Shown here: piece after piece, positions 1-64,000 of the stretch
Layout: each line of letters begins with the position of its first letter
Numbering within the stretch: the first letter of the stretch is position 1
Assembly (NCBI GenBank): GCA_017609985.1
Contig: JAFCCW010000010.1
Coordinates: forward strand, 1,765-65,764
Direction of reading: 5' to 3'
DNA length: 64,000 nt
Source of the DNA: Candidatus Iainarchaeum sp.
Lineage (GTDB): Archaea; Iainarchaeota; Iainarchaeia; Iainarchaeales; JAFCCW01
The notes under the pieces: generated by a model
What the model was told of the DNA's origin: nothing
Database searches by the model: none
The model's input: only the letters and a program-made list of their open reading frames with translations
Made by a program: the position numbers and the translations under genes

Positions 1-200
1 TTGCATAGGTGTGTAGTTATGCAATTGAATTTGTTCATTAAATCAAACACTTTCTCTTAAATTGTTGAGAATGTTTGCTAATATAATTTTTTGCGCCTCA
101 AATAAAAAACCGTTAATTTTAAGGGTTTAAGTTTAGATATTTTATAGAAACTGTTTGCATTTTTTTATTAAAGTTTTTTCTGAACTGTATATTTTATGTT

Positions 201-800
201 GTGGTTTTCTTGACTGTTGAAAAAACAAGATTTGAAATGGTTAAAAAAAGGCATTCAAAAACATATGTGGATGCAAAGGCAGAAGGTATGGTTGACAGCC
301 AATTGATTTCCCTCTGGGACGCAGTGCTAAAATCGGAGAATTACTTCAGTTCAAGCGGCTGTGCAGGAAGAATTCTCTTGCTTGGTTTGCCAAAGAATGC
401 TTCAAAAAAAGAAGCCTATTTTCACAGGAAATTTCACAGAAAAGTTTTGTTGAGAGAAATCATTGCAGGAGTTGAAGAAAACGAAAAAGGGGAATTATGG
501 CTGAAGCAAGAGCCATTCATTCTTCACATTGGATGCGAAAACATTTCTGGAGCAAGGGAGCTACTGAAAGTAATGAGGCGAGCAGGAATAAAGAGAGGGG
601 GAATAATGGTTGCAGAACCAGGAAAGTTCATTATTGAATGTCAGGGGACGCAGAGCCTTTCGCTTCCAGTAAAACAGGGAAAAACACAAATTATTGGAAA
701 AGAAGCCTTGTCAGAACTTGTAAAAGAAGCAAACAAAAAGCTTGAAAAAAATTACGTTAGTCTGAAAAAATTTGAGAAAGAATTAGATGATATTCTTTAA
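201..800 (+). CDS. taw3: tRNA wybutosine-synthesizing methyltransferase Taw3/TYW3
   Basis: YFSSSGCAGRI matches the TYW3 T(T/S)SSCSGRI motif; EPFILHI and AGIKRGGI segments; about 200 aa. Confidence 0.85.
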   Translation: MVFLTVEKTRFEMVKKRHSKTYVDAKAEGMVDSQLISLWDAVLKSENYFSSSGCAGRILLLGLPKNASKKEAYFHRKFHRKVLLREIIAGVEENEKGELWLKQEPFILHIGCENISGARELLKVMRRAGIKRGGIMVAEPGKFIIECQGTQSLSLPVKQGKTQIIGKEALSELVKEANKKLEKNYVSLKKFEKELDDIL

Positions 801-851
801 CCCTGCTTTTCACTCTTTTCTGTGCTGTTTTTGATTTGGTTACTCGCCAGT

Positions 852-1043
852 TTAATCTGGGTTCTCTATCATTTGTTTCATTTCCTCTTCTGTCAGTGGC
901 TTTCTCTTGTTTCTGCAAGCAATCAATTTCCTTTTCAAAATCTGTCCTGCTCTGGAAAAAGGCGATGGCTTTTTGCGGTTTGGTTTCTTTCTCTTCCGAG
1001 GAATCATTGCCTTTGGCTTTCTTGGACCCAGAAATCTAACCAT
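852..1043 (-). CDS. small basic hypothetical protein (63 aa)
   Basis: ATG at 1043 (MVRFLGPRKPK...), fills the gap between taw3 and thpR; Lys/Arg-rich like other orphans in this window. Confidence 0.45.
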   Translation of the reverse strand: MVRFLGPRKPKAMIPRKRKKPNRKKPSPFSRAGQILKRKLIACRNKRKPLTEEEMKQMIENPD

Positions 1044-1076
1044 AATAAAAAAAAACCATTCACATATAAAACTATT

Positions 1077-1607
1077 ATGCTTGAAAGCAAGAGACTGTTC
1101 TTTGCAGTCAATATTCCTGAAAAAGCAAAAAAAGAAATTTTTTCGCATTATTCAAAATCACTTCCTTCTTTGCTTAAAATAGTGCCGGAGCAAAACCTGC
1201 ACTTTACTCTTCTTTTTCTTGGAAATATTCCTGAAACTGCTTTGCAGGAAATAAGGCAAAAAGCAGAAAAAGTCAAACAGGAAAAATTCACTGTCCAACT
1301 TGGGGGAATAGGCGAATTTGAAAACAAGGTTTTGTGGGTTGGAGCATTGAGTGGAAGAGAAGAGCTTTCTAGCCTGAATCTTCAGCTTTCAGAATCTTTT
1401 GAATCGAAGCAAAAATTTCAGCCACATCTTACGATTGCAAGAAATCATGTGCTTGAAAAAGAAGAATTCAAATCCCTTGCAAACAAGCTTCAAAAAAACA
1501 AGGTTTTGATTGAATTTGAAGTAAACTCTTTTGAATTAATGGAAAGTTCTTTGAGGGCAGATGGAGCACACTATTCACAACTTGTTTCCTTTCTCCTTAA
1601 TCATTAA
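1077..1607 (+). CDS. thpR: RNA 2',3'-cyclic phosphodiesterase (2H family, LigT/ThpR)
   Basis: RLFFAV start, two HxT motifs (NLHFTL, PHLTIAR); real start is ATG 1077 rather than track start 822. Confidence 0.9.
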   Translation: MLESKRLFFAVNIPEKAKKEIFSHYSKSLPSLLKIVPEQNLHFTLLFLGNIPETALQEIRQKAEKVKQEKFTVQLGGIGEFENKVLWVGALSGREELSSLNLQLSESFESKQKFQPHLTIARNHVLEKEEFKSLANKLQKNKVLIEFEVNSFELMESSLRADGAHYSQLVSFLLNH

Positions 1608-1674
1608 ATATAATAACCTCTTTTTCTAATAGTAAAGCAGGTGATTAGAGATTAAGAAAATTTTTGAAGATGTT

Positions 1675-3027
1675 TTGAAGAAAATAACTCCCTCTGAAAA
1701 AAGCTATTCAAGGGATATGCACTTTGCCCAGTCGCTTGTTGAAAAAATAAAAGCAGTTGAAGGAAAGCATGTGCGGGTGGAGATTGCAGGAAGCTTTGCA
1801 AGAAACACTCACCTCAAGGGAGACAATGACATAGACTTGTTTGTTCTTTTTCCAAAAACTCTTCCAAGGGAAGACTTTGAAAAAGAAGGATTGCGGATTG
1901 GCAAAAACATGTTTCGTGGGCACAGGTGGGAAAAAGCTTTTTCAGAGCATCCTTACATTCGCGGTTCAATTGACGGATATGATGTGGAAATTGTTCCAAG
2001 CTATGATGTGGAGCAAGCTTCCGAACTTCAGTCAGCAGTGGATAGGTCTGTATTTCATAATAAATATTTGAAGGAAAAGCTGGACAGGGGAAAGAGAGCA
2101 GAAATAAGGCTCTTGAAAAAATTTCTTAAAGGAATCGGGTGCTATGGCGCAGAGTTAAAGACAGGGAGTGTGCCAGGCTATGTGCTTGAACTTCTTGTCC
2201 TGGAATATGGTTCTTTTGAAAAAACAATTCAGGCGGTTTCAGGCTGGCAAAAGGGAACAGTTGTTGACGTTGAAAACCATCTTGGAATAGAAAAAGCAAG
2301 GGAAAAATTTGACTCTCACTTGATTGTAGTTGACCCAACCGACAAAAACAGAAATGTTGCTGCTGCTCTCTCTTACCAGCAGTTTGCTCGTTTTATAGCT
2401 GCCTCTCGTGCTTTTCTAAAAAAACCTTCAAAAAAGTTTTTCTTTGCTCCCAAAGGAAAATCCTGGTCTGTGCCAAAAGTTAAGCAGGCGCTTGCACAAA
2501 AAGAACTTGTTGCAATTCACACCCCATATCCAAGCAAGGCACTTGAAGACATAATGTACGGGCAAATTTTCAGAACAGGAAGAAAAATTGCAGTACAACT
2601 TGCAATACACGGATTCACAGTCAAGAGAGACGAAGAGTTTATTCAGGTTGGAGAAGCAGCAGCAATGGTTTTCGAGCTTGAAAGTGTCAGACTTCAAAAA
2701 GTAACCAAAAAAACAGGACCAGAGGTTGCAGATGAAGAGAACAGTAAGAAATTTCTTGAAGCTCACGCTAGACCAGTTGCCGGACCGCGAATTGAACAAG
2801 GCAGATGGATAGTGGAAGTCAAGAGAAAATATCCAGATGCAAACAGGTTTTTGAAAGAGTATTCAAAAAAGCTTGGGAAAACAGAAAAAGAGCCTATTCG
2901 AAAAGCACTCTCGCGTGCAAAGGTTTTGGATGAAAAACAATTAATCAAGCTATACAAGAAAAACAAGGAATTTGCCTGCTTTCTGACAAGGTTCTTGAAG
3001 GGAAGGGAAGAGTTTTTGGGGTATTAA
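1675..3027 (+). CDS. cca: CCA-adding enzyme (class I tRNA nucleotidyltransferase)
   Basis: GSFARNTHLKGDNDIDLF nucleotidyltransferase motif, EHPY, SAVDRS, DPTDKNRNVAAA; start may be slightly upstream. Confidence 0.95.
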   Translation: MKKITPSEKSYSRDMHFAQSLVEKIKAVEGKHVRVEIAGSFARNTHLKGDNDIDLFVLFPKTLPREDFEKEGLRIGKNMFRGHRWEKAFSEHPYIRGSIDGYDVEIVPSYDVEQASELQSAVDRSVFHNKYLKEKLDRGKRAEIRLLKKFLKGIGCYGAELKTGSVPGYVLELLVLEYGSFEKTIQAVSGWQKGTVVDVENHLGIEKAREKFDSHLIVVDPTDKNRNVAAALSYQQFARFIAASRAFLKKPSKKFFFAPKGKSWSVPKVKQALAQKELVAIHTPYPSKALEDIMYGQIFRTGRKIAVQLAIHGFTVKRDEEFIQVGEAAAMVFELESVRLQKVTKKTGPEVADEENSKKFLEAHARPVAGPRIEQGRWIVEVKRKYPDANRFLKEYSKKLGKTEKEPIRKALSRAKVLDEKQLIKLYKKNKEFACFLTRFLKGREEFLGY

Positions 3028-3696
3028 TTATAGGCTAATTCCTCTTTTTTTAAGTTCGCTGTTAAATCTTTCAAGAAAATAGTTTCTTGCTTGTTCGTCT
3101 TTTATCATTTTTCTAAATTTTGTCATAAAAAATTTCACTGCTTTGTTTCTTTCGGATTTAGATGTAAATCTGTACAAAGACCCAATGTCTTGAAAATAAA
3201 CAAGACTTCCTGCACTTGTGAAAACAAGGTTTGGAGAATCAACTGCGATGCTGTGGCCTGTTGAGATTATTTTTGCAAAATTTGAAGTAATGGCATCGAT
3301 TACTCCTCTGTCCATGGGGAGTCTCAAATTGTAAAGAATCTTTCTCGCATCAGTATTTTTCATCATTTTGGATTGCTTGCCTCTCATAAAACCCTCCATT
3401 ACTAGAACGTATCTTCCTTCTTGATAGACATAATCCATTTTTGGCATTTTCACTCCTGCTTTCTCAAGTTTTGCAATCATGCGTCTGTGCTTTTTGACAG
3501 TTACCTTATTGGGGCTTTTGGCTGGTTTGAAAACCTTTACTGCTACAGGGTGACGTTTTCTGCTTCCGTCTTCTCTTTCAATATCAATTCTTCCTCTAAA
3601 AACAGTGCCCTCAGTTCCTCGGCCAAGCTCTTGCTCAGGATATATTTTAAGTTTTTTTATGTTTCCTCTTCTGAGTTTGTTTCTTGGCACAGGCAT
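3028..3696 (-). CDS. divergent protein-kinase-like protein
   Basis: LGRGTEGTVF Gly-loop, VAVK lysine, LVME hinge, DSPN and QDIG in catalytic-loop/DFG positions; start ATG 3696 because the track extension overlaps the tRNA. Confidence 0.6.
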   Translation of the reverse strand: MPVPRNKLRRGNIKKLKIYPEQELGRGTEGTVFRGRIDIEREDGSRKRHPVAVKVFKPAKSPNKVTVKKHRRMIAKLEKAGVKMPKMDYVYQEGRYVLVMEGFMRGKQSKMMKNTDARKILYNLRLPMDRGVIDAITSNFAKIISTGHSIAVDSPNLVFTSAGSLVYFQDIGSLYRFTSKSERNKAVKFFMTKFRKMIKDEQARNYFLERFNSELKKRGISL

Positions 3697-3752
3697 ATAG
3701 GAATAATTCCCTAACTTGTATAAATTAGTGCTTGCTGGCGGTATTTTGGAAG

Positions 3753-3824
3753 TGGACCCGAAGGGATTCGAACCCTCGATCTTTTCGTCCGAAGCGAAAC
3801 GCCCTTCCACTAGGCTACGGGTCC
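3753..3824 (-). tRNA. tRNA-Arg(TCG), intronless, CCA not encoded
   Basis: GGACCCG/CGGGTCC acceptor stem, anticodon arm TTTCG-CT TCG GA-CGAAA, T arm GAGGG-TTCGAAT-CCCTT. Confidence 0.95.
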
Positions 3825-3933
3825 AGTGCTCTCATTGCTTGTTTTTAACTTCATTGCTTAACTTTAAAAACAATGCGCAATAAAACTATAGTATTGCTAA
3901 TTCATTTAAATTTAGCAGTTTTTTGGTGATTTT

Positions 3934-4089
3934 ATGAAGGTTTGTGGAACATGCAATCGAGAGGTAACTGACGATTACGTTGAGTTCAAGTGCCCGTCTT
4001 GTGGCAAGTCACGCATTGTGAGATGCGATCACTGCAGACAACAGGCAAAGCCTTACAAGTGTGAAGAATGCGGCTTTGAAGGGCCATAG
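3934..4089 (+). CDS. double Zn-ribbon protein, DUF1610/HVO_2753 family (51 aa, not in ORF track)
   Basis: MKVCGTC...FKCPSCG...RCDHCR...YKCEECGFEGP; GGTGA RBS; conserved position upstream of EF-1beta. Confidence 0.9.
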   Translation: MKVCGTCNREVTDDYVEFKCPSCGKSRIVRCDHCRQQAKPYKCEECGFEGP

Positions 4090-4092
4090 GAG

Positions 4093-4362
4093 ATGAATGA
4101 AATGGGCGACGTGCTGGTTATTTTAAAGATTTATCCTGAAGGAATTGATGAAATCGAGCTAGTTGAAAAAGGAGTGAAGGGAATAACTGCTGGGGAAGTC
4201 AAAGAGGTTAAGAGAGAACCAATTGCCTTTGGAATGGAACTCATAAAAGCAGGAATTGCAATTCCGGACAAGGAAGAAGGCAGAATGGAAAAGCTTGAAG
4301 AAGCACTCAAAGCGCTTCCAGGAGTCAAAGAAGTTGAAGTAGAAGGAATGACACTTCTCTAA
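4093..4362 (+). CDS. ef1b: translation elongation factor 1-beta
   Basis: MGDVLVILKIYPE, EPIAFG motif, about 88 aa; start could be 4102. Confidence 0.92.
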   Translation: MNEMGDVLVILKIYPEGIDEIELVEKGVKGITAGEVKEVKREPIAFGMELIKAGIAIPDKEEGRMEKLEEALKALPGVKEVEVEGMTLL

Positions 4363-4376
4363 GTATACATAACAAA

Positions 4377-4850
4377 TTATTTTCTTCTTCTCGGCGCAGG
4401 TTTTCTTTTTCTTTTAGTTTTCTTTTTTGTTGCTATTGCCTTTCTCAAAGCATCTGCCTCTTTTGTCCTTTTTGGTCTTTGAAGAATAGTTCCCGCATCG
4501 AAAGATTTCATTGTAGCATCTAATCTTCTGCTTATTGCTTGTATTTCATTAGCGTGGTATTTTCTCTTTTCTGTATTTCTTGTTTTGTACATGCTTAAAA
4601 GAGCTCTTGCCTGAGCAGTAATTAAACCCTGTACTGCATGGAGTGCAACATTTGCTTCCTTAATTTTTTTTGAATCTCTTGATTTTGTGGCTTTTTCAAG
4701 TTTCACTAAAACTTCTCTTTTTGATTCCCAAAGCTTTTTTTCGATGCCTTCGGAGGCAAGGAAAGGTTCTCTTAAAAGTTGTGCTCTGCTTGTTTTTGAC
4801 AGGCTCTCAAGGAAAGCATCATTTAAATTTGATTCTGTTTCTTGTTCCAT
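4377..4850 (-). CDS. hypothetical protein with highly basic C-terminus
   Basis: 157-aa ORF ending KKKTKRKRKPAPRRRK. Confidence 0.6.
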   Translation of the reverse strand: MEQETESNLNDAFLESLSKTSRAQLLREPFLASEGIEKKLWESKREVLVKLEKATKSRDSKKIKEANVALHAVQGLITAQARALLSMYKTRNTEKRKYHANEIQAISRRLDATMKSFDAGTILQRPKRTKEADALRKAIATKKKTKRKRKPAPRRRK

Positions 4851-4933
4851 TCAAAGAATATTGCTTTCTCAAATAAAAGCTTTTCTTAATTCTGCAATAG
4901 TTTTATTGCTTTTTCTCAACAGAATTATTTTGC

Positions 4934-7000
4934 ATGATTAAATCCATCAAGCTAGAGAACTGGAAAACCCATCATTCAACTGAACTGGAATTTGGAAAGG
5001 GAACAAACGTGCTTGTCGGCGAGATGGGTTCTGGAAAGTCAAGCGTGATGGACGCGGTTTCTTTTGCCTTGTTTGGAACATTTCCTGCTTTGAAGAGCAA
5101 ACGGGTTTCAATGGATGAAGTAATTATGGGCAGACCAAACGAAGCTGATTTTGCAAAAATTTGCCTTGAATTTGACTATCGTGAAAAAAATTTCAGAGTT
5201 GAGCGAACAATCAAGCGCGGTGGAAAAGCAAATCAAGCAAGCTTGTATATTGGTGAAAAACTTTCCGCAGGTCCCAAGGTGGGTGATGTCAACGAACGAA
5301 TTTCAAAAGAACTAAGTGTGTCATATGACTTGTTTTCGAGAGCAGTGTACAGCGAACAAAACCAGATTGACTTTTTTTTAAGGCTTAGTCCACGTGACAG
5401 AAAAGAGAAATTTGACGAACTTCTTGACCTAAAGCGTTATGAAACAGCAAGAGCTTCTTGCGTGACTGTTTCAAACAGGCTGGGGCAGAGAGCAAACGAT
5501 CTTAGAAAATTTGTTGAAGACCAAAAAAACGCTTTCTCTGGAAAAGAAACTGAAGAGATGAAAAAACGCCTTGAAGAAAAAACAAGAGAGCGCACGGAAA
5601 CAGAGAACAAGATTTCTTCAGCAAAAAAGATTTCTGCGGAAGCAGACTTGATTTTGAAAAAACTTGAAGAACAAGAATCAGAATACCGTGTTTTTAACAA
5701 TGCATTTATTGCAGGAGAAGCTCGTCTGAAAGAAATGGCTGATGCAATAGCTGAAGCAGAGAAAAAAATCAAAGGACGCTCAATCAAGGAGATTGCTGAG
5801 AAAGTCAAGAAGCTTGAAAAAGAGCTGGATTTGTTAGAAAAGGAAAAGCAGGAAAACAATGAAAAAGCAATTCAGTTGCAAGCAAGAGCTGATGAGTCTC
5901 TTCAAAAAAAATCTGTTGTTGAATCAAAAATAAAAGACCTTGAAAAGCATTTTGCAGAGTTGGAGGGGCTGGGAGCAGAGTGTCCAGTTTGCAAGTCCGA
6001 GCTTGACGAAAAATCAAAAGCTCAGCTTATTGAAGAAAATCAAAGCGAGAGAAAAAAACTTGAAGAAAATTTAGCAGAAGAAACAAAAAAATCAGAAAAG
6101 ATTTTTTTCGAAAAAAACAAGCTGGAAGAAGAAAAAAGCAATTTTGAAAAAAAATTCAGAGAATTGAGCAATTCAGAGAGACAAGAAAGGGAAATACTCG
6201 AAAGTGCAGAAAAGCTTGAAGAAAACAGAAAAAAGTCAGAAACACTTAAAGAAGAACTTGAAAAAACAAAAGAACAGATTAAAGCGCTTTTATTTGACGA
6301 AAAAAAGCTTTCTGAGGCAAGAGAAAAGCTTTCTGAGGCAAGACTTAATCTTGAAAGATTAATAGGACAAGAAAAATCATTAAAAGATGTAATCGAAGAA
6401 ATTGAACATGGCATCAAGCTCGCTAAAAAAGCAAGAGAGCATGTGAAAAAATCTGAAAAAGAGGTTTTGCAACTTGAAGAAATCAAATCCAAGCTTGAAC
6501 TCTTTCGCGCCTCACTTATTGCTACTCAGGCAGAATTAAGGGAAACTCTTGTTGAAGGTGTTAACTCTGCAATGGACACTGTTTGGCAGAGGATTTATCC
6601 ATACCAAGACTATGTTTCTGCAAGAATGGAAATAGAACAGGGAAGTTACGAGCTAAAAGTAAAAACAAGGTCTGGTGCTTGGGTCAGAGTAGAGGGTATT
6701 TTGAGCGGGGGGGAAAGAAGCGCTGCTGCTCTATGCATTCGCATTGCATTTTCTCTGGTTCTTACTCAGAATCTTAGCTGGTTAATTCTTGACGAGCCAA
6801 CTCACAATCTTGATAGCAATGCTGTTCGCAAGCTTAGTGAAATGCTTCGTTCTCAGCTTCCAGAAATGGTTGAACAAATATTTATTATCACGCACGACAA
6901 AGAAATGGAAAAAGCAGCTTCTTCAAATCTTTATCTAATGCAGAGAGACAAAGACAACGATGGCACAACAAAGCCGGTTCTTCAGCAGATAGAGCACTAG
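4934..7000 (+). CDS. rad50: Rad50-type SMC/ABC ATPase
   Basis: Walker A GEMGSGKS, coiled coil with central CPVC zinc hook, LSGGE signature, LILDEPT, ITHD. Confidence 0.88.
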   Translation: MIKSIKLENWKTHHSTELEFGKGTNVLVGEMGSGKSSVMDAVSFALFGTFPALKSKRVSMDEVIMGRPNEADFAKICLEFDYREKNFRVERTIKRGGKANQASLYIGEKLSAGPKVGDVNERISKELSVSYDLFSRAVYSEQNQIDFFLRLSPRDRKEKFDELLDLKRYETARASCVTVSNRLGQRANDLRKFVEDQKNAFSGKETEEMKKRLEEKTRERTETENKISSAKKISAEADLILKKLEEQESEYRVFNNAFIAGEARLKEMADAIAEAEKKIKGRSIKEIAEKVKKLEKELDLLEKEKQENNEKAIQLQARADESLQKKSVVESKIKDLEKHFAELEGLGAECPVCKSELDEKSKAQLIEENQSERKKLEENLAEETKKSEKIFFEKNKLEEEKSNFEKKFRELSNSERQEREILESAEKLEENRKKSETLKEELEKTKEQIKALLFDEKKLSEAREKLSEARLNLERLIGQEKSLKDVIEEIEHGIKLAKKAREHVKKSEKEVLQLEEIKSKLELFRASLIATQAELRETLVEGVNSAMDTVWQRIYPYQDYVSARMEIEQGSYELKVKTRSGAWVRVEGILSGGERSAAALCIRIAFSLVLTQNLSWLILDEPTHNLDSNAVRKLSEMLRSQLPEMVEQIFIITHDKEMEKAASSNLYLMQRDKDNDGTTKPVLQQIEH

Positions 7001-7482
7001 TTTATTTTTCCATTTTTGCCAACAAAGCCAAGTTTTTTGTTATCCTTGCTTCTAAAGACTCTTTTGGTTACTTCTCTTTCAAGATTGGCACCATAAATTT
7101 TGCGAAGTTGCCCAATAACCTCTGCAACTTCTGCTTTTCCTCTTAACAATCCATTTTCTTTCGCAAGCTCTGCCATTGCAATCATTGAATTTTTATAAAC
7201 AAGACCTGCTTTGATTCCAGAGATTAGTTTTTGTATGTCAATTTTTCCTTTTGAATCAGTAAAGCGCTTTGCAATTTCGGAAATTTCTTCTTCCGTAAAA
7301 ATTTTTGAAATAAAATTTCGCACATTTGTTTCTCGCTCTCTAATAGAGGGATATTCATCCCATCTGAACAGCAATCTGATTTTATCAAGAGGGACAGACT
7401 CAAAAATATTTATTTCATTATATTTTGGGACGCGACCATATTCTAATTCTCCCAGAATCTTGAAGTTCCCCTTATTAACCAT
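6997..7482 (-). CDS. hypothetical protein
   Basis: 161-aa ORF, convergent with rad50; start uncertain. Confidence 0.5.
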   Translation of the reverse strand: MVNKGNFKILGELEYGRVPKYNEINIFESVPLDKIRLLFRWDEYPSIRERETNVRNFISKIFTEEEISEIAKRFTDSKGKIDIQKLISGIKAGLVYKNSMIAMAELAKENGLLRGKAEVAEVIGQLRKIYGANLEREVTKRVFRSKDNKKLGFVGKNGKIN

Positions 7483-7562
7483 TTGCTGAAGAACTGCCTG
7501 ACTCTTGCTCTTGGAGAAAGCCTTGTCATAAGAAAATAAGCAAGGTGTTATATAAAAAACAG

Positions 7563-7751
7563 CTAGTTTGCGTCTTTAATCATTCTGGAAATATAGCCTG
7601 CCATGATGTTTCTGTCGTTTTTTGAAAGAGAAAGACCTATTCCGTTAATGACTTCCTTGTTTTTTTCAAAATCCTTTCCAAACTTTTCCTTGTGGTTTTC
7701 TAAGAGATATTCTGCTCTTGATTTGATTGATTTTGGAACAGCTTTTCCCAT
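7563..7751 (-). CDS. rps17e: 30S ribosomal protein S17e
   Basis: DFEKNK and RNIMAGYISR motifs. Confidence 0.92.
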   Translation of the reverse strand: MGKAVPKSIKSRAEYLLENHKEKFGKDFEKNKEVINGIGLSLSKNDRNIMAGYISRMIKDAN

Positions 7752-7759
7752 AAAAACAC

Positions 7760-7963
7760 CTAATTAAGTTCTACTCTTTTTTCTTCACCATTTGGAAAAT
7801 GTCTAATGACTGTGAGCGGAAGAACATTGTCTTCAAGCTCTTTTTTAGCTGTTTCCAAAGGAGTTCCAGCACCTTCTTTTACAAGAGCAGGAGCACCCAT
7901 TGAAATCTGAAGGGCTCTAGCACCTATGAGCCTTGTTCTCTCAAATCTTGTTAAAATTGGCAT
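7760..7963 (-). CDS. rpoK: DNA-directed RNA polymerase subunit K (Rpo6)
   Basis: [22 protein letters not shown] signature. Confidence 0.95.
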
Positions 7964-8011
7964 AAAACCACAAAAAGAGTTTATTTCAAATAAACTTGCA
8001 TTAGATAAGGT

Positions 8012-9559
8012 TTAAAAAGGAATTGTCTTTCTTGCGCTGAAACTTATTGCGCGGTGTTTTTTAGATATCTCGGGAATTGGAAAAGTAGAGTTTTTTGAAA
8101 ATTCACGAGCTAACTTCAATGGTTCCTCTGATTTAACAAAAGCGCTGTTTCCCTGACAGCAAATGAATCTTTCTCTTCTGTTTCCACTTATTTTTCTAAA
8201 TTCGTCTATTGTGGAGCTTTTTATTGCATTTATTCCTTTTGCTATTTCTGAGTGAAAGAAAGAGCTTTTTGGATTTTGAAGTTGTCTGAATAGTTCATTT
8301 CTTACAAGGCAGGAATTTTTTTCAAGGCTTTGCATGAAAATCATTTCACTGGTTTTAGAAGAAACACTTTCTCCAATAATGCCGTGTTTTTCAAAAGCCT
8401 TGCTTTTTTGTTTTTCAATATTTTTTGAAGCAAAAACAGTTGCTGATGAAAGAGAATCCAACTGGCTTGAAATAAAAGACTCTTTGTTTTTGCAGGTCCA
8501 GGCAAGACAAGAATTTCCAGTTATTTTTCCTATTCTTGTTTTTTCAAGTTCTTGAGCATCCCTAATTGGAACAAAGGCTGTTTCCTGTCGTGAAAAAGGG
8601 CCTACTGGAATTGTCTGCAGAAAGAATTCATCCATATATTTTATTCTTTTTTCTTTCAGTTCCCTGCTTTTGTGAAATTCTTCTGAAAAAGAGGGAAGGG
8701 TTGACTCAAAATAAACTGCGTCCTGCAAAAAGCTCACTTCAACTATGGAAGAGGGCAAAACATTGGGGCTGAAAGGACTAACAGGCTTGCAGCAATCGCA
8801 ATTCAAAGAGTCAACCCCTAAATTAAAAAAAGCAAATCCAAGCATTGAACTCCAGACCTTGGAAAAATCAAATTCGACTACATCTGAAAAAACACCGTTA
8901 AGATTTGAAACAGGTTCGTAAAAAGAATTGTTTTCTTTTTCAGGTTTTGGAAAACCAGCTTTGAAAAAAGCATTTTCGAGAGCAATTTCTCCAATTGATA
9001 TTGAAAGATGATTAACCTGTTCTGCTGGAATTTTTAAGAGATTTGAGAGCACTATACTGTCAGCTAACCCAATTGCCTTTTGTCTGTCTTGTTCAGCTAA
9101 AAGCTCTATTGTTGAATCAAGCGACTCTGCAGTAAATCTTGTTTTTGAAGTTGGAACTCGCAGGGGGAGTTTTTCAGGAAGATTGTCTGAAAATCTAAAA
9201 CAGTCAAAATAACTCCAATTTTTTTCAATTAAAAACTGTCTCTCTGGTTCAAGATGAGATATTCCGATTTTGAAAGAAGAATGAATAGCGTTTCTTATTT
9301 TCTTGAGATCAGAGTAAGTTGAAGCACTTATTTTAATGCTGTTTTTTAAATTTTCAAACTTGCTTTTTTGAGGGTCAAGAGTGAAGAGAAGCTCCCGGAT
9401 TAACTCTCCAGCTCTGTCCTCTTTTGGTGCAAGAAGTGAGGGAAAGAAGGTAAAGCGTTCGTTTCTCTTGGTTTCTTCTGAAGAGAATTCTGCAGCAATG
9501 CATTTTTTTTCTTCAAGATATCTCACTTCAGTGAGAAACCAGTGGGTGTCGGGAGACAT
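8012..9559 (-). CDS. degenerate (probably catalytically inactive) family B DNA polymerase derivative
   Basis: EPERQFLIEK (N-terminal RYLID-like); FDFSKVWSSM...NLGVDSLNCDCC corresponds to motif A DFxSLYPS...NISPxTLNCxCC; ICCQGNSAFV occupies the YGDTDS position. Confidence 0.65.
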   Translation of the reverse strand: MSPDTHWFLTEVRYLEEKKCIAAEFSSEETKRNERFTFFPSLLAPKEDRAGELIRELLFTLDPQKSKFENLKNSIKISASTYSDLKKIRNAIHSSFKIGISHLEPERQFLIEKNWSYFDCFRFSDNLPEKLPLRVPTSKTRFTAESLDSTIELLAEQDRQKAIGLADSIVLSNLLKIPAEQVNHLSISIGEIALENAFFKAGFPKPEKENNSFYEPVSNLNGVFSDVVEFDFSKVWSSMLGFAFFNLGVDSLNCDCCKPVSPFSPNVLPSSIVEVSFLQDAVYFESTLPSFSEEFHKSRELKEKRIKYMDEFFLQTIPVGPFSRQETAFVPIRDAQELEKTRIGKITGNSCLAWTCKNKESFISSQLDSLSSATVFASKNIEKQKSKAFEKHGIIGESVSSKTSEMIFMQSLEKNSCLVRNELFRQLQNPKSSFFHSEIAKGINAIKSSTIDEFRKISGNRRERFICCQGNSAFVKSEEPLKLAREFSKNSTFPIPEISKKHRAISFSARKTIPF

Positions 9560-9585
9560 TATGTAAAAGAATGCGTTTCAGTAGC

Positions 9586-9630
9586 TTTTAAAGAAAACGA
9601 AGCTCACGCAGGATTTCCGGTGAACTTGAA
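9586..9630 (-). promoter_or_regulatory. promoter of the degenerate PolB gene with upstream GTTCACCGGAA element
   Basis: minus-strand TTCAAGTTCACCGGAAATCC (9630-9611) and CTTTAAAA TATA at 9593-9586; second variant copy GTTCACTGGAA at 9652-9642. Confidence 0.7.
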
Positions 9631-9654
9631 AGGATGGAAAATTCCAGTGAACTT

Positions 9655-11187
9655 TCAGAGAAACTCTTTTGCTTCCTCTTCATTTTGCTTTTTGCTTTCT
9701 TCAAATCTTCGTCCTGCGTCTTCAAGGCTTACTTCATGCTTTGAATCCTGGCTTTTTTTCTCTCTTACTTTGAAGAACACTGGAAAGGAAACAGCTTCTC
9801 CCACGATTAGGGCTTCTCCAACTCGGAGAGAGGTAATCATGTCAAGACTTCTCCTATCCAGAGCTTCAGCGCTTTTAGCAACATGGTCAAGATCGTAAGG
9901 ATTTGTAATTCTGAGAATAATCTTTGTATTGCACTGGCTGAGAGCAGTTGTGTCAAGCTGTATAGGTCTTTGAGAAACAAGGCAGAGGCTTGCTCCAAAT
10001 TTTCTTCCCTCTCTAGCAATCGTTCTCATGATTCCTTTTGCAATAGCAGTATCTTTTCCAGCGCGCTCTGGAATAAACTGGTGTGCTTCCTCTAAGACAA
10101 GGAGGAAAGGGGGAAGCAGCTTTTTTCTTCTATCATAGAAAAGCCTCTGGGCAAAATAGCTTACAATAATCTGCTTTTTCTTGACATTAATTATATTGCT
10201 CAAGTCAATGATTGTGAGTTTGCCTGGCTCCACAAGGTCAGAAATGCTTGGACTATCCGCTTTTGAGAAAAGCTTTAATTCTTCGAGATGAGAAATCCAG
10301 CCAAGAAGCGCAATTTTTGTGTTTTCCTTCATGTCCTTGTCTCCAGCAATAGCTGTCTGAACATCCTTCAAATCAAATGCTCCAAGGCCACGCCTCATCT
10401 CCACGTTAAGATTTGAAATAATTCTTCCCAAATCTCTTTTCTGGGCTGAAGAGAGGCCGGGAATGATTCCTGAAAGAATTCCAATGCTGAGCTTTGGAAC
10501 CCCGATTTTCACTTTCTCTGCTTTCACAAGATTTGTTTTACTGGAAAAATCCTTTTTTCCTTGTTCAGCAGGCTCTGCAAAGCTGGAGTATTCACCGTGC
10601 GGGTCAAGCACAACTGTCGCAATTCTTCCCTGCTCCTGATTTCTCTCTAAAAGCTCTTCAAAGAGAACAGACATCAAGTAACTTTTACCTCCACCGGAAA
10701 GAGCCAAAACAGCAAGATGTTTCTTCAAAAGAGAGCTTAAATTCAGCTTAACATCAAGATCGTGGTATTCAACTTTTCCAAGTTCCAATCCGGTTTCAAG
10801 GTCAAAGCCGAGGAACTGTTCCAAGTGCTTGTTGTCAGCAATCTTTACCTTTGTTCCAGGGGACGGGGGAAAAGAAGGACGCTTTACAAGTTTTTTGGAA
10901 AAAACACCAAGAGGTCTTGTCTTTGCAATTAAAAATTCCCATTCTTCTGTTGGAAACTGTTCAAATAATTTTTTTCCCTGGCTCTCAAATTCTTTGACTG
11001 ATTCAGCGCGCTCAAAATATCTGTTTGTTTTAACAACATCGTTGACAAGGCAAATCATTGTTCCCTCAGAATAGTCAAGCTCTACAAACATTCCCCTGTG
11101 AATCACGCCGGATGTCACAACAAAGTCAACACTGCTGGGAGAAGGAGATTCAAGCCCTGAAATAACTGTTCCTATTTCTTCATTCAT
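9655..11187 (-). CDS. herA: HerA bipolar DNA helicase/ATPase
   Basis: N-terminal HAS barrel, KHLAVLALSGGGKS Walker A, DPHGEY, LEEAH Walker B, REGRKFG, SQRP; downstream of nurA. Confidence 0.9.
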   Translation of the reverse strand: MNEEIGTVISGLESPSPSSVDFVVTSGVIHRGMFVELDYSEGTMICLVNDVVKTNRYFERAESVKEFESQGKKLFEQFPTEEWEFLIAKTRPLGVFSKKLVKRPSFPPSPGTKVKIADNKHLEQFLGFDLETGLELGKVEYHDLDVKLNLSSLLKKHLAVLALSGGGKSYLMSVLFEELLERNQEQGRIATVVLDPHGEYSSFAEPAEQGKKDFSSKTNLVKAEKVKIGVPKLSIGILSGIIPGLSSAQKRDLGRIISNLNVEMRRGLGAFDLKDVQTAIAGDKDMKENTKIALLGWISHLEELKLFSKADSPSISDLVEPGKLTIIDLSNIINVKKKQIIVSYFAQRLFYDRRKKLLPPFLLVLEEAHQFIPERAGKDTAIAKGIMRTIAREGRKFGASLCLVSQRPIQLDTTALSQCNTKIILRITNPYDLDHVAKSAEALDRRSLDMITSLRVGEALIVGEAVSFPVFFKVREKKSQDSKHEVSLEDAGRRFEESKKQNEEEAKEFL

Positions 11188-11384
11188 TTCTTTTCACCAA
11201 GTTTTTTTCTGAACTTATTAATTGTTTTATCATCAGCCTCTAAAATATATCCCTCAAAACCGCATTCTTCACAATAATAGTTGTTGAAGAAAGCACTTGA
11301 AACCTTCCAAGGAGTAATTGGAATCTTTATTCTCTGCGAACCGCATCTCGGGCAAAATTTTGCAAGCTTTTCTTCTTTTTCCAT
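11184..11384 (-). CDS. small Zn-ribbon protein (CPxCG...CxxCG)
   Basis: FCPRCGS...YYCEECGFEG; lies between nurA and herA and overlaps the herA start. Confidence 0.75.
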   Translation of the reverse strand: MEKEEKLAKFCPRCGSQRIKIPITPWKVSSAFFNNYYCEECGFEGYILEADDKTINKFRKKLGEKK

Positions 11385-11394
11385 TTTATTGCCT

Positions 11395-12492
11395 CTAAAA
11401 CGGGCGAGAATCACGCCTCATTCTGACATTAAATTGTCTTCCAAGCCTGTCAAGAATTTTTTCATACATTATGTTAATTTCATCAGGCCTTAGCCTTGCC
11501 CTGAGGTCTGCTTCAATCAAAACAGTTGGATAAGCATACTCGCGGTGCATTGAGCTTAACGAGTAAGTAATTGAAGCAATCTTGTCAGCTTTTTTTTCAA
11601 CATCCTTTGCATCTGCAAGAAATTCAATACGCAATGGTCTGTCATATTTTGCAGGCTTCAGATAAACAGCATGAACCATTGAAGCCCATTTTTCACTGAA
11701 ATCGGACAGAATAGGGTGGTCTTTTGCTGTTGGAGAATACTTGAAGGCAATGCTTCTCTCCCCCTGTTCCAGCAGATAGTCAAGCAAAACAGAGTCATAG
11801 CAGTTGTCCAATGCACTGCCATCAAACTCTTGTTCCTTTGAAAGCACCTGCTCCTGCAAAATTGTCCTGAATCTTGAACCGCGAGAATCCTCAATACAGG
11901 AAACAATAGTGCTCTTGTTTTCCTCTGCGGAGGTGTAAAGTGCTTCAAAAGAAGCAATAAGCTTTTTGTAAAAATCTGCGACAGCAGAATCACTTCTTGG
12001 CTTGTCCATATACTGTGGAATAATGCTGCCGTCCAAAAACATGTAATTTGGCTTAAATTTTTCAATAGTCTCTCTTGCAGTGTCTATTTCTTCAATAAGG
12101 CGCCTCATTGACTTGGAAACCTCAAACTCGTCATTGTCAAGAGCAGAATTACTCAAATACGGTCTTGGAAAAGAGAACACGCGCGGATAATAATCAGCTT
12201 TTTCAAGCTTTCCCTGTTTGTAAGAAAAAACAGCAGAAACAGTTTTGATAAGAATGATGTCAAGGGAAAACAAGCCCTTTCCAACAAAACCAGAGTCAAC
12301 ACCGGCAACTACTCCACTAACTTCTTGCGATTCAAGTTTTTTGACAAGATTTTCCTCAAGCAGTTCAGGAGAAGCGTAACCTGACAGGCTTTTTGTTTTA
12401 AGCGGAGAAAGCTTTTTTGCAAAATCTCGTCTTCCAGACTCTGCTCTGGCAATTGTTTCCACTGCATCGCTGATAACAGAATTAAACGACAT
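11395..12492 (-). CDS. nurA: NurA 5'-3' nuclease
   Basis: AGVDSG, FLDGSI, YPTVLIEADLRAR; operon with herA. Confidence 0.88.
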   Translation of the reverse strand: MSFNSVISDAVETIARAESGRRDFAKKLSPLKTKSLSGYASPELLEENLVKKLESQEVSGVVAGVDSGFVGKGLFSLDIILIKTVSAVFSYKQGKLEKADYYPRVFSFPRPYLSNSALDNDEFEVSKSMRRLIEEIDTARETIEKFKPNYMFLDGSIIPQYMDKPRSDSAVADFYKKLIASFEALYTSAEENKSTIVSCIEDSRGSRFRTILQEQVLSKEQEFDGSALDNCYDSVLLDYLLEQGERSIAFKYSPTAKDHPILSDFSEKWASMVHAVYLKPAKYDRPLRIEFLADAKDVEKKADKIASITYSLSSMHREYAYPTVLIEADLRARLRPDEINIMYEKILDRLGRQFNVRMRRDSRPF

Positions 12493-12511
12493 GAAAAAAC
12501 ATTGTTTGGAT

Positions 12512-12551
12512 GTTTATAAAAAAGCTTTCAGGCTCCGGCATTCCGGTGAAC
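12512..12551 (-). promoter_or_regulatory. nurA-herA promoter with upstream GTTCACCGGAA element
   Basis: minus-strand GTTCACCGGAA (12551-12541) and TTATAAAC TATA at 12519-12512, about 20 bp before the ATG (leaderless geometry). Confidence 0.7.
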
Positions 12552-12588
12552 AGGAAAAGAATAAATTGCCTGAAAACATTCTTTTTTA

Positions 12589-13374
12589 GTGGCTAAGAAA
12601 AAAGTAATCGCAATAGTTCCTGTATTCAATGAAGCAAGGGAAAGAAATTATCCCCTGGTTTTGAGAGCATTAACCAAGGCAAAAAAAGAAAGAATAATAG
12701 ATGGTTTTGTTGTTGTCAATGATGGGAGTACTGACAGGAGCGAAAGAATTGCGAGAAAGCACAAAGCAGAAGTTATTGGATATCCTGACAACCGGGGAAA
12801 GGGTTCTGCAGTTTTAATAGGGTTGGAGCATGCGAAGAAAGCCGGAGCAGACATTGCAGTTTTGCTTGACGCTGATTTAGAAAATTTATGTTCTGCACAT
12901 ATTCAACAGCTTGTTGAACCAGTTGCAACAGGCAAAACAGTTATGGCGGTTGGAAATCCAAGAGAAGCAGGAAAGTTTCCTTTAGATATTACTAATTCAG
13001 GTGAACGCGCTCTTGACTTGTCCGACAAATACTTTGGGGGCTGGATTGAAAGAAAGCAATGGAGTGATTTTTTACAGACCAGCAGGTTTGGAGTTGAACT
13101 TGCTCTAAACTATTTTGCAGAGCAAATGACTCGCAAAAATTATGCGCAAAGACACAGATTAATCAATTTTTCTCCCCCTTTGAATTCTGCATTACCTTAT
13201 AGAAAGTCTCGTAATGCTGATGATATTCAATTTCGTGAAATTGACCGAGCCAAGGACTTTATTTCGGCAAGGATTGAAAAAGTAAAAGCTTGGAAACATA
13301 AACAAGCAAAGAAGAGACACGAGGCAAGACTGAAGGAATACGAAGCAAGAGCCGGAAAGGGACATATTAAATAA
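12589..13374 (+). CDS. glycosyltransferase family 2 (GT-A)
   Basis: IVPVFNE, VVNDGSTD, NRGKG, LDAD, SGERA, FGVE. Confidence 0.85.
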   Translation: MAKKKVIAIVPVFNEARERNYPLVLRALTKAKKERIIDGFVVVNDGSTDRSERIARKHKAEVIGYPDNRGKGSAVLIGLEHAKKAGADIAVLLDADLENLCSAHIQQLVEPVATGKTVMAVGNPREAGKFPLDITNSGERALDLSDKYFGGWIERKQWSDFLQTSRFGVELALNYFAEQMTRKNYAQRHRLINFSPPLNSALPYRKSRNADDIQFREIDRAKDFISARIEKVKAWKHKQAKKRHEARLKEYEARAGKGHIK

Positions 13375-13486
13375 TCTGATAACTTAACAACCTAATCTGC
13401 AAATTCTTTAATAAAATTCTTTCAAATCTCAATACAAAAACCTTAAATTCCAGTTAAGCACTCAGTTTTAAAGGAGGGGATGTTTT

Positions 13487-13696
13487 GTGATAAAATCTGA
13501 AATACTGAACAGTGTTTTGATTGTAGCAGGTTTGGGAATAGCTGTGATTTCAACAGGAATTACTGGTGTTCAAACAGCAGCATTTGCTGGTCCAGCAGAG
13601 CTTGGAAGTTTTGCAGGATTTAATGCTGTCGGGGTTGCTGCAGGAATAGTTGTTCTGTTGATTGGTCTTGTTTTGGCTGCCGGGAATGAGAAATAA
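13487..13696 (+). CDS. small two-helix membrane protein
   Basis: GGAGG RBS, two hydrophobic Gly/Ala-rich segments. Confidence 0.7.
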   Translation: MIKSEILNSVLIVAGLGIAVISTGITGVQTAAFAGPAELGSFAGFNAVGVAAGIVVLLIGLVLAAGNEK

Positions 13697-13726
13697 GTTT
13701 TTATAGTTTAAAGCTATTATTTTTCC

Positions 13727-14431
13727 ATGGTTGATTCGCTTTCAATAGAGCTTGTTTTAAGCCAACTTCAGGCAGATTTTTTGCCAATGGCAATTTACGC
13801 ATTAGCAATTGTTTTGTACGGAATAATTGTCTGGAATTTTTACAGCAGTCTTGGAAGACGAGATATATTTCACGCAGAACACGAGCATGGCATTGGCTGG
13901 GTTGTAAAACTAAGAAACAGTGTGAGAAGTGTTTCACTATTTCTTGATTACTTAATTGTTTTTCCTTTAATCAGCGTAATCTGGTTCTGCATTCTTTCTT
14001 TGTTCATGATATTGTTTTCAAGCACAACCAATATTCAGGAAAAAATGATTATATCTGTTGCATTAATTTTTGCAACAAGAATCGCTGCTTACTATAATGA
14101 AGATCTTGCAAAAGATCTTGCAAAGATTATTCCCTTTGGTCTCTTAGGCGTTTATCTTGCAGACCCGAAGTTTTTCTCGCTTGATTTAGCAATAAACCAG
14201 TTCATGCAGATTCAAAATGTTGAAGTTCTTTCAAAAATATCTGTTTCCATTGCCCTTATTATAATGTTGGAATGGGGTCTGAGGCTTCTTTACAAGCTAA
14301 AGGTTCTTGCTCTTGGAGAAGCAGAGGATGGAGACGAAGTTGAAGTTGAAGAAGTAATTGAAGAAAAAATAGAGGAAAAAGTAGAAGAAAAGCTTAATCA
14401 AAAAGTAAAACAAATAGAAAAAACAAAATAA
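13727..14431 (+). CDS. membrane protein with acidic tail
   Basis: several hydrophobic segments, RIAAYYNEDLAKDLAK. Confidence 0.75.
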   Translation: MVDSLSIELVLSQLQADFLPMAIYALAIVLYGIIVWNFYSSLGRRDIFHAEHEHGIGWVVKLRNSVRSVSLFLDYLIVFPLISVIWFCILSLFMILFSSTTNIQEKMIISVALIFATRIAAYYNEDLAKDLAKIIPFGLLGVYLADPKFFSLDLAINQFMQIQNVEVLSKISVSIALIIMLEWGLRLLYKLKVLALGEAEDGDEVEVEEVIEEKIEEKVEEKLNQKVKQIEKTK

Positions 14432-14456
14432 TTCTTCTTTTTTTGGAGTAGTTTTT

Positions 14457-15368
14457 ATGAGAAAAGGATATTTGATAGTGTTATTGCTGGCAGTGCTCTG
14501 GTCGTTTCCACCAATTATCATAACTGTGCTTGGAGGCTATTTTGATGCTTTTTCTCAAAACTTTTACAGGTTTTTTTCAGCAGCAGTATTTCTCATAATT
14601 ATTTCCTATTTGCACAAAAAAGACGAATTTATTGCTACTCTTAGAAATCTTCGTCAGTTTATTCTCCCATTTTCTCTGATATCCCTTTTTCAAACACTGT
14701 TTGTTATTGGAATTTATCTGACTAGTCCCGCAATAACTGCCTTTGTTTCAAAGCTTGACGTAGTGTTTGTTGTTATTTTTGCATATTTTATGTTCAAGGA
14801 TGAGAGAATGATTATAATGCACAAAGAATTTCTTGTTCCCGCATTACTTGCCTTTGTTGGAGTAATAGGAGTTGTGCTTGGAAAAGGAGGGGAAATAGGC
14901 ATTACTTCCGGCGCGCTGATTATTGTGTTTGCAGCAATGCTTTGGGGGCTTTACATAAATACAGTAAAAAAAGCAGTTTCTCACATAAATCCATTAATAG
15001 CTGTCACTTTCATCTATTCACTTTCAACAATCGTCTTGCTGGGAATAGCTCTTGTTTTTGGAAAAATGGAAAGCATTCTATCAGCTCCTGTTGAAATAAA
15101 CCTGCTGTTGATTATTTCAGGAATTCTGTTTGTAGGAATAGCAAATGCAATGAACTATTTTGTAATAAAGGATATTGGGGCTTCCCTTACTGCAAACTTT
15201 CTTTTAATAACTCCTTTTCTTACTGCTCTTTTTTCAAATATTATTCTCGGAGAAGAAATAACAATTGTCCAGCTTTTCTTTGGACTGATTTTGTTAACTG
15301 GTCTTGGATTGCTTGCAAAATACAGAAAGCTATTTGAAGAACATATTGTTACGCATTCTTCCAAATAA
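14457..15368 (+). CDS. DMT/EamA family transporter
   Basis: about 300 aa, about 10 TM segments in two repeats, ILGEEIT motif. Confidence 0.85.
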   Translation: MRKGYLIVLLLAVLWSFPPIIITVLGGYFDAFSQNFYRFFSAAVFLIIISYLHKKDEFIATLRNLRQFILPFSLISLFQTLFVIGIYLTSPAITAFVSKLDVVFVVIFAYFMFKDERMIIMHKEFLVPALLAFVGVIGVVLGKGGEIGITSGALIIVFAAMLWGLYINTVKKAVSHINPLIAVTFIYSLSTIVLLGIALVFGKMESILSAPVEINLLLIISGILFVGIANAMNYFVIKDIGASLTANFLLITPFLTALFSNIILGEEITIVQLFFGLILLTGLGLLAKYRKLFEEHIVTHSSK

Positions 15369-15445
15369 TTAATTAGCCTGGTTTCTTTTCCTTATTTTGC
15401 TTCTTTTTTTCTTTTCTGTATTTTCTTTCTCTTTTTTTATTTTCC

Positions 15446-15910
15446 TTATTTTTCTTCTTTGTCTTCCACTTCTTCGCTTACTTCTTTAGGTTCACTTTCA
15501 GTTTTGCTTTCTTCTGCTGTTTCTTCTGTTGCAAAATCAAATTCTTCTCCTTGAACAAGCATTTTGAAAGCATTGTTGACAAAGCCAAATATTACAAAAG
15601 AGTAAATAGTCAGTCCAATAAGCTCAAACCAAATCGTCCCGAATAAAGGGAGGAGTGCTGCAATAACCACTAAAAGGAGAGCACTTTCTTTTGAAATCAT
15701 TAATTCAATTCCTGTGAGGATTAGCCAGATAACTACAAACAGCTGAGCATAGTAAAAATCAATAGAGCCGGTTATTAAAAAAAATCCAGCCACAATCAAG
15801 ATTATTTTCAGTTTTTCTACTCCGCCTGATTTGAAGAAAAAAATAGCTATTGCAATCCAGATTATGAGAGTTAAAACAGCAGAATAATATTCAAGAGCAA
15901 GCTCAAGCAT
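15446..15910 (-). CDS. membrane protein with acidic tail
   Basis: 4-5 hydrophobic segments; ATG 15910. Confidence 0.7.
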   Translation of the reverse strand: MLELALEYYSAVLTLIIWIAIAIFFFKSGGVEKLKIILIVAGFFLITGSIDFYYAQLFVVIWLILTGIELMISKESALLLVVIAALLPLFGTIWFELIGLTIYSFVIFGFVNNAFKMLVQGEEFDFATEETAEESKTESEPKEVSEEVEDKEEK

Positions 15911-15974
15911 TAAATATTTTTTGAGCAAAACATTTATAATAAAGATAAAAGCCTATAATACTCTTGGTGTGGGA

Positions 15975-16808
15975 ATGACAATATCTTGTAAATATGTTTA
16001 TTTTTCTCTGTTTCTTGTATTGCTGTTGGGTTTTTCATTTTCTTCCCCAATAATAACTGGGTTTGATTTTCCCTCGGAAAAGCTTAATGTTGGAAAAGCA
16101 AAAATTGAAGTTTTTGCAGACAGCAAAAACGAAGTCAAAGAAAAAAATGAACAGAACAACAAAAAAATAACTGTTTTTGAGAGAATAGGCGGGCAATTTT
16201 GCTTGCTTGAAAAATGCGGAAACTGGGTTGATGATGACTGGGATGGATTGATTGATGAGGGATGTCCCTGCAATGAAGGCGAAAAACAGGACTGTGGTTT
16301 TGAAATAGGTTCGTGTTCCAAAGGAGTTCAGGTTTGTTTTGAGGGTCTTTGGAGCGGAGACTGCATTGGAGCAGTACTTCCAAAAGAGGAAGTTTGCGAT
16401 AACCTGACAGATGATGATTGTGATGGGCTAGTGGATGAATGGTGTGGTTTAGGCAGAATTTACTCTTTTGATATTTTTGTAACAAAAGAAAATCTTCTTT
16501 TTGGAATGAAAGTTGTTCCTGATGATTCTGAGGGCGTGTTTGCAAAAATTAAGAACAAAAAAAACCAGGAAGACAGGAATGCGTCATCAACTCAGCTTTA
16601 TCGAGAAAGACACGGAGACTTTGATTTAAGAAGTTTTGAAGGAGAAGGAGTTGAGGAAAACAGTGATTACAATCTTTCAGTTCAATCAGACGCAATCGAA
16701 GAAGGCAGAGCAGAGCATTCTTTCAGAACTTGGCTTGCTTCCTTTGCTGATAAATTCAAAAAGAAAAAAACACAAAAAGATAAAACTAGAATAAGTTCGT
16801 ATACATAA
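15975..16808 (+). CDS. secreted protein with MopE-related Cys/Asp metal-binding repeats
   Basis: signal-like N-terminus; EKCGNWVDDDWDGLIDEGC and EVCDNLTDDDCDGLVDE repeats. Confidence 0.7.
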   Translation: MTISCKYVYFSLFLVLLLGFSFSSPIITGFDFPSEKLNVGKAKIEVFADSKNEVKEKNEQNNKKITVFERIGGQFCLLEKCGNWVDDDWDGLIDEGCPCNEGEKQDCGFEIGSCSKGVQVCFEGLWSGDCIGAVLPKEEVCDNLTDDDCDGLVDEWCGLGRIYSFDIFVTKENLLFGMKVVPDDSEGVFAKIKNKKNQEDRNASSTQLYRERHGDFDLRSFEGEGVEENSDYNLSVQSDAIEEGRAEHSFRTWLASFADKFKKKKTQKDKTRISSYT

Positions 16809-17299
16809 CACCTTAGGAAACACATTCTTACTCAAAGAAAAAAACTATTTCTCTTTAAAAAATGCTTTTTTCGCCCTTATTTGCCCCCAAAACCCTACCC
16901 CTTGTGCATTAAAAGAAGAAAAAACAATTTTTGGTTTGAATTGCTTTGCTTTATTTCTTAAAAAGTTAGTAATGATAACAAAAATGGTGTTTATTATTTG
17001 ATTTTTGTGTTTGTTTTTTTACTTGTTTATTTCTTGTGGTTGGGAATTTGCAAGTTAGTTGCTGTGCAAACAGAAGAAATAATCAAGGGTGTTGCTCTTT
17101 TGATATTGGTTTCTAGCGCAGGCGACTTGAAAAAACATGTTTTTGCAATCATTGCAAGGAAAGTCTGAGTTTTGATTCTTGTTTGTTGATTTGATTTGTT
17201 TTTTTGTTCTTGAGGGGATTGTTTTTATTGCAATATTGTTCAAATTCGGTTCTAAACCCATAAAAAGTATAAGTATACATAATTATTTTAGTGTTTTTT

Positions 17300-17698
17300 T
17301 TATAATATCCTTGGTTTGAATGGTTTTTTTGGTGGTTCGCTCTTATGTTCTGCCTGACATCTGGCCAATCTTTCCACTTGATTTCTACCTTGTGTTTCAA
17401 TCAAGTCAAGGTCGTGGCCTTTTGAAACACGATCTAACACTAGTTCAAGAGCAGTTTCGAATGAATTTGGAACAAAAGAGTTTGGAGCAAGCCTGAAAAG
17501 AGTGTTTGCGACCCTGAAAACTCCTTTAATGTCAATTTGACCATTCGGATTTGGAGCGGAGCCTTCAACTCTTATTATTTTTTGCCTTCTTTCAATCGCT
17601 CTTATCTTTGCAAGCTGTTCTTTTACATATTCAAGGTCAAGAGAGAATCTTTTTGCGATTCTTTCAGTAAAAGCTTTGTCAAAATCCATGTTTGCCAT
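17300..17698 (-). CDS. hypothetical protein
   Basis: ATG 17698 (MANMDFDK...), directly downstream of a small Zn-finger ORF. Confidence 0.6.
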   Translation of the reverse strand: MANMDFDKAFTERIAKRFSLDLEYVKEQLAKIRAIERRQKIIRVEGSAPNPNGQIDIKGVFRVANTLFRLAPNSFVPNSFETALELVLDRVSKGHDLDLIETQGRNQVERLARCQAEHKSEPPKKPFKPRIL

Positions 17699-17717
17699 AA
17701 AAAAATATGGTTTTGTT

Positions 17718-17825
17718 CTATTTATTGTTTGCTCTTTCATGAACAAACCTGCATCTATTGCATCTGAATCTTGTTTCTGTTCCGGAAATGCGGGTGCTTC
17801 CGCAAGCAGGGCATTTTTTCACCAT
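17718..17825 (-). CDS. CPxCG-type micro zinc-finger protein (35 aa, not in ORF track)
   Basis: MVKKCPACGSTRISGTETRFRCNRCRFVHERANNK. Confidence 0.75.
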   Translation of the reverse strand: MVKKCPACGSTRISGTETRFRCNRCRFVHERANNK

Positions 17826-17874
17826 ACAGTTTTTAAGGATGCTAATCATTAAAATAAATTACTAAGGTGCTTGA

Positions 17875-18165
17875 ATGGATAGGAACACAGGTTTATGGTT
17901 TCAGCCTTCACCAGTTGGAGGCATATTTGGCTTTTTTGGCTGGATTTCATCAATTCTTGCAGGACTATTCATATTTCTGCTGGGATTGGTTTTTCAGTTT
18001 GTTTATTATGCAATCTATTTGCCGGAACAGCCAATAACTTATGGCGGGCTGGCTTCAATATTGCTTACATCGCTTTTTGCAGGAATTGTAACAGCAGTGC
18101 TTGCAAAGCTGTTTTCAAAACCGCCAAATCCAAGACAGAGAACAAGAAGAATAGTTGTTGAATAA
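17875..18165 (+). CDS. small membrane protein
   Basis: two TM segments, basic tail, AGGTG RBS. Confidence 0.7.
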   Translation: MDRNTGLWFQPSPVGGIFGFFGWISSILAGLFIFLLGLVFQFVYYAIYLPEQPITYGGLASILLTSLFAGIVTAVLAKLFSKPPNPRQRTRRIVVE

Positions 18166-18184
18166 GAATAATTGTGGAATAATT

Positions 18185-18646
18185 TCAGTAAGGTTTTGAC
18201 AAGAGACTGTTTCCAAATGCTTTTTCAAGAACAGTTGTTGTTCTTGCCTTTTTGAATCTTACTCGCGCAACAAGCTCTGGTTCTTTAGCAAAATGTCTTA
18301 AAACAGCTAAAACTCGTTCTCTTCGCGGGCTTTTTAACTCTGTTTTTTCAGGATCCTTCAATCTTTCAATTTCTTTCTCGATTGGGTGAAAGTGGGTGAG
18401 AGTGTAAAGAACTCGGAAAGGATGTATTCTCTGTTGTTTTGCAAAAGAATCAATTTTTTGCACATCCAAAGCAGTAAGCCTGTTTTCTGGTTTGCTGTAA
18501 CAGCTTTCAATGCACTTAGTCCAGAATGCTTTGTGTTTCTCCATATTTCTTGCAGAAATTTCTGCTCTTTTTTGCTTGCTGAATGGAAATTCAAGTCTTT
18601 CCGGTTTTGCTTGTTTTACTGGTTTTGCTGATTTTCTCACAGGCAT
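18185..18646 (-). CDS. basic hypothetical protein
   Basis: 153-aa ORF starting MPVRKSAK. Confidence 0.6.
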   Translation of the reverse strand: MPVRKSAKPVKQAKPERLEFPFSKQKRAEISARNMEKHKAFWTKCIESCYSKPENRLTALDVQKIDSFAKQQRIHPFRVLYTLTHFHPIEKEIERLKDPEKTELKSPRRERVLAVLRHFAKEPELVARVRFKKARTTTVLEKAFGNSLLSKPY

Positions 18647-18797
18647 TAAAAGAAAACGAGGTTATACAATAAAATTCTTTCCCTTTTTTGGAAACAATTA
18701 AATTTCTGACAGCTATTTATATTTTTGAGCTGATAAAATTCCATTTTCACGAGTTGTCAAAGCTGTAAGAACTGCTGTTGAAAAAAGAAAGAGAATT

Positions 18798-19286
18798 GTG
18801 AAAGAAAATGCAAAACTAAATGCAATCAGTTATGCAAAAACTGTTCTTCTTCAAGGCGGGAGCGAAGCAAGGCTTGATAAGATTCAGACAGCTATATCTC
18901 ACATAGTGGGTGATCAAGAACAATGCAGGCATCTTTTGGAAGTAGTTCCAAACGGAAGATTTGAAGGAAATAGTCTTGCTTTTTCAATATTAAGAGCCTC
19001 AATAGAAGCAGCAGGAAATATAGCTGAGGAACGTGAGGGCGGGAAGAGGTATGCAGGAAAATTGATTAATTTTTGGCTTGCAAGGTCTGTTGGGCCAGGC
19101 GGATTCCAAAAAAATCTTGGCTGGGAACTTTCTTCGCTGAAAACAGGAAGAAATGAGTTAGGGGAAAAATCAGCAGTTTCGAAAAGAATGCAAGGAGTAG
19201 TGCTCTCAGAAGAAGTTATCTACAATCAGATTACGAGAATGCTCAAGCAAAACAGAATAAGCCTTCACGAAAACAGGCTGAAATAA
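18798..19286 (+). CDS. hypothetical protein
   Basis: 162-aa ORF; frame is open further upstream so the start is uncertain. Confidence 0.55.
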   Translation: MKENAKLNAISYAKTVLLQGGSEARLDKIQTAISHIVGDQEQCRHLLEVVPNGRFEGNSLAFSILRASIEAAGNIAEEREGGKRYAGKLINFWLARSVGPGGFQKNLGWELSSLKTGRNELGEKSAVSKRMQGVVLSEEVIYNQITRMLKQNRISLHENRLK

Positions 19287-19369
19287 GCTGTTCACTTTTT
19301 ATCAGTATTTATTTAAACAATGCACAGGCACTATTTGTTCAATGAAAAAACCATTTTGGAGGTGAAAAA

Positions 19370-19588
19370 ATGTTTAGTGAAATAAGATTTGGTGGAATAG
19401 TGTTAAGCGTGCTGTTGCTGTCCTGGGGAATAACCTGGCTTGGCAATGACCTTGGCTGGTGGAGCATAGTGTTTCCGTTCTGACCAGTGATAGTTATTGC
19501 TCTGGGAATTGGAATGCTAATTGGTTCGCTGAAAAAAATCAATTTGCCTTTAGTTTCGTTGAAACAATTTATTATCTTTAATCACTGA
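19370..19588 (+). pseudogene. LiaF/DUF5668-like small membrane protein with in-frame TGA
   Basis: GGAGGTG RBS; ...WLGNDLGWWSIVFPF*PVIVIALGIGML...; TGA at 19481 sits where the family has W of WPxxxI. Confidence 0.6.
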
Positions 19589-19590
19589 AA

Positions 19591-19630
19591 GTTCACCGGA
19601 AACCCTGGGGGCATCGCTTTGCTTTTAAAG
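19591..19630 (+). promoter_or_regulatory. promoter with GTTCACCGGAA element upstream of small Zn-finger ORF
   Basis: GTTCACCGGAAACCCTGGGGG from 19591; TTTTAAAG at 19623. Confidence 0.65.
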
Positions 19631-19671
19631 AAAAAAGACGAACTATTAGTCCTAAAAAGGAGGTTGATTAA

Positions 19672-19809
19672 ATGGAAAGAATTGAAGCAAAATGCAGGAT
19701 TTGTGGAGAAATAATAACTGGAAGGAATGCAGATAGTTTTAGAACAAACTGGTACCAGCACGAATTGGATTCAGAAAAACATGTTGCTTGCGCGCTAGCA
19801 AAATGCTGA
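19672..19809 (+). CDS. small C2H2-like zinc-binding protein (45 aa, not in ORF track)
   Basis: AGGAGG RBS; MERIEAKCRICGEIITG...WYQHELDSEKHVAC... Confidence 0.7.
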   Translation: MERIEAKCRICGEIITGRNADSFRTNWYQHELDSEKHVACALAKC

Positions 19810-20072
19810 ATTAATAAAAGGGGGCTATTTTTCTTTATTTTTAGGTTTGTGTTTTTGAGCGGGCCTGTTTTTGTTTTTCAAAAAAACTATTTATTTGTGC
19901 CTTGAAAAATCAGGAATTCGCTTGAGTGTGCTGAGAGTGACGCAGAAAGCGATTTTTTGAAAAAACTGATTTTTCTCTTCTTTGAAAGCATTTAAAAGGA
20001 TGTGCTATTGAAGTTATCTTATATCAGCATAAATTGTATGCTGAATAAATATAAAAAAGGTGAAAAAAACAA

Positions 20073-20225
20073 ATGAGCGAAGACAAGTTTGGCAGAAAAT
20101 TGCACACTGTTACTTGCTCTGAATGCGGAAAGGAAACAGAAGTTCCTTTTGAGCCAGACGGAGAAAGACCAGTATACTGCAAGGACTGCTATCAAAAGCA
20201 CAAAAAGCCAAGAAACGACTACTGA
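20073..20225 (+). CDS. CxxC-x17-CxxC domain protein (50 aa, not in ORF track)
   Basis: TCSECGKETEVPFEPDGERPVYCKDCY signature; AGGTGA RBS. Confidence 0.9.
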   Translation: MSEDKFGRKLHTVTCSECGKETEVPFEPDGERPVYCKDCYQKHKKPRNDY

Positions 20226-20375
20226 TTCTAGACAATTAGTTGGGGAATCTTGAGTTATATCTATTTCTTTTATTTTTTTATTTTATGCAAGTTAGGCAAA
20301 GCCACACTGTACCCATAACCTATTATACATAACAATTTTGGGAATTCTTTTATTCTGCCATGTTCTCTTATTTCC

Positions 20376-21182
20376 ATGCCCAAGGTTTTTAAAGGAAAAG
20401 TTGTGCTTGTAATTCCTGTATTCAACGAGGAAGCCAATATTGGCAGAGTATTGCCGCCTGCAGTTGAAGCAAGGGGCAAAGGCATTGTTGACGAAATTAT
20501 AGTGGTTAATGATGGGAGCAGGGACAGGACTGCTGAGATAGCAAAAAGCTATCCTGGAGTCAAAGTGATTGACTCAGATCCCTCTGGAAGAAAAAAAAAC
20601 AAGGGAAAAGGAATGGCTTTGTTTAGGGGGTTTGAGGAAGCTCACAGCCGTGGTGCAGTCGCTGTTGTCACTGCAGATGCGGACTTGCTTAATCTTGAAG
20701 CAGAGCATTTTAATCAAATTCTTCGCGAACTTGGGCGCGAGGGAGTTAGAATGGCTGTTGCAAGAGCGCATGAAAAAATTGGAAGAGGTGCTTTTGGGCC
20801 TATAGACTCTCTTTCCGGAGAAAGAGCAGTAAAAATGAAGTATTTGAATCCTGTTTTTGAAAACCCTGAAAGATATGTTGGGATAAGGAAGGCTCTTCAG
20901 GAGTCAAGGTTTGGAATAGAATCCGCAGTTAATTTCCTGCTTTCTCAGGAAAAAGGCTTTCCTGTGCATGTGGAGAACAGGGGATGGATAAAGTTTTTTG
21001 ACACAGTTCCGTTTCTTTGTTCTGAAAAGCCTTTTAGGAAGGAAGGAAGCGACAGGCAGAAGGTTTCAGCAGAGATTGCTCTTTCAAGGATTGACATGGA
21101 AAAGAAAAAAGCAGAGGCTGGTCTAACAGGGATATTAGGGGAAAGGATCAACCAAATGCTTGGAAAAAGAAGGAGGCGATGA
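20376..21182 (+). CDS. glycosyltransferase family 2, paralog of 12589..13374
   Basis: VIPVFNEE, VVNDGSRD, NKGKG, ADAD, SGERA, SRFGIE. Confidence 0.85.
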   Translation: MPKVFKGKVVLVIPVFNEEANIGRVLPPAVEARGKGIVDEIIVVNDGSRDRTAEIAKSYPGVKVIDSDPSGRKKNKGKGMALFRGFEEAHSRGAVAVVTADADLLNLEAEHFNQILRELGREGVRMAVARAHEKIGRGAFGPIDSLSGERAVKMKYLNPVFENPERYVGIRKALQESRFGIESAVNFLLSQEKGFPVHVENRGWIKFFDTVPFLCSEKPFRKEGSDRQKVSAEIALSRIDMEKKKAEAGLTGILGERINQMLGKRRRR

Positions 21183-21185
21183 CTT

Positions 21186-21527
21186 TTGAGCAAGGTTTTG
21201 AACGGAAGAGTTGTGGCAGTAGTGCCTGCATATGATGAAGAAGAGCACCTGGAAAACGTGCTTAAAGCTCTTGCAGAAGCAAAAAAAACAAGGTGTTGTT
21301 GACGAGATTATTGTAGTTAACGATGGCAGCACTGATGAAACAAGAAAAATAGCAGAGAGTCTGTTTTAGAGGTTGACAGAGTAATAAATTTTACAAGAAA
21401 CAGAGGAAAGGGAGCAGCTGTTTTGGCAGGATTATTGCATGCCAACCGGTCTGGGGCTGAAGCAGATGCATTGGTTAGGAGTGAATCCAGTGCGCGTGGT
21501 GGGAAAAATAAAAGAAAAAAGAAATAA
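21186..21527 (+). pseudogene. truncated, frameshifted GT2 paralog
   Basis: VVPAYDEE, then after a frame change in an A8 run VDEIIVVNDGSTD, then after a second frame change RNRGKGAAVLAG; ends without the C-terminal half. Confidence 0.8.
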
Positions 21528-21580
21528 TACGAGTTGTAGAACAACAAAATTATTTTATTTAACAAAAACAGTTATCTAAT

Positions 21581-22212
21581 ATGCCAAAAAGAGTTCAGCT
21601 TTTTCATAGAACACAACCTCATCTTCTTCCACATATTGAAAAGCATGGTTTGTTGCCTCCAACTGGTGCTGCAAGGCATGGCGTGCCAAAGCTTGCTCAG
21701 AACGAGCGAACTGCAGAAGAGAGAAGAAAAGCAGACGAGCTTGTTGACTCTTTTGCTCCGCCTGGCATCAAAATCAGGCGCAAGGGCGCGATTTTTCTGA
21801 GTTTTTCCAATGAGGGGCGTCTTGTTTATGGCACGCCAAATGACAATAGAGTGGGAATCAGTGTCAAGGTTGATCCTAAGAAATGCATGATTTTTGACAT
21901 GCAGACATATATAACAATGTGCAGAGACAGCTTGCAAGGGAAAGAACTATCGGAAAGTCTGTGAGAGAAACTGCTAAAGAAATTGCTCGGTGGTACTGGC
22001 ATACGGCTGTTACGTTAGAGGAATTTCTTAAATATTATGTGAAAAATAAAAAAGGCACAATTTGGCGAAGGAAGCCAGATGCTCCTAAATCTCGGTCAGA
22101 CGGCAGTCTTTTTCCTGATGGTTTTTACTGGCCCGAAGCTCTCGCAATGGAAAAAATTGAATCAGAATATGTTACGGTTAGGAACCCAAAAATAAAAAAT
22201 CCAAAAAAATAG
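21581..22212 (+). pseudogene. ADP-ribosyltransferase-like (Tpt1/DarT-type motif) protein split by a frameshift near 21940
   Basis: LFHRT...IEKHGLLP and AIFLS in the first ORF, distal PE in the overlapping second ORF. Confidence 0.5.
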
Positions 22213-22268
22213 ATTTTGTCTGGTGACAGGAAAATAAAAACAGTTCTCACTCTAGTTTAAGTGATTGG

Positions 22269-22433
22269 ATGAATCAAAAACTCTTCAAAATCCTGATAAT
22301 TCTCCTCTGCATTGTTTTAGTGTTTACTTTGACGTTTTCAGTAATGGGTTATCTAAATCCCTTGTTTTTCTGGGGGATTGCAATAGTGGCTGGCGTGTTT
22401 GCTTTCATTGTTCTGCCGAGGATGAATAAGTAG
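22269..22433 (+). CDS. small two-TM membrane protein (54 aa, not in ORF track)
   Basis: MNQKLFKILIILLCIVLVF...FFWGIAIVAGVFAFIVLPRMNK. Confidence 0.7.
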   Translation: MNQKLFKILIILLCIVLVFTLTFSVMGYLNPLFFWGIAIVAGVFAFIVLPRMNK

Positions 22434-22796
22434 AAAACAAAGCCAAATTATACATAACAAATAACTGGTTTGTTTCGCTGTAGTTGTCTCTCCGCACAAG
22501 CAATAGATTAAGCATCTGGCTTAGTTTGGGAGAAAATTCTTCTTTTTCTTTCCCTTTTTGCAGTTTTTATCAAAATCAAGCCCCAGTTTATACATAACAC
22601 TCTAACCCCTTTTCTTCCAGTAAAACTATCAACATCGGAATAATCTGCAATTTTTGCAGTCCGAACCCCGTCGCTTCCATTAATTCTTTCAAGATTGGAA
22701 TAATGGCTAAACAGTTGAAAAACTGCGTTTAATCGCTCTTTGCTAGCCAAATACGGCAGTTTAGGGGCTTCTTCCTGTATTTGCTCCCCTCACAAG

Positions 22797-22824
22797 ATGC
22801 AGGATAATACACATTATCCTGCAA
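22797..22824. other. Xer/dif-like recombination site
   Basis: ATGCAGGATAA-TACACA-TTATCCTGCAA: 11+6+11 bp with ATAA-N6-TTAT core, intergenic. Confidence 0.75.
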
Positions 22825-22952
22825 AATTCCCTCGTAAAATATTGGATTTTTGTAAAAAACAGTGTGCGTTTTTGGGTTAGTTTGAGCTGGTTTTTGGTTT
22901 GGGTGGGGGGGGCCTCGTGCCCAAAACAGATTCAGGTTATGTATAAGTCAGT

Positions 22953-23237
22953 TTAATTTTCAGTAAAATCCATCAAGCAATTCTCCAAAATATGCCTCAA
23001 ATTCTTCTGCTCTGCCAAGAATTCTGTACAACTCAGCAACCTCTGCAAGCATTCTTCTGGCCCTGTATCGGGCGGAATCAATCTGCTTCGAATTCGCCTA
23101 AATTCAGGATTTCCTGGGCCAGCGCCAGATTCAACAAGTTCGTGCTTTAGCTCGCGCTTTTTCAAGAAATTAGCACGCATTATGTTCAATCCTTGTAATC
23201 TCTTCCAAAAAATTTTGGAAATTTCAAGCATTTCCAA
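22953..23237 (-). CDS. hypothetical protein or gene fragment
   Basis: 94-aa ORF, TTG start, no recognisable motif. Confidence 0.35.
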   Translation of the reverse strand: MEMLEISKIFWKRLQGLNIMRANFLKKRELKHELVESGAGPGNPEFRRIRSRLIPPDTGPEECLQRLLSCTEFLAEQKNLRHILENCLMDFTEN

Positions 23238-23421
23238 ATTTCTTCTTTTAATCTCAGCTCTTAACCAAGGAGCTTCCCTAACTGGTTTTTTCGTTGAGAT
23301 GTGTGTTTAGTTAGGTTTTTTTGGTCAAAAAACAAACCCATTATGTATAATATGGCTACATAACGGGTTTTGATAAATCTAAATACTGAAAAACTTCACA
23401 ATCTTTATTCTTTTTTTTTGG

Positions 23422-24135
23422 CTATTTTCTATGCCTTGATTTTTGTCTCTCAATTCTTTGCTGAATTGAATGTGCAATGTCTTTAATCGTGATTCTTTTT
23501 ATTTTTCTTTCGTCTGCAGAAGCAGTAGAACTTTCCACTCCAGTCTTCGGGAAACTTATTCCATCAACTTTTGCTCCCTTCTGTTCCAATCCTGCTTTCA
23601 AATGCCTTGTGAATGACTGTACACACCTGTATCTTATTCTTCTTGTTATTTCGTTTCCCAAGGTCAGCCCCATATATTCTCCATAAGCTGTAATCGAAAC
23701 CTGTTTTCCTAATCTCTGATTGTTTTTCTCAATCCTTTCGTTTACTTTGTGCATTATTTCTCCTGCAAGAAGCCTGTTTCTTGCAGCAAAAGTCATGCTT
23801 GCATCACTTAAAAAAAATTCCACTAAATTTCTTCCAAATCTTTTTCTTGCAGTTTCTCTGATTCTAACAAGCTTTTCCTTAATTTCTCTGTTTTTTGGAT
23901 TTTCAAGATTTTCCAGAATGTCATTGTCAAAAGGCCAGACAATAACCATCATTGTTTCGCCCCTGTTTCCTTTTCCAGCTTTATTAATCCTGTTTTCGTA
24001 ATCCTGTAAAATTGCCCCGTACTTTCTTTTGTCTGGAGAATAATGAACTGGCTTTTCAGTTGTTTTTCCCTCGTCTCCCAAAATCCAGTAACCTGGGTGC
24101 ACTAAAACCTCAAAATTTGTTATTTCTTTTGTCAT
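23422..24135 (-). CDS. basic hypothetical protein
   Basis: 237-aa ORF with VLVHPGY and AYGEY...CV segments. Confidence 0.65.
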   Translation of the reverse strand: MTKEITNFEVLVHPGYWILGDEGKTTEKPVHYSPDKRKYGAILQDYENRINKAGKGNRGETMMVIVWPFDNDILENLENPKNREIKEKLVRIRETARKRFGRNLVEFFLSDASMTFAARNRLLAGEIMHKVNERIEKNNQRLGKQVSITAYGEYMGLTLGNEITRRIRYRCVQSFTRHLKAGLEQKGAKVDGISFPKTGVESSTASADERKIKRITIKDIAHSIQQRIERQKSRHRK

Positions 24136-24243
24136 GTACTAATCTCTCTTTTCTCATTAATAAATTTCTTGTTTTTTTTTATTTTTTTCATATTCTCTTT
24201 TAAGAATTTCTATTCATCATCTTTCTGCTAAGAGGTTGGTTGA

Positions 24244-27213
24244 TTGCAACGCGGAATTTTTGTTGCAGCAGCGCTAGCTTTGCTTGTTCTGCTGTCTGGC
24301 TGTTCCACAAAGCTTTCGCACGAGGAGAGGATGCTCTGCATAGAACTCTCTTCTCAGGCAAAAGCTGCGGTTCCGGAATGCGACACAGAACAAGAATGTT
24401 ATGTAGAATTAGAGTCTTCTTTGTTTAATTTTTCTCCTGCTGGCTTTACTCCTGATGGGGAAAAACTGTTCTATAACTTCAAAAACGATGTTGCATTAAG
24501 CTGGCTTTACTTTAATCGCGCAAGAGACAATGCTGGGGAAATCAATTCAATCTGCTCCGCTGACAAGGGCTATGCTTCTCTTCCTCGGAATGTAAATGAA
24601 TTCAATTCCAACCTGCTTAAGGCATTTGAATACTCTGATTTAGCTCATTCAAAAGCATTTGCAATAATTGCAATTGATTATTTTTTCTTGGATTCTGAGG
24701 AAATTCATCTTATTCGTGAAGAACCTTTGTATGATTCTTTTCTTGTTTTTGGAAAAAATCTTTCTGATTTTCAGCTAAAAAAATCTGGTTCCACGAGTTT
24801 TTCTTCAATTTATTTCTCGCGTTTCTCTGACTTTCAGAAAAATTCTTCTTATTCTCTTCTGCCTGTTTTTGTAAAGGAATCATCTGTTCTTGGATTGCTT
24901 GGAAAATTTGACTCTCATCTTGTCAAAGAAGCTGATTTGGGCAAATTTTGGATGCCTATTTTTTCTTCTCTTTTCTCGGATTCAGTGAATTTTTTTATTT
25001 CTATTGAGAACACGGGCAATGCAGTTTCTGCTCTGCGTCAGTTTCCTAGCAACAGTTTGATGCAGGCTTACTCTGGTTTTGTTGGAACAAAAGATTCTAG
25101 TCTGGAAGAATTTTCTGCTTTAATGAGCAATCGCTCTTCTTCTTTTGAGGAAATTGAAAAACGAAACATGGTTCTCAAGGAAAGCATTTCTGAAACTTTC
25201 TCTAAAACAAGCTCAAAAATAGATTCTGTTTCTGCAGGATTTTCTTTTGAGAAAGGATTCATTAAAGAACTTTATTCTGACCTTAACTCTGGTTTTGAAA
25301 TTTCTTCAAAACAGTATTCAATTTCTGATCTGGAAGAATTTTCTTCTGATGCAGAATCAACTTTTTTTGACTTGGAGCGGGAGCTTGCTGAAATAAATTC
25401 TCTTGAAAATCTTTCAGAAATTTCTCTTGGTTCAAAAACAAGCAGACTAAAAAATCTGAATGCTGACTCGATCGAATTGCTTGAAAGCATTAACTATCTT
25501 GAAGAAGAAGTTTTGCAGGGTCTGCTATTGCTTTGTGAAAACCGGGTTTCTTCAATTTCCAATTTCCTGAATAATAATTCTGATTCTCTGTCTGAAATGC
25601 AGAATCTCTCTGATACAAAATCATTGCTTTCCTATTCTGTTTCCAAATTTGAATCTGCTGAATCCCAACAAATCAAGCTTGTTGAATGCAGTAAATCCAT
25701 TGCAAGCCTTAATTTGTTAAAACAGGCATTAGCTGATTATGAAATCTACAAACTTTCTTTTTCTGAATCTGTTGAAAAATGCTTTTCTCGTATTGAATTA
25801 ATTCTTTCAAATCCTGTGTTTTCTGAGCTGGAATTGCTTGAATTCAAGCAACAGTTTCTTGCACTCAAACAGATTTCTGAGACTGCAGAATTTGAAAGCA
25901 TTTCACGGCAATGCCTTTCTCTGAAAAAACGAATTTCAGTTTTTATTCATTCAGCGAAAGAAATCCATGCTATTGAAAATGATTTCAAAGAACTTGAATT
26001 GCTTTACTCTGAGTTTTCAGAGCTTCAAGACAAGCTTTCTATTTTTTCTAAGACAAGCTTTGCTAATGCTGAAACTGCTTTCAAGAAACTAAAATATTCT
26101 TTTTCCGAGCAAGGGCTTAATTTAACAGAATCTGAATCTATTGAATCTCTCAACAGCCAAATTTCTGAGTTGAAGTCATTTATTGATTTAGAAATTTACG
26201 ATCAGGTTCTTGAAAGCATTCGCTCAAGAGCCTATTGGACAGGGGATGAAAACAATAAGACTCTTGTTCTTGAAAATCTTGTTTATCCTTTGAAAACACA
26301 GGCAATCATTGAACTGCAGTCTCAATCAAATCTTGTTCCCTCTGCTTTTTCTTCAAATATTTCCAAAGTCAGATTGCTTGATAACAGCCTCTTAATTGAC
26401 TTGAATTATATTCCTCTCGGTTCAACAGTCATCAAATTTGATAATTTTGATAATAATTCTAGTTTGCAGGATTCAAACACTCTTCTTGAACCAAAAATCC
26501 TTGACTTTGGCCAAAATTCTGAAAAAATACTGGCTGCAAGGCTTGTTTCAGACAAATTTTCAAAAAACCTTGACTCTCTCTATTTACTAAGGGATGTTCT
26601 GATTCCGGAAAAAGTTTCTTTTTTCAGAAAAATATTTGCAGGCACTTCTCCGGAGGAAATGGTTGAAGCAAAGTATATTCCTCCTATTTCTAGTCTCAGG
26701 CTGGAAAAAATTGAACAAGAGTCAATTGAATCTGTTCCAATAACTCTTGCTAGAGACTTTGCAGACTTTGAAAAAGCAGTTTTGGAGGAAAACTGGCTTG
26801 AAGCAGCAAAAATTGCTGAAAAAAGAATGCCTGACCTTGAATCAAAGCTTTCCCTGCTTTCTTCTCGCGAAAAAGAGCTTTCAATAGCTTCGGATTCAGT
26901 AAAAGAAGAAGCAATTGCCTCATATAACAATGCCGTGGCAAAATTCAATGTCTCGCCCCCTAATCAGGATGCAGAGAAAGCAATTCAGGAAGCTGAGGAA
27001 GCAATTAAAGAAAATTCTCTAATGCAGTCAATTCTTCTTTCAAGAAATGCAACAGCTCTTCTTTCAGTTCCAGAGCCAGGAAACCTGGTTGTTCCCTCTG
27101 CGATAATTATTTTAGTCATTTCTGCCTTGCTTTTGTTTTTTGTAAAATACAAACGCAAAAAAGACAGCCAAACAAGAAAAGGCTTTGTGAAAAAGATACT
27201 GAAAAACTGGTAA
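24244..27213 (+). CDS. large Ser-rich exported protein with lipobox-like N-terminus and C-terminal TM anchor
   Basis: LLSGC lipobox; C-terminal VPEP + hydrophobic helix + KYKRKK. Confidence 0.75.
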   Translation: MQRGIFVAAALALLVLLSGCSTKLSHEERMLCIELSSQAKAAVPECDTEQECYVELESSLFNFSPAGFTPDGEKLFYNFKNDVALSWLYFNRARDNAGEINSICSADKGYASLPRNVNEFNSNLLKAFEYSDLAHSKAFAIIAIDYFFLDSEEIHLIREEPLYDSFLVFGKNLSDFQLKKSGSTSFSSIYFSRFSDFQKNSSYSLLPVFVKESSVLGLLGKFDSHLVKEADLGKFWMPIFSSLFSDSVNFFISIENTGNAVSALRQFPSNSLMQAYSGFVGTKDSSLEEFSALMSNRSSSFEEIEKRNMVLKESISETFSKTSSKIDSVSAGFSFEKGFIKELYSDLNSGFEISSKQYSISDLEEFSSDAESTFFDLERELAEINSLENLSEISLGSKTSRLKNLNADSIELLESINYLEEEVLQGLLLLCENRVSSISNFLNNNSDSLSEMQNLSDTKSLLSYSVSKFESAESQQIKLVECSKSIASLNLLKQALADYEIYKLSFSESVEKCFSRIELILSNPVFSELELLEFKQQFLALKQISETAEFESISRQCLSLKKRISVFIHSAKEIHAIENDFKELELLYSEFSELQDKLSIFSKTSFANAETAFKKLKYSFSEQGLNLTESESIESLNSQISELKSFIDLEIYDQVLESIRSRAYWTGDENNKTLVLENLVYPLKTQAIIELQSQSNLVPSAFSSNISKVRLLDNSLLIDLNYIPLGSTVIKFDNFDNNSSLQDSNTLLEPKILDFGQNSEKILAARLVSDKFSKNLDSLYLLRDVLIPEKVSFFRKIFAGTSPEEMVEAKYIPPISSLRLEKIEQESIESVPITLARDFADFEKAVLEENWLEAAKIAEKRMPDLESKLSLLSSREKELSIASDSVKEEAIASYNNAVAKFNVSPPNQDAEKAIQEAEEAIKENSLMQSILLSRNATALLSVPEPGNLVVPSAIIILVISALLLFFVKYKRKKDSQTRKGFVKKILKNW

Positions 27214-27226
27214 TCATTATGTATAA

Positions 27227-28435
27227 TTACCCTTTAAAGTGGATAAACAAGTAGATTCCTGCTCCAACCAGTAAAAAGAATCCTGCTGCGAAAATAAGTG
27301 GTTCTATTTCTTGTTCTTCAAATGCAATGCTTGTCCCATCGCATACTGCTGTGTTCCCATCCATAAAACTAATCTCACAGCCTATTTTATGGTCTCCTTT
27401 GCTGTTTCCTCTGGCAGTTATTGTATATGTTGAACTTTCTCCTGGCCCAAGATCTGTTATGTATAATCTGTTTTCTGATATTTCAAGCCCGGTTTCTGGA
27501 TTTAGTTTGATTTCTGCTTGTTCCACACTCCAGTTTCCTGAATTAATAACTTTTATCTCTATTTGTGTGCTGGCGCCGACATTAAATATTTCTCCTTCTT
27601 TTCCAAAACTGGTTGTTAATTCTTTTTTTGGAGCACTAACCCAGATAAGAGGATAATTTGATTTTAGCTCTTCTTTTTCTCCAAAAATGTTTTTGTAGCT
27701 TGCGGATGCTGCTGGCAAGGTAATTCTTGAAACAATATTTGGTCTAATTGAATAATTTATTTCCTTTGTTTCTCCTGCTCCTATTGTTCCAGTCCATTCT
27801 CCATCCCCTTTCAGGACATCAAAAATAACTATGTCTTTGATTTCTTCAAAAAGAGGTCTCATTCGTTTAATTGTGATTTCTCCTGCTTCACTTCCTGAGT
27901 TTTTTATCTTGATTGAAATCTCTATTTCCTCTCCTTGTTCAGGATTTTTTTGAGAAACTGTTTTTTCAAAGCCTTCAAAATAAGGCTGGAGATAAGCTCC
28001 GATAAAGGATGTGTTATTTACAACAATATTTGTTGTGGTATTTGAAGTAATTCCACAAATTCTTAGCGTGTTTTCTTCCAGTATCTGGCTTTTGTCAAGA
28101 AGGATTCTTTGCCAGCAGTTGTCTTCTTCGCAGTGCATATCTCTTATGTATACTTTGTTTTCTTCGCCTTGGTTCAGTTTAATGCTTGCTCCGGCAGTAT
28201 CGCTTTGGAGAGGTGAAAATGAGATATTAATTGAAAACAAGGGGTACAGCCCTTCTTTTGTTAAATCAATGTTATTTGGATATAGAAAATTCCAGTAGGC
28301 GCAATTTTCAATACTTGCCCCGTCTGATTCAATGCTTTCAAAGCCCATCTCTTGAAAAGAGCGTTCAAAAACTGTTTCAGCTGATGCTGTTGAAAAAAAC
28401 AACGCAATTGCTAACAGCAGACAAAGCCTTTTCAT
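27227..28435 (-). CDS. surface protein with CARDB/BatD-like Ig domains
   Basis: signal peptide, ISIKIKNSG and IKVINSG...DLGPGES repeats, C-terminal TM. Confidence 0.75.
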   Translation of the reverse strand: MKRLCLLLAIALFFSTASAETVFERSFQEMGFESIESDGASIENCAYWNFLYPNNIDLTKEGLYPLFSINISFSPLQSDTAGASIKLNQGEENKVYIRDMHCEEDNCWQRILLDKSQILEENTLRICGITSNTTTNIVVNNTSFIGAYLQPYFEGFEKTVSQKNPEQGEEIEISIKIKNSGSEAGEITIKRMRPLFEEIKDIVIFDVLKGDGEWTGTIGAGETKEINYSIRPNIVSRITLPAASASYKNIFGEKEELKSNYPLIWVSAPKKELTTSFGKEGEIFNVGASTQIEIKVINSGNWSVEQAEIKLNPETGLEISENRLYITDLGPGESSTYTITARGNSKGDHKIGCEISFMDGNTAVCDGTSIAFEEQEIEPLIFAAGFFLLVGAGIYLFIHFKG

Positions 28436-28926
28436 TTAATTTTCCCCCTTTGTTCAATCTCTTTCAATATATGCTCCGTTGTTTCTTTAATTGTTTTCTT
28501 GCTTGTGACCTCAATTATCTCCTTTTTAGGATATCTTCTTTCAATATGCTTCTTGCAGTAATCAATTCCCTCGCAGAATACATTGTCCTGTATTTTTTCA
28601 GCAGTGTATCCTCTTGATTCAAGCCTGGATTCCAGCATCTCTGGATCTGTTCTAATCAAAATCGCAAAGTCAATTGGAATCTTTGTTTCACAAAGCAGGT
28701 GCCCTTCAAGCACTATATTTTTTTCTTTTTTTAGAAATTTTTTCAGTTCTTGTTCCAGTTTCTTAACATCAACTACTAACTCGTTTTCATCAACATCAAA
28801 TTCTCCTATTCTTTTTTCAAGAGAAAATTCTTTCTCGTTTAGTGATTTGCAGCCTAGTTTCTCTGCCAGCATTTTTGAAACAGAAGTTTTTCCCACTCCT
28901 GGCGAACCAGTAATCAGCAGTTTCAT
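28432..28926 (-). CDS. adenylate kinase 6 / Fap7-like ATPase
   Basis: ITGSPGVGKT, VLEGH, RLESRGY...KIQDN. Confidence 0.85.
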   Translation of the reverse strand: MKLLITGSPGVGKTSVSKMLAEKLGCKSLNEKEFSLEKRIGEFDVDENELVVDVKKLEQELKKFLKKEKNIVLEGHLLCETKIPIDFAILIRTDPEMLESRLESRGYTAEKIQDNVFCEGIDYCKKHIERRYPKKEIIEVTSKKTIKETTEHILKEIEQRGKIK

Positions 28927-28988
28927 ATGCTCTAATATGTTGCGAAAAAAAGATAATTAAAGGGGGAAGGGGATGGGGAAACAAAATA

Positions 28989-29123
28989 TCAGGTTCTAAT
29001 ACACTTTTTAGCAAAAGCGAGCTTCTCGTCTGAGAGACAAGTGCCTCCCTGACTTAGGGTCCTACACAACTTAATGGCTTTTTCAGCGCTCATTTTTTCA
29101 GTGCAAAGAATATCTTGTTTCAT
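28989..29123 (-). CDS. small Cys-containing protein (44 aa, not in ORF track)
   Basis: MKQDILCTEKMSAEKAIKLCRTLSQGGTCLSDEKLAFAKKCIRT, consensus promoter upstream, pyrimidine tract downstream. Confidence 0.5.
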   Translation of the reverse strand: MKQDILCTEKMSAEKAIKLCRTLSQGGTCLSDEKLAFAKKCIRT

Positions 29124-29152
29124 CCAAAATCCCTGTCAGTATAATATGCTAA

Positions 29153-29172
29153 GTTATTTATATACTTTTCGG
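29153..29172 (-). promoter_or_regulatory. consensus BRE-TATA promoter
   Basis: minus strand CCGAAAAG-TATATAAATA. Confidence 0.65.
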
Positions 29173-29446
29173 TAAAAAAAACCCAAATTAGGCTTTTTTT
29201 TAAGTATGGGTAAAACAGGAGGATTTATAGGAAAAAAGAGCTTCAAATTAGCCTTTTTTCTTATGTATATTTTTATTTTTTTGCGGGTTTTTTAAAAATT
29301 TTTTTTGGGAAAAAATAGCCGTTATGTATATTTGTGCTTTAAAGAAATAATCTATTTCCTTAAGAAACAGAATCTAATCTTGTTGGTTTTATGTCTGTGA
29401 ATTGTGTTCTTTAAGTAGTTTTTTTCTTTTTCTGCTTGTCTTCTTT

Positions 29447-31339
29447 TTACTTGAGCCTTACTGCGTCAAGATTCTGGAGTGAAGAAGCATTTACTCTGAA
29501 CTTGTTTGAGAAATATTTTGAGAGAGACATGCAATTATGCTTGTCTCCGTGATTTATCAGAATTCTTTTTGGTTTTGGCTTTAAGTGTGTTACATAACTT
29601 GTAAGTTGTCTTATGTCTGAATGTCCTGAAAATCCTTCCACTGTTTCAACCTTCATGTTTATATTCAATGCTCTTGTTCTTCCCTTTTCAGTTGTTATTG
29701 GAATTTCCTTGTTGCCATTCTGTATTTTTCTGCCCAAACTGCCTTCTCCTTGCCATCCAACAAAAACAAGAGCATTTGCTGGATTTTCCGCCATTTTGTA
29801 CAAGTATTCTAGTGAAGCACCGCCCGTGAGCATTCCCGAACTTGCCATAATAATTGCTGAACCATTCTCTAATATTTGATCCCTGTTTGTGTAATCTGCG
29901 GTTTCAAAAATTTCTGAAGTAAATGGTGAGTCATTCTGGAGAATTCTTCTTTGAACATTTTTTCTCAAATACTCTGGATATGCTGTGTGAATTGCTGAAG
30001 CCTCTCTAGTCATACCATCAACATAACACTTTGCTTCAATAAGTCCTTTTCTGTAAAAATTCTCTATAACGAGCATTATTTCCTGTCCTCTTCCCACTGC
30101 AAACACTGGAATTAACAGGCTTCCATCTCGCTGAATTGTTTCATTAATTATGCGCAATAACTGGTCTTCGCTCATTTGTCTGTTTGGTTGAACATCATTC
30201 TTTCCCCCGTAAGTGCTTTCAATTATCAGAGTTTCAAGCCTTGGATACTTTATATCCACGTTATTGAATAATCTTGTAAACCCGTATTTGATGTCTCCAG
30301 TGTAAACAAGATTATGGTCTCCTTCTCCTATGTGCATGTGCACTGAAGCACTTCCAAGAATATGTGCTGCATTGTGCAGTGTCATTCTCAAATCCGGAGC
30401 AATATCTGTTACTTCCCTGTAATCTCGGGGAATGCTATGCGTTATCATATCCTTTACATCTTTTTCGCTGTAAGGTGGTTCTTTTCCTTCCTTTACAAGC
30501 ACGTCAATGTAATCAAACTGTAGCAAAGTCATCAAGTCCCTGGTTGGCAAAGTACTGTAAACTGGTCCTTTGTAACCGAGCTTGAACAAGTATGGGATAA
30601 ATCCAGAGTGATCTAAGTGAGCATGTCCAACAATAACAGCGTCCAGTTCGTTCATTGGAAAATTTAGAGAATCAAGATATGGGAATGGTTCGTCTGTTGC
30701 AGCAACATTTATTCCACAGTCCATCAAAATCTTTGTGTTTGTTGTTTCAAGCATTATACAGCTTCTTCCAACCTGTCTAAAGCCTCCGAGTGCAGTTAAT
30801 CTAACCCATCCCTTGCTGTTTTCTGGAACCTCTCGATAAATATTTTCTGCTACTTCTTTTAGGATTTTCTTTCTTTCAGAGCTATTATTGAACAAATGTC
30901 TTCTGATTCCTGTGAGAATATCACTTTTTGAAGTTGGGGCTCTTAAAATATTTGGAGTCCAGCCAGTCTGAAGAATTATTTCCTTTGATGTTTCCCCGCC
31001 CTTGCCGATTACAAGCCCTGGTTTCATTACTTCCATCACAACCTCTGAAAAAGAGTGATCAAACATCATGTCCTGTATTCCAGCATCTTCCGGAACAATT
31101 TCATTAATTTTCTTTTTTGCTTCTTCTTCATCCATCAGCATGTTCTTTGATGTTCTGATGTTTACTCTTTTCTTTAGTTCGTGAGCAAGCTTTGCTACGT
31201 AATTCTCATTTTCAAAAAAAGCTTTTGGGTTTTTTGTATAAATAGCTACTTCTGGGCCTTCAAGCTCTACTTTTGAAATCTGGGTTTCCCTTGGCAGGAT
31301 TTCCTGCACAATATCCTCTGTTTCCTTTAGTATTTTCAT
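29447..31339 (-). CDS. beta-CASP ribonuclease aCPSF1 (FttA)
   Basis: N-terminal KH domains (GLVIGKGG), HAHLDHSG, AHILGS, ESTYG, FSGHSD. Confidence 0.95.
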   Translation of the reverse strand: MKILKETEDIVQEILPRETQISKVELEGPEVAIYTKNPKAFFENENYVAKLAHELKKRVNIRTSKNMLMDEEEAKKKINEIVPEDAGIQDMMFDHSFSEVVMEVMKPGLVIGKGGETSKEIILQTGWTPNILRAPTSKSDILTGIRRHLFNNSSERKKILKEVAENIYREVPENSKGWVRLTALGGFRQVGRSCIMLETTNTKILMDCGINVAATDEPFPYLDSLNFPMNELDAVIVGHAHLDHSGFIPYLFKLGYKGPVYSTLPTRDLMTLLQFDYIDVLVKEGKEPPYSEKDVKDMITHSIPRDYREVTDIAPDLRMTLHNAAHILGSASVHMHIGEGDHNLVYTGDIKYGFTRLFNNVDIKYPRLETLIIESTYGGKNDVQPNRQMSEDQLLRIINETIQRDGSLLIPVFAVGRGQEIMLVIENFYRKGLIEAKCYVDGMTREASAIHTAYPEYLRKNVQRRILQNDSPFTSEIFETADYTNRDQILENGSAIIMASSGMLTGGASLEYLYKMAENPANALVFVGWQGEGSLGRKIQNGNKEIPITTEKGRTRALNINMKVETVEGFSGHSDIRQLTSYVTHLKPKPKRILINHGDKHNCMSLSKYFSNKFRVNASSLQNLDAVRLK

Positions 31340-31390
31340 TTATATCACTGGCCTTTAAGGTCAAGGCAATAAGATAAAGCAAGCGTGAAC

Positions 31391-32041
31391 CTAGTTTGCT
31401 TTATTCTCAATGAATTTTTTAACTTTAGCGTCGTCAATTTGTCTTACTCCGTTCTGGTCTATGACCATAACAGAAATTGAGACTCCGCCAGAGTAAATAT
31501 CCCGTTTTTTTGCAGCACTAACTGCTTTTACACAAAGCGCTATTCCTTCATTCTCTGTTAATCCTGTTTTGTACTGCTGGTCTAGGACGCTTAAAGCAAG
31601 CTCTGTTCCCGAACCAGAAACAGCATAGCTCTTTCTTTCAAGAATTCCGCCGAATGGGGTTATCTCAAAAAGTTCTGGTTCGTTATTTACTCCGCCCAAG
31701 ATAAACTGGGCAATAAATGGATAATATCTGTTTGCATTCAAAACATTTGAAAGATATGCTGCTAATGCCTTTGGAGTAATCATTGTTTCTCTTTCAACCT
31801 CGTAGAGGTTTGCATGACTCTTCAAAAAGCGAATAACTGTAAGAGAATCTCCAACAGACCCAGCGTTAGTAACTGCAATTCTTTCAGTTATTTCATAAAT
31901 TTTCTGGGCTTCCTCATCATAAGCAAGGTGACCCATTGAAGCACGCATGTCTGCTGCAAGAACTACTGCATTTTCAGTAATAATTCCAACCGTAGTTGTT
32001 CCTGTTTTTAAATCCTGTTTTTGATCCAATAAAACCACCAA
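31391..32041 (-). CDS. psmB: proteasome subunit beta
   Basis: KTGTTTVG propeptide junction, AADMRAS, AGSVGD, GSG, RDIYSG. Confidence 0.95.
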   Translation of the reverse strand: MVVLLDQKQDLKTGTTTVGIITENAVVLAADMRASMGHLAYDEEAQKIYEITERIAVTNAGSVGDSLTVIRFLKSHANLYEVERETMITPKALAAYLSNVLNANRYYPFIAQFILGGVNNEPELFEITPFGGILERKSYAVSGSGTELALSVLDQQYKTGLTENEGIALCVKAVSAAKKRDIYSGGVSISVMVIDQNGVRQIDDAKVKKFIENKAN

Positions 32042-32110
32042 ATAAAAGAGCCTATTTTTTGGTAATAACTTCCTACTGACAAAGGTTTAAAAAGCTAATT
32101 TTTGTCTTGT

Positions 32111-32686
32111 TCAAGAAGGCTTTGAAACCACAAGAGTGTTTCCCTCAAATCTAGGTTTCCAGCCTTTTTTTTCAAGAGATTTCAGAAAATCACTTCTTTT
32201 TTGAATATTTCCTGAAATCTGCAATTTTCCAATTCTTGTTTCTCCACCTTTTCTTACAACTCTCATCATTTCATTAATTACTTCAAACAATTTTTTTTCA
32301 TAAATTGACGCAGAATAACTTGCAATCAAAAGATCAAATGATTCTCTTTTGAATGGAAGTTTTGCCCAATTGCCTGTGACAGCTTTTTTAAGTCCTATTT
32401 TGTTTGAATATTCTCGCATAGCTTCAAGATTGAATGCAAGATCAAGCGATACTATATTGAATGGTTTTTTGCTATATTTGTGTCCAAGTCTTGAGAATCC
32501 AGAACCTATGTCCAGTACTCTTTTTCCTCGCAGGTCTTTTTTAGTTAACTTAAGATTTCTTAAAATTTCAGAGGCTGGTCTTTGAGTCATACCCAACCCT
32601 TGCCAGATAGCGTCTTCAAAAATTTCCTGCCTTTCTGCTTTTAATCTTTTAGGGTCAAGTTTTGCAATTCTCTTTCTTCTCAACAT
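32111..32686 (-). CDS. class I SAM-dependent methyltransferase
   Basis: VLDIGSG, LPFKRESFDL, EMMRVVRKGG. Confidence 0.85.
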   Translation of the reverse strand: MLRRKRIAKLDPKRLKAERQEIFEDAIWQGLGMTQRPASEILRNLKLTKKDLRGKRVLDIGSGFSRLGHKYSKKPFNIVSLDLAFNLEAMREYSNKIGLKKAVTGNWAKLPFKRESFDLLIASYSASIYEKKLFEVINEMMRVVRKGGETRIGKLQISGNIQKRSDFLKSLEKKGWKPRFEGNTLVVSKPS

Positions 32687-32695
32687 ACAATTAGT

Positions 32696-33496
32696 TTACT
32701 TTTCTTCCTTTTTATCTTTTGTCGTTCCTTCGGTTTCTTTTTTTTCTGTTTTGTCTGCTGTTTCTTCTTTCTTAGCACTGCTCTTTTCGCCTGTTTTCTC
32801 CTTTCCTTTACTCTTCTCTTTTTTCTTTCCTTCAAATTCTTCAACAAACACAACCTTCTTTATTCCAAGATTACTTCCTGTCAGCGAATCAGAAAAAATC
32901 TTTTTCAGCTGAGCAATTGCCTGTCCATACTTAGCATCAATTCTGACAACTGCTTCTTCTCCCTTTACCTTAAGCTCTGCTTCTCCTTTTGGAAGCCCGC
33001 CAAAATATTTTTCAAAAACTGCTTTTGTTCCCTTTTCCTTGTCAGTAATCTCTTCCTTTATTTCCACATCGAATTCTACGCTTCTTCCAGCCAGGGGGTG
33101 GTTGAAGTCTACTCTAACCCTTCCTCCGCTCACTGATTGAACACGCGCGTTTCTTCCATTTGCTTCAATAATCATGCCTGGAAAAGGTGTCATTTTCTCT
33201 TTTTTAAATTCTTTAAGTGGAATAACCTTTACAAGTTCTGCGCTTCTCTCTCCAAAAGCCTCGCTTGCTTCTAACTCCAGCTTCTTGTTGTCTCCCTTTT
33301 TCATTCCGATTAATGCCTTGTCAAGCCCTTGCACAAGCTCTCCCTTGCCTGCAACAACAAGAACTGGTTCATATTTGCCATTTCTTGACTCTGCTTGCTT
33401 GTCAGCATCTTTTTCTCTTGTTGTGTCAAAAACATCTCCGCCCACAACTCTTCCAGTATAATCAATTTTTGCTAAACTCCCTTCTTTCAAAGCCAT
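32696..33496 (-). CDS. long-type FKBP peptidyl-prolyl isomerase (SlyD-like)
   Basis: DYTGR...FDTT, EAFGER, GRVRVDFNHPLAG. Confidence 0.92.
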   Translation of the reverse strand: MALKEGSLAKIDYTGRVVGGDVFDTTREKDADKQAESRNGKYEPVLVVAGKGELVQGLDKALIGMKKGDNKKLELEASEAFGERSAELVKVIPLKEFKKEKMTPFPGMIIEANGRNARVQSVSGGRVRVDFNHPLAGRSVEFDVEIKEEITDKEKGTKAVFEKYFGGLPKGEAELKVKGEEAVVRIDAKYGQAIAQLKKIFSDSLTGSNLGIKKVVFVEEFEGKKKEKSKGKEKTGEKSSAKKEETADKTEKKETEGTTKDKKEEK

Positions 33497-33588
33497 TTAT
33501 CTCACCTTTATAAAAACCCTTTTTAATGCTTTTCATACAAAAAACAGTAATAAGATTGGCTTATGAAACTTTTTTAAAGGTGTGTTAA

Positions 33589-34332
33589 ATGGAAAAATGG
33601 CAAACTATTCTCATTCTGATTGTGATTGCAATTGGTTTTTCAGGACTGAGTTTTTTCGGAAGCCAGAATAATTCGGGAAACAATACTGAGGACATTCCCC
33701 CTTTGTTCAATCCAGACCAGAGCCAGGTCACAATGATTGCTAAGGGAGTGGAAATAGAAATCGCAAATTTGCTTCCGACAATTTATGTTGAAGCTGAAAC
33801 AGAGGAGCTTGACGCACAACCAATCGCAGAACAACTTTACAAGGTTGAAGGAGTAAAGATAGTTAACAATCCAAAGCTCTCACTTCAATACCAGAACTTG
33901 CTTACATTCTCGGCAACAATTTCTTTTGAAACAGATCAAACTGCTGAAGAAATTCTTGCAAGAATAAATGACCTGAATTCTCTGCCTTTTGTTTCCAAAG
34001 TAAGAGGACAAGCTTTCGCAGTTGTAAACCTGCCAGCTCAGCTTGAACTTAGTCTTCCAAACGATGAGAACACTACAATGCTTCACAAGTTTGAAGAATC
34101 AATGGCTAACGCAATAATCTATTCTCTTGACAAAAAGAACGGGGACACAATCACTGCAGATGTAGCAGTTGTTCTTGCTGGAGAAAAAGCTCTTCAAATA
34201 GCAGTTGAAGAACAGGTTCCAGTTCAAGAAATCAGCGAAGGGGAAGAAACAGAGTTAAGTTCTGAAGACAATACTCTTCCTGAAGAACAGACAGATGAAT
34301 CACCGGAATCCGATGAAGAAGCAAGCGAATAA
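33589..34332 (+). CDS. membrane-anchored acidic hypothetical protein
   Basis: N-terminal TM, acidic tail. Confidence 0.7.
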   Translation: MEKWQTILILIVIAIGFSGLSFFGSQNNSGNNTEDIPPLFNPDQSQVTMIAKGVEIEIANLLPTIYVEAETEELDAQPIAEQLYKVEGVKIVNNPKLSLQYQNLLTFSATISFETDQTAEEILARINDLNSLPFVSKVRGQAFAVVNLPAQLELSLPNDENTTMLHKFEESMANAIIYSLDKKNGDTITADVAVVLAGEKALQIAVEEQVPVQEISEGEETELSSEDNTLPEEQTDESPESDEEASE

Positions 34333-34398
34333 CTGTTAAATAATTATTCTTCATTTTTTTCTTGCACTATCAAATTGTCTTAGTGTCTTAGCTGAATT

Positions 34399-34701
34399 TC
34401 AACCATTTCTCTGAGTGACGCTCCTGAATGCCCCTGTGCCTTGAAATGGTTTGAAAGTAATTTTAGCTTGTTCTCTTGTCATGTTTTTGTCTCTTGCAAG
34501 CACTTGCCCAAAACCAGCGTTATCTTTTCCCTTTCTTTTTAATTTAGCTGTTACTCTTGCTAATTCAGTATTGGAAATTCCCATTCTCCGTTGCTCGTTT
34601 TTCCCGCGCTTAAAATCTGCTCCTAATTTGCCACAAACATCTTCAAAATGTCTCCTTTGCCCTTTTTTTATCTCTCCCGGTCTTCTTGGAATTTCATTCA
34701 T
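34399..34701 (-). CDS. basic hypothetical protein
   Basis: overlaps the nac stop; 100 aa. Confidence 0.55.
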   Translation of the reverse strand: MNEIPRRPGEIKKGQRRHFEDVCGKLGADFKRGKNEQRRMGISNTELARVTAKLKRKGKDNAGFGQVLARDKNMTREQAKITFKPFQGTGAFRSVTQRNG

Positions 34702-35038
34702 CTCCTTTCAGTTCCAGGATTGCTTCTGCTATGTCGCCCTCGTTTTTCTTCAATGCAGCTTCTGCTTTTTTCTCGTCTACTCCTGCCTGTTCCATTACCA
34801 TCTTGATGTCTTCTTCCGGAATCTTTTTTCCCTCTTCTTTTTCTTCGCCCATTATTGTGTAGGTTTTTTGTCCCTGCATTTCAACTGCTGAAACACTTGG
34901 CTTTTCTATAACAATTTTTCTGTCTTTTAACTCAATCGTAACCCGCTCGGCTTCAAGCTCTTCTGTCTTAATTCCCAGTTGCTTCATCATCTTGCCCATC
35001 TGCTTTGGATTCATTCCTTTTCCCATTCCCGGAAACAT
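34694..35038 (-). CDS. nac: nascent polypeptide-associated complex protein
   Basis: MNPKQMGKMMKQLGI; C-terminal UBA EDIKMVMEQAGV...GDIAEAIL. Confidence 0.93.
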   Translation of the reverse strand: MFPGMGKGMNPKQMGKMMKQLGIKTEELEAERVTIELKDRKIVIEKPSVSAVEMQGQKTYTIMGEEKEEGKKIPEEDIKMVMEQAGVDEKKAEAALKKNEGDIAEAILELKGDE

Positions 35039-35129
35039 TCAATCACCTCTTTTTTTGCCTTGTTTTTTTCTTTCTTATTCATTCTTGTTCCAAAAAACTT
35101 ATTAACTTCTTGACACTTCTATTTTTTAG

Positions 35130-35774
35130 ATGAGCTTTATCATCTCATCAGTGGAAAAGTTTAATGAAATAGCTGGAAATGATTTTGAGAGAGATGAGGC
35201 TCGAATTTCTGCAATGGAGCATTATTTTTCAAAAGGGGGAGTAATCAAGGTTGCTCCATCTTCAAATAGTTGGCCTTCTCTACTTTATCCAAATCCTTTA
35301 AATCTGAAAACCAAGATTGACAAGCTTTCAACAAACAGAGGAATTTTTCTAAAAAAACAGTTTGCTTGGAAACAAAAGTTGAGGGATGCTAGCATTTATG
35401 AACTGGCAAACAATGTCAAAAAATTTAAGGAAAAAGCTTACTGGAAGCATGTTTCCAAGTACATGTCTGACCAGGATTATCGAGCAGATGCTGACTCTGT
35501 AAAGCTTCCGATTCATCTCGTTGCAGACAAGCGCTGGAAGCCAATGATTGAAATGTTTGTGGAAGACTATGACTATAGAAAGAAACTCACAGAAACAGTT
35601 GAGAAAAGCATTGTTTACAAAGATGACAAGCGCGTTGCCCGATTTGCTGACGTAATCCAGTCATTTCGTGTAGACGAATCCACAAAAAAAATCAACGAGC
35701 TTCAGGCAAAAATTGATGCAATTGACAAAGACATTGAATCAATGAAAGAAATGATGAAATGGGGCAAAAGCTAA
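35130..35774 (+). CDS. hypothetical protein
   Basis: 214-aa ORF with coiled-coil C-terminus. Confidence 0.7.
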   Translation: MSFIISSVEKFNEIAGNDFERDEARISAMEHYFSKGGVIKVAPSSNSWPSLLYPNPLNLKTKIDKLSTNRGIFLKKQFAWKQKLRDASIYELANNVKKFKEKAYWKHVSKYMSDQDYRADADSVKLPIHLVADKRWKPMIEMFVEDYDYRKKLTETVEKSIVYKDDKRVARFADVIQSFRVDESTKKINELQAKIDAIDKDIESMKEMMKWGKS

Positions 35775-36613
35775 AATCTTTGTTTTCCCGATGACTCTCC
35801 ATTGATTGCATTTATTGCATTGTTAATGACAACCATTGGAAGCTCGTGGTCTGTTCCTTTCACAGGCCCTAACTGTCTTATTTCTTTAATTCTGCTTTCA
35901 AGCTCTGGAATTATTTGTGTTTTGAGAAGTTCAATGATTTTTTCTTCTCTTTGTTCATGAGCTTTTCTTGCAATATCTGTAATTCCTTGTGCGCAAAGTC
36001 CTGAAAGAGATGGATTGCTGTGCTCTATTCCAAAAACTAATCCTTCTGCTGCTTCAATTCTTTTCATTCTAAATCTAATTCCTGCCTTTTTCAAGTGCTC
36101 TGCTGCTTCTTCTCTTATTGGTTGGTTGTGCTCATTTTCAACAGTCTCTGACAAAAAACTTGTTGACCTTTCTCCAATAGTAAAAAGTGTTTCCACAAAA
36201 GAATGCCTAAAATAATTCTCTCTTCTTTTTACATCTTGGCTTGTGGATTCTTTTGATTTTCTTCTTGAAGCAGTAATTATGTCGTGATAGTATGTTCTTC
36301 CATCTGCTCCAAGATGATTTATTGCTGCAAGAAGAGCATTAACTCTTATTTTTGGGTTTTCATATCTAAGCAGTCTGGAAACAATGTCGTGCACAAGCTG
36401 TGTTGGAACAGAAGTTCTTATTCTTAGCGCGTTTGCAAGATACTCTAATTCGGTTTCATCTCCTCTTTCCATAATTTCCGCAATAACTTTCACTGCTTCT
36501 CGTCTAAATTCATTCTTGCCCTCTGAAGCAATTTCAAGAAAAGTATGGGTATTTTCTCTTTCCTGTTCTGGGTCTCTGCCAGACTCTCCTGCTCTTCTAT
36601 TTCTTCTAATCAT
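35771..36613 (-). CDS. HEAT-repeat-like hypothetical protein
   Basis: ENPKIRVNAL and NQPIREEAAEHL HEAT-like units. Confidence 0.55.
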   Translation of the reverse strand: MIRRNRRAGESGRDPEQERENTHTFLEIASEGKNEFRREAVKVIAEIMERGDETELEYLANALRIRTSVPTQLVHDIVSRLLRYENPKIRVNALLAAINHLGADGRTYYHDIITASRRKSKESTSQDVKRRENYFRHSFVETLFTIGERSTSFLSETVENEHNQPIREEAAEHLKKAGIRFRMKRIEAAEGLVFGIEHSNPSLSGLCAQGITDIARKAHEQREEKIIELLKTQIIPELESRIKEIRQLGPVKGTDHELPMVVINNAINAINGESSGKQRF

Positions 36614-36663
36614 AAAAAGAAAACAATTCGAGTCAATAAAACTTTATTGGAAATTTTTCTTCC

Positions 36664-36708
36664 TTCAAGTTCACCGGAAATCCAGTGTGCTTCAAGCAGT
36701 ATATAAAG
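36664..36708 (+). promoter_or_regulatory. promoter with GTTCACCGGAA element
   Basis: TTCAAGTTCACCGGAAATCC (20/20 identical to the minus-strand copy at 9611-9630) and TATATAAAG at 36700. Confidence 0.7.
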
Positions 36709-36739
36709 CTCGGAGCAGAACTGTTTACGAGGTGATTAA

Positions 36740-36814
36740 ATGAGTGCTTTTAGGATAATGAGGTTTGAAGAAGCTTTAGGAGAAAGAAACGCATTGCGTT
36801 CTTTCATTAAATAA
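36740..36814 (+). CDS. 24-aa upstream micro-ORF
   Basis: GAGGTGA RBS, MSAFRIMRFEEALGERNALRSFIK. Confidence 0.4.
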   Translation: MSAFRIMRFEEALGERNALRSFIK

Positions 36815-36872
36815 ATTAATAACCAAACAATCAAAACAATTTAACAAACTGAAATGCAAAGGAGGTGGGTCA

Positions 36873-37106
36873 ATGCAACCAGTAAAAAAATATTCTGCAG
36901 GCGGCCTTCAGGTCGCAGTATGGGAAAATGAAAGCAAAACAGGCGGAAAATTCCACACAGTCTCCATGGACAGAAGCTACAAGGACAACAAAGACAATTG
37001 GCAGAAAACAAACACTCTACGAGTAAATGATATTCCAAAAGCAGTTGTTGCTCTTACAAGAGCATATGAATTCGCAGTCCTCAAAGAACCAACAATTGCA
37101 GACTAA
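36873..37106 (+). CDS. small hypothetical protein, putative ssDNA-binding
   Basis: GGAGGTG RBS; VAVWEN...SMDRSYKD...WQKTN beta-rich aromatic pattern; function inferred. Confidence 0.65.
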   Translation: MQPVKKYSAGGLQVAVWENESKTGGKFHTVSMDRSYKDNKDNWQKTNTLRVNDIPKAVVALTRAYEFAVLKEPTIAD

Positions 37107-37145
37107 CTGGAACAACAAAAACAAAAATGCCTGAGCAGGCTTTGC

Positions 37146-37673
37146 CTATGTTCCATCTCCGACAGTGTATCCGCCTCTGCTCCCAGCCGAAGGCCCTTTT
37201 TCTTCCCACAAGTTATCAATCCTCAAAGTAAGATTCCTTTGTTTTCCTTCAACAACTGCGTCAACTGTTCTTTTCCTGTTTACCCAACCTGTTTCTGGGT
37301 CGTGACTAAGAAGATTGAATCTTCCGTGAAGAGTGGGTTTATTCAACATATAAACTAATCGAGTGTGCCCTCCGGTTTTAATCAAAAACACGCTAGAAAC
37401 AGGGTGTTCTGTTCTATCTATGGTTATGCTTTTCACTGGAACACGTTTTGCTGGAAATTTTTTCCCAACAAGCTCGTCTCTTAACTGGTTAGGGGTTATA
37501 GTTTTTTCAGGGGTTGGAATCGTTCTTGCGTTAATTGGTTCGTCTCCATTTAGCTGTCTTTCAAGTTTTTTTCTTTCCAGTGAAGTTCTTTCGGCAGTTA
37601 TTGCTTTTCCTGCTCTTTTTCTTGCTTCAGCTGACTGGACTGTTTTTGCTGGCTCACCCTTGCCTCTAATCAT
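37146..37673 (-). CDS. basic hypothetical protein
   Basis: ATG 37673 (MIRGKGEP); longer track start overlaps hel308. Confidence 0.55.
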   Translation of the reverse strand: MIRGKGEPAKTVQSAEARKRAGKAITAERTSLERKKLERQLNGDEPINARTIPTPEKTITPNQLRDELVGKKFPAKRVPVKSITIDRTEHPVSSVFLIKTGGHTRLVYMLNKPTLHGRFNLLSHDPETGWVNRKRTVDAVVEGKQRNLTLRIDNLWEEKGPSAGSRGGYTVGDGT

Positions 37674-37750
37674 TCTTTTTATTCTTTCAAATACCCTGTA
37701 AACAAAAACGCAAACGAGGTATTTAATTGTTTTCTTTGCCCAATCTTTAA

Positions 37751-39868
37751 ATGCCAAAACAAAAAATAATAAACAAGGTTCTTTCTGCAAACAATTTTCC
37801 TTCTTTTAATCCAATGCAGGAAAAGGTTGGCAATAACTCAAATTTTAACAAGAGCCTTGTTGTTTCTTCTCCAACTGCTTCTGGCAAGACAGTGGTTGCA
37901 GAACTTTTCTCACTCTATTCAATTCTTGTTCAGAAAAAGAAAGTTATTTACACTTGTCCTTTGCGCGCTCTTGCTTCGGAGCACTTTCGCGATTTCAAGA
38001 AAAAATATTCTGATTTAGGAATTCGCTTCACTGTAAGCACAGGCGACTTTGACTCAACCAGTAAATATCTCTCCAATTATGATTTAATTTTCACAACCTA
38101 TGAAAAGCTTGATTCTCTTCTCCGGCATCGGGCTGACTGGCTTTCTCAGGCTGGCTTGCTTGTTGTTGACGAAGTGCACGAGCTTGACTCGGACAGGGGA
38201 GCAACACTTGAAATGGTTATTACAAAAATGCGTTCCAATTCTCGCCTGCTTTCAGTTCTTGCGCTCTCAGCAACAATTCCTAATGCAAAAGAACTTGCTG
38301 ACTGGCTTGAAGCAGGTCTTGTTGAAAGTGATTACAGGCCTGTTAAATTAGAGGAGGGAGTCCAACACAACGGTTATGTAGAATTTCCTTCTGGCTCCAA
38401 GCTTTTTCTTAATAACTTGTCTGACCCAATTCATTCTCTAACCCTTAACACTCTCTCTCTTGGAAAGCAGCAGCTTGTTTTTGCTAACACGAGGAAACGG
38501 GCTGAGTCAATCGCAAACCAGCTTGCGCCCAAGGTTTCAAAAACTCTTTCCAAGGAAGAAATTGACTTGCTTGAAAAAAAATCAAAAAAGATTCTTTCTG
38601 CTCTTGAACAGCCGACTGAACAGTGCAAAAAACTTGCTTCTCTTGTAAAAGAGGGTGTTGCTTTTCATCACGCTGGACTTGTTCAAAAACAAAAAACAGT
38701 TGTTGAGGATTCTTTTCGAGAAAATCTTATCAAGCTAATTTCTTCTACTCCCACGCTTGCTGCTGGAGTCAATCTTCCAGCACACACTGTTGCTATTCCT
38801 TCTCTTTACAGATACACGTTTTCCGGAATGCAACGCATTCCTGTTCGTGAATACAAGCAGATGGTGGGCAGAGCTGGCAGACCAAAATATGACAAGCAGG
38901 GCAGAGGAATTGTTTTTGCAAAAAACGAGTTTGAAGCAGAAGAGTTGATGCAGAACTATGTTCTTGGAGAGCTTGAAGAAATCCAGTCAAAGCTCGGAAT
39001 AGAACCTGTTCTTCGCACTCACCTCCTTGCATTGATTGCTTCCAACTATGTTTCAAGCCTTGATTCTGCTGAAAAATTTTTCTCAAAAACATTTTTTGCA
39101 AAACAGTTTTCCGGAGCAAGCGAACTCTTTTCAATGATTTCTGATATTATTGCCGAGCTTTCTGAAATAGGTTTTGTGGAAAGCAATGAAAATAGTTCTG
39201 GTTTCAAAGCAACTGCTCTCGGCAACAGGGTTTCAGAACTTTATCTTGATCCTATTTCTGCAAAGCAGATGATTGATTCATTGCCTGAACTGGACGGCAG
39301 AGGAAAAGAGTTTGCAATGCTTTTTTCTCTTTCAAACACTTTCGAATTTGCGCCCTGGGTTTCTGTCAGAAAAAATCTTGAACCAGTTATCTGGGAAATG
39401 ATTCAGGAAAGGCAAGAGCATCTTCCAATAAATCTTGAAACTGAAATGTATTCTGATCCAAGTCTTCTTCAAAAATTTTATTCTGCTCTGCTTCTCGAAC
39501 AATGGGTTGAGGAAAAAGGAGAACAGGATATAATGAAGGAATTCAATGTTCAGCCAGGAATCCTTCACGCAAAACTCATGCGCTGTGACTGGCTTGCTTA
39601 TTCTCTCAGCGAACTCGCTCGTCTGACAGAAAACAAGCGTTTACTGAAACCACTTCATGTTCTGAGAAAGCGCTTAAAGCACGGAGTAAAAGAAGAGCTT
39701 GTCATGCTCACAGAGGTAAGGGGAATTGGGCGAGTAAGAGCAAGAAGACTGTGGAGAGCAAAAATCAGGTCTGTGTCTGATCTCAAAAAGGCTGACGAGC
39801 AAGATCTTGCAAGAGTTGTGGGTGCAAAAACAGCTGTTTCAATCAAAAAAAGTATTGGGCAAAAATAG
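37751..39868 (+). CDS. hel308: Ski2-like DNA helicase Hel308/Hjm
   Basis: PTASGKT, DEVH, LSAT, FHHAGL, TLAAGVNLPA, QMVGRAGRP, C-terminal HhH GIGRVRAR. Confidence 0.93.
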   Translation: MPKQKIINKVLSANNFPSFNPMQEKVGNNSNFNKSLVVSSPTASGKTVVAELFSLYSILVQKKKVIYTCPLRALASEHFRDFKKKYSDLGIRFTVSTGDFDSTSKYLSNYDLIFTTYEKLDSLLRHRADWLSQAGLLVVDEVHELDSDRGATLEMVITKMRSNSRLLSVLALSATIPNAKELADWLEAGLVESDYRPVKLEEGVQHNGYVEFPSGSKLFLNNLSDPIHSLTLNTLSLGKQQLVFANTRKRAESIANQLAPKVSKTLSKEEIDLLEKKSKKILSALEQPTEQCKKLASLVKEGVAFHHAGLVQKQKTVVEDSFRENLIKLISSTPTLAAGVNLPAHTVAIPSLYRYTFSGMQRIPVREYKQMVGRAGRPKYDKQGRGIVFAKNEFEAEELMQNYVLGELEEIQSKLGIEPVLRTHLLALIASNYVSSLDSAEKFFSKTFFAKQFSGASELFSMISDIIAELSEIGFVESNENSSGFKATALGNRVSELYLDPISAKQMIDSLPELDGRGKEFAMLFSLSNTFEFAPWVSVRKNLEPVIWEMIQERQEHLPINLETEMYSDPSLLQKFYSALLLEQWVEEKGEQDIMKEFNVQPGILHAKLMRCDWLAYSLSELARLTENKRLLKPLHVLRKRLKHGVKEELVMLTEVRGIGRVRARRLWRAKIRSVSDLKKADEQDLARVVGAKTAVSIKKSIGQK

Positions 39869-39947
39869 GTTTTTGTTTTTGTAATGCAAGTCCTGATTCA
39901 ATCCGCAACTTTTATTAACTCAGTTTAGTATATAGATTAGGGATTCT

Positions 39948-42900
39948 ATGGGCAAACAAGGCACAAGCACTGTTGTGAACAAGTTAAAGAAAGCCTATTT
40001 CTTTTTTGAGGACAAATATTATTCCCTGCTTGACAAAGTAAATGAAAAAATTCCTGTTTACAAAGTTATTGACCCAGTTGACAACTATGTTCCTTCCTTC
40101 ATTGTTTTGATTCTTCTCTTTCTCTTCATGCTTTTGTTCTTTTTTGCGCTTTCTCCAGGCATAATTCAGTTTGTTTCCTCTCTTTTTCTTGGGCAGGGTT
40201 TTTCTGCACACATTCTTGTTGTTGACGAGGGAAACACTGCGCTTGAAAATGCAAATATTTCTGTGCTTTTTGAGGGAGGTGAATTCCAAGGTGAAACAAA
40301 TGAATCAGGCCGAGTTGAGCTTTCAATTCCCTCTCGTCTTGTTGAAGCAAGCCTTCTTGTTGAAAAACAAGGCTTTCTGGATTTTGAAGGAGTTGAATCA
40401 ATTGAAGCTGACACTGAAACAGAGATTACTCTTAAGGCAGTTGGCTCTTTAACTGGGCCAAGTAAAACAATTCAGGTTCTTGACAGCAAGTCAAACAAGC
40501 TGTTGTCTAATACAACAGTTCGCTTTTCTTTTGACTGTTCAAGTTCTGTTTCTCCTCCCGCGCCCCAAACCACGTCAACAGGCAAAGTTATTGTTTCAGA
40601 AACACTTAACTGCGGAACTCTTCTTGCAACAGTTTCTGCTTCCGGCTACTATTCTTCAAAAAACTATCCTGTTACAAAATCTTTTGAAACAATTCGTCTT
40701 TCTCCAATTGAAGACGAACCCGAACTTAATTCAATTCTCTATGTTTTTGTTCAAGAAAAAGACTACAATGCTGTTTCTGGAGCAGAAGTAAAGCTTTTTG
40801 ATTCATTCAATTCTCTTGCAGAACAGTCTGCAACTGATTCATCTGGCTCAGCAGTATTTGAGGGAGTTATGCCTGGAACCTATACAGTTCGAGTTTCAGA
40901 GGGTTCAAGACTTGAAGAACGGGAGGTTTCGCTTCAGCCAGGAAGCACGGAAACAATTTCTTTTATTCTCTCCGAAACCCAGCCTGATTCAGAGGACGAG
41001 GGAAAAAAACTGTTTCTCAAATTTGTTGACTCTGAATCTGATGCCCCGCTTCAGGGCGTAAGAGTCCAGTTTTATATCAATAATTCAATTGAATCTGTTT
41101 TCACAACCTACAGCAATGGCTTGTTTGAAAAAAAAGATATTCCGATTGATTCCAATGCTGTCATCTCAATAGTTGCTTGGAAACAGGGTTATGTGACAAA
41201 AATAATTCTTGAAGAAAATCTTATCATAATGGACAATAGCAAGGATACTCCTCAAAAAATAATGTTTCATGCTTCAAACGAGCAGAATTCTGGCACAATA
41301 GAGATTGCAGTAACTGACTATGACACTGGAAACGAATTAGAGGGAGTTGAAGTATTTCTTTTCAATGAATCTAATCCGGAACAGCCACTTAATCTATTGC
41401 CTTCCACAACAGACAGAGGTGGCAGAATAGTTTTTGAAGACATGCCTCCTGATTCCTATTTTGCAAAAGCAAGGCATGAAGAAAAAGAAGGTTTCTCAGT
41501 TCACGAGTCTCTTGCTCCTGGCTCTATTCTTTCGCTTGAAATAAGTCTTGTTCTTTCACAAGGAATTGTAAATGTTTTTGCATTGAATGAGTATTCTGGC
41601 GACGAGATTCAAAGAGCACTTGTTCAAATATTTCAAGTAAACCAGGATTCTTCCACTGAACAAATTCAAGAAGGTGAAACAAACGAGGATGGAGAATACT
41701 CTTCTTTCGGAATTGACTCGGACAAAACAGTGGTTGCTCGTGTTTCAAAACAGGGTTATCTTTCCTATCTTTCTCCTGCAATTGACATAATTGGAAATGC
41801 AGAGCACGAGCTGTTTGCTTTTTTAAAACAATCAGCTAACTTTGATTCTGATTCAAATATTGTTCTTGAGCTTGAAGGAGTTTACTCTGACTCATCCACT
41901 TCTCATCTAGTCAACAAGATTGTTTCAGGAAGCAGTTATTTTCTCAAGTTTGACTTGGTTGTTTCAACAGACAAGCCCTGTTCTGACCTCGTGTTTCATT
42001 CAAGAGCAGGCAATGACTCTTCTCTTGAAAGAGAAAGCGTTGACTATGTGATTGACTTTTTCAGGCTTGACAAGGTTTCTGCTTCTGGCAATCCATTGAT
42101 TGTTTTCAGCAAATGCTTTTCTCCAGATTCAGTGTTTTCAAGCCCTGTTTCCTGCTCTGGGTCAGATGACTCTGCTTCCGTGACCATGAATGCAAAACAG
42201 GCAAATATTTACTGGGGCATTGCTCAGCCAAAAACAGTTTACTCAATAGTTCTTCCTATTTTCATTGAACAAAACTTGCCGGATGGGACAAAAGCAGATG
42301 TTAGATGGCGAGCAAAGGCAGTAATTGACGGAAGTGAATTCGAGACAACAGAATTTATGAGAAGCTTTGTAATTGGAGAAACCTTCTGTGTAAACGATTG
42401 TCCTGCCTTCTTATGGGATTTTATTCTTGTTAACGGAGAAAACAGAGAAAGCCTTGACTCTTTTAACATTGAAAATCCATTTGCTCTGGAACTATCAAAA
42501 GATTATGTTCTTGACTTTACTGTTCAAAACACTAGTAAAAAAAGCTTTAGCAATGCAACTGTTTCACTAGAAAATTTATCTCCCCCTGATTCTGAAACAA
42601 GTCAACAGCTATCCTCCTCGTCTCTCTCAATTAGTTCTCCTTCCCAACCCCATAATATTATTAATTCACAATTTCCTGCTGACTCGGAAATTTCAAGCAA
42701 CAACTCAGCTGGTGCAAGTGCAGTGGAATTTTCCGCAGTTCAAGAATCTGCTTTAACAACTTTGTCTCTTTTATACTCAACAAGCCCTTCAATTGAAGCT
42801 GTTCCTCCAATTATTTATTTCACAGTTGAACCGCAGGGTTTTCTTGAGTTTGAAAACCTGCCAGAGGAAGTTTCTCCTTCTCTCTCCCAGATTGTTTCAG

Positions 42901-44972
42901 GAACTGTGATTGCAGAGAAAGCTGATGGAACAAGAAGTCCTGTTTCAAATTCTCTTTTATTGGTTGAGATTGATGGAACCCCGGTCCTGCTTCCTGACAA
43001 TCTTGCTTACTCTGAAGATCAGGGAGAATTTTCAATAGAATTTGTTGAAGATGCTTCTTTTGCTCTAACTTCAAACCCTATTGTTCTTGAATCACTTGCA
43101 AAAGATTCAATTAAACTAACTGCAACAGCTTCTGGATTTTCTTCTGCGGAAGCAACAGTTGGCGTGGGAGAAAGATATGTTTTTGACCCATCCTATGACT
43201 GCATTCTTGTAGAACCAGCCGAGATTGAAATTGAAACAGGTTCTTCTTCCCAGCTCACTGTCACTGCAGACAACTGTTTTGAATCAGTTGAAATAGTTAT
43301 TGCTTCAGATTTGCCAGTTTCTCAAACTTCTTTCAATCTTTCTGAAAATGAGTCAAAAACAATTCGCATCTCTGTTTCAGAAGAAACAGTTCCTGGAATT
43401 TACACTTCACTGGTTAAAGCAAGATTTGAATCTGATGTGAGTTTCTTCAATGCAAGTTCTTTCCGAAGCCTTGTTTCTGATCCAGATTCCTGCTTTGAAA
43501 TAAGCAAGTCAAGCTTTGATTTTACTTCCTCTGAAACAGACATTGCCACAATCACAAACAAATGTTATCAGTTTATTTCCGATCAATGGATTCCGCGCTA
43601 TTCAATTGACAATTCACGCGTTGAACTATCCTATCAATCCAATCAGCCTGACAGCCCTGTAACTTTCCAATGGTGGTTTGAAGCAGACTTAGTAGAACAC
43701 ATTGAAATGGGAACACAGGATGGAGAAGTAGGAGAAGCTGACGATCCAAATCAATCAGCTTGGGGAGACTGGGCATCATGGCCTTGGCAAGAAGTGATTG
43801 ATCTTGGAGCTGAGCGACCCTGCGTTGGTTTTGTTTCAGATTTTAGGGGAAACTATCGCTACGAGCACGGAGCCTGCAAATACGACTATAACTCAGGCAA
43901 ACTTTTGGGAAAGGCACAGCAGGCAAACGTGAGATGTGGCTATGCCTGTGTTGACAGCTACAACGAAGAATTTGTTGAAATGGATCAGAATGTTGGGGGC
44001 TACGATGACCGTCAAAAAAGATACACTTATGAATGGGTTCCTGTCACAAGGAATGGAGAGGAAGTAAACATTGGAGCTAACAGAAACTGTGTTGCTTTCA
44101 TTAACAATTTTGACGCTGGCTACAGATACAATTCCGGAGGCTGTAGATACAATTCTGTTTCAGGGGATATTGAAGCATTTACTTCACAGGACTTGATAGA
44201 ATGCGGTTATGTCTGTGTAGAAGACGGCTTTTCAGGAAACTTTGTTTCAGGCTATACTGAAGAGATTGACAGGGTTGACAGTATACAAAGTGGAGATATT
44301 CCTGCCTGGAGAAACATTGGAAGCGTTTGGGATTCTCACACTTGGATAAATCTTGGAAACATTGAATTCTCTGACACTAGCGAATGTGTTTTGTTTCCTT
44401 ACCTGTACAGACAGCGTTATAGATATCAGACAGCAGAATGCAAAGTTGTGCCAACAGGGGAAGTAATTGGGAGACTTGGAAACAATACTCTTTCATGTGG
44501 TTACTTGTGCGGTTTAGGTTCTGTTGGAGAAGTTCCAATTTACTGGGATGATGGCATAAAAATTCCAGTTCACTATTCTGGACAGGACAGTGAAGAAGTG
44601 TTCTCTTCATCAATCGAACCAAAAAGAAATTTCATCTACCTGGTTATGGGCGATGTTTCTTTTTACGAAGTTGACAGAAGCAAGATTTTAGAGCACGGCA
44701 AAAGAGACCAATCAAATTCCTATGTTCTGGAAACAAGTGTTTTGCCGAACCAGTTTTCTTATTTTTCAGACCCGGTTGTCAAGCTTAAAACAAACAGGGA
44801 AGATATTGTTGTTTGGCAGGAAGGAACAAGCATTTATGCAAAATTCGTTGGTTCTGAAGAAGATGAGGACAATTCTCAAGCAACAGAAATTGTTTTGAGG
44901 GATGTGTCTCTTGACACAACCCAGTCTGCTTTCATTAAAGCAGAGGATTATTCGCAGGGGTTGGAGCAATGA
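39948..44972 (+). CDS. giant surface protein with carboxypeptidase-regulatory-like beta-sandwich repeats and three Cys-rich modules
   Basis: N-terminal TM; repeated GETNESG/TDSSG/TDRGG/TNEDG motifs; 1674 aa, acidic and Ser-rich. Confidence 0.75.
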   Translation: MGKQGTSTVVNKLKKAYFFFEDKYYSLLDKVNEKIPVYKVIDPVDNYVPSFIVLILLFLFMLLFFFALSPGIIQFVSSLFLGQGFSAHILVVDEGNTALENANISVLFEGGEFQGETNESGRVELSIPSRLVEASLLVEKQGFLDFEGVESIEADTETEITLKAVGSLTGPSKTIQVLDSKSNKLLSNTTVRFSFDCSSSVSPPAPQTTSTGKVIVSETLNCGTLLATVSASGYYSSKNYPVTKSFETIRLSPIEDEPELNSILYVFVQEKDYNAVSGAEVKLFDSFNSLAEQSATDSSGSAVFEGVMPGTYTVRVSEGSRLEEREVSLQPGSTETISFILSETQPDSEDEGKKLFLKFVDSESDAPLQGVRVQFYINNSIESVFTTYSNGLFEKKDIPIDSNAVISIVAWKQGYVTKIILEENLIIMDNSKDTPQKIMFHASNEQNSGTIEIAVTDYDTGNELEGVEVFLFNESNPEQPLNLLPSTTDRGGRIVFEDMPPDSYFAKARHEEKEGFSVHESLAPGSILSLEISLVLSQGIVNVFALNEYSGDEIQRALVQIFQVNQDSSTEQIQEGETNEDGEYSSFGIDSDKTVVARVSKQGYLSYLSPAIDIIGNAEHELFAFLKQSANFDSDSNIVLELEGVYSDSSTSHLVNKIVSGSSYFLKFDLVVSTDKPCSDLVFHSRAGNDSSLERESVDYVIDFFRLDKVSASGNPLIVFSKCFSPDSVFSSPVSCSGSDDSASVTMNAKQANIYWGIAQPKTVYSIVLPIFIEQNLPDGTKADVRWRAKAVIDGSEFETTEFMRSFVIGETFCVNDCPAFLWDFILVNGENRESLDSFNIENPFALELSKDYVLDFTVQNTSKKSFSNATVSLENLSPPDSETSQQLSSSSLSISSPSQPHNIINSQFPADSEISSNNSAGASAVEFSAVQESALTTLSLLYSTSPSIEAVPPIIYFTVEPQGFLEFENLPEEVSPSLSQIVSGTVIAEKADGTRSPVSNSLLLVEIDGTPVLLPDNLAYSEDQGEFSIEFVEDASFALTSNPIVLESLAKDSIKLTATASGFSSAEATVGVGERYVFDPSYDCILVEPAEIEIETGSSSQLTVTADNCFESVEIVIASDLPVSQTSFNLSENESKTIRISVSEETVPGIYTSLVKARFESDVSFFNASSFRSLVSDPDSCFEISKSSFDFTSSETDIATITNKCYQFISDQWIPRYSIDNSRVELSYQSNQPDSPVTFQWWFEADLVEHIEMGTQDGEVGEADDPNQSAWGDWASWPWQEVIDLGAERPCVGFVSDFRGNYRYEHGACKYDYNSGKLLGKAQQANVRCGYACVDSYNEEFVEMDQNVGGYDDRQKRYTYEWVPVTRNGEEVNIGANRNCVAFINNFDAGYRYNSGGCRYNSVSGDIEAFTSQDLIECGYVCVEDGFSGNFVSGYTEEIDRVDSIQSGDIPAWRNIGSVWDSHTWINLGNIEFSDTSECVLFPYLYRQRYRYQTAECKVVPTGEVIGRLGNNTLSCGYLCGLGSVGEVPIYWDDGIKIPVHYSGQDSEEVFSSSIEPKRNFIYLVMGDVSFYEVDRSKILEHGKRDQSNSYVLETSVLPNQFSYFSDPVVKLKTNREDIVVWQEGTSIYAKFVGSEEDEDNSQATEIVLRDVSLDTTQSAFIKAEDYSQGLEQ

Positions 44973-45673
44973 ACAAAACAGCAAAAATAGCATTGTCTGG
45001 AATAGCATTGATTTTCTTGCTTGTCTCAGCACAGGCTCTTGTTTTTTCATGGGAGTACTCTGTTGAAGATTCAGAGCTTTCAATTTCTTTTTCAAATGAC
45101 TCTGAAGATAACTCTGTTAGCTCTGTTTCTGAAAAAATCAATGTGGAGTATTTTATTGTTGAGGAAGGAATGTCTCTTTCCACACTTTCAGCAAGCGGAA
45201 CACTCTCTGGCAAAAAAGAATTGTCTGAGACAATCAGTCTTGCAAAAAAGAATTATTCAATAATTTTCACAGACTTGTCTGCAAAAAAACAGTTTTCAGA
45301 AAAAATTTATCTTGCAGGGCTTAAAGAAAACTCTTTGCTTTCCTGCTCTGAATTAGGCGGAATTGAATGCGAGCAGGGAATGCTTTGCAGAAAAGAAATT
45401 GACTCTGCTAAGACAATCAATACAGACAATAGAGACAAAACAGACGAAAAAAGCAATGTTCTTACAAACTGCTGTCTTTCATCTTGTTATTATCCTGTTT
45501 CCAAAAAAGCTTTTTGCCCTGGTTTTCCAGAGAGTTTGTTTGGTCAGATTTTCCTTGCTCTGGGAATTGCATTTGTTTTAGTTGTTTCTTTTGCTGGATT
45601 CAGATACTGGAAGTTGAGGCAAGAGAGTGTTGAATCAGAAGGAAACCAGGAAGAAGGTGATTTTGTTGAATAA
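44969..45673 (+). CDS. secreted protein with Cys-rich knot and C-terminal TM
   Basis: signal peptide, CSELGGIEC...CC, PGF before the TM helix. Confidence 0.7.
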   Translation: MNKTAKIALSGIALIFLLVSAQALVFSWEYSVEDSELSISFSNDSEDNSVSSVSEKINVEYFIVEEGMSLSTLSASGTLSGKKELSETISLAKKNYSIIFTDLSAKKQFSEKIYLAGLKENSLLSCSELGGIECEQGMLCRKEIDSAKTINTDNRDKTDEKSNVLTNCCLSSCYYPVSKKAFCPGFPESLFGQIFLALGIAFVLVVSFAGFRYWKLRQESVESEGNQEEGDFVE

Positions 45674-47651
45674 AAAACTTTTATTTCTTTTCCTGATTTC
45701 CCTGCTTGTTTTCTCAGCCCCAGCATCTGCTGATGAACTTCCTGATGGTGAGCTTCCGCCAGGAACTGAACTCCCTGATCAGCAGGCAACAAATGTTTTC
45801 AATCCAGAACTGGTTGTAATGCCTCCTGTTGACACAATAATTCCTTTCAAGAGTGCTGAAAATTCAAAGGAAATTATTCTAATCTGGACTATTAGAAACT
45901 TTGGCGAGGTTCCAATGAAAATTACTCAAGCAAGCGTAACCGGGTGCGGAGAAGGATTTTCCTGCAGTATTCTTAACACTATTGAAGAAATTCCAATTGT
46001 TTCAAGAGCTTCAGGGCTGGAGGCTGGTTCTGAACGGCTTTACGCAATAGTGCGTGTTACTGCTACTCGACCTTTAGGAATTCCTAAGGCCGCAGAAATT
46101 GGTTTAAGGTTCAGTTATAGTGAGGACTCTGATTTGTTTGAAGCAGCTGGTGATGTATTCATTGAACCAAAAACATTTCCTTCTGAAAGACAGGACAAGA
46201 ACATGCATATTTCTGTCACAAGCGTTCTTTTCGAGGAACAATTATTCAGAGTAGAACTCTTAAAAGAGGGTTCTTACGAAGGATACTGTGTTGGAGCTAA
46301 TGGTGCTATTGGTTCAACTGGAGAAGAAGCTCTTCCAAATATTCTTCTAAACTGGAGCTGGCAAGGAATTCCTTTTGACTTGTGTGACAAAAATATGAGC
46401 AAAAAACCTGTTTACTGTGATGCAACCCAGTTTTCAATAAGTCTTGCAAAAAAACTTGAGTTGATTGAAAGACTTGATCCGCAGGATTCTGCTCAAGCCT
46501 CTGAAATATCTAATCTGACACAATTCCATTCCTATATTATAGCTGACTCTTTTACTGGAGACTTCCAGCAAGACTTCGCCAGCTATTTCATTGAAGACTT
46601 TGCGCAGGCACCAGATTATTTCAGAAACTATTGGCACAAATATTTTGAAAATCCTGAAAGGCTTGTTTTTAATAGCCAACAACTTGAAGCAGGAATTTAC
46701 AAAATTAGCATAGACTTTGATTTTGAACAATCAAACTGGGATTTTTTCGATTCTGCGGGAGAACCTATTGCCACAATAAATATTAGTTTTGAAAAACAAT
46801 CTAATCCGTTCCCTGATAGCATATTTTATCATATTCCATTTAATGGCTCTGTTGGACTTTCTTCTGAAAACGGAAGACAAGGTTATGGAATTGGTTACTC
46901 TGGAGAAACAATAACAATTTCTGAAATAGAGTCAGGTCAACTTGTTTCCTCGATTGAATCAAGCGGAGCAAAAATGTTTGCAACATCCAAAGTTTCTGAC
47001 TTCAAAAAAACAAATCTTGAAAACAGGGGAAACCTGCTTTCAATTAACCTGCCTCTATCTTCAACTGGCTCAATTTATCTTGCTCCATCTTATGCAAATC
47101 CAGTACTTCTTAAGATTTCAGAAAAGGAAAGCAGAGCAGAAGCTTTCTATCATATTCTCAAAAACCAGGAAAGAATTGAGGGTCTGTCATATGGTTCGCT
47201 CTGGACTGGGGTTGCCTCAAGCTTTGAAGATTGTAAAGACTTTTATGAAGCAAGCCTTTTCAGAAACAGGCAGGATTCTCCTCCATTAGCAGGGAGCTGT
47301 GCTTCTCAATCATCTGAATCACTTGGATTCAGATGGAATTCTGTTCAACCAGGAACACTGTTCCTTGAAACAGTGTTTTATGTTCCAGATTCAGGTTCTT
47401 TCATTCTCTCAAATTCTTGCAGACAAACTGATTCAGTTTTCTATTCAATTCAGGACGGACCAGCAGACAACATAATGCTTAATTATGGTGTTGCTCCTGA
47501 TTCAATTTCACAAGTCTTTGAACTAGTAAAACAGGAAAAAGTCTGCGTTTCCACTTCCCCAGAAAGCACTGACTTTTGGTGGAATGAACAAGAAGTATTG
47601 AAGGCTTTTGATTCAGTAAAAAAAACAGAGATTCCTTTCTCTTGTGAGTAA
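45666..47651 (+). CDS. large secreted hypothetical protein
   Basis: GGTGA RBS then TTG, signal peptide ending APASA, YCDATQFSI segment. Confidence 0.7.
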   Translation: MNKKLLFLFLISLLVFSAPASADELPDGELPPGTELPDQQATNVFNPELVVMPPVDTIIPFKSAENSKEIILIWTIRNFGEVPMKITQASVTGCGEGFSCSILNTIEEIPIVSRASGLEAGSERLYAIVRVTATRPLGIPKAAEIGLRFSYSEDSDLFEAAGDVFIEPKTFPSERQDKNMHISVTSVLFEEQLFRVELLKEGSYEGYCVGANGAIGSTGEEALPNILLNWSWQGIPFDLCDKNMSKKPVYCDATQFSISLAKKLELIERLDPQDSAQASEISNLTQFHSYIIADSFTGDFQQDFASYFIEDFAQAPDYFRNYWHKYFENPERLVFNSQQLEAGIYKISIDFDFEQSNWDFFDSAGEPIATINISFEKQSNPFPDSIFYHIPFNGSVGLSSENGRQGYGIGYSGETITISEIESGQLVSSIESSGAKMFATSKVSDFKKTNLENRGNLLSINLPLSSTGSIYLAPSYANPVLLKISEKESRAEAFYHILKNQERIEGLSYGSLWTGVASSFEDCKDFYEASLFRNRQDSPPLAGSCASQSSESLGFRWNSVQPGTLFLETVFYVPDSGSFILSNSCRQTDSVFYSIQDGPADNIMLNYGVAPDSISQVFELVKQEKVCVSTSPESTDFWWNEQEVLKAFDSVKKTEIPFSCE

Positions 47652-47721
47652 AGATAATCCTGCTCTTGTGACAAAAGATAAAGAACAAAGATAAAAAACA
47701 AGTCTCAAAATTCAGATAACT

Positions 47722-48453
47722 TCAGATAACAAAAACAACAATTAACAAAATCAGGAACAGAATAAGTGTCTGAAGCCGAAAATCTTTTTTGATTCTTTCA
47801 ATAATTCCTGAGCCAGACAAGTTTTTATTCTGGCTTGCTGTTTTTTCTCCAGCTATCTTTACTACGTCTCCGCCATACTCTATCCATTTTTTTGGGTCAC
47901 AAAGCTCTTGCAGGGTTTCCCTTGCAAGCTCTGCATATCCTTTTTCTTTTTCAGGAATGCTTTCAAGACCAAAAATCTGTCCTGTTGAGGCATTCAGAAC
48001 AAGGCTTGTTTTATTGCTTTCAACATCTGCCAGGATATGCCATTCTGGAAAGTAAACAAGCTTAATAGATGAAAGAATTATGTCTTCTTTTTCACATTTG
48101 TTTTCAGAAGCAAGCTTTGCTTTTGCAATTTTTTCAACACTCTCTTGTTCCAGAAAAGTTTTCTTTAATGTAAAATCAGTTTCTTCAATGCTGTTGGTAA
48201 GGGAATCTGAAAATTTTTCAATTTCTTCTCCAAGTTCTTCACTAAAACTTCGGGTAACTGCATTAAGTGCAATAATTCCGTGAACTTCTTTTTCTTTAAA
48301 AATGTCAAAGTGAATAAGATAGAATGGAGTTAGAACAAGTTCTTGTTCTTCAATTTGGAACAATTTTTTTGTTTTTTCAATGTTTTCTGAAACAGTGTTC
48401 CTTGCTTCCTCTCGAGAAATAGATATCGGGAGTGAAGGATTTCCAAGGAACAC
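47722..48453 (-). CDS. hypothetical protein with C-terminal TM
   Basis: internal duplication (ALNAVT / LNASTG), 243 aa. Confidence 0.65.
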   Translation of the reverse strand: MFLGNPSLPISISREEARNTVSENIEKTKKLFQIEEQELVLTPFYLIHFDIFKEKEVHGIIALNAVTRSFSEELGEEIEKFSDSLTNSIEETDFTLKKTFLEQESVEKIAKAKLASENKCEKEDIILSSIKLVYFPEWHILADVESNKTSLVLNASTGQIFGLESIPEKEKGYAELARETLQELCDPKKWIEYGGDVVKIAGEKTASQNKNLSGSGIIERIKKDFRLQTLILFLILLIVVFVI

Positions 48454-48468
48454 TTTTCAGCCCTCTAG

Positions 48469-48828
48469 TCATTGATCTTCTTTTTTCTTAATGATTTTAA
48501 CCTTGCTTGGAGTAATCAAGACTCTGTCCTGTGAAATCCTTGCAATGTCTCCGTCAATTCCTTCTATTCCAGTTTTTATTTCGCTTACAAGCTCTTTCAG
48601 CTTTATTGCGTTTCTTTTTGACAAAAACTCTATGTTCAGCAGAATAATGTTTCCTGCCTTTGTTTCATTCAAAACCAGTGCAACATCTTCTTGTTTTTCA
48701 AGAGTAAGAGGCTTTACAAAAGCATCTGCGTCCTCGTAAAGTGTTTCATCTTCTACGTCTAGATTGTTTAAAAAATCCTCAATATCTATTCCTTCTTCTT
48801 TTTTCAAAACCTTGTCCAAAAAAGCCAT
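48469..48828 (-). CDS. sepF: cell division protein SepF
   Basis: GNIILLNI, GDIARIS, VLITPSKVKI. Confidence 0.88.
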   Translation of the reverse strand: MAFLDKVLKKEEGIDIEDFLNNLDVEDETLYEDADAFVKPLTLEKQEDVALVLNETKAGNIILLNIEFLSKRNAIKLKELVSEIKTGIEGIDGDIARISQDRVLITPSKVKIIKKKEDQ

Positions 48829-48976
48829 CGAAAAACCACCCCGTCCTGTAAAAAGACCTTTCTAAGTAATTCCCCCAATTACAGTTTTTAATTATATTGT
48901 TGGATTTTTCTGGTTTTTCCTGTTATTGTTTTCAAATTGGGCGGGTTTTTAATTAACTTCCGGTAATAATAGTTCT

Positions 48977-50194
48977 ATGGCTAACATTTTTGAAGAAGCT
49001 CTTTCAAAAAAAACAGTCTTTTGTGACAGGGACATAATGACTCCGCACTATGCTCCAAAGAAGCTTCCGTTCAGAGAAAACCAGATTTCTGAAATGACTT
49101 CAACTCTCTCTGTTTTAATTGAATCAAAGAGAGCAGACAATCTTTTCATTTATGGCAAAACAGGAACTGGCAAGACTGTGAGCACAAAGCATGTTCTTCA
49201 ACAGCTTTGTGAGTATGCTGACCAGAAAAAAAAATCTGTAAGAAGCACTTATCTTAACTGCAGAAGCCACAACAGCAAGTACAAGATAATAATCAAGATT
49301 TTGAAGAGTTTTTTTCCAGACAAAGACTTTGTTGGTTACAGTGGAACATTTGTGTATGACAAGCTAATAGAGAACATTGAGGAAAGTCAAGCAAGTCTTG
49401 TTATTGCTCTTGATGAAATAGATAAAGTAAAAGATCTTGATGAAATGGTTTATGCTCTTACAAGATGCAATGACGACATGGACAAGGGTTCGATTTCTTT
49501 GGTTGGGATTTCAAACAATCTTTTCTTCAAAGACCGTCTTGATCCGAGAACAAGAAGCAGTCTTTGCGAAAAAGAACTTGTTTTTCCACCATATAATGCA
49601 GAAGAACTTTCAAAGATTCTTTCAGATCGTGTAAAAACAGCTTTTAAGGAAGATGTGGTGGAGGAAAGTGCAATAAGCATTGCTTCAGCTATTGCTGCGC
49701 AGGAGTCAGGGGATGCAAGAACAGCAGTAATGCTGATGTTGCGTGCTGGGGAAATTGCTGACAAAAAAGGTCTTGACAAGATTACTGATGTGGAGGTTAA
49801 GAGAGCAAAGCGCAAGGTTGAAGAAGAAATAATTTTCAACATGGTTTCTACTCTGCCTGAACAGCAACAGCTAGTGCTTTATGCCATTGCTCGTCTGACA
49901 CTTCAAAGAAAAGGAATTAAAAGAATTTCACGAGTTGAAGAAGAACCAGTTCTTGTTTCAGGAGAAATCTATGATGAATATTCCCGAATTGCAAAAGAAT
50001 TCAAGGGAGAAACTGTGAGCATGCGCTGGTGCCAGCAATACGTCAATGAACTCGAAATGTATGGCCTTATTGCAACAACTGAATCAGGCAAGGGATTCAG
50101 AGGAAACACTCGTCTAATAAAACTCGGATTTGATGCAAAAAAAATAAAGACAGCGATTGAGAAAGAAATAGGTTTTTCTTCACAATCTCTCTGA
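48977..50194 (+). CDS. cdc6: Orc1/Cdc6 replication initiator
   Basis: LPFRE, YGKTGTGKT, LDEID, LDPRTRSS, FPPYNAEEL, GDARTA, C-terminal winged helix. Confidence 0.95.
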   Translation: MANIFEEALSKKTVFCDRDIMTPHYAPKKLPFRENQISEMTSTLSVLIESKRADNLFIYGKTGTGKTVSTKHVLQQLCEYADQKKKSVRSTYLNCRSHNSKYKIIIKILKSFFPDKDFVGYSGTFVYDKLIENIEESQASLVIALDEIDKVKDLDEMVYALTRCNDDMDKGSISLVGISNNLFFKDRLDPRTRSSLCEKELVFPPYNAEELSKILSDRVKTAFKEDVVEESAISIASAIAAQESGDARTAVMLMLRAGEIADKKGLDKITDVEVKRAKRKVEEEIIFNMVSTLPEQQQLVLYAIARLTLQRKGIKRISRVEEEPVLVSGEIYDEYSRIAKEFKGETVSMRWCQQYVNELEMYGLIATTESGKGFRGNTRLIKLGFDAKKIKTAIEKEIGFSSQSL

Positions 50195-50233
50195 TTGTTG
50201 TACTCTTTGTGCTACACACAAACTCAAAATTAA

Positions 50234-53200
50234 TTAAACAAACTCAAAAAGCGAAGACTGCTTTTCTTTGTCGTCTACAAAAATTGAGTCAATCTCGCAT
50301 TCAACAAGTTCTATTCTTTGTTTGAGATAGTCCCTCAAACCATAGTTATGTATAACTTTCTTTGCTATTTCCAGATATTTTCTTACTGAACCCTGTGCTA
50401 TTGTCAGAATAAGATTTCCTTTCGGGCACCTAGTGCAGTTTCCTGTCAATGGAATTCTTCTATATTTTGAATTGCAGTTTGTGCACCTGAAGCTCTGTCT
50501 TGAAAAAGCTCTTGCGTTTCCAATAATGTCTGGAAAGAAATGGCTTGCTAAAACCCGTTCAATCGAGTCTTTGGTATCGACTGCTTCAATTTTTGTCTGC
50601 AATTCTGCTTGAGCAGTAATTTTGTCTTCCATGCTTCCCAGTTGAACATATTTGCTGTATTTTGGCCCTTCATCAAAAGCAGTGGTTTCATGAGTGTATC
50701 CTAATCCAGAGTATTGTTCTTCTTTTCCAAGGCGGTCGTGAACTTTTTCAATTCCTGCTATTGACGCAACAACTCCTTTCTTCATTGTTTCTTCATATAA
50801 TTCCAGGGGATATTTCCAGCAGGTTTCCATGTCATAGACTTCATCATCAATTTCTGTTGGCTTAAGCATTACTGTGAAAACAAGCGGTGCATCCATTCTT
50901 CCTCCTCTTGACTCTGGCAGATAAGAATGTGAAAAATTAAGCAGCCCATCCATTAACAGCATAATTGAATCTTGGTCGCCGTCAATATTTCTTCTTTTTG
51001 TTTGATGAAAGTATGGGTGAGCAAAGCAGGCTCTTGCCTTTGTGAATCCAAGAATTCGTCCAACAATTGCTGCTGAAGTATGGGGTGCTAGTCCAAGAAC
51101 AAGCTGGCCTACAAGATCTGTTCTGGTTTTAAATCTGAAAAATGGTTCAAGAGAATAAAACTTTTCCAGTTCATCATCCACAAAGTTTGAAACCTTGACA
51201 AAAAAGTCTCCCGCTTCATCGTGAATAATTATGTCTTGCGGAAATATTTCAATTATCTGGTCTTCTCTTTCAATTCTTTCTCCGTGAATATCTTTTTCAT
51301 AACCTAACTCTTTGACTTTTTCAAGACTTATCTTTATTTCTTTTGGTTTAAAATGAGTTATCGGCGCATTAATGAGTTCGTATCTAATTGTACCGTCTCT
51401 GAAAATATTTATTCCATGCCTTGCTCTCAAAAGACCTTTTTCAATTGGTTCGCAAACTTTGTCTTTGTTAATTGTTCCTTTTACCCCCTTTACTAGTTCC
51501 GGCACAGTTATTCCAAGTTTCTTTGAAGCTCGACTAACATATTCTTCCAATTCTATTTTTCTTTTGCTATGTGGTTTTGTTTCAGAACCACATTTTGTGC
51601 ATTTTTCTCCAAAAACATGTTTTTCACACTTTGAACACATGTTTACTTTTTCACTTCTTTCTCCGCAAAAAGGACAGCTTGGAAAGCAGATAATTTTTTC
51701 ACATTTTTTACAATAATAAGAAGTTATGTCCACTTCCAATCCCTTGGATCCCGCGGCTCTTTCCTTGTCAATTGCTTTGTTTATTGACCTTGTATTTCCT
51801 CCAAAAAGTCCTATTGGAAACAGAACATGTGGATTCCCAGTCATCTTTCTTGGAGTAGAAGCTTCTGGTCTTCCCATTCTTCCTCCAATAAAAGTTCCTG
51901 CTTTGTCAATTATCTTGAATTTTGAAACACTGTTAACTAATTCCAGAGAATTTTCTCCACTCATTTTTTGCTCTGTCTTGTTTTCAAGTCCAAGGCTCGC
52001 AGTCAAAGCTCTTGCTATATCTTCTTCTATCACAATCTTATCGTCAGTTACTCTGTGTGGGATTCCTGCTTTTTCAAGAGATTTTTTAGATTTTTCTTCT
52101 TTTTCAAATTCAATTGTTTCTCCTAAATTGCCTTTTTTTATTTCAGCGACAAGCTCTTTCAATTCATTTGCCTCGAGCAAGGAATAATAAAAAATATATC
52201 TTGGGTGGAGTGGAATTTCGTGTTTTTCTGACAAATATTCTGCTGTGCTCCAGTCAACTTCAAGTGGATTCTTTATTGCTTTTTCTTCCCTTTCGCCTCT
52301 TTCCTTTGCTTTTTTTTCAAGTTCCAAAGCCCACCATTCTTCACAATAGCCTACTCGAACAAGAGGGTGAGCTGAGTGAATGAAATCTCCTACTGGTGCA
52401 AGAAGGTCTCCTAGGAACAAAATCTTTTCAACCCTGCTTCTTAACTCTATTGCCTGTGCAGCAGTTTCAATTCTTAGCACACTACCGTCATCAAGTCTTA
52501 CAATTGGTCCGTCAATTGAAGAGCAGGCAGCCATCCCAGCTGCTTTTCCCGGTCTCTCTCCCTTTAATTGGGTTGAAACAGCAATAAATTCATTCAAAGC
52601 ATACATTGTTGCCGGATGAATTGCTTCCCCCATTGTACCCATGTTTCTTCCCCTTCCATATCTTAGTCTAAAACCACCTGGTCTTGAAGGATATGCAAGG
52701 ATTGGCCTGCCAGCAGCAATTCCGTTCAAAAATTTGTCATTTGGGCTTATTTCAAGTTCTTGTGATTCAGATTTTCCAACTTTTATAATATCTTCAAGCC
52801 AGCTCCAGTCAAGTTCGAGCATTTTTGCATATTTCATTATCTTTCTTGCCTTTAATGCAACACCCTCGCTTATCACAAGGCACATTCCTCCCCTTATCCT
52901 GTTTGTTGGAATTCTTGGAACATTTTTGTGAACTGCCACCTCTCTCTTTTCCGTTGGCTCTCCATTAATGCATACTTTGCATCCTTTTGCAATTTTTCTA
53001 ACCTCTTCTTCAGAAAGCTTATACTGTCTTGAAACAATTTCTTCATAAATACTGCATTCTTCAACATATCTTTCAATTTCTTCTTCTGTTGGCTTGTATC
53101 TATCCAAAGCCATTAATTCTCTAGCATAGTCTCCAAGGATAAGAGGAAGCACTGTTGCTGTTCCGCCCGCGGCTCTAATCGGTCCAGCATAATATATGTC

Positions 53201-53632
53201 AATATACTTGCTTCCATCAGGATTCTCGCTAATCTGAACTTTTGGCACTCCATCCAATGGAGCAACAACAACACCTTCTGTTGCAAGAACAAGCCCTGTT
53301 TTAATTCCCTGTTCAACTCTTTTTGAGTCATCAGGAATAGAACACCATTTTTGTTCAATTATTTCCTTGAAAATTTGAAAAATTGTTTTGTCTCTGTCTC
53401 CATTGTGTTCTTCCAGAACAGTTCTGTATCTTTCCGCAAGTCCTTCTGGTCCAATAATTGTTTCTGCTCGGTCTGCAAGATCTGCCACAGGAGTTGTTTC
53501 AATATCAGTACTTATATCAAGTTCTTTTTGCTTTGACTTTTTCGCGGTTTCAACTTGTTTTTTTACTTCTTCCCAGATGCTTTCATAATATTTTCTAACA
53601 ACAGGGCTTGCCACAACCTCTATGCTATCCAT
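50234..53632 (-). CDS. polC: DNA polymerase D large subunit DP2
   Basis: AGPIRAAGGT, GGFRLRYGR, RMGRPE, FRDGTIR, RRNIDGDQD, C-terminal Zn finger; ATG 53632 after GGTGA; no intein seen. Confidence 0.97.
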   Translation of the reverse strand: MDSIEVVASPVVRKYYESIWEEVKKQVETAKKSKQKELDISTDIETTPVADLADRAETIIGPEGLAERYRTVLEEHNGDRDKTIFQIFKEIIEQKWCSIPDDSKRVEQGIKTGLVLATEGVVVAPLDGVPKVQISENPDGSKYIDIYYAGPIRAAGGTATVLPLILGDYARELMALDRYKPTEEEIERYVEECSIYEEIVSRQYKLSEEEVRKIAKGCKVCINGEPTEKREVAVHKNVPRIPTNRIRGGMCLVISEGVALKARKIMKYAKMLELDWSWLEDIIKVGKSESQELEISPNDKFLNGIAAGRPILAYPSRPGGFRLRYGRGRNMGTMGEAIHPATMYALNEFIAVSTQLKGERPGKAAGMAACSSIDGPIVRLDDGSVLRIETAAQAIELRSRVEKILFLGDLLAPVGDFIHSAHPLVRVGYCEEWWALELEKKAKERGEREEKAIKNPLEVDWSTAEYLSEKHEIPLHPRYIFYYSLLEANELKELVAEIKKGNLGETIEFEKEEKSKKSLEKAGIPHRVTDDKIVIEEDIARALTASLGLENKTEQKMSGENSLELVNSVSKFKIIDKAGTFIGGRMGRPEASTPRKMTGNPHVLFPIGLFGGNTRSINKAIDKERAAGSKGLEVDITSYYCKKCEKIICFPSCPFCGERSEKVNMCSKCEKHVFGEKCTKCGSETKPHSKRKIELEEYVSRASKKLGITVPELVKGVKGTINKDKVCEPIEKGLLRARHGINIFRDGTIRYELINAPITHFKPKEIKISLEKVKELGYEKDIHGERIEREDQIIEIFPQDIIIHDEAGDFFVKVSNFVDDELEKFYSLEPFFRFKTRTDLVGQLVLGLAPHTSAAIVGRILGFTKARACFAHPYFHQTKRRNIDGDQDSIMLLMDGLLNFSHSYLPESRGGRMDAPLVFTVMLKPTEIDDEVYDMETCWKYPLELYEETMKKGVVASIAGIEKVHDRLGKEEQYSGLGYTHETTAFDEGPKYSKYVQLGSMEDKITAQAELQTKIEAVDTKDSIERVLASHFFPDIIGNARAFSRQSFRCTNCNSKYRRIPLTGNCTRCPKGNLILTIAQGSVRKYLEIAKKVIHNYGLRDYLKQRIELVECEIDSIFVDDKEKQSSLFEFV

Positions 53633-55063
53633 TGTCTTCACCCTTGTAAAAATTTCTTTCAAAAATATTTCTTGATTTTAGGTTAACCGTAATTGCGATT
53701 CCTGGAGTAGGGACGTGTCCTAATTTTTTTTGATAATCTGTTCTTCCCTGAAAACAGCCATTGCTAATAGCAGTTGTTCCGCGATAAGAACCATAGTCTT
53801 TGTGATGCATGTCTCCCGACAGGAAAAAGTCTGGTTCTTCCTTAATTATCATAAAATCTTTTTTTTCCGGAACATAGGGCTGGTTTAATCCATAACTTGG
53901 CATTATATCTCGCTTCTTTAACAGTTCAATCATTGCCTTGCTTGGATTAGTTGGATTTAACCCAGTTATTGAAGCATACAGGTCATGATATGCTGCTCCG
54001 TGATAAACAAGCACTTTCAATCCCTCTATTTCAATCCAGCTTGGAGATCCAACCAAGTGAATATTTTTTGCTTTGTGAAGATCCGGCAAATACTTTTCTG
54101 AAACAGCTGGCTGGGGGTCAGCCCATCTTACTGCATCGTGCTGTCCAGGATTTATTATTATTTGAATATGCTCTGGAATCTGCAGCATTAATTTTGAAAA
54201 TTCTTCGTACTGGTCATAAATATCTTTGATGCTTAGTTCATCAAATTGTGATGGGTATATTCCCACTCCATCAACATTGTCTCCTGTTACAAACAGATAT
54301 TTTATTTTTCCAACTAATTCTTTTTCTTTTTCTCAGAAATTGATGCAAAGGAAATATCTCTTTCAGCAGTCCTTGCTGTCTTGATTGTAAGATCTGGCCA
54401 GAGAATTTCTTTTGCTATTAACATTTCATTGCTAAGTTTGGTTGCTTTTACTCCAATCACGTCATCAAGCATTACATAGTCTGCCAGCCTGAACAACTGA
54501 GTTTCTTTTTGAGAAACAATCACAATACAGCTCGCATCCAAGTCCTCTATTCTTATAGCAATATTTTCATTCTTTGTAACCCATTTTTCTGAAACCATTC
54601 CAATTACATCAACATCGTGTCTTACAGGAACACTTTTCAGCCGGTTCAATGGTTTTGGAGACAGAGTATGTCTTTTTTCAAGAATTTCTTTAAGCAATTT
54701 GTACTTGCTTCTAAACAGTTCCAAAAAATTTTCAACAGTTCCCTCTGAACAGCTTTGCCCAGTTACATCGTATTCTGTCATGAGTCTAAGTCTTGATTCA
54801 ACCTCTTTTGACTCTGGCTTGAAACTAGTGTTTCTTACTTCCACAAGCGGGTTTTCTAGAGACCCTGCTATTTTTTTTCTGACAGTTTCTTCACTAACAA
54901 AGAGTTCATTTTCTTTAACAAGCTGGTCAATTATTTCTCTGAAGTTATTTTCCTTCAAAAGAGGTATAGCTTCTTTTGAGAGAAGAATATTGTGTTTCTC
55001 AGCATACTCTGTTATTTCTCTTGTCTTGTCTGATTCTTTACTTTCAGTTGTTGAAATGCTCAC
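53625..55063 (-). pseudogene. polB: DNA polymerase D small subunit DP1, disrupted by an apparent frameshifting deletion near 54335
   Basis: OB-fold N-half ends SFASIS|EKKKKN*; another frame continues KIKYLFVTGDNVDGVGIYP...PGQHD...YHG...GDMH; the DxHxGS motif I segment is absent. polB here is the archaeal DP1 gene name, not family B. Confidence 0.85.
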
Positions 55064-55347
55064 TTGAATTTCTCCTTTATTGCTTCAAGCTGGGAAATAA
55101 GATTCCAGATATCTGTTCTAGTATGCTGTGGCATGTTTATGTCATTGCTAATGTCGTCAAGAACATATATTGCGGTACTGAAGTTTACTCCGCCTTCTTC
55201 AAACTTCAAAACCTTTTCTTTTGCATCTTTAATGTTTTCTCTGATATTTCTTGGAACATTTCTGTCGTCTATCATTTCATCCATTATTTCAACTGCAGTT
55301 TCAATCAGTTTTTTTATTTCTTCAGTCATTTCGCTCATTTTAGCCAA
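55060..55347 (-). CDS. UPF0147 family protein
   Basis: DRNVPRNIR, LDDISNDINMPQHTRTDIW. Confidence 0.9.
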   Translation of the reverse strand: MAKMSEMTEEIKKLIETAVEIMDEMIDDRNVPRNIRENIKDAKEKVLKFEEGGVNFSTAIYVLDDISNDINMPQHTRTDIWNLISQLEAIKEKFK

Positions 55348-55454
55348 CTCCGATTTGTTCTTTCATTTTCTTTCTCAGAAATTTTCTTTCCCAGAACAAA
55401 GTGTTAAGCAAACAGCTTAAGATTCGCTTAACCCAATAAAGATATTTCCTGTAA

Positions 55455-56429
55455 TCATTTTAAATAAATCTGCTTGTCAATTTCTTCTTTAAGACTTGAT
55501 TCGATTCCAACCCCGTCTTTCACTGTCTCGTTTCCAAGCAATTTCTTTGCTTTTTCAATTTCCTCTTTTGTCGCAATATCTGTTTTGTTAATGACAATAA
55601 TTATTCTTGGACAAAGTTTTTTGACTTCTTTTAACAAAGAAACCTGGTCTTCAAGCGAATAACCACATCTCTGAGTTGGGTCTGCAATAAAAACAACAAA
55701 ATTTGCTAAGTGCTTTAATGCAGTTATTGCTTTTTTTTCAATATTGTTTCTTTTATTGATTGGTCTGTCCAACAGCCCTGGAGTGTCAATCAGCTGAATT
55801 TTTCCCTGTTTTCCGTCAAAGTGTCCAACCAATATTCCCTTTGTAGTAAAGGGATAGCTTGCAATTTCCGGGTTTGAATCAGTTAGTCTTGAAAGAATCG
55901 TGCTTTTTCCAGTATTTGGATAACCTGCCAGAATCACTGTTGGCAGAGAAAACTTTATTGAAGGCAGTTCCCTGAGTTTTTGTCCAGCACTGTTGTAAAA
56001 TTCAATGCTTTTTTTCAAACTTTTTACTGCAGAGGCTGCTCTTCCAAAAAAGATTCTGCTTTCCTCTTTTCCTATTTTGTCGTCCTGTCGCTTGGATTTT
56101 ACTTTTCTAATGTACAATTTCTTTAATTTTTCAATAATTTTTCTGACCGAGCGCATTTGTGAAACGCTTTTTTTAAGATCTGGAATTGAAATAAGGATTT
56201 CAGCTAATTCTTTGTAAAAGGGATTCATGTCATCTATTGTTGGCACCTGATTTTCTGCCTTTTCCAAAGTATCATTAATATAGCTTGAAAAAGTCTCTAT
56301 TCTTCGCGCTTCCTTGCTTTTTTCTCTTTTAAATTTGTCTCTTTGAGATATCTTAAGAGATTCCTTTCTTGCTCTTCTAAGAGCGTTTTCAACAAGCTTT
56401 TCTGGAGCTTCAAGATAGTAGAGTTTCAT
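55455..56429 (-). CDS. NOG1 family GTPase
   Basis: GYPNTGKS, YPFTTKG, DTPGLLDR, RNNIE, NKTD. Confidence 0.92.
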   Translation of the reverse strand: MKLYYLEAPEKLVENALRRARKESLKISQRDKFKREKSKEARRIETFSSYINDTLEKAENQVPTIDDMNPFYKELAEILISIPDLKKSVSQMRSVRKIIEKLKKLYIRKVKSKRQDDKIGKEESRIFFGRAASAVKSLKKSIEFYNSAGQKLRELPSIKFSLPTVILAGYPNTGKSTILSRLTDSNPEIASYPFTTKGILVGHFDGKQGKIQLIDTPGLLDRPINKRNNIEKKAITALKHLANFVVFIADPTQRCGYSLEDQVSLLKEVKKLCPRIIIVINKTDIATKEEIEKAKKLLGNETVKDGVGIESSLKEEIDKQIYLK

Positions 56430-56565
56430 ACAATCACTTATCTATTTAATTCTTTCCCACTCCAATCAATTATGTTTCACTGTAATAACTATATATTAAC
56501 CAAAGGGAGTATTTTAAAGGAGTATTTTTTAGTTTATTTTATTTGAGTTTAAAGGAGTTTTTTGA

Positions 56566-57627
56566 ATGAATCTTGATTTTAACCTGTATTCTGGCAATTA
56601 CAAGCGATTTCTCATAATTCCTGCAATTCTTTTCATAGTTTTTGCTTTAATGATTTTTGTTTTTCCAGGCCTTGAACAAGGTCTTGATCTCAAAGGAGGA
56701 ACACTTTTAGTAATCAAATCAGAAAAATCTGTCGACAAAGCAGACATTGAAAAAGTTTTGAAAGACAATTTTGAACTTTCAAACCTGCTTGTAAGCACAA
56801 CAGCTGGCGCAACAGGCTATGGCACAAACATTGAGTTTACTGAAAACAAGGTTTTGTCAGAAGCTGATTCCCTGCTTAAAGAAGCAATTGAATCAAACAG
56901 TAGGGACAAGGCAAACCAGGCTCTTGCTCTGGTTTCAGACTTTGCAGTGCCTGAAAAAGACTATGGGGAAAACAATCTTTTCTTTGAAGAAGCAATTCAG
57001 ACTCTTGAACGTGCAAGAGAAGCTTCAAACCAAAAAATGCAGTCTCTGCTTGTTGAAGAGCTTGGCATTGAGGGAGAAGTAGCTTTTCAAAGAAAAGAAA
57101 TTGGTCCAGCTCTCGGAAAAACATTTTGGGAAACAGCTCTATGGGTTGGAGTAACTGCTGCAGTTCTTGTAATAATAGTTATTTTCTTTTTCTTTAGGGA
57201 AGTTGTGCCAAGCATTGCAGTAATTCTCTCCGCAGTTCTTGACATAAGCTGTGCTCTTGCTTTAATGGCTTTGTTCAGCATTCCTCTCTCGCTTTCAAGC
57301 ATTCCTGCTTTGTTAATGCTTGTTGGTTACTCTGTTGACACAGACATAATGCTCACAACCCGTGTTCTGAAAAGAAAAGAGGGGACTGCTGTGGACAGAA
57401 CAAGGGAATCAATGAAAACAGGTCTTACAATGACTTTTACAACTCTTGCTGCTCTCACAGCAATGATTGTGATTTCTTTCACGAGCCAAATGTTTGTAAT
57501 TTTTGAAATAGCTGCTGTTCTATTATTCGGTCTTATTGGAGATTTGCCAAGCACCTGGCTAATGAATGCTCCAATCCTTCTTTGGTATGCTGAAAAAAAG
57601 GAAAAAGCAAAAAAGAGCGTGGTTTAA
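56566..57627 (+). CDS. secF: protein translocase subunit SecF
   Basis: GLDLKGG, IGPALG, GYSVDTDIMLTTR. Confidence 0.93.
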   Translation: MNLDFNLYSGNYKRFLIIPAILFIVFALMIFVFPGLEQGLDLKGGTLLVIKSEKSVDKADIEKVLKDNFELSNLLVSTTAGATGYGTNIEFTENKVLSEADSLLKEAIESNSRDKANQALALVSDFAVPEKDYGENNLFFEEAIQTLERAREASNQKMQSLLVEELGIEGEVAFQRKEIGPALGKTFWETALWVGVTAAVLVIIVIFFFFREVVPSIAVILSAVLDISCALALMALFSIPLSLSSIPALLMLVGYSVDTDIMLTTRVLKRKEGTAVDRTRESMKTGLTMTFTTLAALTAMIVISFTSQMFVIFEIAAVLLFGLIGDLPSTWLMNAPILLWYAEKKEKAKKSVV

Positions 57628-59256
57628 TTGAGTGACTTAAAGGACTTTGCAAAAAACTGGCGTATTCTTCTCCTTCTAGCATTAGTAATGCTTTCATTTT
57701 TATTTATTGGACTGAACGGGCTTCAATTTGGAATAGACTTTAGCGGAGGAACACAGTTTCAAATTCATTTAGGTGAAAAAATTACTGACCCTGCTGAAAT
57801 GTCAAAAATAACTGCTGTTTTGTTTCAAAGAATGGATGCTTATGGCTTGAAGGATACAAAGGTTACTTCTTGGGGAAACGAATTTGTTGTAGCTCAATTA
57901 GCTGAAACAGACCCTAAACGAGTTGAAGAAATCGAGTCAGTAATCAAAAAGCAGGGCTTGTTTGAAGTAACTCTTGACGGAAACATAATTTTTACAGGAA
58001 ACGATATAATTGATATTTCCAGAGACCCTTCCAGAGGCTATGGTTTCAGAGACCTAGCTAACATGGTTGAATGGCATCTTCCATTTATGCTAAGAGACGC
58101 TGCTTCCCAGCGCTTTACTGAAGCAGCGTTTCACAAATGTTCTGTTATTTCATATGACCCGTCCAGCGGATATGTTTACGAGTGTGAAAAAACATATTTC
58201 TTCCTTGACAGGCCAAGCACAGCAGTTATTGTAATTCCTCAAGAACTCTTCCTTGCAGACAGACAAGCCTTGCTTGCTGGAAATTCTCTTGAAAGCATTC
58301 CTGAAGGCACAAAGATAGAGAATCTTTTGCTAAATGCTGGAGTTCCAAATATTGTAATAAAAGACAGCAATATTTCCTCTGCGCAAATTCAGAAACTCTC
58401 TTCTCTTGCAGAAGAAAAAAGATTTGCTGTTGTTCCTTCAACTATTGACCAATCCACAAAAGACTTGCTTGAAGGTTTAGGTTTTGAATTATCAGAAATT
58501 TCTGTTGCTGCTAATACTTCAATTCCCTGGATTTGGGAAGTAACTGGTGCACAGCAGATTATTTCTCTTGGAGAAGATATTGCAAACATGGACAAGGCAT
58601 CTGTTGACCAAGCTGAAAAATTTTCAAATCTTGTAATTCGTGGTTTTGCTGGCGATGCAGACACTGCTCAATCCGAGCTAAGAGGTCTTGCGACACTTCT
58701 TGAATCAGGTTCTCTTTCAGTTCCTGTCGAAAGTGTCAGCAAGGAAACAATTTCTCCTCTTCTTGGAGAATCATTCCTCTTCAACGCAGCACTTATTGCA
58801 TTTGTAGCTTTGCTGGTTGTAGCAATTGTTCTTTACATTAGGTACAGATATCTTCAGTTAATCATTCCAATGGTTTTCACTGCATTGAGTGAGGTAATCT
58901 TGATTCTTGGTTTTGCTGCAATGATTCACTGGAATCTAGATCTTGCCGCAGTTGCAGGAATTCTAGCAGCAGTTGGAACTGGTGTAGATGACCAAATAAT
59001 AATAACTGATGAGTTAAGCAGAAAAGGAAAAGCAGCAGAATCAGGCTCTCTGGTCACAAGGATTTCAAGAGCTTTCTTCATAATCATGGCTGCTGCTGCA
59101 ACAACTATTGCAACAATGTCTCCAATCATATTCCTTGGATTTGGTTTAGGAAAACTTGTTGGTTTTGCAATAACTACTATTGCCGGAGTAATAATCGGAG
59201 TATTCATCACAAGACCTGCGTTTGGAGAAATTGCAAAGCGCGTAATTAAGGACTAG
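57628..59256 (+). CDS. secD: protein translocase subunit SecD
   Basis: GIDFSGG, LESGSL, GTGVDDQIIITDE, ITRPAF. Confidence 0.93.
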   Translation: MSDLKDFAKNWRILLLLALVMLSFLFIGLNGLQFGIDFSGGTQFQIHLGEKITDPAEMSKITAVLFQRMDAYGLKDTKVTSWGNEFVVAQLAETDPKRVEEIESVIKKQGLFEVTLDGNIIFTGNDIIDISRDPSRGYGFRDLANMVEWHLPFMLRDAASQRFTEAAFHKCSVISYDPSSGYVYECEKTYFFLDRPSTAVIVIPQELFLADRQALLAGNSLESIPEGTKIENLLLNAGVPNIVIKDSNISSAQIQKLSSLAEEKRFAVVPSTIDQSTKDLLEGLGFELSEISVAANTSIPWIWEVTGAQQIISLGEDIANMDKASVDQAEKFSNLVIRGFAGDADTAQSELRGLATLLESGSLSVPVESVSKETISPLLGESFLFNAALIAFVALLVVAIVLYIRYRYLQLIIPMVFTALSEVILILGFAAMIHWNLDLAAVAGILAAVGTGVDDQIIITDELSRKGKAAESGSLVTRISRAFFIIMAAAATTIATMSPIIFLGFGLGKLVGFAITTIAGVIIGVFITRPAFGEIAKRVIKD

Positions 59257-59356
59257 TTCAACATTCAAAGAACTAGTTCAATTTTGTTTAAACTATAAAC
59301 TAGTTTAAAATTTGTTTAAACCAGTCTAATTTTCAAATAGACACTCTAAAGAGTTT

Positions 59357-59836
59357 CTAAATCAGTTCACTAAAATCTTTTATTCCAGTAATTCTTTTAG
59401 TCAAATAAAACCAGGACATAATGATTGCTCCAGCCATTGCATACCAGCTTGCAACATGCACTGCTTCAGCAAAATCAAGTCCCTGGGAAGAGGAAAGAAG
59501 AACAATGTAGACTCTTGCAAGATTCAACAACAGCAAAGCAATGCTTCCTGCAAGAAAAACCAGAATCTTTTTTTTCAAATCAGGTTTTCTAAGAGAAAAA
59601 ACAATTGATGCAAGCACTGCGGATGAAACAAGTCCTGTGCAACTTGCGCCTATTTCAAAGTTTCCATTTTCCATCAACACAAGGTTTTCCTGTCGCTCCA
59701 ATGAAAGCAGACCTGCTTCTGTTTCCGCAATCCCGTTCTCTAATGAATCCAATGGAGCTAGAAAAATCAGTGTCTGAAGCACAAGAAACACTGCAAAAAA
59801 TTTTGCAAGAAAAACAACTGCTTTTTTTTCTACCAT
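59357..59836 (-). CDS. exosortase/archaeosortase family protein
   Basis: multi-TM with SCTG (Cys), NLAR (Arg) and VH (His) catalytic triad pattern. Confidence 0.8.
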   Translation of the reverse strand: MVEKKAVVFLAKFFAVFLVLQTLIFLAPLDSLENGIAETEAGLLSLERQENLVLMENGNFEIGASCTGLVSSAVLASIVFSLRKPDLKKKILVFLAGSIALLLLNLARVYIVLLSSSQGLDFAEAVHVASWYAMAGAIIMSWFYLTKRITGIKDFSELI

Positions 59837-60345
59837 GGAACTCGCTTCATTTTTATCTTAAATGCAATCACGTTAGAAATCTTGTGAACAAGAAGGGTCA
59901 ATATTACGATTATGCCCACTTCCATTAGCTCTGGCATATAAAGAAAGCTTCCAAAAAGCAAGGCCCCCACTACAAAATCTAGCTGGTCTACTCCAAATAA
60001 TGCTTCTCCTCGCTCAATGCTTGCTCGTCTCTTAAAAAAGCTTGCAATAATATCTCCAAGAACAGCACCTAATGCAACCAGTAAACCATAAAGTGCATAA
60101 TTGTCTGTTAAACTAAGAGTATAGCTTGGAAACGAAGTCTGCAAAATCAATCCTGCAAGAGCACCAAAAAATATTCCCGCAACAGTTCCCTGCCATGTTT
60201 TTCCGTTTCCAAAAATTCTTTTGTTGTCTAAAAAATTGAGTCCAAAATCAATTGGAATGTCTCCTCCAAAAACCATTGCACAAGCATTTGCAATATACAT
60301 TGGAGCAATCATTAACAATATCTTTAATAGCAAAAACAAGCCCAT
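59830..60345 (-). CDS. carS: CDP-archaeol synthase
   Basis: PMYIANA, PIDFG, GNGKTWQG, GDIIASFFKRR, DQLDF. Confidence 0.9.
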   Translation of the reverse strand: MGLFLLLKILLMIAPMYIANACAMVFGGDIPIDFGLNFLDNKRIFGNGKTWQGTVAGIFFGALAGLILQTSFPSYTLSLTDNYALYGLLVALGAVLGDIIASFFKRRASIERGEALFGVDQLDFVVGALLFGSFLYMPELMEVGIIVILTLLVHKISNVIAFKIKMKRVPW

Positions 60346-60385
60346 CGAATTACCTATAACCAAAAAACAATTTAAATAGTTCTAG

Positions 60386-61060
60386 TCAAAGAAGAAGAAA
60401 CAAAACAAAAGCAGTTATTGCTCCTGAAAAACTCCCTAAAAAATTAACTTCTGTATTATTTAATTTTCCTTTCAGTTCAAGAGTTGCTCCAAAAAAAGAA
60501 TCAACCAAGCTTCCAACAAAACCAGAGCAAAGAATAATCAGAATGCTCAATGGATTGGAATACCAGTAAAAATGAATTCCTCCAATAATCAAAGCTCCCG
60601 CAATTGAAGCAAGCAATCCAAGAGTTGTTACTCCTCCGTCAGTTCCAGGACTAACTTCTTTGAGATTTGTTATAAGTCTTGGTTTTTTCTTTGAAAGCAA
60701 GCCTATTTCGCTTGAAAGCGTGTCTGCAAGAGCGGCAGCCATGGCCCCAAAAAAAGCAATGTCTATATTTGCAATAAGTGCAATAAATGCAGCACTGCTG
60801 TTTCCAATAATATTACCTGTTGTTCTTTGTTCGTGAGACACAGCTCTGTTTTTTCTGCTGATTCTTGTGCTAATATCTGCCACAACAAAAAATAAGACTA
60901 CTACGAGAAAATGCTTAAAACTTCCAAGTAAATAGAAAAGTAATCCGATTATTATTCCAATAATCACTCCTTTTTTGTCAAGTGATTTTTTTTTGAGCGA
61001 AATTATTGAGAATAAGATAATTATCCCGAGTACGAGCCCAATTTCAAGAAAAAAGTCCAT
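60386..61060 (-). CDS. DUF92/TMEM19 family membrane protein
   Basis: ADTLSSEIG, PGTDGGVT, DSFFGATLE, NTEVN. Confidence 0.9.
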   Translation of the reverse strand: MDFFLEIGLVLGIIILFSIISLKKKSLDKKGVIIGIIIGLLFYLLGSFKHFLVVVLFFVVADISTRISRKNRAVSHEQRTTGNIIGNSSAAFIALIANIDIAFFGAMAAALADTLSSEIGLLSKKKPRLITNLKEVSPGTDGGVTTLGLLASIAGALIIGGIHFYWYSNPLSILIILCSGFVGSLVDSFFGATLELKGKLNNTEVNFLGSFSGAITAFVLFLLL

Positions 61061-61061
61061 C

Positions 61062-61661
61062 TTATTTCACTTTAAGGGTTGCTGTTTTTGCTATTTCAAC
61101 TCTCTTAATTGGTGAAATCTTTTTTGCATTCTTAAAAATTTTAAGAGCAAGCACTCCAAATATTGCTTCTTGTTCAAGCTGTCTAAAGCTCTTTTTTACA
61201 GCAGATTTTTCAACAGCTTCTCTCATAATATGGCTTATTTTTGTTTTCTGGCTCTTATTTGCCTTTTTTGAAGTAATTGTAATTGCTTTAAGCTTAACCT
61301 TGACTTTATCGCTTGTGACAACTGTTTGAACAGTTTCTATCTTGCTTCTTCTTCTTCTAATAATTCTTTTAAGATATGGTTCGTCAACAACATGTCCCTT
61401 TGTTACTGTTAACGCGTTGTCTCCTTGCACGCTTTCAATCATAAAACTAACTGTAATGTGCCTGTGCTTTCTTTCAGCTGTTAATGAGCCAAGATTAACC
61501 TTGAGTGTTCTTCCAATTAAGAGCTCGGGTTTTTCAGAAGGAGTTTCTCCAAGAACTTTTCTGTCAAATTCTCCTGGAGCGATTATCTTAAACCATCGCT
61601 TCTTTTTCCACTTGCTCACAGTTCTTTTTGAACTACTTTTTTTGATTTCTTTTTTTCCCAT
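61062..61661 (-). CDS. rps3ae: 30S ribosomal protein S3Ae (eS1)
   Basis: WKKKRWFKIIAP, IGRT, IRRRRSKI, PIKRVEIAK. Confidence 0.93.
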   Translation of the reverse strand: MGKKEIKKSSSKRTVSKWKKKRWFKIIAPGEFDRKVLGETPSEKPELLIGRTLKVNLGSLTAERKHRHITVSFMIESVQGDNALTVTKGHVVDEPYLKRIIRRRRSKIETVQTVVTSDKVKVKLKAITITSKKANKSQKTKISHIMREAVEKSAVKKSFRQLEQEAIFGVLALKIFKNAKKISPIKRVEIAKTATLKVK

Positions 61662-61665
61662 AAAA

Positions 61666-61782
61666 TCACTTCATTTTTTGAACAATCTTGTCACATTTTT
61701 CAACAATTTCTTCTAGTTCTATTTCCATTTTTTCTTCCAAAAACTTTTTTTCATCTTTTTTAGCAGAAACCAAAAATTCCAT
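61666..61782 (-). CDS. 38-aa hypothetical ORF between rps15 and rps3ae
   Basis: GGTGG RBS; MEFLVSAKKDEKKFLEEKMEIELEEIVEKCDKIVQKMK. Confidence 0.4.
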   Translation of the reverse strand: MEFLVSAKKDEKKFLEEKMEIELEEIVEKCDKIVQKMK

Positions 61783-61797
61783 TAGCCACCAACTCAA

Positions 61798-62253
61798 TTA
61801 TTTTGCGAGAAGCTCTGCGGTTTCCTCAGTATATCTCCAGTCTGCTGGAAGTCTTTTCTTTGACTTGTAATATTTTACTAATCGTCTTATTTTTGAAACA
61901 GTCAACTGATGACCTCTTTTAGCACTATAATCCTTGTTGTTCTCACCCATGTGAGATTTTAATTTAACACTTTTTCTTACCAGATTCATTAAGTCTTCTG
62001 GAATCTCGTCAAGAAGATTTTGTTCTCTTAAAATTTGCTGAACAGTTTTTTCAGTGGCAGCTTTTACATCTGGCACTCCATACTGGTCTCTAAGAATAAT
62101 TCCTATTTCGCTGGGGGAATGACCTGCATTTGCAAGGTTAACTATTGCTTCAGTAATTTCCTCTGCATTAAAGGAAACCCAGCTTGGGTTTTCTCTTGAA
62201 GCAGGCTTTGTAGAGCCTGATTTTCCTCTTTTTCTCGAATGCATTCTAGCCAT
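61798..62253 (-). CDS. rps15: 30S ribosomal protein S15 (uS15)
   Basis: MARMHSRKRGKSGS, IGIILRDQYG, IPEDL, SKIRRLVKYYK. Confidence 0.97.
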   Translation of the reverse strand: MARMHSRKRGKSGSTKPASRENPSWVSFNAEEITEAIVNLANAGHSPSEIGIILRDQYGVPDVKAATEKTVQQILREQNLLDEIPEDLMNLVRKSVKLKSHMGENNKDYSAKRGHQLTVSKIRRLVKYYKSKKRLPADWRYTEETAELLAK

Positions 62254-62361
62254 TAAAACCCCAATCCAATTATTCAAATTTCACCCCTGAATCCTTCCGG
62301 TACACAGGAGAATAACAAAACTTATTATAACAATTCATTGCAAAAAGGTTTAAATAGCTTG

Positions 62362-63057
62362 CTAATGGTATCTTCCTCTTCCTTCAACAATCGCAATTCT
62401 TGAGACAATTTCTTTTTTGCCTTTTTCAGCTAGATAACCTTCTAAAAAAAGTTTCCAGCCATCCTCCACGGAACAATGAGTTGCTTCATAGGTTTTCTTA
62501 AAATTCAACAAATCAACAGCAAAGTCTTCTTCCTTGTTTGTTTTGAATCCCAATCCAAAATCAATGAACGCAATTGTTTTACTCCCAATTGCCTTATTTT
62601 TTGCTGTTTTATTTTCTGTTGTCTTCCTTTTTGTTGTCTTGTCCTCTGTTGCCTTGTTTCCTGATTTATCTTCTTCAACAATCATGTTTGAGGTTGTAAG
62701 GTCTCCGTGAACAATTCCTGCTGAATGAAGCTTGCTTACCTGTTCTCCAGCAAGCCTGCAAAGCAAAACATTTTCCTTGCTTAAACAATCTTTTAATCTC
62801 TCACCCTTAATCTTTTCCATTTCAATCCCTGCATTCTTTTTGTCGATTCTATAGACTGCTGGACTTCGCACTCCTGCCTTCCTAGCTGACTGCAATAGCA
62901 TTGCTTCGTCTCTTGCCCGCTCAAACCTGATTATTTCATCAAGCTCGCTGTTCCTGTATCCTTTTGGAACACGCTCTTTTAACACTGTTTTTTTTCCAAG
63001 ATACTCTGAAGAGAAAATCTTTGCTTCAGCTCCCTGGGCAATAAGTTCTTTTATCAT
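62362..63057 (-). CDS. bud32: KEOPS complex kinase Bud32
   Basis: QGAEA, KERVPKGYR, HGDLTTSNM, IDFGLG, AVDL, RGRY. Confidence 0.93.
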   Translation of the reverse strand: MIKELIAQGAEAKIFSSEYLGKKTVLKERVPKGYRNSELDEIIRFERARDEAMLLQSARKAGVRSPAVYRIDKKNAGIEMEKIKGERLKDCLSKENVLLCRLAGEQVSKLHSAGIVHGDLTTSNMIVEEDKSGNKATEDKTTKRKTTENKTAKNKAIGSKTIAFIDFGLGFKTNKEEDFAVDLLNFKKTYEATHCSVEDGWKLFLEGYLAEKGKKEIVSRIAIVEGRGRYH

Positions 63058-63121
63058 ATACTACTTTTCTAAGAAAAAGAATTTAAATAAGTTAATTTAT
63101 CTAAATCAGTTAATTTGTATT

Positions 63122-63655
63122 TCAACACACTGAGTCTCTGAAAGCATTTATTTCTTCGTATACTTGGTTCAGACTGTTCACTGTTGCAGTAATATTTTCT
63201 TTCAGTGCAGAAACATCCTCTATGCTTGAATAATTTTCTTCAAATTCGTCCAGCTTTGAAACTGCTTTTCTTCCGTGTGAAACAGTTTGACTGAAAAAAT
63301 AGGAAGTCTGGTTAATATGGCTGGTTTCTTCACATTTGATATCGTTCTGTCTGATAAGCCTGTATTCTAGTCTTCCGTTCACGAGTGCTTTGCCCATTTC
63401 CAAAAGCTCAAGCCGCGAATCAATCAATATCTTTACTCCAATGCTTTCCTTGTCAGAGCCAAGCTTTTTTTTGAGTTCCCTTAATTCAAAGTCCATGTTG
63501 TCAATTTCTTTAAGAGAATCAGGAGCAAGCATTGAGTCTTTCAAATAATTTGATTTAATACTCTTAAGCTGACTTTTTCCATCCGATGAACTGATGTTGC
63601 ATCCACTAGAAAAAACAACTGCAAGCAAAGCCAAGATTATAAAAATTTTTTTCAT
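63122..63655 (-). CDS. putative lipoprotein
   Basis: MKK + hydrophobic + SSGC lipobox. Confidence 0.7.
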   Translation of the reverse strand: MKKIFIILALLAVVFSSGCNISSSDGKSQLKSIKSNYLKDSMLAPDSLKEIDNMDFELRELKKKLGSDKESIGVKILIDSRLELLEMGKALVNGRLEYRLIRQNDIKCEETSHINQTSYFFSQTVSHGRKAVSKLDEFEENYSSIEDVSALKENITATVNSLNQVYEEINAFRDSVC

Positions 63656-63687
63656 TTTAATCCATTAAAAAAAGGAGTAACACCTAT

Positions 63688-64000
63688 TTAAATTTGTGCT
63701 TCTACGGAAATTCCTTCACCTGCTTTTTTTCCGTTTTTTCCTGCTTTTCCTTTTGCAAACTCTAGTTTTTCAATCTTCATTGTTTTTGCAATATCCTCAC
63801 TTGCTGTTTTCAAAGCTTTAATTATTTTCTCGTCTTCGCAGAAAACACTTGCTTTTGCTAGTTCCCTGTTCAATGGAAGATTATTGTCTGTTTTTATTTT
63901 TCTGAAAGCAGAAACAACATCATTAATTTGTGCTCCTAATTCTTCCTTTTTTAGGTCAACAAGTTTTTTTTCTGCCTCTGGCCATTCTGAAATATGAATG
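63688..64000 (-). CDS. valS: valyl-tRNA synthetase, C-terminal end (runs off window)
   Basis: IHISEWPEA...VVSAFRKIKTDNNLPLNREL, typical of the archaeal class Ia (ValRS) C-terminus. Confidence 0.7.
   Translation of the reverse strand, partial: IHISEWPEAEKKLVDLKKEELGAQINDVVSAFRKIKTDNNLPLNRELAKASVFCEDEKIIKALKTASEDIAKTMKIEKLEFAKGKAGKNGKKAGEGISVEAQI

What the first reader, a model, noticed from the sequence alone, without database searches (positions are those of the whole stretch)
4364..50354. Polar motif TATACATAA(C) converging on a dif-like site: candidate archaeal KOPS/Ter-like system
Seen: the 9-mer TATACATAA occurs on + at 4364, 16800, 17274, 20324, 22449 and 22589, and as its reverse complement at 22937, 23341, 27217, 27457, 28144, 29261, 29322 and 50346. 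In my manual scan all 14 copies point toward the 28-bp site at 22797-22824 and the strand switch brackets it (22598 to 22936). Twelve of 14 lie within about 6.6 kb of it, 9 of 14 extend to TATACATAAC, and most are intergenic, though some sit inside CDSs with the same polarity. Established: bacterial KOPS/SRS octamers orient FtsK/SpoIIIE toward dif and Ter sites form polar fork traps; characterised archaeal XerA/dif systems (Thermococcales, Sulfolobales) work without FtsK and I know of no described polar guide motif. Inference: a sequence-specific polar protein (translocase guide, fork barrier or terminus organiser) acts here. The cognate protein is not identifiable in this window; HerA, an FtsK-superfamily ATPase, is only a speculative candidate.
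Basis: partly seen in the sequence, partly recalled or inferred. Interest (0 to 1): 0.92.

Follow-up and report, generated by a model that had tools for sequence, protein, structure and literature searches.

The report
Polar DNA word converging on archaeal dif
A nine-letter DNA word in a small-genome archaeon points along each chromosome arm toward a conserved chromosome-resolution (dif) site, as bacterial KOPS or Ter signals do, although these archaea show none of the bacterial proteins that read such signals.

Summary
TATACATAA occurs 14 times in the window, 6 on + left of 22.8 kb and 8 on - right of it, against 0.18 expected. It is the most over-represented 9-mer of the genome. With its variant TCTACATAA, all 16 copies on this contig point at the 28-bp palindrome 22797-22824.

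Local gene orientation does not explain this. In five genomes of the order, one of them complete, 130 of 140 copies point at one switch point. That point holds a dif-like 11-6-11 site and, in the complete genome, lies on the GC-skew maximum.

At least 62 of 196 genomes of the order carry exactly one convergent motif pair 261-381 bp apart, against 1 of 196 for the divergent control. In 47-49 of 61 such pairs a dif-like site sits about 110 nt from one copy and about 190 nt from the other. The distances recur in roughly 10.4-bp steps.

No FtsK, SMC hinge, Tus or RTP was detected.

Best reading: a KOPS/Ter-like chromosome-polarity system tied to XerA/dif in DPANN archaea, with an unidentified reader protein. 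I found no prior description. Whether it steers a translocase, traps replication forks or serves as recombination accessory sites remains open.

The parts
4364..4372 (+). TATACATAA copy pointing right. It fills most of a 14-nt spacer between convergent genes: an EF-1beta-like ORF ending at 4362 and an ORF on - ending at 4377.
16800..16808 (+). TATACATAA copy whose TAA is the stop codon of ORF 15921-16808
17274..17282 (+). TATACATAA copy, intergenic, 17 nt from the 3' end of an opposite-strand ORF
20324..20332 (+). TATACATAA copy, intergenic, upstream of a glycosyltransferase ORF
22449..22457 (+). TATACATAA copy in the 740-bp non-coding terminus region
22589..22597 (+). Innermost left copy (TATACATAAC), 199 nt from the dif-like site (the long side of the module)
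   Evidence: L107
22606..22626 (+). CCCCTTTTCTTCCAGTAAAAC, the window's version of the box CCCCCACACTTCCACTAAAA seen in many relatives' modules. Its reverse complement resembles a mini-ORB plus a G-string.
   Evidence: the resemblance was judged by eye
22797..22824 (.). dif-like site ATGCAGGATAA TACACA TTATCCTGCAA: 11-6-11, arms 10 of 11 complementary, unique in the assembly
22825..22842 (.). Conserved box abutting one dif arm. On the - strand it reads acgagggaatttt; relatives carry tcccttcgtaatttt.
22937..22945 (-). Innermost right copy (TATACATAAC), 112 nt from the dif-like site (the short side) and 7 nt past the stop of ORF 22953-23237
23341..23349 (-). TATACATAA copy, intergenic
24399..24407 (-). 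TCTACATAA variant inside a + strand gene (a lipoprotein-like surface protein). It follows the arm polarity, not the gene.
27217..27225 (-). TATACATAA copy filling a 13-nt spacer between convergent genes
27457..27465 (-). TATACATAA copy inside ORF 27227-28435, same strand
28144..28152 (-). TATACATAA copy inside ORF 27227-28435, same strand
29261..29269 (-). TATACATAA copy, second member of a tandem pair 61 bp apart downstream of the FttA gene. The pair is syntenic with a 4-copy array in G016.
29322..29330 (-). TATACATAA copy, first member of the same pair
38374..38382 (-). TCTACATAA variant inside the + strand Hel308-like helicase gene. It follows the arm polarity.
50346..50354 (-). TATACATAA copy inside the 3' end of the PolD DP2 gene, 152 nt past the end of the Orc1/Cdc6 gene

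Best explanation
T[AC]TACATAA, usually preceded by T and followed by C, is a chromosome-polarity word of this DPANN archaeal lineage. Its relatives are labelled Woese-, Pace- or Nanoarchaeota.

Shown: copies lie on the leading, G-rich strand of each chromosome arm, so all point from the origin side toward the terminus. They become denser toward the terminus. They invert on either side of a single-copy XerA-type dif site. The innermost copies stand about 110 nt and about 190 nt from dif, at distances that recur in steps of roughly one helical turn.

Inferred: an asymmetric, sequence-specific DNA-binding protein reads the word as a one-way signal. Some DNA-tracking process, whether a DNA pump at the FtsZ septum or the replisome, is thereby steered toward, and stopped at, the roughly 300-390-bp module where XerA resolves chromosome dimers. 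The two innermost bound copies would form part of the recombination complex.

The same protein probably also acts at the promoters of the division genes ftsZ and the PRC-barrel gene beside xerA, where paired copies are conserved.

I favour KOPS-like steering over a pure fork trap. The reader protein is not identified.
For: Motif reality. There are 14 copies in the window against 0.18 expected. Genome-wide there are 41 against 5.0 expected, the top 9-mer. All nine positions are specific. The 10-mer TTATACATAA is present in 19 of 21 same-order genomes, and in 15 of those 19 it outnumbers the backwards control at least two-fold.

Polarity. G000 contig C18: 16 of 16. G016, a complete 1,241,428-bp genome: 52 of 56. 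G001:C2: 20 of 22. G018:C1: 28 of 31. G015:C1: 14 of 15. Total 130 of 140.

Not gene orientation. In G000, copies inside genes are 25 on the gene's strand against 20 opposite, yet 54 of 57 agree with their contig or contig-arm majority. Twenty thousand random-orientation simulations gave a mean of 38 and a maximum of 48. In G016, 5 of the 6 copies opposed to their gene follow the arm.

Terminus. The G016 switch, 963874(+) | 964219(-), lies on the plateau of cumulative GC skew. The detrended maximum is at 955 kb and the raw maximum at 1025 kb. Flanking genes converge on it.

Density. In G000, 13 of 65 copies lie within 10 kb of the site. In G016, 11 of 56 lie within 20 kb.

dif. An 11-6-11 site with an ATAA/TTAT core lies in the gap in all five genomes, weaker in G015. 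It is present in 47-49 of 61 convergent-pair loci. The arm consensus is T-T-A-T-[AGC]-C-N-G-C-A-[TA].

Single-copy module. A convergent pair with a 321-381-nt gap occurs in 33 of 196 genomes, and one with a 261-320-nt gap in 29 further genomes. Each genome has exactly one locus. The backwards control gave 0 and 2 of 196, and the divergent arrangement 1 of 196. Six of the 19 genomes held outside the order also have such a pair.

Phasing. The best period is 10.4 bp on both sides, with Rayleigh R 0.64 and 0.41.

XerA gene. The best tyrosine recombinase match in G000 scores E 2e-49.
Against: No reader or motor was found. FtsK_SpoIIIE gave only sub-threshold P-loop hits. FtsK_gamma gave none in G000, the only genome where it was searched. 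SMC hinge, Tus and RTP gave none in G000 and the four or five relatives searched for each family.

Unlike KOPS as I recall them, the word is strongly intergenic: 20 of 65 copies in G000, where about 10.6% of the sequence is intergenic, and 31 of 56 in G016. Paired copies sit at fixed places upstream of ftsZ and beside xerA in several families. That pattern looks like a transcription-factor site.

Only one complete genome was available. Its arms would be unequal, about 829 and 412 kb. Its GC-skew peak is broad. Its origin-side switch is located only to between 55.7 and 187 kb.

The switch points were read from the motif itself before dif was looked for. The genomes are related, so the counts and the Rayleigh values are not independent. 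The short-side distances are nearly unimodal, so periods of 9 and 12 bp also score.

The G000 contigs are unordered. No RNA or replication-profile data were available.
Confidence: 0.5

Rival explanations
1. A Ter-like polar replication-fork trap. A protein bound to the word lets forks pass from the origin side and blocks them from the other side. The two innermost opposed copies would then confine fork fusion to the roughly 340 bp that hold dif, and the outer copies would be back-up barriers.
For: The layout is the same as I recall for Tus-Ter and RTP-Ter: opposed polar sites around the terminus, densest there, thinning toward mid-arm. The innermost opposed pair is only 217-339 bp apart in the five long-contig genomes. 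The switch lies on the GC-skew maximum.
Against: No Tus or RTP homologue was found in 5 of 5 genomes searched. The word is 9-10 bp, against more than 20 bp for Ter sites (recalled). About a quarter of the right-arm copies in G016 lie in the origin-proximal half of the arm. The GC-skew peak is a broad plateau, not the sharp apex a tight trap should give. Helical phasing with dif is not needed for a barrier.
Confidence: 0.25
2. A binding site for a cell-division and cell-cycle transcription factor. Its chromosome-wide polarity would be a by-product of selection against the orientation that collides with replication.
For: Two copies 62 bp apart lie about 100-160 nt upstream of the ftsZ start in G000, G016 and G019. 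The proximal copy abuts a BRE/TATA-like stretch. Copies flank a PRC-barrel gene (PF05239, E 2.5e-9) next to xerA in G000, G016, G010 and G009. Copies stand beside the Orc1/Cdc6 gene in the window and in G016. Arrays sit downstream of the FttA gene. The word is strongly enriched in intergenic DNA.
Against: Twenty-five copies in G016 and 45 in G000 are inside genes. Two window copies fill 13-14-nt spacers between convergent genes, where no promoter fits. A regulon does not predict a single-copy convergent pair phased around dif in at least 62 genomes. It also does not predict a density gradient toward the terminus. The generic TATA box here is TTTAAAA-like, not this word.
Confidence: 0.12
3. XerA half-sites, comparable to bacterial XerD-binding XDS sites. 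XerA monomers would bind the word around the terminus and act on chromosome organisers.
For: TTATACATAAC shares the inner TTATAC with the dif-arm consensus. It scores 4.66 bits on a matrix built from 94 arms, which puts it in the top 0.18% of genomic 11-mers and inside the range of real arms, 2.1-15.9. Copies cluster near dif and next to xerA. XDS sites are described in the text of PMC11840125 (section 8, read).
Against: The equally polar variant TTCTACATAAC scores -2.2. It breaks a position that is A in 92 of 94 arms, yet it is the commoner innermost copy. The outer G-C-A of the arms is absent from the word. No SMC hinge was found in 6 of 6 genomes searched.
Confidence: 0.08
4. The polarity only mirrors local gene orientation, because the word is a promoter or terminator element, or it arises from strand composition.
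For: Genes broadly converge on 22.8 kb, and GC and AT skews change sign there. Six copies in G000 lie within 10 nt of, or overlap, the stop codon of a same-strand gene. T-runs often follow the word.
Against: Gene bases share the motif's strand only 54-55% of the time on either arm, while the motif is 16 of 16. Contig C8 has 0 + and 5 - copies against 26 + and 15 - genes. Copies inside genes are 25 same against 20 opposite. The word carries C, not G, on the G-rich strand, and purine-rich words reach only 60-76% skew against 93-96% here. A sense-strand terminator would not sit inside 19 same-strand genes.
Confidence: 0.03

Closest known systems
KOPS / FtsK in E. coli, and SRS / SpoIIIE in Bacillus
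   Same: A short, over-represented, strongly skewed word lies on the leading strand of each arm. It is denser toward the terminus and its polarity inverts at dif. It is independent of gene strand. The density is about one copy per 20 kb.
   Different: No FtsK or SpoIIIE motor was detected, and no FtsK gamma domain in G000, the only genome where that was searched. The word is A+T-rich rather than G-rich. It is strongly intergenic. The innermost copies sit at fixed, apparently phased distances from dif. Paired copies also sit at division-gene promoters.
Tus-Ter (E. coli) and RTP-Ter (B. subtilis) fork traps
   Same: Opposed polar sites bracket the terminus, with an innermost inverted pair close together.
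   Different: No Tus or RTP homologue was found. The word is 9-10 bp rather than more than 20 bp. There are about 56-65 copies per genome, spread over whole arms.
ASPS, the Archaea Short Polarized Sequences of Thermococcales (Cortez et al. 2010, PMC2958812; passages read)
   Same: Archaeal skewed words whose cumulative skew peaks near the XerA dif site, in organisms without FtsK.
   Different: ASPS are 4-nt words (GTTG, GTTC, TGGT) defined by compositional skew, and they give rounded curves. Here the word is a 9-10-nt sequence, specific at every position, with 93% polarity and copies placed within about 200 nt of dif.
The dif-surrounding boundary element of Thermococcus kodakarensis (Yamaura et al. 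2025, PMC11840125; abstract and section 8 read)
   Same: dif lies in a long intergenic region between convergent genes, and the flanking sequence, not dif itself, carries a chromosome-organising function.
   Different: That element works through TrmBL2 stalling Smc-ScpAB, and no discrete polar word is reported in the section read. Here no SMC hinge protein was found.
Accessory sequences of the Xer sites cer and psi (recalled, not checked here)
   Same: Protein-binding DNA at fixed distances of 100-200 bp from the core recombination site, which would fit the helical phasing.
   Different: Those accessory sequences lie on one side only, are plasmid-borne, and have no chromosome-wide polar copies.

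Membership tests
KOPS/FtsK-type chromosome polarity system | Over-represented oligomer skewed to the leading strand of both arms | tested here: met
   41 observed against 5.0 expected. 52 of 56 copies co-oriented in complete genome G016, and 130 of 140 over five genomes.
KOPS/FtsK-type chromosome polarity system | Polarity inverts at dif | tested here: met
   The switch falls within 217-339 bp that contain a dif-like site in 5 of 5 long-contig genomes. 47-49 of 61 convergent-pair loci have one.
KOPS/FtsK-type chromosome polarity system | An FtsK/SpoIIIE translocase with a gamma (winged-helix) domain that reads the word | tested here: not met
   PF01580 gave only sub-threshold P-loop hits in 6 of 6 genomes. 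PF09397 gave none in G000. One of the G000 P-loop hits is an intein-bearing secretion/archaellum-type ATPase by eye, another is an SMC/Rad50-like protein, and the third was not characterised.
Tus-Ter / RTP-Ter fork trap | Opposed polar sites bracketing the terminus | tested here: met
Tus-Ter / RTP-Ter fork trap | A Tus or RTP contrahelicase protein | tested here: not met
   PF05472 and PF02334: 0 of 5 genomes each
Tus-Ter / RTP-Ter fork trap | Polar arrest of replication forks | not testable with these tools
   Needs replication intermediates or replication profiling.
Archaeal XerA/dif | Imperfect inverted repeat of two 11-bp arms with a 6-bp spacer and an ATAA/TTAT inner core | tested here: met
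   Window 22797-22824, arms 10 of 11 complementary. Consensus built from 94 arms. The format is as described in PMC2958812.
Archaeal XerA/dif | Single copy, intergenic, at the replication terminus | tested here: met
   Unique in G000. It lies between convergent genes. It is on the GC-skew maximum plateau in G016.
Archaeal XerA/dif | A XerA recombinase is encoded | tested here: met
   G000 C25:107988-108920, PF00589 E 2.4e-49. The G016 homologue is 61% identical.
Archaeal XerA/dif | XerA binds and recombines the site | not testable with these tools
   Needs a biochemical assay.
Archaeal ORB / mini-ORB (Orc1/Cdc6 site), for the accessory box only | A TTCC...GAA dyad core with an adjacent G-string | tested here: inconclusive
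   The box TTAGTGGAAGTGTGGGGG shares AGTGGAA with the Pyrococcus mini-ORB TTCCAGTGGAACT (PMC1904270) and has a G-run. It lacks the TTCC half.

The most novel reading that the evidence does not exclude
These DPANN archaea, across at least one order and part of a sister group, have an FtsK-independent system of their own. A so far unknown protein family reads a 9-10-nt polar word and marks the direction to the terminus along the whole chromosome. With two phased copies it forms the architectural core of the XerA/dif complex. Through paired copies at ftsZ, the PRC-barrel gene and xerA, it couples chromosome resolution to FtsZ-based division.
Probability: 0.35. Interest if true: 0.9.

Novelty: new variant of a known kind. 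Interest (0 to 1): 0.85.

Why it matters
How archaea that lack FtsK bring dif sites together, and restrict XerA to resolving dimers rather than making them, has been open since the archaeal Xer/dif system was described. The only proposed guide so far is a weak 4-nt skew.

Here there is a discrete, position-specific word with bacterial-grade polarity (93%), a density gradient toward the terminus, and a conserved single-copy module around dif in dozens of genomes. That makes the question experimentally approachable. The word can be used as bait to fish out the reader protein. The module can be tested with purified XerA.

The word also gives a practical marker of terminus position and contig orientation in fragmented DPANN assemblies.

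Tried and rejected
Generic promoter. The upstream regions of the 38 predicted tRNA genes commonly carry a TTTAAAA/TTTTAAA-like box about 28-35 nt upstream, not this word.

Repeat family or mobile element. No similarity extends beyond about 11 nt around the copies.

Structured RNA. Rfam and ARAGORN found only one tRNA in the window.

Exact conservation of the window's palindrome. TGCAGGATAAT-N4-ATTATCCTGCA with up to 3 mismatches was found in 0 of 20 relatives. This was too strict. A dif-like consensus is conserved.

Among 32 module loci, no gene family is present in more than 7. The families are LAGLIDADG endonuclease in 7 and a cyclophilin-like protein in 6; the others have no Pfam match. The window's neighbours at 21919-22212, 22953-23237 and 23422-24135 have no Pfam match. 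The 989-aa neighbour looks like a lipoprotein-anchored surface protein.

Motif near xerA in more distant DPANN. In the 70 xerA loci analysed, with XerA mostly 39-52% identical, only 5 stray copies occur, none within 490 nt of the gene's end. No shared word or adjacent dif was found there.

ORB-like box as an origin marker in G016. The strict pattern finds the two copies at the xerA locus. The one at 283.6 kb is inside a gene.

RNA evidence. No RNA holder was listed, only one DNA run with a 0.10 share of words.

Prior print. Searches found no description of this word or of a dif-converging motif in DPANN. The hits listed for the string TATACATAA (15 of 131 shown) were in unrelated papers. Supplementary figures of PMC2958812 were not seen. 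They may show ASPS curves for more archaea.

Tools not used: structure prediction, fold search, complex prediction and the big protein searches. No candidate reader justified them.

Full report
OBSERVATION. Six are on + up to 22589 and eight on - from 22937. Dinucleotide-preserving shuffles gave a mean of 0.18 and never more than 2. The 28-bp palindrome ATGCAGGATAA TACACA TTATCCTGCAA is at 22797-22824, inside a roughly 740-bp stretch without long ORFs. It is unique in the assembly.

The window is C18:1765-65764 of a 1.164-Mb, 37-contig assembly that is 86.6% complete. Genome-wide the word occurs 41 times, against 5.0 expected under a 5th-order Markov model. That is the highest excess of any 9-mer with at least 15 occurrences, ahead of the tRNA T-loop word. 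Orders 6 and 7 expect 13.2 and 31.0, because they contain the sub-words.

Single-base variants are at background, except TCTACATAA at 24 against 5.7. A T usually precedes the word (30 of 41), and C or T follows it. Adding the variant gives two more window copies, at 24399 and 38374. Both are on -, both are right of the palindrome, and both lie inside + strand genes. All 16 copies on this contig therefore point at the palindrome.

WHAT THE WORD IS NOT. It is not the generic TATA box. The upstream regions of the 38 predicted tRNA genes commonly carry a TTTAAAA/TTTTAAA-like box about 28-35 nt upstream. It is not part of a longer repeat, and the window holds no Rfam family other than one tRNA.

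Gene orientation does not explain it. On either side of the palindrome only 54-55% of gene bases are on the motif's strand. Genome-wide, copies inside genes are 25 on the gene's strand against 20 opposite. Yet 54 of 57 copies agree with the majority orientation of their contig or contig arm. Random orientation gave a mean of 38 and never more than 48 in 20,000 trials. Contig C8 has 0 + and 5 - copies although 26 of its 41 ORFs are on +. Gene calls here are my own crude longest-ORF calls, so individual assignments may be wrong.

RELATIVES. TTATACATAA is present in 19 of 21 genomes drawn from different families of the same order. In 15 of those 19 the count is at least twice that of the same word read backwards.

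One relative, G016, is a single 1,241,428-bp contig rated 99% complete. I fetched it whole. It has 56 copies of T[AC]TACATAA. They are + from 187 kb to 963,874, and - from 964,219 through the contig ends to 55.7 kb. There are four exceptions: 544112, 840939, 861645 and 979451.

The + to - switch lies on the plateau of cumulative GC skew. The raw maximum is at 1025 kb and the detrended maximum at 955 kb. The - to + switch brackets the raw minimum at 135 kb; the detrended minimum is at 285 kb, and the gene-orientation minimum is at 283 kb with its maximum at 855 kb. By the usual convention the convergence point is therefore the terminus, and genes converge on it.

Five of the six G016 copies that oppose their gene still follow the arm. 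With arms defined by the GC-skew minimum and the palindromic site, TCTACATAA is 26:1 and TATACATAA 26:3. Ordinary purine-rich coding-strand words reach 60-76% (counts).

The same sharp switch is seen in three more genomes: G001:C2 at 223521|223747, G018:C1 at 73555|73903, and G015:C1 at 140983|141246. Over the five genomes, 130 of 140 copies point at the switch.

Density rises toward the switch. In G000, 13 of 65 copies lie within 10 kb. In G016, 11 of 56 lie within 20 kb. About a quarter of the G016 right-arm copies are nevertheless in the origin-proximal half.

THE SITE IN THE MIDDLE. In each of the five gaps the best 11-6-11 palindrome has an ATAA-N6-TTAT core. Examples are TTGCTGTATAA TAGCAG TTATACGGCAC in G016 and TTGACGTATAA TGGTTA TTATACGACAT in G001. 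G015 is weaker. This is the format of dif as described for bacteria and archaea (PMC2958812, passages read).

My first test for conservation demanded the window's own arms and found nothing in 20 relatives. That was too strict.

Searching the 196 genomes held for the order for a convergent pair of the word gave exactly one locus per positive genome. With a gap of 321-381 nt, 33 of 196 were positive against 0 of 196 for the backwards control. With a gap of 261-320 nt, 29 further genomes were positive against 2 of 196 for the control. The divergent arrangement at 321-381 nt occurs in 1 of 196. G001 and G015 have shorter gaps of 217 and 254 nt. G021 has one of about 170 nt that these patterns miss. 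So 62 of 196 is a lower bound, and many of the assemblies are fragmented. Six of the 19 genomes held outside the order, in the same class, also have a pair.

Of 61 loci examined, 40 pass a strict test (arms at least 7 of 11, core at least 7 of 8). By a looser test 47-49 have a recognisable site. The arm consensus is T-T-A-T-[AGC]-C-N-G-C-A-[TA].

The site is placed asymmetrically. The nearer copy is mostly 98-101, 108-113, 117-121 or 128-131 nt away. The farther copy is mostly 168-171, 178-180, 186-190, about 199, 209-213 or 222-227 nt away. The best-fitting period is 10.4 bp on both sides, with Rayleigh R 0.64 and 0.41. I treat this as suggestive of helical phasing, for two reasons. The genomes are related, and the short-side distribution is close to unimodal, so other periods also score.

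The short side carries two further conserved boxes. One directly abuts a dif arm: tcccttcgtaatttt, or acgagggaatttt in the window. The other is GCCACCCCCACACTTCCACTAA. The reverse complement of the second box shares AGTGGAA plus a G-run with archaeal ORB elements (PMC1904270, passages read). I leave that resemblance open.

OTHER PLACES WHERE THE WORD IS FIXED. A pair 62 bp apart lies upstream of ftsZ in G000 (C37), G016 and G019. I identified ftsZ by eye from its N-terminal sequence. The proximal copy abuts a BRE/TATA-like stretch.

The best tyrosine recombinase of G000 (XerA-like, E 2.4e-49) is on contig C25. Next to it is a PRC-barrel gene (PF05239). Two copies point at the 3' end of xerA and one copy points the other way. 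The same arrangement is found in G016, 14 kb from dif, and in G010 and G009.

Arrays also lie downstream of the FttA gene: a pair 61 bp apart at window 29261/29322, and four copies in G016.

WHO READS IT. I could not tell.
- FtsK_SpoIIIE gives only sub-threshold Walker-A hits in six genomes. Of the three in G000, one is an intein-bearing secretion-type ATPase and one a 995-aa SMC/Rad50-like protein with a CPVC hook; the third was not characterised.
- FtsK_gamma (searched in G000 only), SMC hinge, Tus and RTP give nothing.
- No gene family is consistently next to the module.
- XerA itself is a weak candidate. TTATACATAAC scores like a poor dif arm (top 0.18% of 11-mers), but the equally polar TTCTACATAAC does not.
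- HerA in the window sits in the usual repair cluster with NurA and Rad50.

READING. The descriptive claim seems secure to me: a replichore-polar word converges on a conserved dif-like site at the terminus, across an order of DPANN archaea.

For the mechanism I commit to a one-way signal read by an unidentified asymmetric DNA-binding protein. It would steer or halt a DNA-tracking process at the dif module, with the two innermost copies forming part of the XerA complex (confidence 0.5). A pure fork trap comes next (0.25). Then a division-regulon site whose polarity is secondary (0.12), XerA half-sites (0.08) and gene orientation or composition (0.03).

COMPARISON AND NOVELTY. It works like KOPS/FtsK or Ter/Tus, but it fails the membership test for both on the protein side.

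The nearest archaeal precedent is the 4-nt ASPS skew of Thermococcales. The nearest functional precedent is the dif-surrounding boundary element of T. kodakarensis, which stalls Smc-ScpAB through TrmBL2 (abstract and section 8 read).

Five full-text searches found no description of this word or of such a module in DPANN. I rate it a new variant of a known kind, of high interest.

LIMITS.
- Only one complete genome was available.
- Switch points were first read from the motif itself.
- Gene calls are crude.
- The genomes are related, so counts are not independent.
- There is no expression or replication-profile data.
- Supplements of the papers were not seen.

Noticed in passing
G000 C37:34581 and 34643 (- strand); L002 (G016:C1:399795/399857); L008 (G019:C1): Two motif copies 62 bp apart sit upstream of ftsZ in three families. 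The proximal copy abuts a BRE/TATA-like stretch, and about 40 nt downstream of it is conserved.
   Followed up: partly
G000 C25:107299-108920 (L109); G016:C1:977754-979500 (L004): A conserved locus: xerA, two motif copies pointing at its 3' end, a PRC-barrel gene (PF05239), and one copy pointing the other way. In G016 there are also two inverted TAGTGGAAGTGTGGGG boxes. In G000 an A+T-rich stretch of about 150 bp lies beside it.
   Followed up: partly
L079-L139 short sides; window 22606-22626: The box GCCACCCCCACACTTCCACTAA lies between the flanking motif and dif in many genomes. Its reverse complement resembles a mini-ORB half plus a G-string, so Orc1/Cdc6 might bind at the terminus module.
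   Followed up: partly
L080, L088, L096, L098, L102, L104, L105: ORFs for a free-standing LAGLIDADG endonuclease (PF00961 in the two scanned, 225 and 243 aa) overlap the long side of the dif module. In L088 and L104 the ORF reads through the flanking motif copy. Seven of the 32 loci compared have one.
   Followed up: partly
G000 C23:70533-73517 (- strand): A 995-aa SMC/Rad50-like ATPase with a central CPVC zinc-hook motif and no Pfam SMC hinge. A motif copy lies about 260 nt upstream. It is the only SMC-like candidate seen besides the window's Rad50.
   Followed up: no
G000 C25:153877-156948: A secretion/archaellum-type ATPase interrupted by an intein with a LAGLIDADG-like block, judged by eye from the translation.
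   Followed up: no
G016:C1:283150-283400: An A+T-rich 250-bp spacer between divergent genes with two pairs of about 30-bp direct repeats. It sits exactly at the minimum of cumulative gene orientation and of detrended GC skew, so it is a possible origin. No Orc1/Cdc6 gene is nearby; those genes are at 839.7 and 1127 kb.
   Followed up: no
G016 whole genome: AAAAGGGCA is 31:2 skewed to the leading strand. It may be a second strongly polar word of unknown meaning.
   Followed up: no
G018:C1:169836-170028: Four motif copies in tandem at 61, 61 and 62-bp spacing. The same spacing of about 61-62 bp recurs at ftsZ, downstream of the FttA gene, and at xerA in G010.
   Followed up: no
window 24244-64000 against G016:C1:826-859 kb: Gene order is conserved, inverted, between the window's right part and G016. 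The conservation stops at 24.2 kb, 1.4 kb from the dif-like site. The terminus module is therefore at a synteny break.
   Followed up: partly
window 28990-29124 (- strand); G016:C1:852705-852860: A conserved 44-51-aa ORF containing ...KxLCxxLxxGGxxLxD... lies directly downstream of the motif array that follows the FttA gene. It has its own BRE/TATA. Function unknown.
   Followed up: no
window 4934-12492: A repair cluster: Rad50 with a zinc hook on +, and HerA and NurA on -. A 515-aa ORF at 8012-9559 has no Pfam match and sits where Mre11 might be expected.
   Followed up: no

What the first reader, a model, noticed from the sequence alone, without database searches (positions are those of the whole stretch)
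9586..36708. GTTCACCGGAA at a fixed 32-bp offset from four TATA boxes: candidate DNA-repair activator regulon
Seen: the motif starts at 9625(-), 12551(-), 19591(+) and 36669(+). Exactly 32 bp downstream of the first G lie CTTTAAAA, TTATAAAC, TTTTAAAG and ATATAAAG respectively. Two copies share 20 identical bp (TTCAAGTTCACCGGAAATCC), and a variant copy sits at 9652-9642. Downstream genes are the degenerate PolB, the nurA-Zn-herA operon, a 45-aa Zn-finger ORF and a putative ssDNA-binding protein. Established: archaeal activators such as Ptr2 and other Lrp-type factors bind just upstream of BRE/TATA at constrained spacing, and Sulfolobus Orc1-2 controls damage-response genes. Inference: an uncharacterised SOS-like activator circuit. 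The motif resembles a mini-ORB (TTC-N-GAAA, one copy followed by a G-string), so an Orc1/Cdc6 paralog is one candidate regulator.
Basis: partly seen in the sequence, partly recalled or inferred. Interest (0 to 1): 0.85.

Follow-up and report, generated by a model that had tools for sequence, protein, structure and literature searches.

The report
Promoter element of a DNA-repair regulon
A short DNA word sits at a set distance in front of about fifteen gene starts in this tiny archaeon and in many of its relatives, marking recombination, repair and replication genes as one co-controlled set whose regulator protein is still unknown.

Summary
GTTCACCGGAA occurs at the four given places, each with a TATA-like octamer 32 bp after the G. 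In the whole 1.16-Mb genome about 15 promoters carry the element in the same orientation, with the TATA hexamer 29-32 bp after its first T. They drive radA, mcm, nurA-herA, an XPD-like helicase, a PolB-fold protein, nucleases, a Dam methylase and small unknown ORFs.

The core CACCGG(A/C)A is kept across the order, whose relatives are titled Candidatus Iainarchaeum (DPANN):
- In front of the PolB-like gene: 17 of 29 other genomes.
- In front of radA: 13 of 29.
- In front of nurA: 7 of 9.
- Core plus TATA: 329 hits against 31 for a reversed control in 121 genomes.

The best reading is a binding site for a sequence-specific regulator just upstream of BRE/TATA, defining a genome-maintenance regulon. 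Activation is inferred, and neither the trigger nor the regulator is known. The mini-ORB likeness is weak. However, the element lies beside the second Orc1/Cdc6 gene in 5 of 20 genomes and beside the first in 0 of 16. No paper describing it was found.

The parts
9605..9625 (-). Proximal element GTTCACCGGAAATCCTGCGTG in front of the PolB-like gene. Strong half CACCGG, 4-bp spacer, weak half CCTGCG.
   Evidence: PWM 30.6 bits; this site was in the training set
9642..9652 (-). Distal variant copy GTTCACTGGAA, 27 bp upstream of the proximal one. The same two-copy layout (27-29 bp apart) is seen in 8 of 30 genomes at this gene.
9586..9593 (-). TATA-like box CTTTAAAA of the PolB-like gene.
   Evidence: ATG at 9559, 34 bp after the box start
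8012..9559 (-). 515-aa gene for a protein with a family B DNA polymerase fold. No Pfam hit. Present in 104 of 121 genomes of the order.
12531..12551 (-). Element GTTCACCGGAATGCCGGAGCC in front of nurA.
12512..12519 (-). TATA-like box TTATAAAC of the nurA operon. The ATG at 12492 follows 27 bp after the box start, which is leaderless geometry.
9655..12492 (-). Operon of nurA (11395-12492), a 76-aa Zn ribbon (11184-11414) and herA (9655-11187).
19591..19611 (+). Element GTTCACCGGAAACCCTGGGGG.
19623..19630 (+). TATA-like box TTTTAAAG.
19672..19809 (+). 45-aa Cys/His-rich ORF preceded by GGAGG. Lineage-specific: 0 of 120 other genomes.
36669..36689 (+). Element GTTCACCGGAAATCCAGTGTG, the best palindrome: CACCGG-AAAT-CCAGTG.
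36701..36708 (+). TATA-like box ATATAAAG.
36873..37106 (+). 77-aa gene (four beta strands plus a helix) behind a leader of about 165 nt. Orthologues in G016 and G103 sit behind the same element with similarly long leaders.
37751..39868 (+). Hel308-type helicase further downstream. It has no element of its own here (best PWM score -5.7), but the orthologue sits directly behind an element in G011, G086 and G056.

Best explanation
The motif is the conserved half of a roughly 18-bp cis-regulatory element. In this genome it reads (G/T)TTCACYGGAA-N3-4-CCnGnG, and order-wide it reads kCACCGGmA-r-y-c-y-r-CTCy. From the leaderless geometry it spans about -56 to -39 relative to the inferred start, directly upstream of BRE/TATA, always pointing towards the gene.

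It is most likely the binding site of one sequence-specific DNA-binding protein. That protein touches the TFB/TBP complex and sets the output of about 15 promoters in this genome, so that a genome-maintenance gene set is switched together. The set comprises radA, nurA-herA, mcm, an XPD-like helicase, a PolB-fold protein, a PD-(D/E)XK nuclease, a radical-SAM/HhH protein and a Dam methylase. Selfish or accessory genes in relatives carry the same element: HTH-LAGLIDADG, PIN, DNA methylases, Bro-N and TnpB.

What is shown: the element, its geometry, the target genes, and conservation across an archaeal order. What is inferred: protein binding, activation (from the position upstream of BRE), and co-regulation. 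What is unknown: the trigger (DNA damage or replication/cell cycle) and the regulator.
For: (1) Non-random occurrence. There are 6 matches against 0.54 expected in the window, and all 6 exact 11-mers in the genome precede a TATA.

(2) A PWM scan of 1.16 Mb gives the 14 training sites (25-36 bits), one further site not used for training (C27:1156, 21.4 bits, also followed by a TATA and a gene), then a drop to 17 bits or less.

(3) Geometry. All 15 of 15 sites have the same orientation, with the TATA hexamer 29-32 bases after the first T. In 7 sites the start codon lies 57-67 nt after that T. In relatives 38 of 56 downstream ORFs start 10-39 nt after the TATA, most often 21-24 nt. This is the spacing of leaderless archaeal mRNAs.

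(4) Targets by Pfam or fold: Rad51/RadA, MCM, NurA, HerA, DEAD_2/XPD, PDDEXK_1, D12 methylase, radical SAM+HhH and LAGLIDADG_3, and a PolB fold (Foldseek 5mdn_A, E 1.9e-11).

(5) Conservation in front of orthologues. Exact CACCGGMA, in sense, lies within 160 nt of the PolB-like gene in 17 of 29 other genomes, or 22 of 29 allowing one mismatch plus a TATA. Background is 1 hit in 249 kb of strand-bases. For radA the figure is 13 of 29, against 9 exact and 0 full hits in 216 kb. For nurA it is 7 of 9 genomes.

(6) Order-wide, CACCGGMA-N17-25-TTTAWA gives 329 hits against 31 for the reversed control in 121 genomes. 36 genomes have 4 or more hits, against 0 genomes for the control.

(7) Only one TFB and one TBP gene were found, so a dedicated factor is needed rather than an alternative basal factor.
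Against: - No expression data and no mapped transcription starts exist. TATA boxes and starts are inferred from sequence only.
- No regulator is identified and no binding is shown.
- The PWM scores of the 14 training sites are circular.
- The exact core was found rarely or not at all in several families: f30 0 of 10, f3 1 of 11, f31 1 of 7. radA in family f27 showed no recognisable element in 3 of 3 loci read.
- The second half-site differs between lineages (CCnGnG here, CTCy elsewhere), so the palindrome, and with it a dimeric binder, is uncertain.
- Many replication and repair genes lack the element in this genome: rad50, two PCNA genes, one ligase (the second could not be read, at a contig end), both cdc6 genes, and hel308's own upstream region.
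- 5 of 15 targets here are small ORFs of unknown function, and one site (C23:93989) has no clear gene behind it.
Confidence: 0.8

Rival explanations
1. The regulator is the second Orc1/Cdc6 paralogue (G000 C25:4005-5132, minus strand), acting as a transcription factor as Orc1-2 does in the Sulfolobales damage response. This is a sub-hypothesis compatible with the best explanation. It names the protein.
For: - Two Orc1/Cdc6 genes are present.
- The second paralogue has orthologues in nearly all families of the order.
- A promoter-type element lies within about 300 bp of its 5' end, divergently oriented, in 5 of 20 genomes sampled (G016, G031, G103, G078, G042). It also does so in G076 and G066 (about 90 bp), and in G048 and G040 (600-700 bp). 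For the first paralogue the count is 0 of 16.
- In G031, G048 and G020 this cdc6 gene is the divergent neighbour of the PolB-like gene.
- Passages of PMC4104785 report a PolB2-arORC2 neighbourhood in many euryarchaea.
- Sulfolobales precedent: an upstream motif at -44 to -39 (PMC5817253, passages), and Orc1-2 as regulator (PMC6061795, abstract start only).
Against: - The adjacency comes from only about three independent families (f17, f23, f32).
- In this genome the cdc6-2 upstream region has no element.
- Both paralogues are closest to initiator-type Orc1-1/ORC1 chains (2qby_A at 3e-60 and 2.7e-70), not to Aeropyrum ORC2 (1w5s at 1.5e-17 and 3.7e-15).
- The likeness to ORB is weak order-wide.
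- Adjacency could simply mean that cdc6-2 is a target.
- Family f31 shows a single Cdc6 hit in 7 of 7 genomes, one of which still has an exact hit.
Confidence: 0.3
2. The element is an operator for a repressor (LexA- or DdrO-like logic): the protein holds these promoters down and is removed after DNA damage.
For: - The target list resembles SOS or RDR regulons: a recombinase, nucleases, a polymerase-like protein, and mobile or toxin-antitoxin-type genes.
- The PolB-like promoter carries two copies in 8 of 30 genomes, as tightly controlled SOS genes often do. That comparison is recalled, not taken from a call.
Against: - Archaeal repressors usually bind over or downstream of the TATA/BRE, whereas sites upstream of the BRE are typical of activators. 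This is established knowledge, and PMC5817253 (introduction passages) says the same.
- The strict single orientation and the 29-32 bp spacing to the TATA fit a contact with TFB/TBP better than occlusion.
- mcm, an essential replicative helicase, is among the targets.
Confidence: 0.2
3. The element is an extended core-promoter element read by an alternative TFB or TBP, not by a separate regulator.
For: It adjoins the BRE, and the whole 40 bp up to the TATA is partly conserved. TFB paralogues drive damage or cell-cycle programmes in Sulfolobales (bioRxiv 10.64898/2026.09.06.749720, listing and abstract start only).
Against: Only one TFB gene (two cyclin repeats in one 302-aa frame) and one TBP gene (two repeats in one 219-aa frame) were found in this 87%-complete genome. 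The conserved core lies about 20 bp upstream of the TATA, beyond the reach of the BRE contact (inference).
Confidence: 0.04
4. The pattern is a by-product of repeated or mobile DNA (a promoter cassette copied around), or chance.
For: - Some targets are multi-copy HTH-LAGLIDADG genes whose promoters were copied with them. Two G011 copies are near-identical past the TATA.
- Two G000 sites lie just downstream of tRNA genes, and a third has one about 200 nt downstream of it.
- Two window copies share 20 bp.
Against: - Flanks differ between sites.
- The element sits in front of orthologous single-copy chromosomal genes (radA, nurA, the PolB-like gene) in many families at 30-85% protein identity.
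- The shuffled and reversed controls are far lower.
Confidence: 0.03

Closest known systems
Sulfolobales DNA-damage regulon: A(N)TTTC promoter motif with Orc1-2 as regulator
   Same: A short, oriented element directly upstream of BRE/TATA marks damage-response genes. The Sulfolobus motif lies at -44 to -39 (PMC5817253, passages), which is where the weak proximal half of the present element falls. A PolB2-type polymerase and mobile-DNA functions belong to both sets (the Sulfolobus dpo2 induction is recalled). An Orc1/Cdc6 paralogue is the proven regulator there (PMC6061795, abstract start) and a candidate here.
   Different: The sequence differs and the element is much longer: an 8-bp invariant core at about -56 to -49 plus a second box. 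The phylum is different (DPANN). Here radA, mcm and nurA-herA are targets. Neither Cdc6 paralogue is closest to ORC2-type chains. Damage induction is untested.
Archaeal upstream activator sites (Ptr2, Lrp-type factors, TFB-RF1, EarA, ArnR boxes)
   Same: Position just upstream of the BRE with constrained spacing, implying recruitment or stabilisation of TBP/TFB. The general statement is in PMC5817253 (introduction passages); the named examples are recalled.
   Different: Those sites control one or a few operons in cultured archaea. This one marks about 15 promoters per genome, is kept across an order, and has no known binding protein.
ORB / mini-ORB origin boxes bound by Orc1/Cdc6
   Same: A T-T-C ... 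G-G-A-A-A look in this genome, a G-run after one copy (19591 site), and single elements next to a cdc6 gene in some relatives.
   Different: The Pyrococcus mini-ORB is TTCCAGTGGAACT with conserved 'TTCC' and 'GAA' (PMC1904270, passages). Here the conserved part is CACCGGMA, one base shorter between TTC and GAA, and the T's are not kept order-wide. The elements are single, promoter-linked and scattered, not clustered around an AT-rich unwinding region.
Bacterial SOS (LexA) and Deinococcus RDRM/DdrO regulons
   Same: One cis-element ties together a recombinase, nucleases, a specialised polymerase-like protein and selfish elements.
   Different: Those are repressor operators overlapping bacterial promoters. 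This one lies upstream of an archaeal TATA, with no LexA or DdrO link tested. The comparison is from recall.

Membership tests
Archaeal upstream regulatory (activator-type) site | Lies upstream of BRE/TATA of the regulated promoter | tested here: met
   TATA hexamer 29-32 bases after the first T in 14 of 15 sites; 1 site had no listed hexamer. Start codons 57-67 nt after that T in 7 sites.
Archaeal upstream regulatory (activator-type) site | Fixed orientation and constrained spacing relative to the core promoter | tested here: met
   15 of 15 sites in the same orientation. In relatives the gap from core to TTTAWA is 16-23 bp in 100 of 106 instances, with a mode of 18.
Archaeal upstream regulatory (activator-type) site | Bound by a specific protein that raises transcription | not testable with these tools
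   No binding or expression data. No RNA run was listed.
Regulon (shared cis-element in front of functionally related genes, conserved in front of orthologues) | Element conserved upstream of orthologous genes in other genomes, above background | tested here: met
   PolB-like gene 17 of 29, radA 13 of 29, nurA 7 of 9. 329 hits against 31 control hits.
ORB / mini-ORB | Conserved 'TTCC' and 'GAA' core as in Pyrococcus (PMC1904270 passages) | tested here: not met
   No TTCC. The order-wide logo is kCACCGGmA, with the preceding bases not conserved.
ORB / mini-ORB | Clustered repeats at an origin next to an orc1/cdc6 gene | tested here: inconclusive
   Single promoter-type elements lie next to cdc6-2 in 5 of 20 genomes. 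G016 has 5 cores in 11 kb. There are no inverted arrays, and this genome has none.
Sulfolobales Orc1-2 DDR system | A(N)TTTC hexanucleotide at -44 to -39 | tested here: not met
   The sequence at the equivalent place is CCnGnG here or CTCy in relatives.
Sulfolobales Orc1-2 DDR system | A non-initiator Orc1-2-type paralogue present | tested here: inconclusive
   Two paralogues are present, but both are closest to Orc1-1/ORC1 chains among solved structures. No Sulfolobus Orc1-2 sequence was available for comparison.
Family B DNA polymerase (for the 515-aa target) | PolB fold | tested here: met
   AF2 pLDDT 88.5. Foldseek top 50 are all PolB chains, best 5mdn_A with E 1.9e-11 and TMq 0.56. The profile against PDB is weak, 5mdn at E 0.018.
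Family B DNA polymerase (for the 515-aa target) | Catalytic DxxSLYPS / DTD and exonuclease DxE motifs | tested here: inconclusive
   The invariant columns of 20 orthologues include only D334 and E311 as acidic residues and show no DTD. No residue-level superposition was done, and Pfam PolB models do not match.
PC4 / Pur-alpha-type ssDNA binder (for the 77-aa target) | Four-stranded sheet plus helix fold matching PC4-like chains | tested here: inconclusive
   The model has 4 strands and 1 helix, pLDDT 84.7. The best Foldseek rows are Pur-alpha and PC4 homologues, but at E 0.09-0.35. VIA top Z is 5.3, to a YbaB-like chain, and Pur-alpha scores Z 4.3.

The most novel reading that the evidence does not exclude
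An entire order of DPANN archaea (Iainarchaeales) runs an SOS-like or G1/S-like genome-maintenance programme through one upstream element. The programme covers radA, mcm, nurA-herA, hel308, xpd and an inactivated PolB. Its activator is an initiator-type Orc1/Cdc6 paralogue that doubles as a transcription factor. Homing-endonuclease-like, toxin-antitoxin and methylase genes have captured the same element so that they fire with it.
Probability: 0.25. Interest if true: 0.85.

Novelty: new variant of a known kind. Interest (0 to 1): 0.72.

Why it matters
Archaeal control of DNA repair and replication genes is known in detail only for Sulfolobales and, in part, for haloarchaea. For the uncultured DPANN archaea I found no described regulon of any kind (searches, limited to the held library).

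This element gives a sequence-defined, testable handle:
- A list of co-controlled genes.
- A way to assign function to unknown genes that share the element: the PolB-fold protein present in 104 of 121 genomes, the 77-aa protein, and DUF7718.
- A bait for finding the regulator.
- A case in which selfish genes appear to have plugged into a host genome-maintenance circuit.

If the regulator proves to be an Orc1/Cdc6 protein, it would show that initiator-as-transcription-factor logic is widespread in archaea, not a Sulfolobales speciality.

Tried and rejected
- E2F/DP-like winged helix as regulator. PF02319 gave only E 0.09, below the cut-off, so the idea was dropped.
- Alternative TFB or TBP. One gene of each was found.
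- RNA hairpin reading of the palindrome. The second half is not complementary in most relatives (CTCy), and sites with CACTGG show no compensating change, so it was rejected.
- An ArsR-type wHTH gene near cdc6-2 as an autoregulated candidate. In G103 it lies behind an element, but in this genome its operon has none, so it was not pursued.
- PolB2 operon partners (arCOG07300, inactive RadA). The genes after the PolB-like gene here are RpoK and ribosomal S17e.
- Expression. No RNA holder was listed for window 7500-13500, and read laying was not used.
- RNAalifold on a MAFFT alignment of radA leaders gave no structure, although single-sequence folds agree with each other.
- Rfam at gathering thresholds found only tRNAs near sites.
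- The sequence search of the 515-aa protein against PDB chains found nothing.
- Structure search for the 77-aa protein gave no clear match.
- Other orders of the same class (11 genomes) gave 0-3 exact hits each. The element was therefore not shown outside the order, and diverged forms were not looked for.
- A TF-motif covariation test (GGAA against GGCA lineages, compared with the Cdc6-2 wing and helix) was considered. It was not run, because only about two independent GGCA lineages were in hand.
- Supplementary tables of PMC4104785 and PMC5817253 (gene lists) could not be seen and might bear on PolB2/arORC2 membership.

Full report
**Observation.**
The 11-mer GTTCACCGGAA is at window 9625(-), 12551(-), 19591(+) and 36669(+). 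One-mismatch copies are at 9652(-) and 13006(-). That makes 6 matches against 0.54 expected, and none of 100 shuffles reached 6. Reading the four places confirms a TATA-like octamer starting 32 bp after the G in each, and the shared 20-mer at two of them. The 13006 copy is inside a coding region without a TATA.

**The genome.**
The window is contig C18:1765-65764 of a 1.16-Mb, 37-contig, 38.8% G+C assembly that is 87% complete. Relatives found with one of its proteins are MAGs titled Candidatus Iainarchaeum, so this is a DPANN archaeon of the Iainarchaeales. No genome of the same family was among those searched, and all relatives are 'same order'.

**Genome-wide sites.**
- The exact 11-mer occurs 6 times, 4 of them in this window, and all 6 are followed by a TATA.
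- Allowing variation, 14 sites share an extended pattern, TTCACYGGAA followed by n-CC-n-G-n-G, an AAAG-like BRE and a TATA.
- A matrix built from them finds one further site (C27:1156, 21.4 bits, with a TATA and a gene). Scores then drop to 17 bits or less. The scores of the 14 training sites are circular.
- In 7 sites the start codon is 57-67 nt after that T, the geometry of leaderless mRNAs. This puts the invariant core at about -56 to -49 and the weaker second box at about -44 to -39. That inference rests on the canonical TATA position quoted in PMC5817253 (passages).

**Targets in this genome.**
- DNA-related: RadA; MCM; NurA, a Zn ribbon and HerA; an XPD-like DEAD_2 helicase; a PD-(D/E)XK nuclease; a radical-SAM protein with HhH motifs; a D12 (Dam) methylase; and a LAGLIDADG_3 protein.
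- A 515-aa protein without a Pfam hit. Its AlphaFold model (pLDDT 88.5) matches only family B DNA polymerases in the top 50 Foldseek rows (best 5mdn_A, E 1.9e-11, 11% identity).
- Unknown or poorly characterised: DUF7718, and ORFs of 45, 63, 77 and 149 aa.
- One site (C23:93989) has no clear ORF. A tRNA gene lies about 200 nt downstream of it.
- No element (best matrix scores -14.5 to -1.1): rad50 (window 4934-7000), two PCNA genes, one DNA ligase, both cdc6 genes, hel308's own upstream region, TFB and TBP. A second ligase gene, at a contig end, could not be read.

The regulon is therefore selective and not 'all repair genes'.

**Conservation.**
- The strict G000 form recurs in only a few relatives: G011 with about 10 sites and G031 with about 4. 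There it precedes orthologues of the PolB-like gene, radA, nurA, a Hel308-type helicase, a PD-(D/E)XK nuclease, a DUF7718-like ORF, HTH-LAGLIDADG genes, and PIN, Fic, Bro-N and TnpB genes.
- The PolB-like gene is present in 104 of 121 genomes of the order. Its upstream regions in 30 genomes show that the conserved core is CACCGG(A/C)A.
- Counted strictly, the exact core in sense lies within 160 nt of that gene in 17 of 29 other genomes, or 22 of 29 allowing one mismatch plus a TATA. Background is 1 hit in 249 kb of strand-bases in the same loci. For radA the figure is 13 of 29 within 230 nt, against 9 exact and 0 full background hits in 216 kb.
- radA in three f27 genomes showed no element, and family f30 shows a related but different word, ACGGCGG or CCACGGCA.
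- Across 121 genomes the pattern CACCGGMA-N17-25-TTTAWA gives 329 hits against 31 for the reversed control. 36 genomes have 4 or more hits against none for the control. Families f3, f30 and f31 have almost none.
- Eleven genomes of other orders of the class have 0-3 hits each.

**Regulon in relatives.**
I fetched 60 sites from nine other genomes, leaving out the radA and PolB-like sites already counted. Of these, 56 had an ORF of 45 aa or more behind them.
- Clustering against the G000 targets gave NurA in 7 of 9 genomes, 8 HTH/LAGLIDADG genes, 4 Hel308- or Hef-like helicases, 2 MCM, 2 orthologues of the 77-aa protein, 2 PIN and 2 C5-methylases.
- Pfam added N6/N4 and Eco57I-type methylases, a spore-photoproduct-lyase-type radical SAM enzyme and a PolB-exonuclease-domain protein.
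- 38 of the 56 ORFs start 10-39 nt after the TATA.
- The order-wide logo from 95 sites is k-CACCGG-m-A-r-y-c-y-r-C-T-C-y.
- The PolB-like promoter carries two copies 27-29 bp apart in 8 of 30 genomes, including this one.

**Mechanism.**
Several features fit a protein site that contacts TFB/TBP: the position directly upstream of the BRE, the single orientation, the narrow spacing, and an invariant 8-bp core with a lineage-specific second box. One TFB and one TBP gene were found, which argues against an alternative basal factor. Sites upstream of the BRE are typical of archaeal activators (PMC5817253, introduction passages), so I favour activation, but a repressor is not excluded. The trigger is open. 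The recombinase, nucleases, PolB-like protein and selfish genes recall SOS-type damage regulons, whereas mcm and the methylases fit a replication-coupled programme.

**Who binds?**
The T's are not conserved order-wide, and the Pyrococcus mini-ORB (TTCCAGTGGAACT, conserved TTCC and GAA; PMC1904270 passages) differs.
- The genome does have two Orc1/Cdc6 genes.
- Around the second one (L099:4005-5132), a promoter-type element lies within about 300 bp of the 5' end, divergently, in 5 of 20 genomes. It lies about 90 bp away in two more, and 600-700 bp away in a further two. Around the first paralogue the count is 0 of 16.
- In three genomes this cdc6 gene is the divergent neighbour of the PolB-like gene. 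This echoes the PolB2-arORC2 neighbourhood noted by Makarova et al. (PMC4104785, passages).
- Against the idea, these cases come from about three families, this genome's cdc6-2 has no element, and both paralogues are closest to initiator-type chains.
- I put this candidate at about 0.3. E2F/DP-like proteins were not found.

**Literature.**
Searches for archaeal radA/repair promoter motifs, for Iainarchaeota/Diapherotrites regulation and for DPANN damage response listed no paper describing this element. The held library is incomplete and supplements were closed.

**Verdict.**
The interpretation as a DNA-repair regulon with an upstream factor site is supported and extended to an order-wide element. 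The activator role, the damage trigger and the Orc1/Cdc6 regulator remain hypotheses.

Noticed in passing
L069:1418-1503 (G000 C25, in front of radA) and the same place in L071, L072, L074, L079, L083, L090, L097: radA is not leaderless. An 80-90-nt 5' leader folds in 8 of 8 genomes tried into the same long hairpin: an outer stem, an A-rich internal loop, a GGGG/CCCC-type inner stem and a CCAAAG-like loop. The stems differ in sequence between genomes. Single-sequence z-scores range from -0.2 to -2.9. It may be an unrecognised cis-regulatory RNA. Rfam found nothing, and RNAalifold on a MAFFT alignment found no structure.
   Followed up: partly
G000 C3:3341, C25:89633, C32:4357 (L007, L003, L008): Three element-driven transcripts (149-aa ORF, DUF7718, Dam methylase) share the box GAGCAGGYTA exactly 57-58 nt after the first T of the element, which is at the inferred transcription start. 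The other 11 genomic copies of the 10-mer are not linked to an element.
   Followed up: partly
window 8012-9559 (-) and alignment A1: The PolB-fold protein has invariant cysteines C254, C256, C257 and C356 across 20 orthologues, suggesting a metal or Fe-S site. The only acidic invariant residues are D334 and E311.
   Followed up: no
radA loci of many relatives: radA open frames of 750-1567 aa, with the match split into pieces, in at least 20 genomes (for example G031, G044, G106, G111). This points to one or two inteins in the recombinase gene.
   Followed up: no
L010:1164-1236 (tRNA) next to G000 C27:1156 site; L004:3791-3864; L002:3716-3788: tRNA genes lie immediately upstream of two element-bearing promoters. 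For the LAGLIDADG gene this looks like a mobile insertion beside a tRNA. A third tRNA gene lies about 200 nt downstream of the C23:93989 site.
   Followed up: no
(for example G016, G015, G038, G065, G101, G008, G022): There is a conserved long-range gene order. cdc6-2, the PolB-like gene about 50-60 kb away, and radA a further 40-50 kb away lie on one contig in many genomes of different families.
   Followed up: no
window 36731-36805 (+): A 24-codon ORF with a GAGGTGA ribosome site begins 30 nt after the TATA in the long leader of the 77-aa gene. It may be a leader peptide. Orthologues in G016 and G103 also have 150-170-nt leaders.
   Followed up: no
G000 C17:14347-14661 and C17:9632-9907: Two PCNA-like genes lie in a 1.16-Mb genome. 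Neither has the element.
   Followed up: no
L160:1329-1860 (G103): A second element drives what looks like a RelB/RelE-type toxin-antitoxin pair between cdc6-2 and the next element. The pair was named by eye from the ORF translations, not by a family search.
   Followed up: no

Follow-up and report, generated by a model that had tools for sequence, protein, structure and literature searches.

In the portions of the literature drawn on here, archaeal dif sites are described as sequences of about 28 bp in which inverted arms of about 11 bp surround a 6-bp spacer (PMC8371274, PMC11840125), with TAA-N6-8-TTA as their most conserved feature (PMC11840125). The arms are described there as conserved and the spacer as free and asymmetric (PMC8371274, PMC2958812). 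For the dif site of T. kodakarensis, the same portions report binding of XerA by ChIP-seq and a location in a 1.9-kb intergenic region with convergent genes (PMC11840125), and Cortez et al. describe conserved flanks and flanking inverted repeats around Thermococcales dif sites (PMC2958812). In Haloferax volcanii and Halobacterium salinarum, dif is placed upstream of the xerA operon (PMC11840125, PMC5357621). Archaea are described in these portions as lacking FtsK, and the reviews call the control of XerA without FtsK unresolved (PMC8371274, PMC5357621). A literature search, as far as its sources go, gave no publication on dif in the lineage considered here.

We describe a 28-bp dif-like site, ATGCAGGATAATACACATTATCCTGCAA, at positions 22797-22824 of a 64,000-nucleotide stretch of DNA (the window) from Candidatus Iainarchaeum sp., a DPANN archaeon with a small genome. 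Four features of archaeal XerA/dif systems were found: the layout and core, a single copy, a XerA protein with intact catalytic motifs, and conserved arms around a variable spacer. The locus resembles the systems of T. kodakarensis, P. abyssi, and T. acidophilum (dif2) in having a single XerA-family recombinase and, once per chromosome, a site with almost symmetric arms, and it resembles T. kodakarensis dif in occupying a large intergenic gap between convergent genes. It differs from these systems in the outer arm (TGCAG...), in its DPANN lineage, and in the convergent TATA-like boxes and the CCCTTCGTA box that accompany it.

The 11-6-11 layout, the ATAA-N6-TTAT core, and the position that the site takes in some genomes at a strand-composition switch are also features of E. 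coli XerCD/dif, whereas bacterial XerCD/dif systems have two recombinases, dissimilar arms, and control by FtsK and KOPS. A sequence that the archaeal core pattern picked out between yneL and hipA of E. coli K-12 shared 14 or 17 of 28 bases with the site, depending on orientation; we take it to be E. coli dif, the record being without such annotation. There is, in addition, a likeness to the accessory sequences of the plasmid sites cer/psi and to the polar KOPS/ASPS motifs, in that conserved extra elements flank the core and a promoter-like motif flips its orientation at the site (contig C18 of this genome and the closed genome G016). Unlike in those systems, the polarity of the motif stems at least partly from gene orientation and no accessory protein is known here; the likeness is one of resemblance, and membership is not claimed.

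Anatomy and uniqueness of the site

The site reads ATGCAGGATAA-TACACA-TTATCCTGCAA (22797-22824). Within it, positions 22798-22823 consist of a left arm, TGCAGGATAA (22798-22807), an asymmetric 6-bp spacer, TACACA (22808-22813), and a right arm, TTATCCTGCA (22814-22823), which repeats the left arm in inverted form without a mismatch over 10 bp. The conservation of half-sites in relatives makes the arms presumed XerA half-sites, and the variety of spacers in relatives makes the spacer the presumed region of strand exchange. An inverted-repeat search (repeat I12) counted the spacer as 4 bp (ACAC) instead, which adds one pair and gives 11-bp arms. The preliminary description of this locus had listed 10-bp perfect inverted arms, a 6-bp spacer, and the ATAA-N6-TTAT core, all of which were confirmed; the length of 10 bp is right because the outermost A...A of the 11-mers given there are unpaired. 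Its remark that the setting is gene poor also held, as the 519 bp from 22434 to 22952 contain no ORF of at least 90 aa and have ORFs of the + strand to the left and of the - strand to the right. The site shares 15 of 28 bases with T. kodakarensis dif, and 15 or more matches were reached by 0.48% of 5,000 random 28-mers from the window. Among the sites of relatives, up to 18 to 19 of 28 bases are shared.

At up to 3 mismatches, the site occurs once in the window and once in the assembly, which comprises 1.16 Mb in 37 contigs and is 86.6% complete; a copy in unassembled DNA is possible. Palindromy alone is common, with 10 perfect inverted repeats in the whole assembly whose arms measure 11 bp or more and whose spacers measure 12 bp or less. 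The genome has one perfect 10-6-10 palindrome with the ATAA/TTAT core, and such a cored site appeared in 2 of 60 genomes simulated with a third-order Markov model (mean, 0.033). Scored with a half-site matrix built from relatives, the site reached 32.4 bits versus 14.2 bits for the next best in the genome. No second dif-like site or half-site was found in the window, where the next best full site scored 10.3 bits.

Conserved arms and free spacers in relatives

The exact arms with a free spacer, searched with up to 3 mismatches, gave a match in 16 of 60 relatives. With the pattern TGCAGNATAA-N6-TTATNCTGCA and up to 2 mismatches, matches were found in 63 of the 195 other genomes of the order, representing 16 of 31 families, and 62 of the 64 genomes with a match had it in exactly one place. 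A reversed control pattern matched none of the 196 genomes. Across 185,579 species genomes, the exact pattern gave 50 matches, 10 of them archaeal.

Forty-two loci were inspected, and 34 (33 distinct sites) were kept for the counts of spacers, flank boxes, TATA-like boxes, and gene orientation. Seven of the 42 (L005, L013, L014, L016, L031, L032, and L034) were dropped for a match inside a long ORF, and L039 was dropped by eye for its poor arms. In the 74 half-sites of 37 relatives' sites, positions T2, G3, C4, G6, A8, T9, A10, and A11 of the 11-mer were each kept in 68 to 74 cases. The spacers, by comparison, took 29 different forms among the 33 distinct intergenic sites, and none of the 33 was palindromic. 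Arm positions 4 and 6 vary (position 6 among T, G, and C) yet stay symmetric in 18 and 25 of the 33 sites, respectively; shuffles reached such symmetry in 14 of 10,000 trials for position 4 and in 0 of 10,000 for position 6, in a test that ignores relatedness. Conserved arms around a free and asymmetric spacer make up the pattern described for dif. The alignment of relatives proposed in the preliminary description thus came out as foreseen there, with the arms conserved and the spacer variable.

The match in G165 is the half-site at the start codon of xerA and hence not a dif site. No match at up to 2 mismatches was obtained in 132 of the 195 relatives. Families f3 (22 genomes) and f31 (7 genomes) fall wholly within this group but do encode XerA. 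The looser core GCNNNATAA-N6-TTATNNNGC was found in none of five genomes from families without a match (G002, G083, G032, G047, and G001).

XerA and its linkage to the site

A profile search of the genome gave three PF00589 matches, on contigs C25, C37, and C35, in agreement with the earlier statement that no recombinase gene lies in the window. XerA is a 310-aa protein encoded at C25:107,991-108,920 and scores 264.9 bits against NF040815, the NCBIfam XerA equivalog, whose cut-off is 220. Its best solved relatives are XerA of P. abyssi (4a8e, 8.9e-52) and XerA of T. acidophilum (5hxy, 1.4e-44), and the catalytic set R..K..HxxR..H..Y is aligned with that of P. abyssi XerA (RVSEL, GKGGKDR, HKLRH, and HS..IY). 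Orthologues at an E value of up to 1e-5 were found in 185 of the 196 genomes of the order.

The site and xerA are on one contig in 13 genomes (match tables were compared by hand, with G165 left out), at distances of 1.8, 2.2, 2.6, 2.9, 3.3, 11.7, 13.4, 13.7, 41.7, 46.9, 47, 113, and 455 kb. The distance is 15 kb or less in eight relatives from five families (four genomes of genus g43 in f27, together with f29, f14, f25, and f17), and the chance of such closeness in a 1-Mb genome is about 3%. Relatedness weakens this evidence because the linkage may derive from one ancestor. The distances of 1.8 to 13.7 kb in these eight relatives, and a copy of the arm at the start of xerA in this genome, recall the xerA/dif modules of haloarchaea; unlike in those modules, xerA here is accompanied only by a half-site, and the full site is on another contig, at least ~97 kb away.

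The arm copy occupies the first four codons of xerA, ATG CAG GAT AAT, which read ATGCAGGATAAT and equal the left arm plus the flanking A (C25:108,909-108,920; L002:2383-2394, - strand). There are five occurrences of TGCAGGATAAT in the assembly, two of which are within the site. Around the 5' ends of xerA, 4,267 nt held 6 arm-like 10-mers (6 of 17 genomes), compared with 4 in 57,334 nt from other parts of these loci. The cases cannot be counted as independent, because ten of the loci were picked for N termini like that of this genome. The arm copy on the start codon suggests that XerA may also repress its own gene, with the copy as a predicted autoregulatory half-site. The xerA start ATGCAGGATAAT is common to G157 and G165, and in G013, G109, and G112 an inverted arm-like 10-mer is found no more than ~60 nt from where the xerA match starts.

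Boxes flanking the site

Several elements surround the site within and near the gene-poor stretch. Motif and repeat searches placed the TATA-like box TTATACATAAC to its left at 22448-22458 (+ strand), with a second copy at 22588-22598 (+ strand) that repeat I10 pairs with positions 22936-22946, where a TATA-like box (GTTATGTATAA on the + strand) lies on the - strand. A further TATA-like box is found at 23341-23350 (- strand) within a hairpin (I7). All four point to the site. The flank box TCCCTCGTA (22828-22836, + strand) begins 4 nt outside the right arm and resembles the CCCTTCGTA copies in relatives' loci; a weaker copy, CCCCTCACA (22786-22794, + strand), lies 3 nt outside the left arm and, with 3 mismatches, is weak when taken alone. 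A sigma-70 and terminator scan was uninformative for an archaeon.

These elements recur in relatives. At the 34 loci, 62 of 67 TATACATA boxes point to the site (30 from the left and 32 from the right), and 5 point away. Their distance from the site ranges from ~20 to more than 200 nt; in genus g27 they lie ~22 to 45 nt from the arms, so that transcripts would start at the edges of the palindrome. In 18 of 34 loci, a CCCTTCGTA box with up to 2 mismatches is found no more than 30 nt from the site, in most cases exactly 4 nt off an arm, compared with 57 of 680 random segments of the same loci, and both orientations occur. Crude stop-to-stop ORF calling, which is noisy and misreads the home locus, placed ORFs on both sides at 30 loci and showed convergence at 13 of them, a count that is no more than suggestive.

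Two checks of promoter character disagree, and the term "promoter-like" is therefore provisional. In G016, 21 of 35 TATACATA copies lie between genes, and a co-oriented gene starts downstream of 17 of these 21. In this genome, an ATG-started ORF of at least 50 aa begins 10 to 90 nt downstream of TTATACATAA in 7 of 30 cases, the same as at random (512 of 2,000).

The 11-mer TTATACATAA(C) is over-represented, with 14 copies versus ~2 expected from composition; 6 are on this contig, and further copies in the window lie at 20323, 27217, 27457, and other positions. On contig C18, all 6 + strand copies of TATACATAA are left of the site and all 8 - strand copies are right of it, and 25 of the 29 copies in G016 are in keeping with the two skew arms. 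Since TTATACATAA(C) is probably a TATA box, this polarity may merely mirror gene orientation. Imperfect inverted repeats of 40 nt (22433-22472 and 22922-22961, 70% complementary), each with a TATA-like box, flank the gene-poor stretch. Left of the site are two 41-nt direct repeats (22604-22644 and 22664-22704) that are 78% alike and both end in GGAATAAT; the small palindrome CTGCAATTTTTGCAG (22645-22659) lies between them, and they are opposite in strand to an 80-aa ORF (22508-22750, - strand).

The boxes raise the question of whether a dimeric transcription factor uses the palindrome as its operator to control the bracketing convergent promoter-like boxes, in which case it would be no recombination site at all. 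The direction in which the TATACATA copies point, their closeness to the arms in genus g27, and the co-oriented gene starts that follow intergenic boxes in G016 would fit such an operator. Against it, each genome has one copy, the core is of the dif type, and 15 of 28 bases are those of a verified dif site. An operator would, moreover, have to be reconciled with the linkage to xerA in five families and with the arm copy on the xerA start codon, and no regulator gene is conserved beside the site, whose neighbors differ between families. The box-to-site distances also vary widely. We consider an operator improbable.

Chromosomal position and gene neighborhood

In several genomes, but not in all, the site lies at or near a switch in strand composition. 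In G016, a closed genome of 1,241,428 bp, cumulative purine excess peaks globally at 964,212, which is 185 bp past the site (964,002-964,027), and is lowest at 282,280. After detrending, the AT and GC maxima of G016 lie 1.1 and 9 kb from the site, and genes converge on it. Over ±100 kb around the site, the purine apex is at a distance of 333 bp in G028 and of 6.4 kb in G024. On contig C18 of this genome, the maxima of GC skew and purine skew fall 266 and 518 bp, respectively, to the left of the site, forming a local apex after a weak rise. No apex marks the site of the closed genome G029, in which the GC and AT skews are monotonic. Because purine skew follows gene orientation, the apex denotes a major point of gene convergence, as expected of a terminus, and not a mapped terminus.

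The closed genomes G016 and G029 both have a monotonic keto (G+T versus A+C) skew over the whole chromosome, which is unusual for bidirectional replication. The keto skew of G029 is strong (GC total, -24,189; AT total, +34,422 over 1.05 Mb), and there is no bipartite GC skew.

A position opposite orc1/cdc6 was expected, and this expectation failed. The gene lies in the window at 48977-50194 (+ strand; TIGR02928, 359 bits), 26 kb from the site, and the distance is 124 of 1,241 kb in G016 and 75, 58, 36, 343, and 377 kb in five further relatives. Colinearity with the orc1 region of G016 extends over 24.2 to 63 kb of the window; in G016, this region is 105 to 139 kb from the site. The window also encodes the archaeal termination factor FttA/aCPSF1.

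Synteny with G016 is broken: the window from 24.2 to 63 kb corresponds to G016 859-825 kb and that from 0 to 12.5 kb to G016 1,080-1,065 kb, which indicates rearrangement of this genome. The genes to the left of the site in G016 have their counterparts at C25:114.8-127.6 kb, beside another purine-skew apex at C25:129,187. A small gene (~120 to 135 aa, with no Pfam match) lies 0.6 to 1 kb from the site in 10 relatives' loci; its homologue in this genome is at C25:127,254-127,610, near the C25:129,187 apex and away from the site.

The stretch from 12.5 to 24.2 kb has no homologue in the closed genomes G016 and G029. Among its genes are those for a family-2 glycosyltransferase (20376-21182) and for CARDB-like proteins. 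The stretch has its end at the dif-like site and may be a variable island adjoining dif. With 11.7 kb of such DNA on its left, the site could conceivably be the attachment site or target of a mobile element, such as an island exploiting Xer, an integron-like attI/attC system, or a LAGLIDADG endonuclease. Free-standing LAGLIDADG_1 ORFs do occur 44 to 150 bp from the site at L015, L028, L029, and L033 (G013, G098, G099, and G019; three families), the family being confirmed by Pfam scan for L015 and L029, and the NCBIfam XerA model is described as "recombinase/integron integrase." Against these points, the window holds no second dif-like site or half-site (10.3 versus 32.4 bits), the 12.5- to 24.4-kb stretch holds no repeated family of attC-like palindromes, and a tblastn search of this genome for a LAGLIDADG remnant close to the site gave only noise. 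Most loci carry the site without a mobile gene. Membership in an integron attI/attC system failed in its own right: the site is single, there is no cassette-type repeat array, and XerA, at 209.6 bits, falls under the integron-integrase cut-off of 265. A site that serves a mobile element in place of dif is very improbable, and a dif site that mobile elements exploit would still be a dif site.

RNA hairpin and chance as improbable alternatives

A perfect 11-bp stem with a 4-nt loop, T-runs after the palindrome, and convergent promoter-like boxes around it could also belong to the stem-loop of a small RNA or to a bidirectional terminator between convergent genes. The symmetric covariation of the arms, seen at position 6 in 25 of 33 sites and in 0 of 10,000 shuffles, would be expected of a stem. 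The distribution of changes speaks otherwise, as the stem sequence is kept and the loop is most variable, which is the reverse of most structured RNAs, and 16 of 42 arm mismatches are unable to pair on either strand. Rfam 15 gave no match at an E value of up to 1 on either strand of 21500-24500. Termination in archaea needs oligo-T and is not known to need hairpins. An RNA would also leave the linkage to xerA without a reason, and we regard this explanation as extremely improbable.

That the palindrome arose by chance and has no function is a negligible prospect: although our base-composition estimate predicts ~5 perfect inverted repeats with arms of 11 bp or more in a genome of this size and 10 were seen, the conservation of the site across 16 families of the order, set against a reversed control without matches, and the appearance of a cored site in just 2 of 60 simulated genomes reject it for practical purposes.

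DISCUSSION

The site is, with high probability, the chromosomal dif of this small-genome DPANN archaeon and the predicted target of its XerA; the operator, the mobile-element target, the hairpin, and chance are unlikely even when taken together. The preliminary description had proposed a chromosome dimer resolution site, a proposal now supported by the single copy, the XerA equivalog, the pattern of arms and spacer, the linkage to xerA, the skew apex in some relatives, and the arm copy at xerA. It had called for a search for xerA and a count of copies in the genome, and these gave the equivalog on contig C25 and one copy in the 86.6%-complete assembly. The findings that it named as speaking against dif did not occur: in place of multiple copies at promoters there is a single copy, in place of a missing Xer-type recombinase there is an NF040815 match above the cut-off, and in place of a lack of conservation in relatives there are matches in 16 families.

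By analogy with characterised XerA/dif systems, two monomers of the single XerA-type tyrosine recombinase encoded on contig C25 would bind the near-identical 10- to 11-bp arms, and two sites on a chromosome dimer would synapse as a XerA tetramer. Cleavage and strand exchange would then take place at the edges of the asymmetric 6-bp spacer, converting the dimer to monomers. The binding by XerA, the positions of cleavage, and the role in dimer resolution are all drawn from that analogy. As the core XerA/dif system is already known, the basic assignment is unsurprising. What is newly described here is the set of convergent TATA-like boxes and the flank box around the site.

The analysis provides a concrete dif site and a consensus, TGC-N-G-N-ATAA-N6-TTAT-N-C-N-GCA, for a DPANN lineage without genetics, and the consensus allows a terminus marker to be placed on these tiny genomes. 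It also yields predictions for XerA, namely, the autoregulatory half-site, the flanking boxes, and the convergent promoters.

A broader and doubtful proposal is that dif in this DPANN order is part of a conserved control module that replaces FtsK/KOPS and consists of the TATACATA boxes, the CCCTTCGTA box, and the half-site at xerA. In such a module, convergent transcription or binding of TBP/TFB would set the timing and direction of XerA recombination, SMC stalling between the convergent units might be involved, and XerA would titrate its own synthesis.

Just downstream of xerA, a palindrome with 12-bp arms, AAAAACAAAAAG-TATACATAAT-CTTTTTGTTTTT (C25:107,822-107,855), is centered on a TATA-like box and looks like a symmetric bidirectional promoter. 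A second TATA-like box lies 53 nt beyond this palindrome, and the same pair is found beside xerA in G016.
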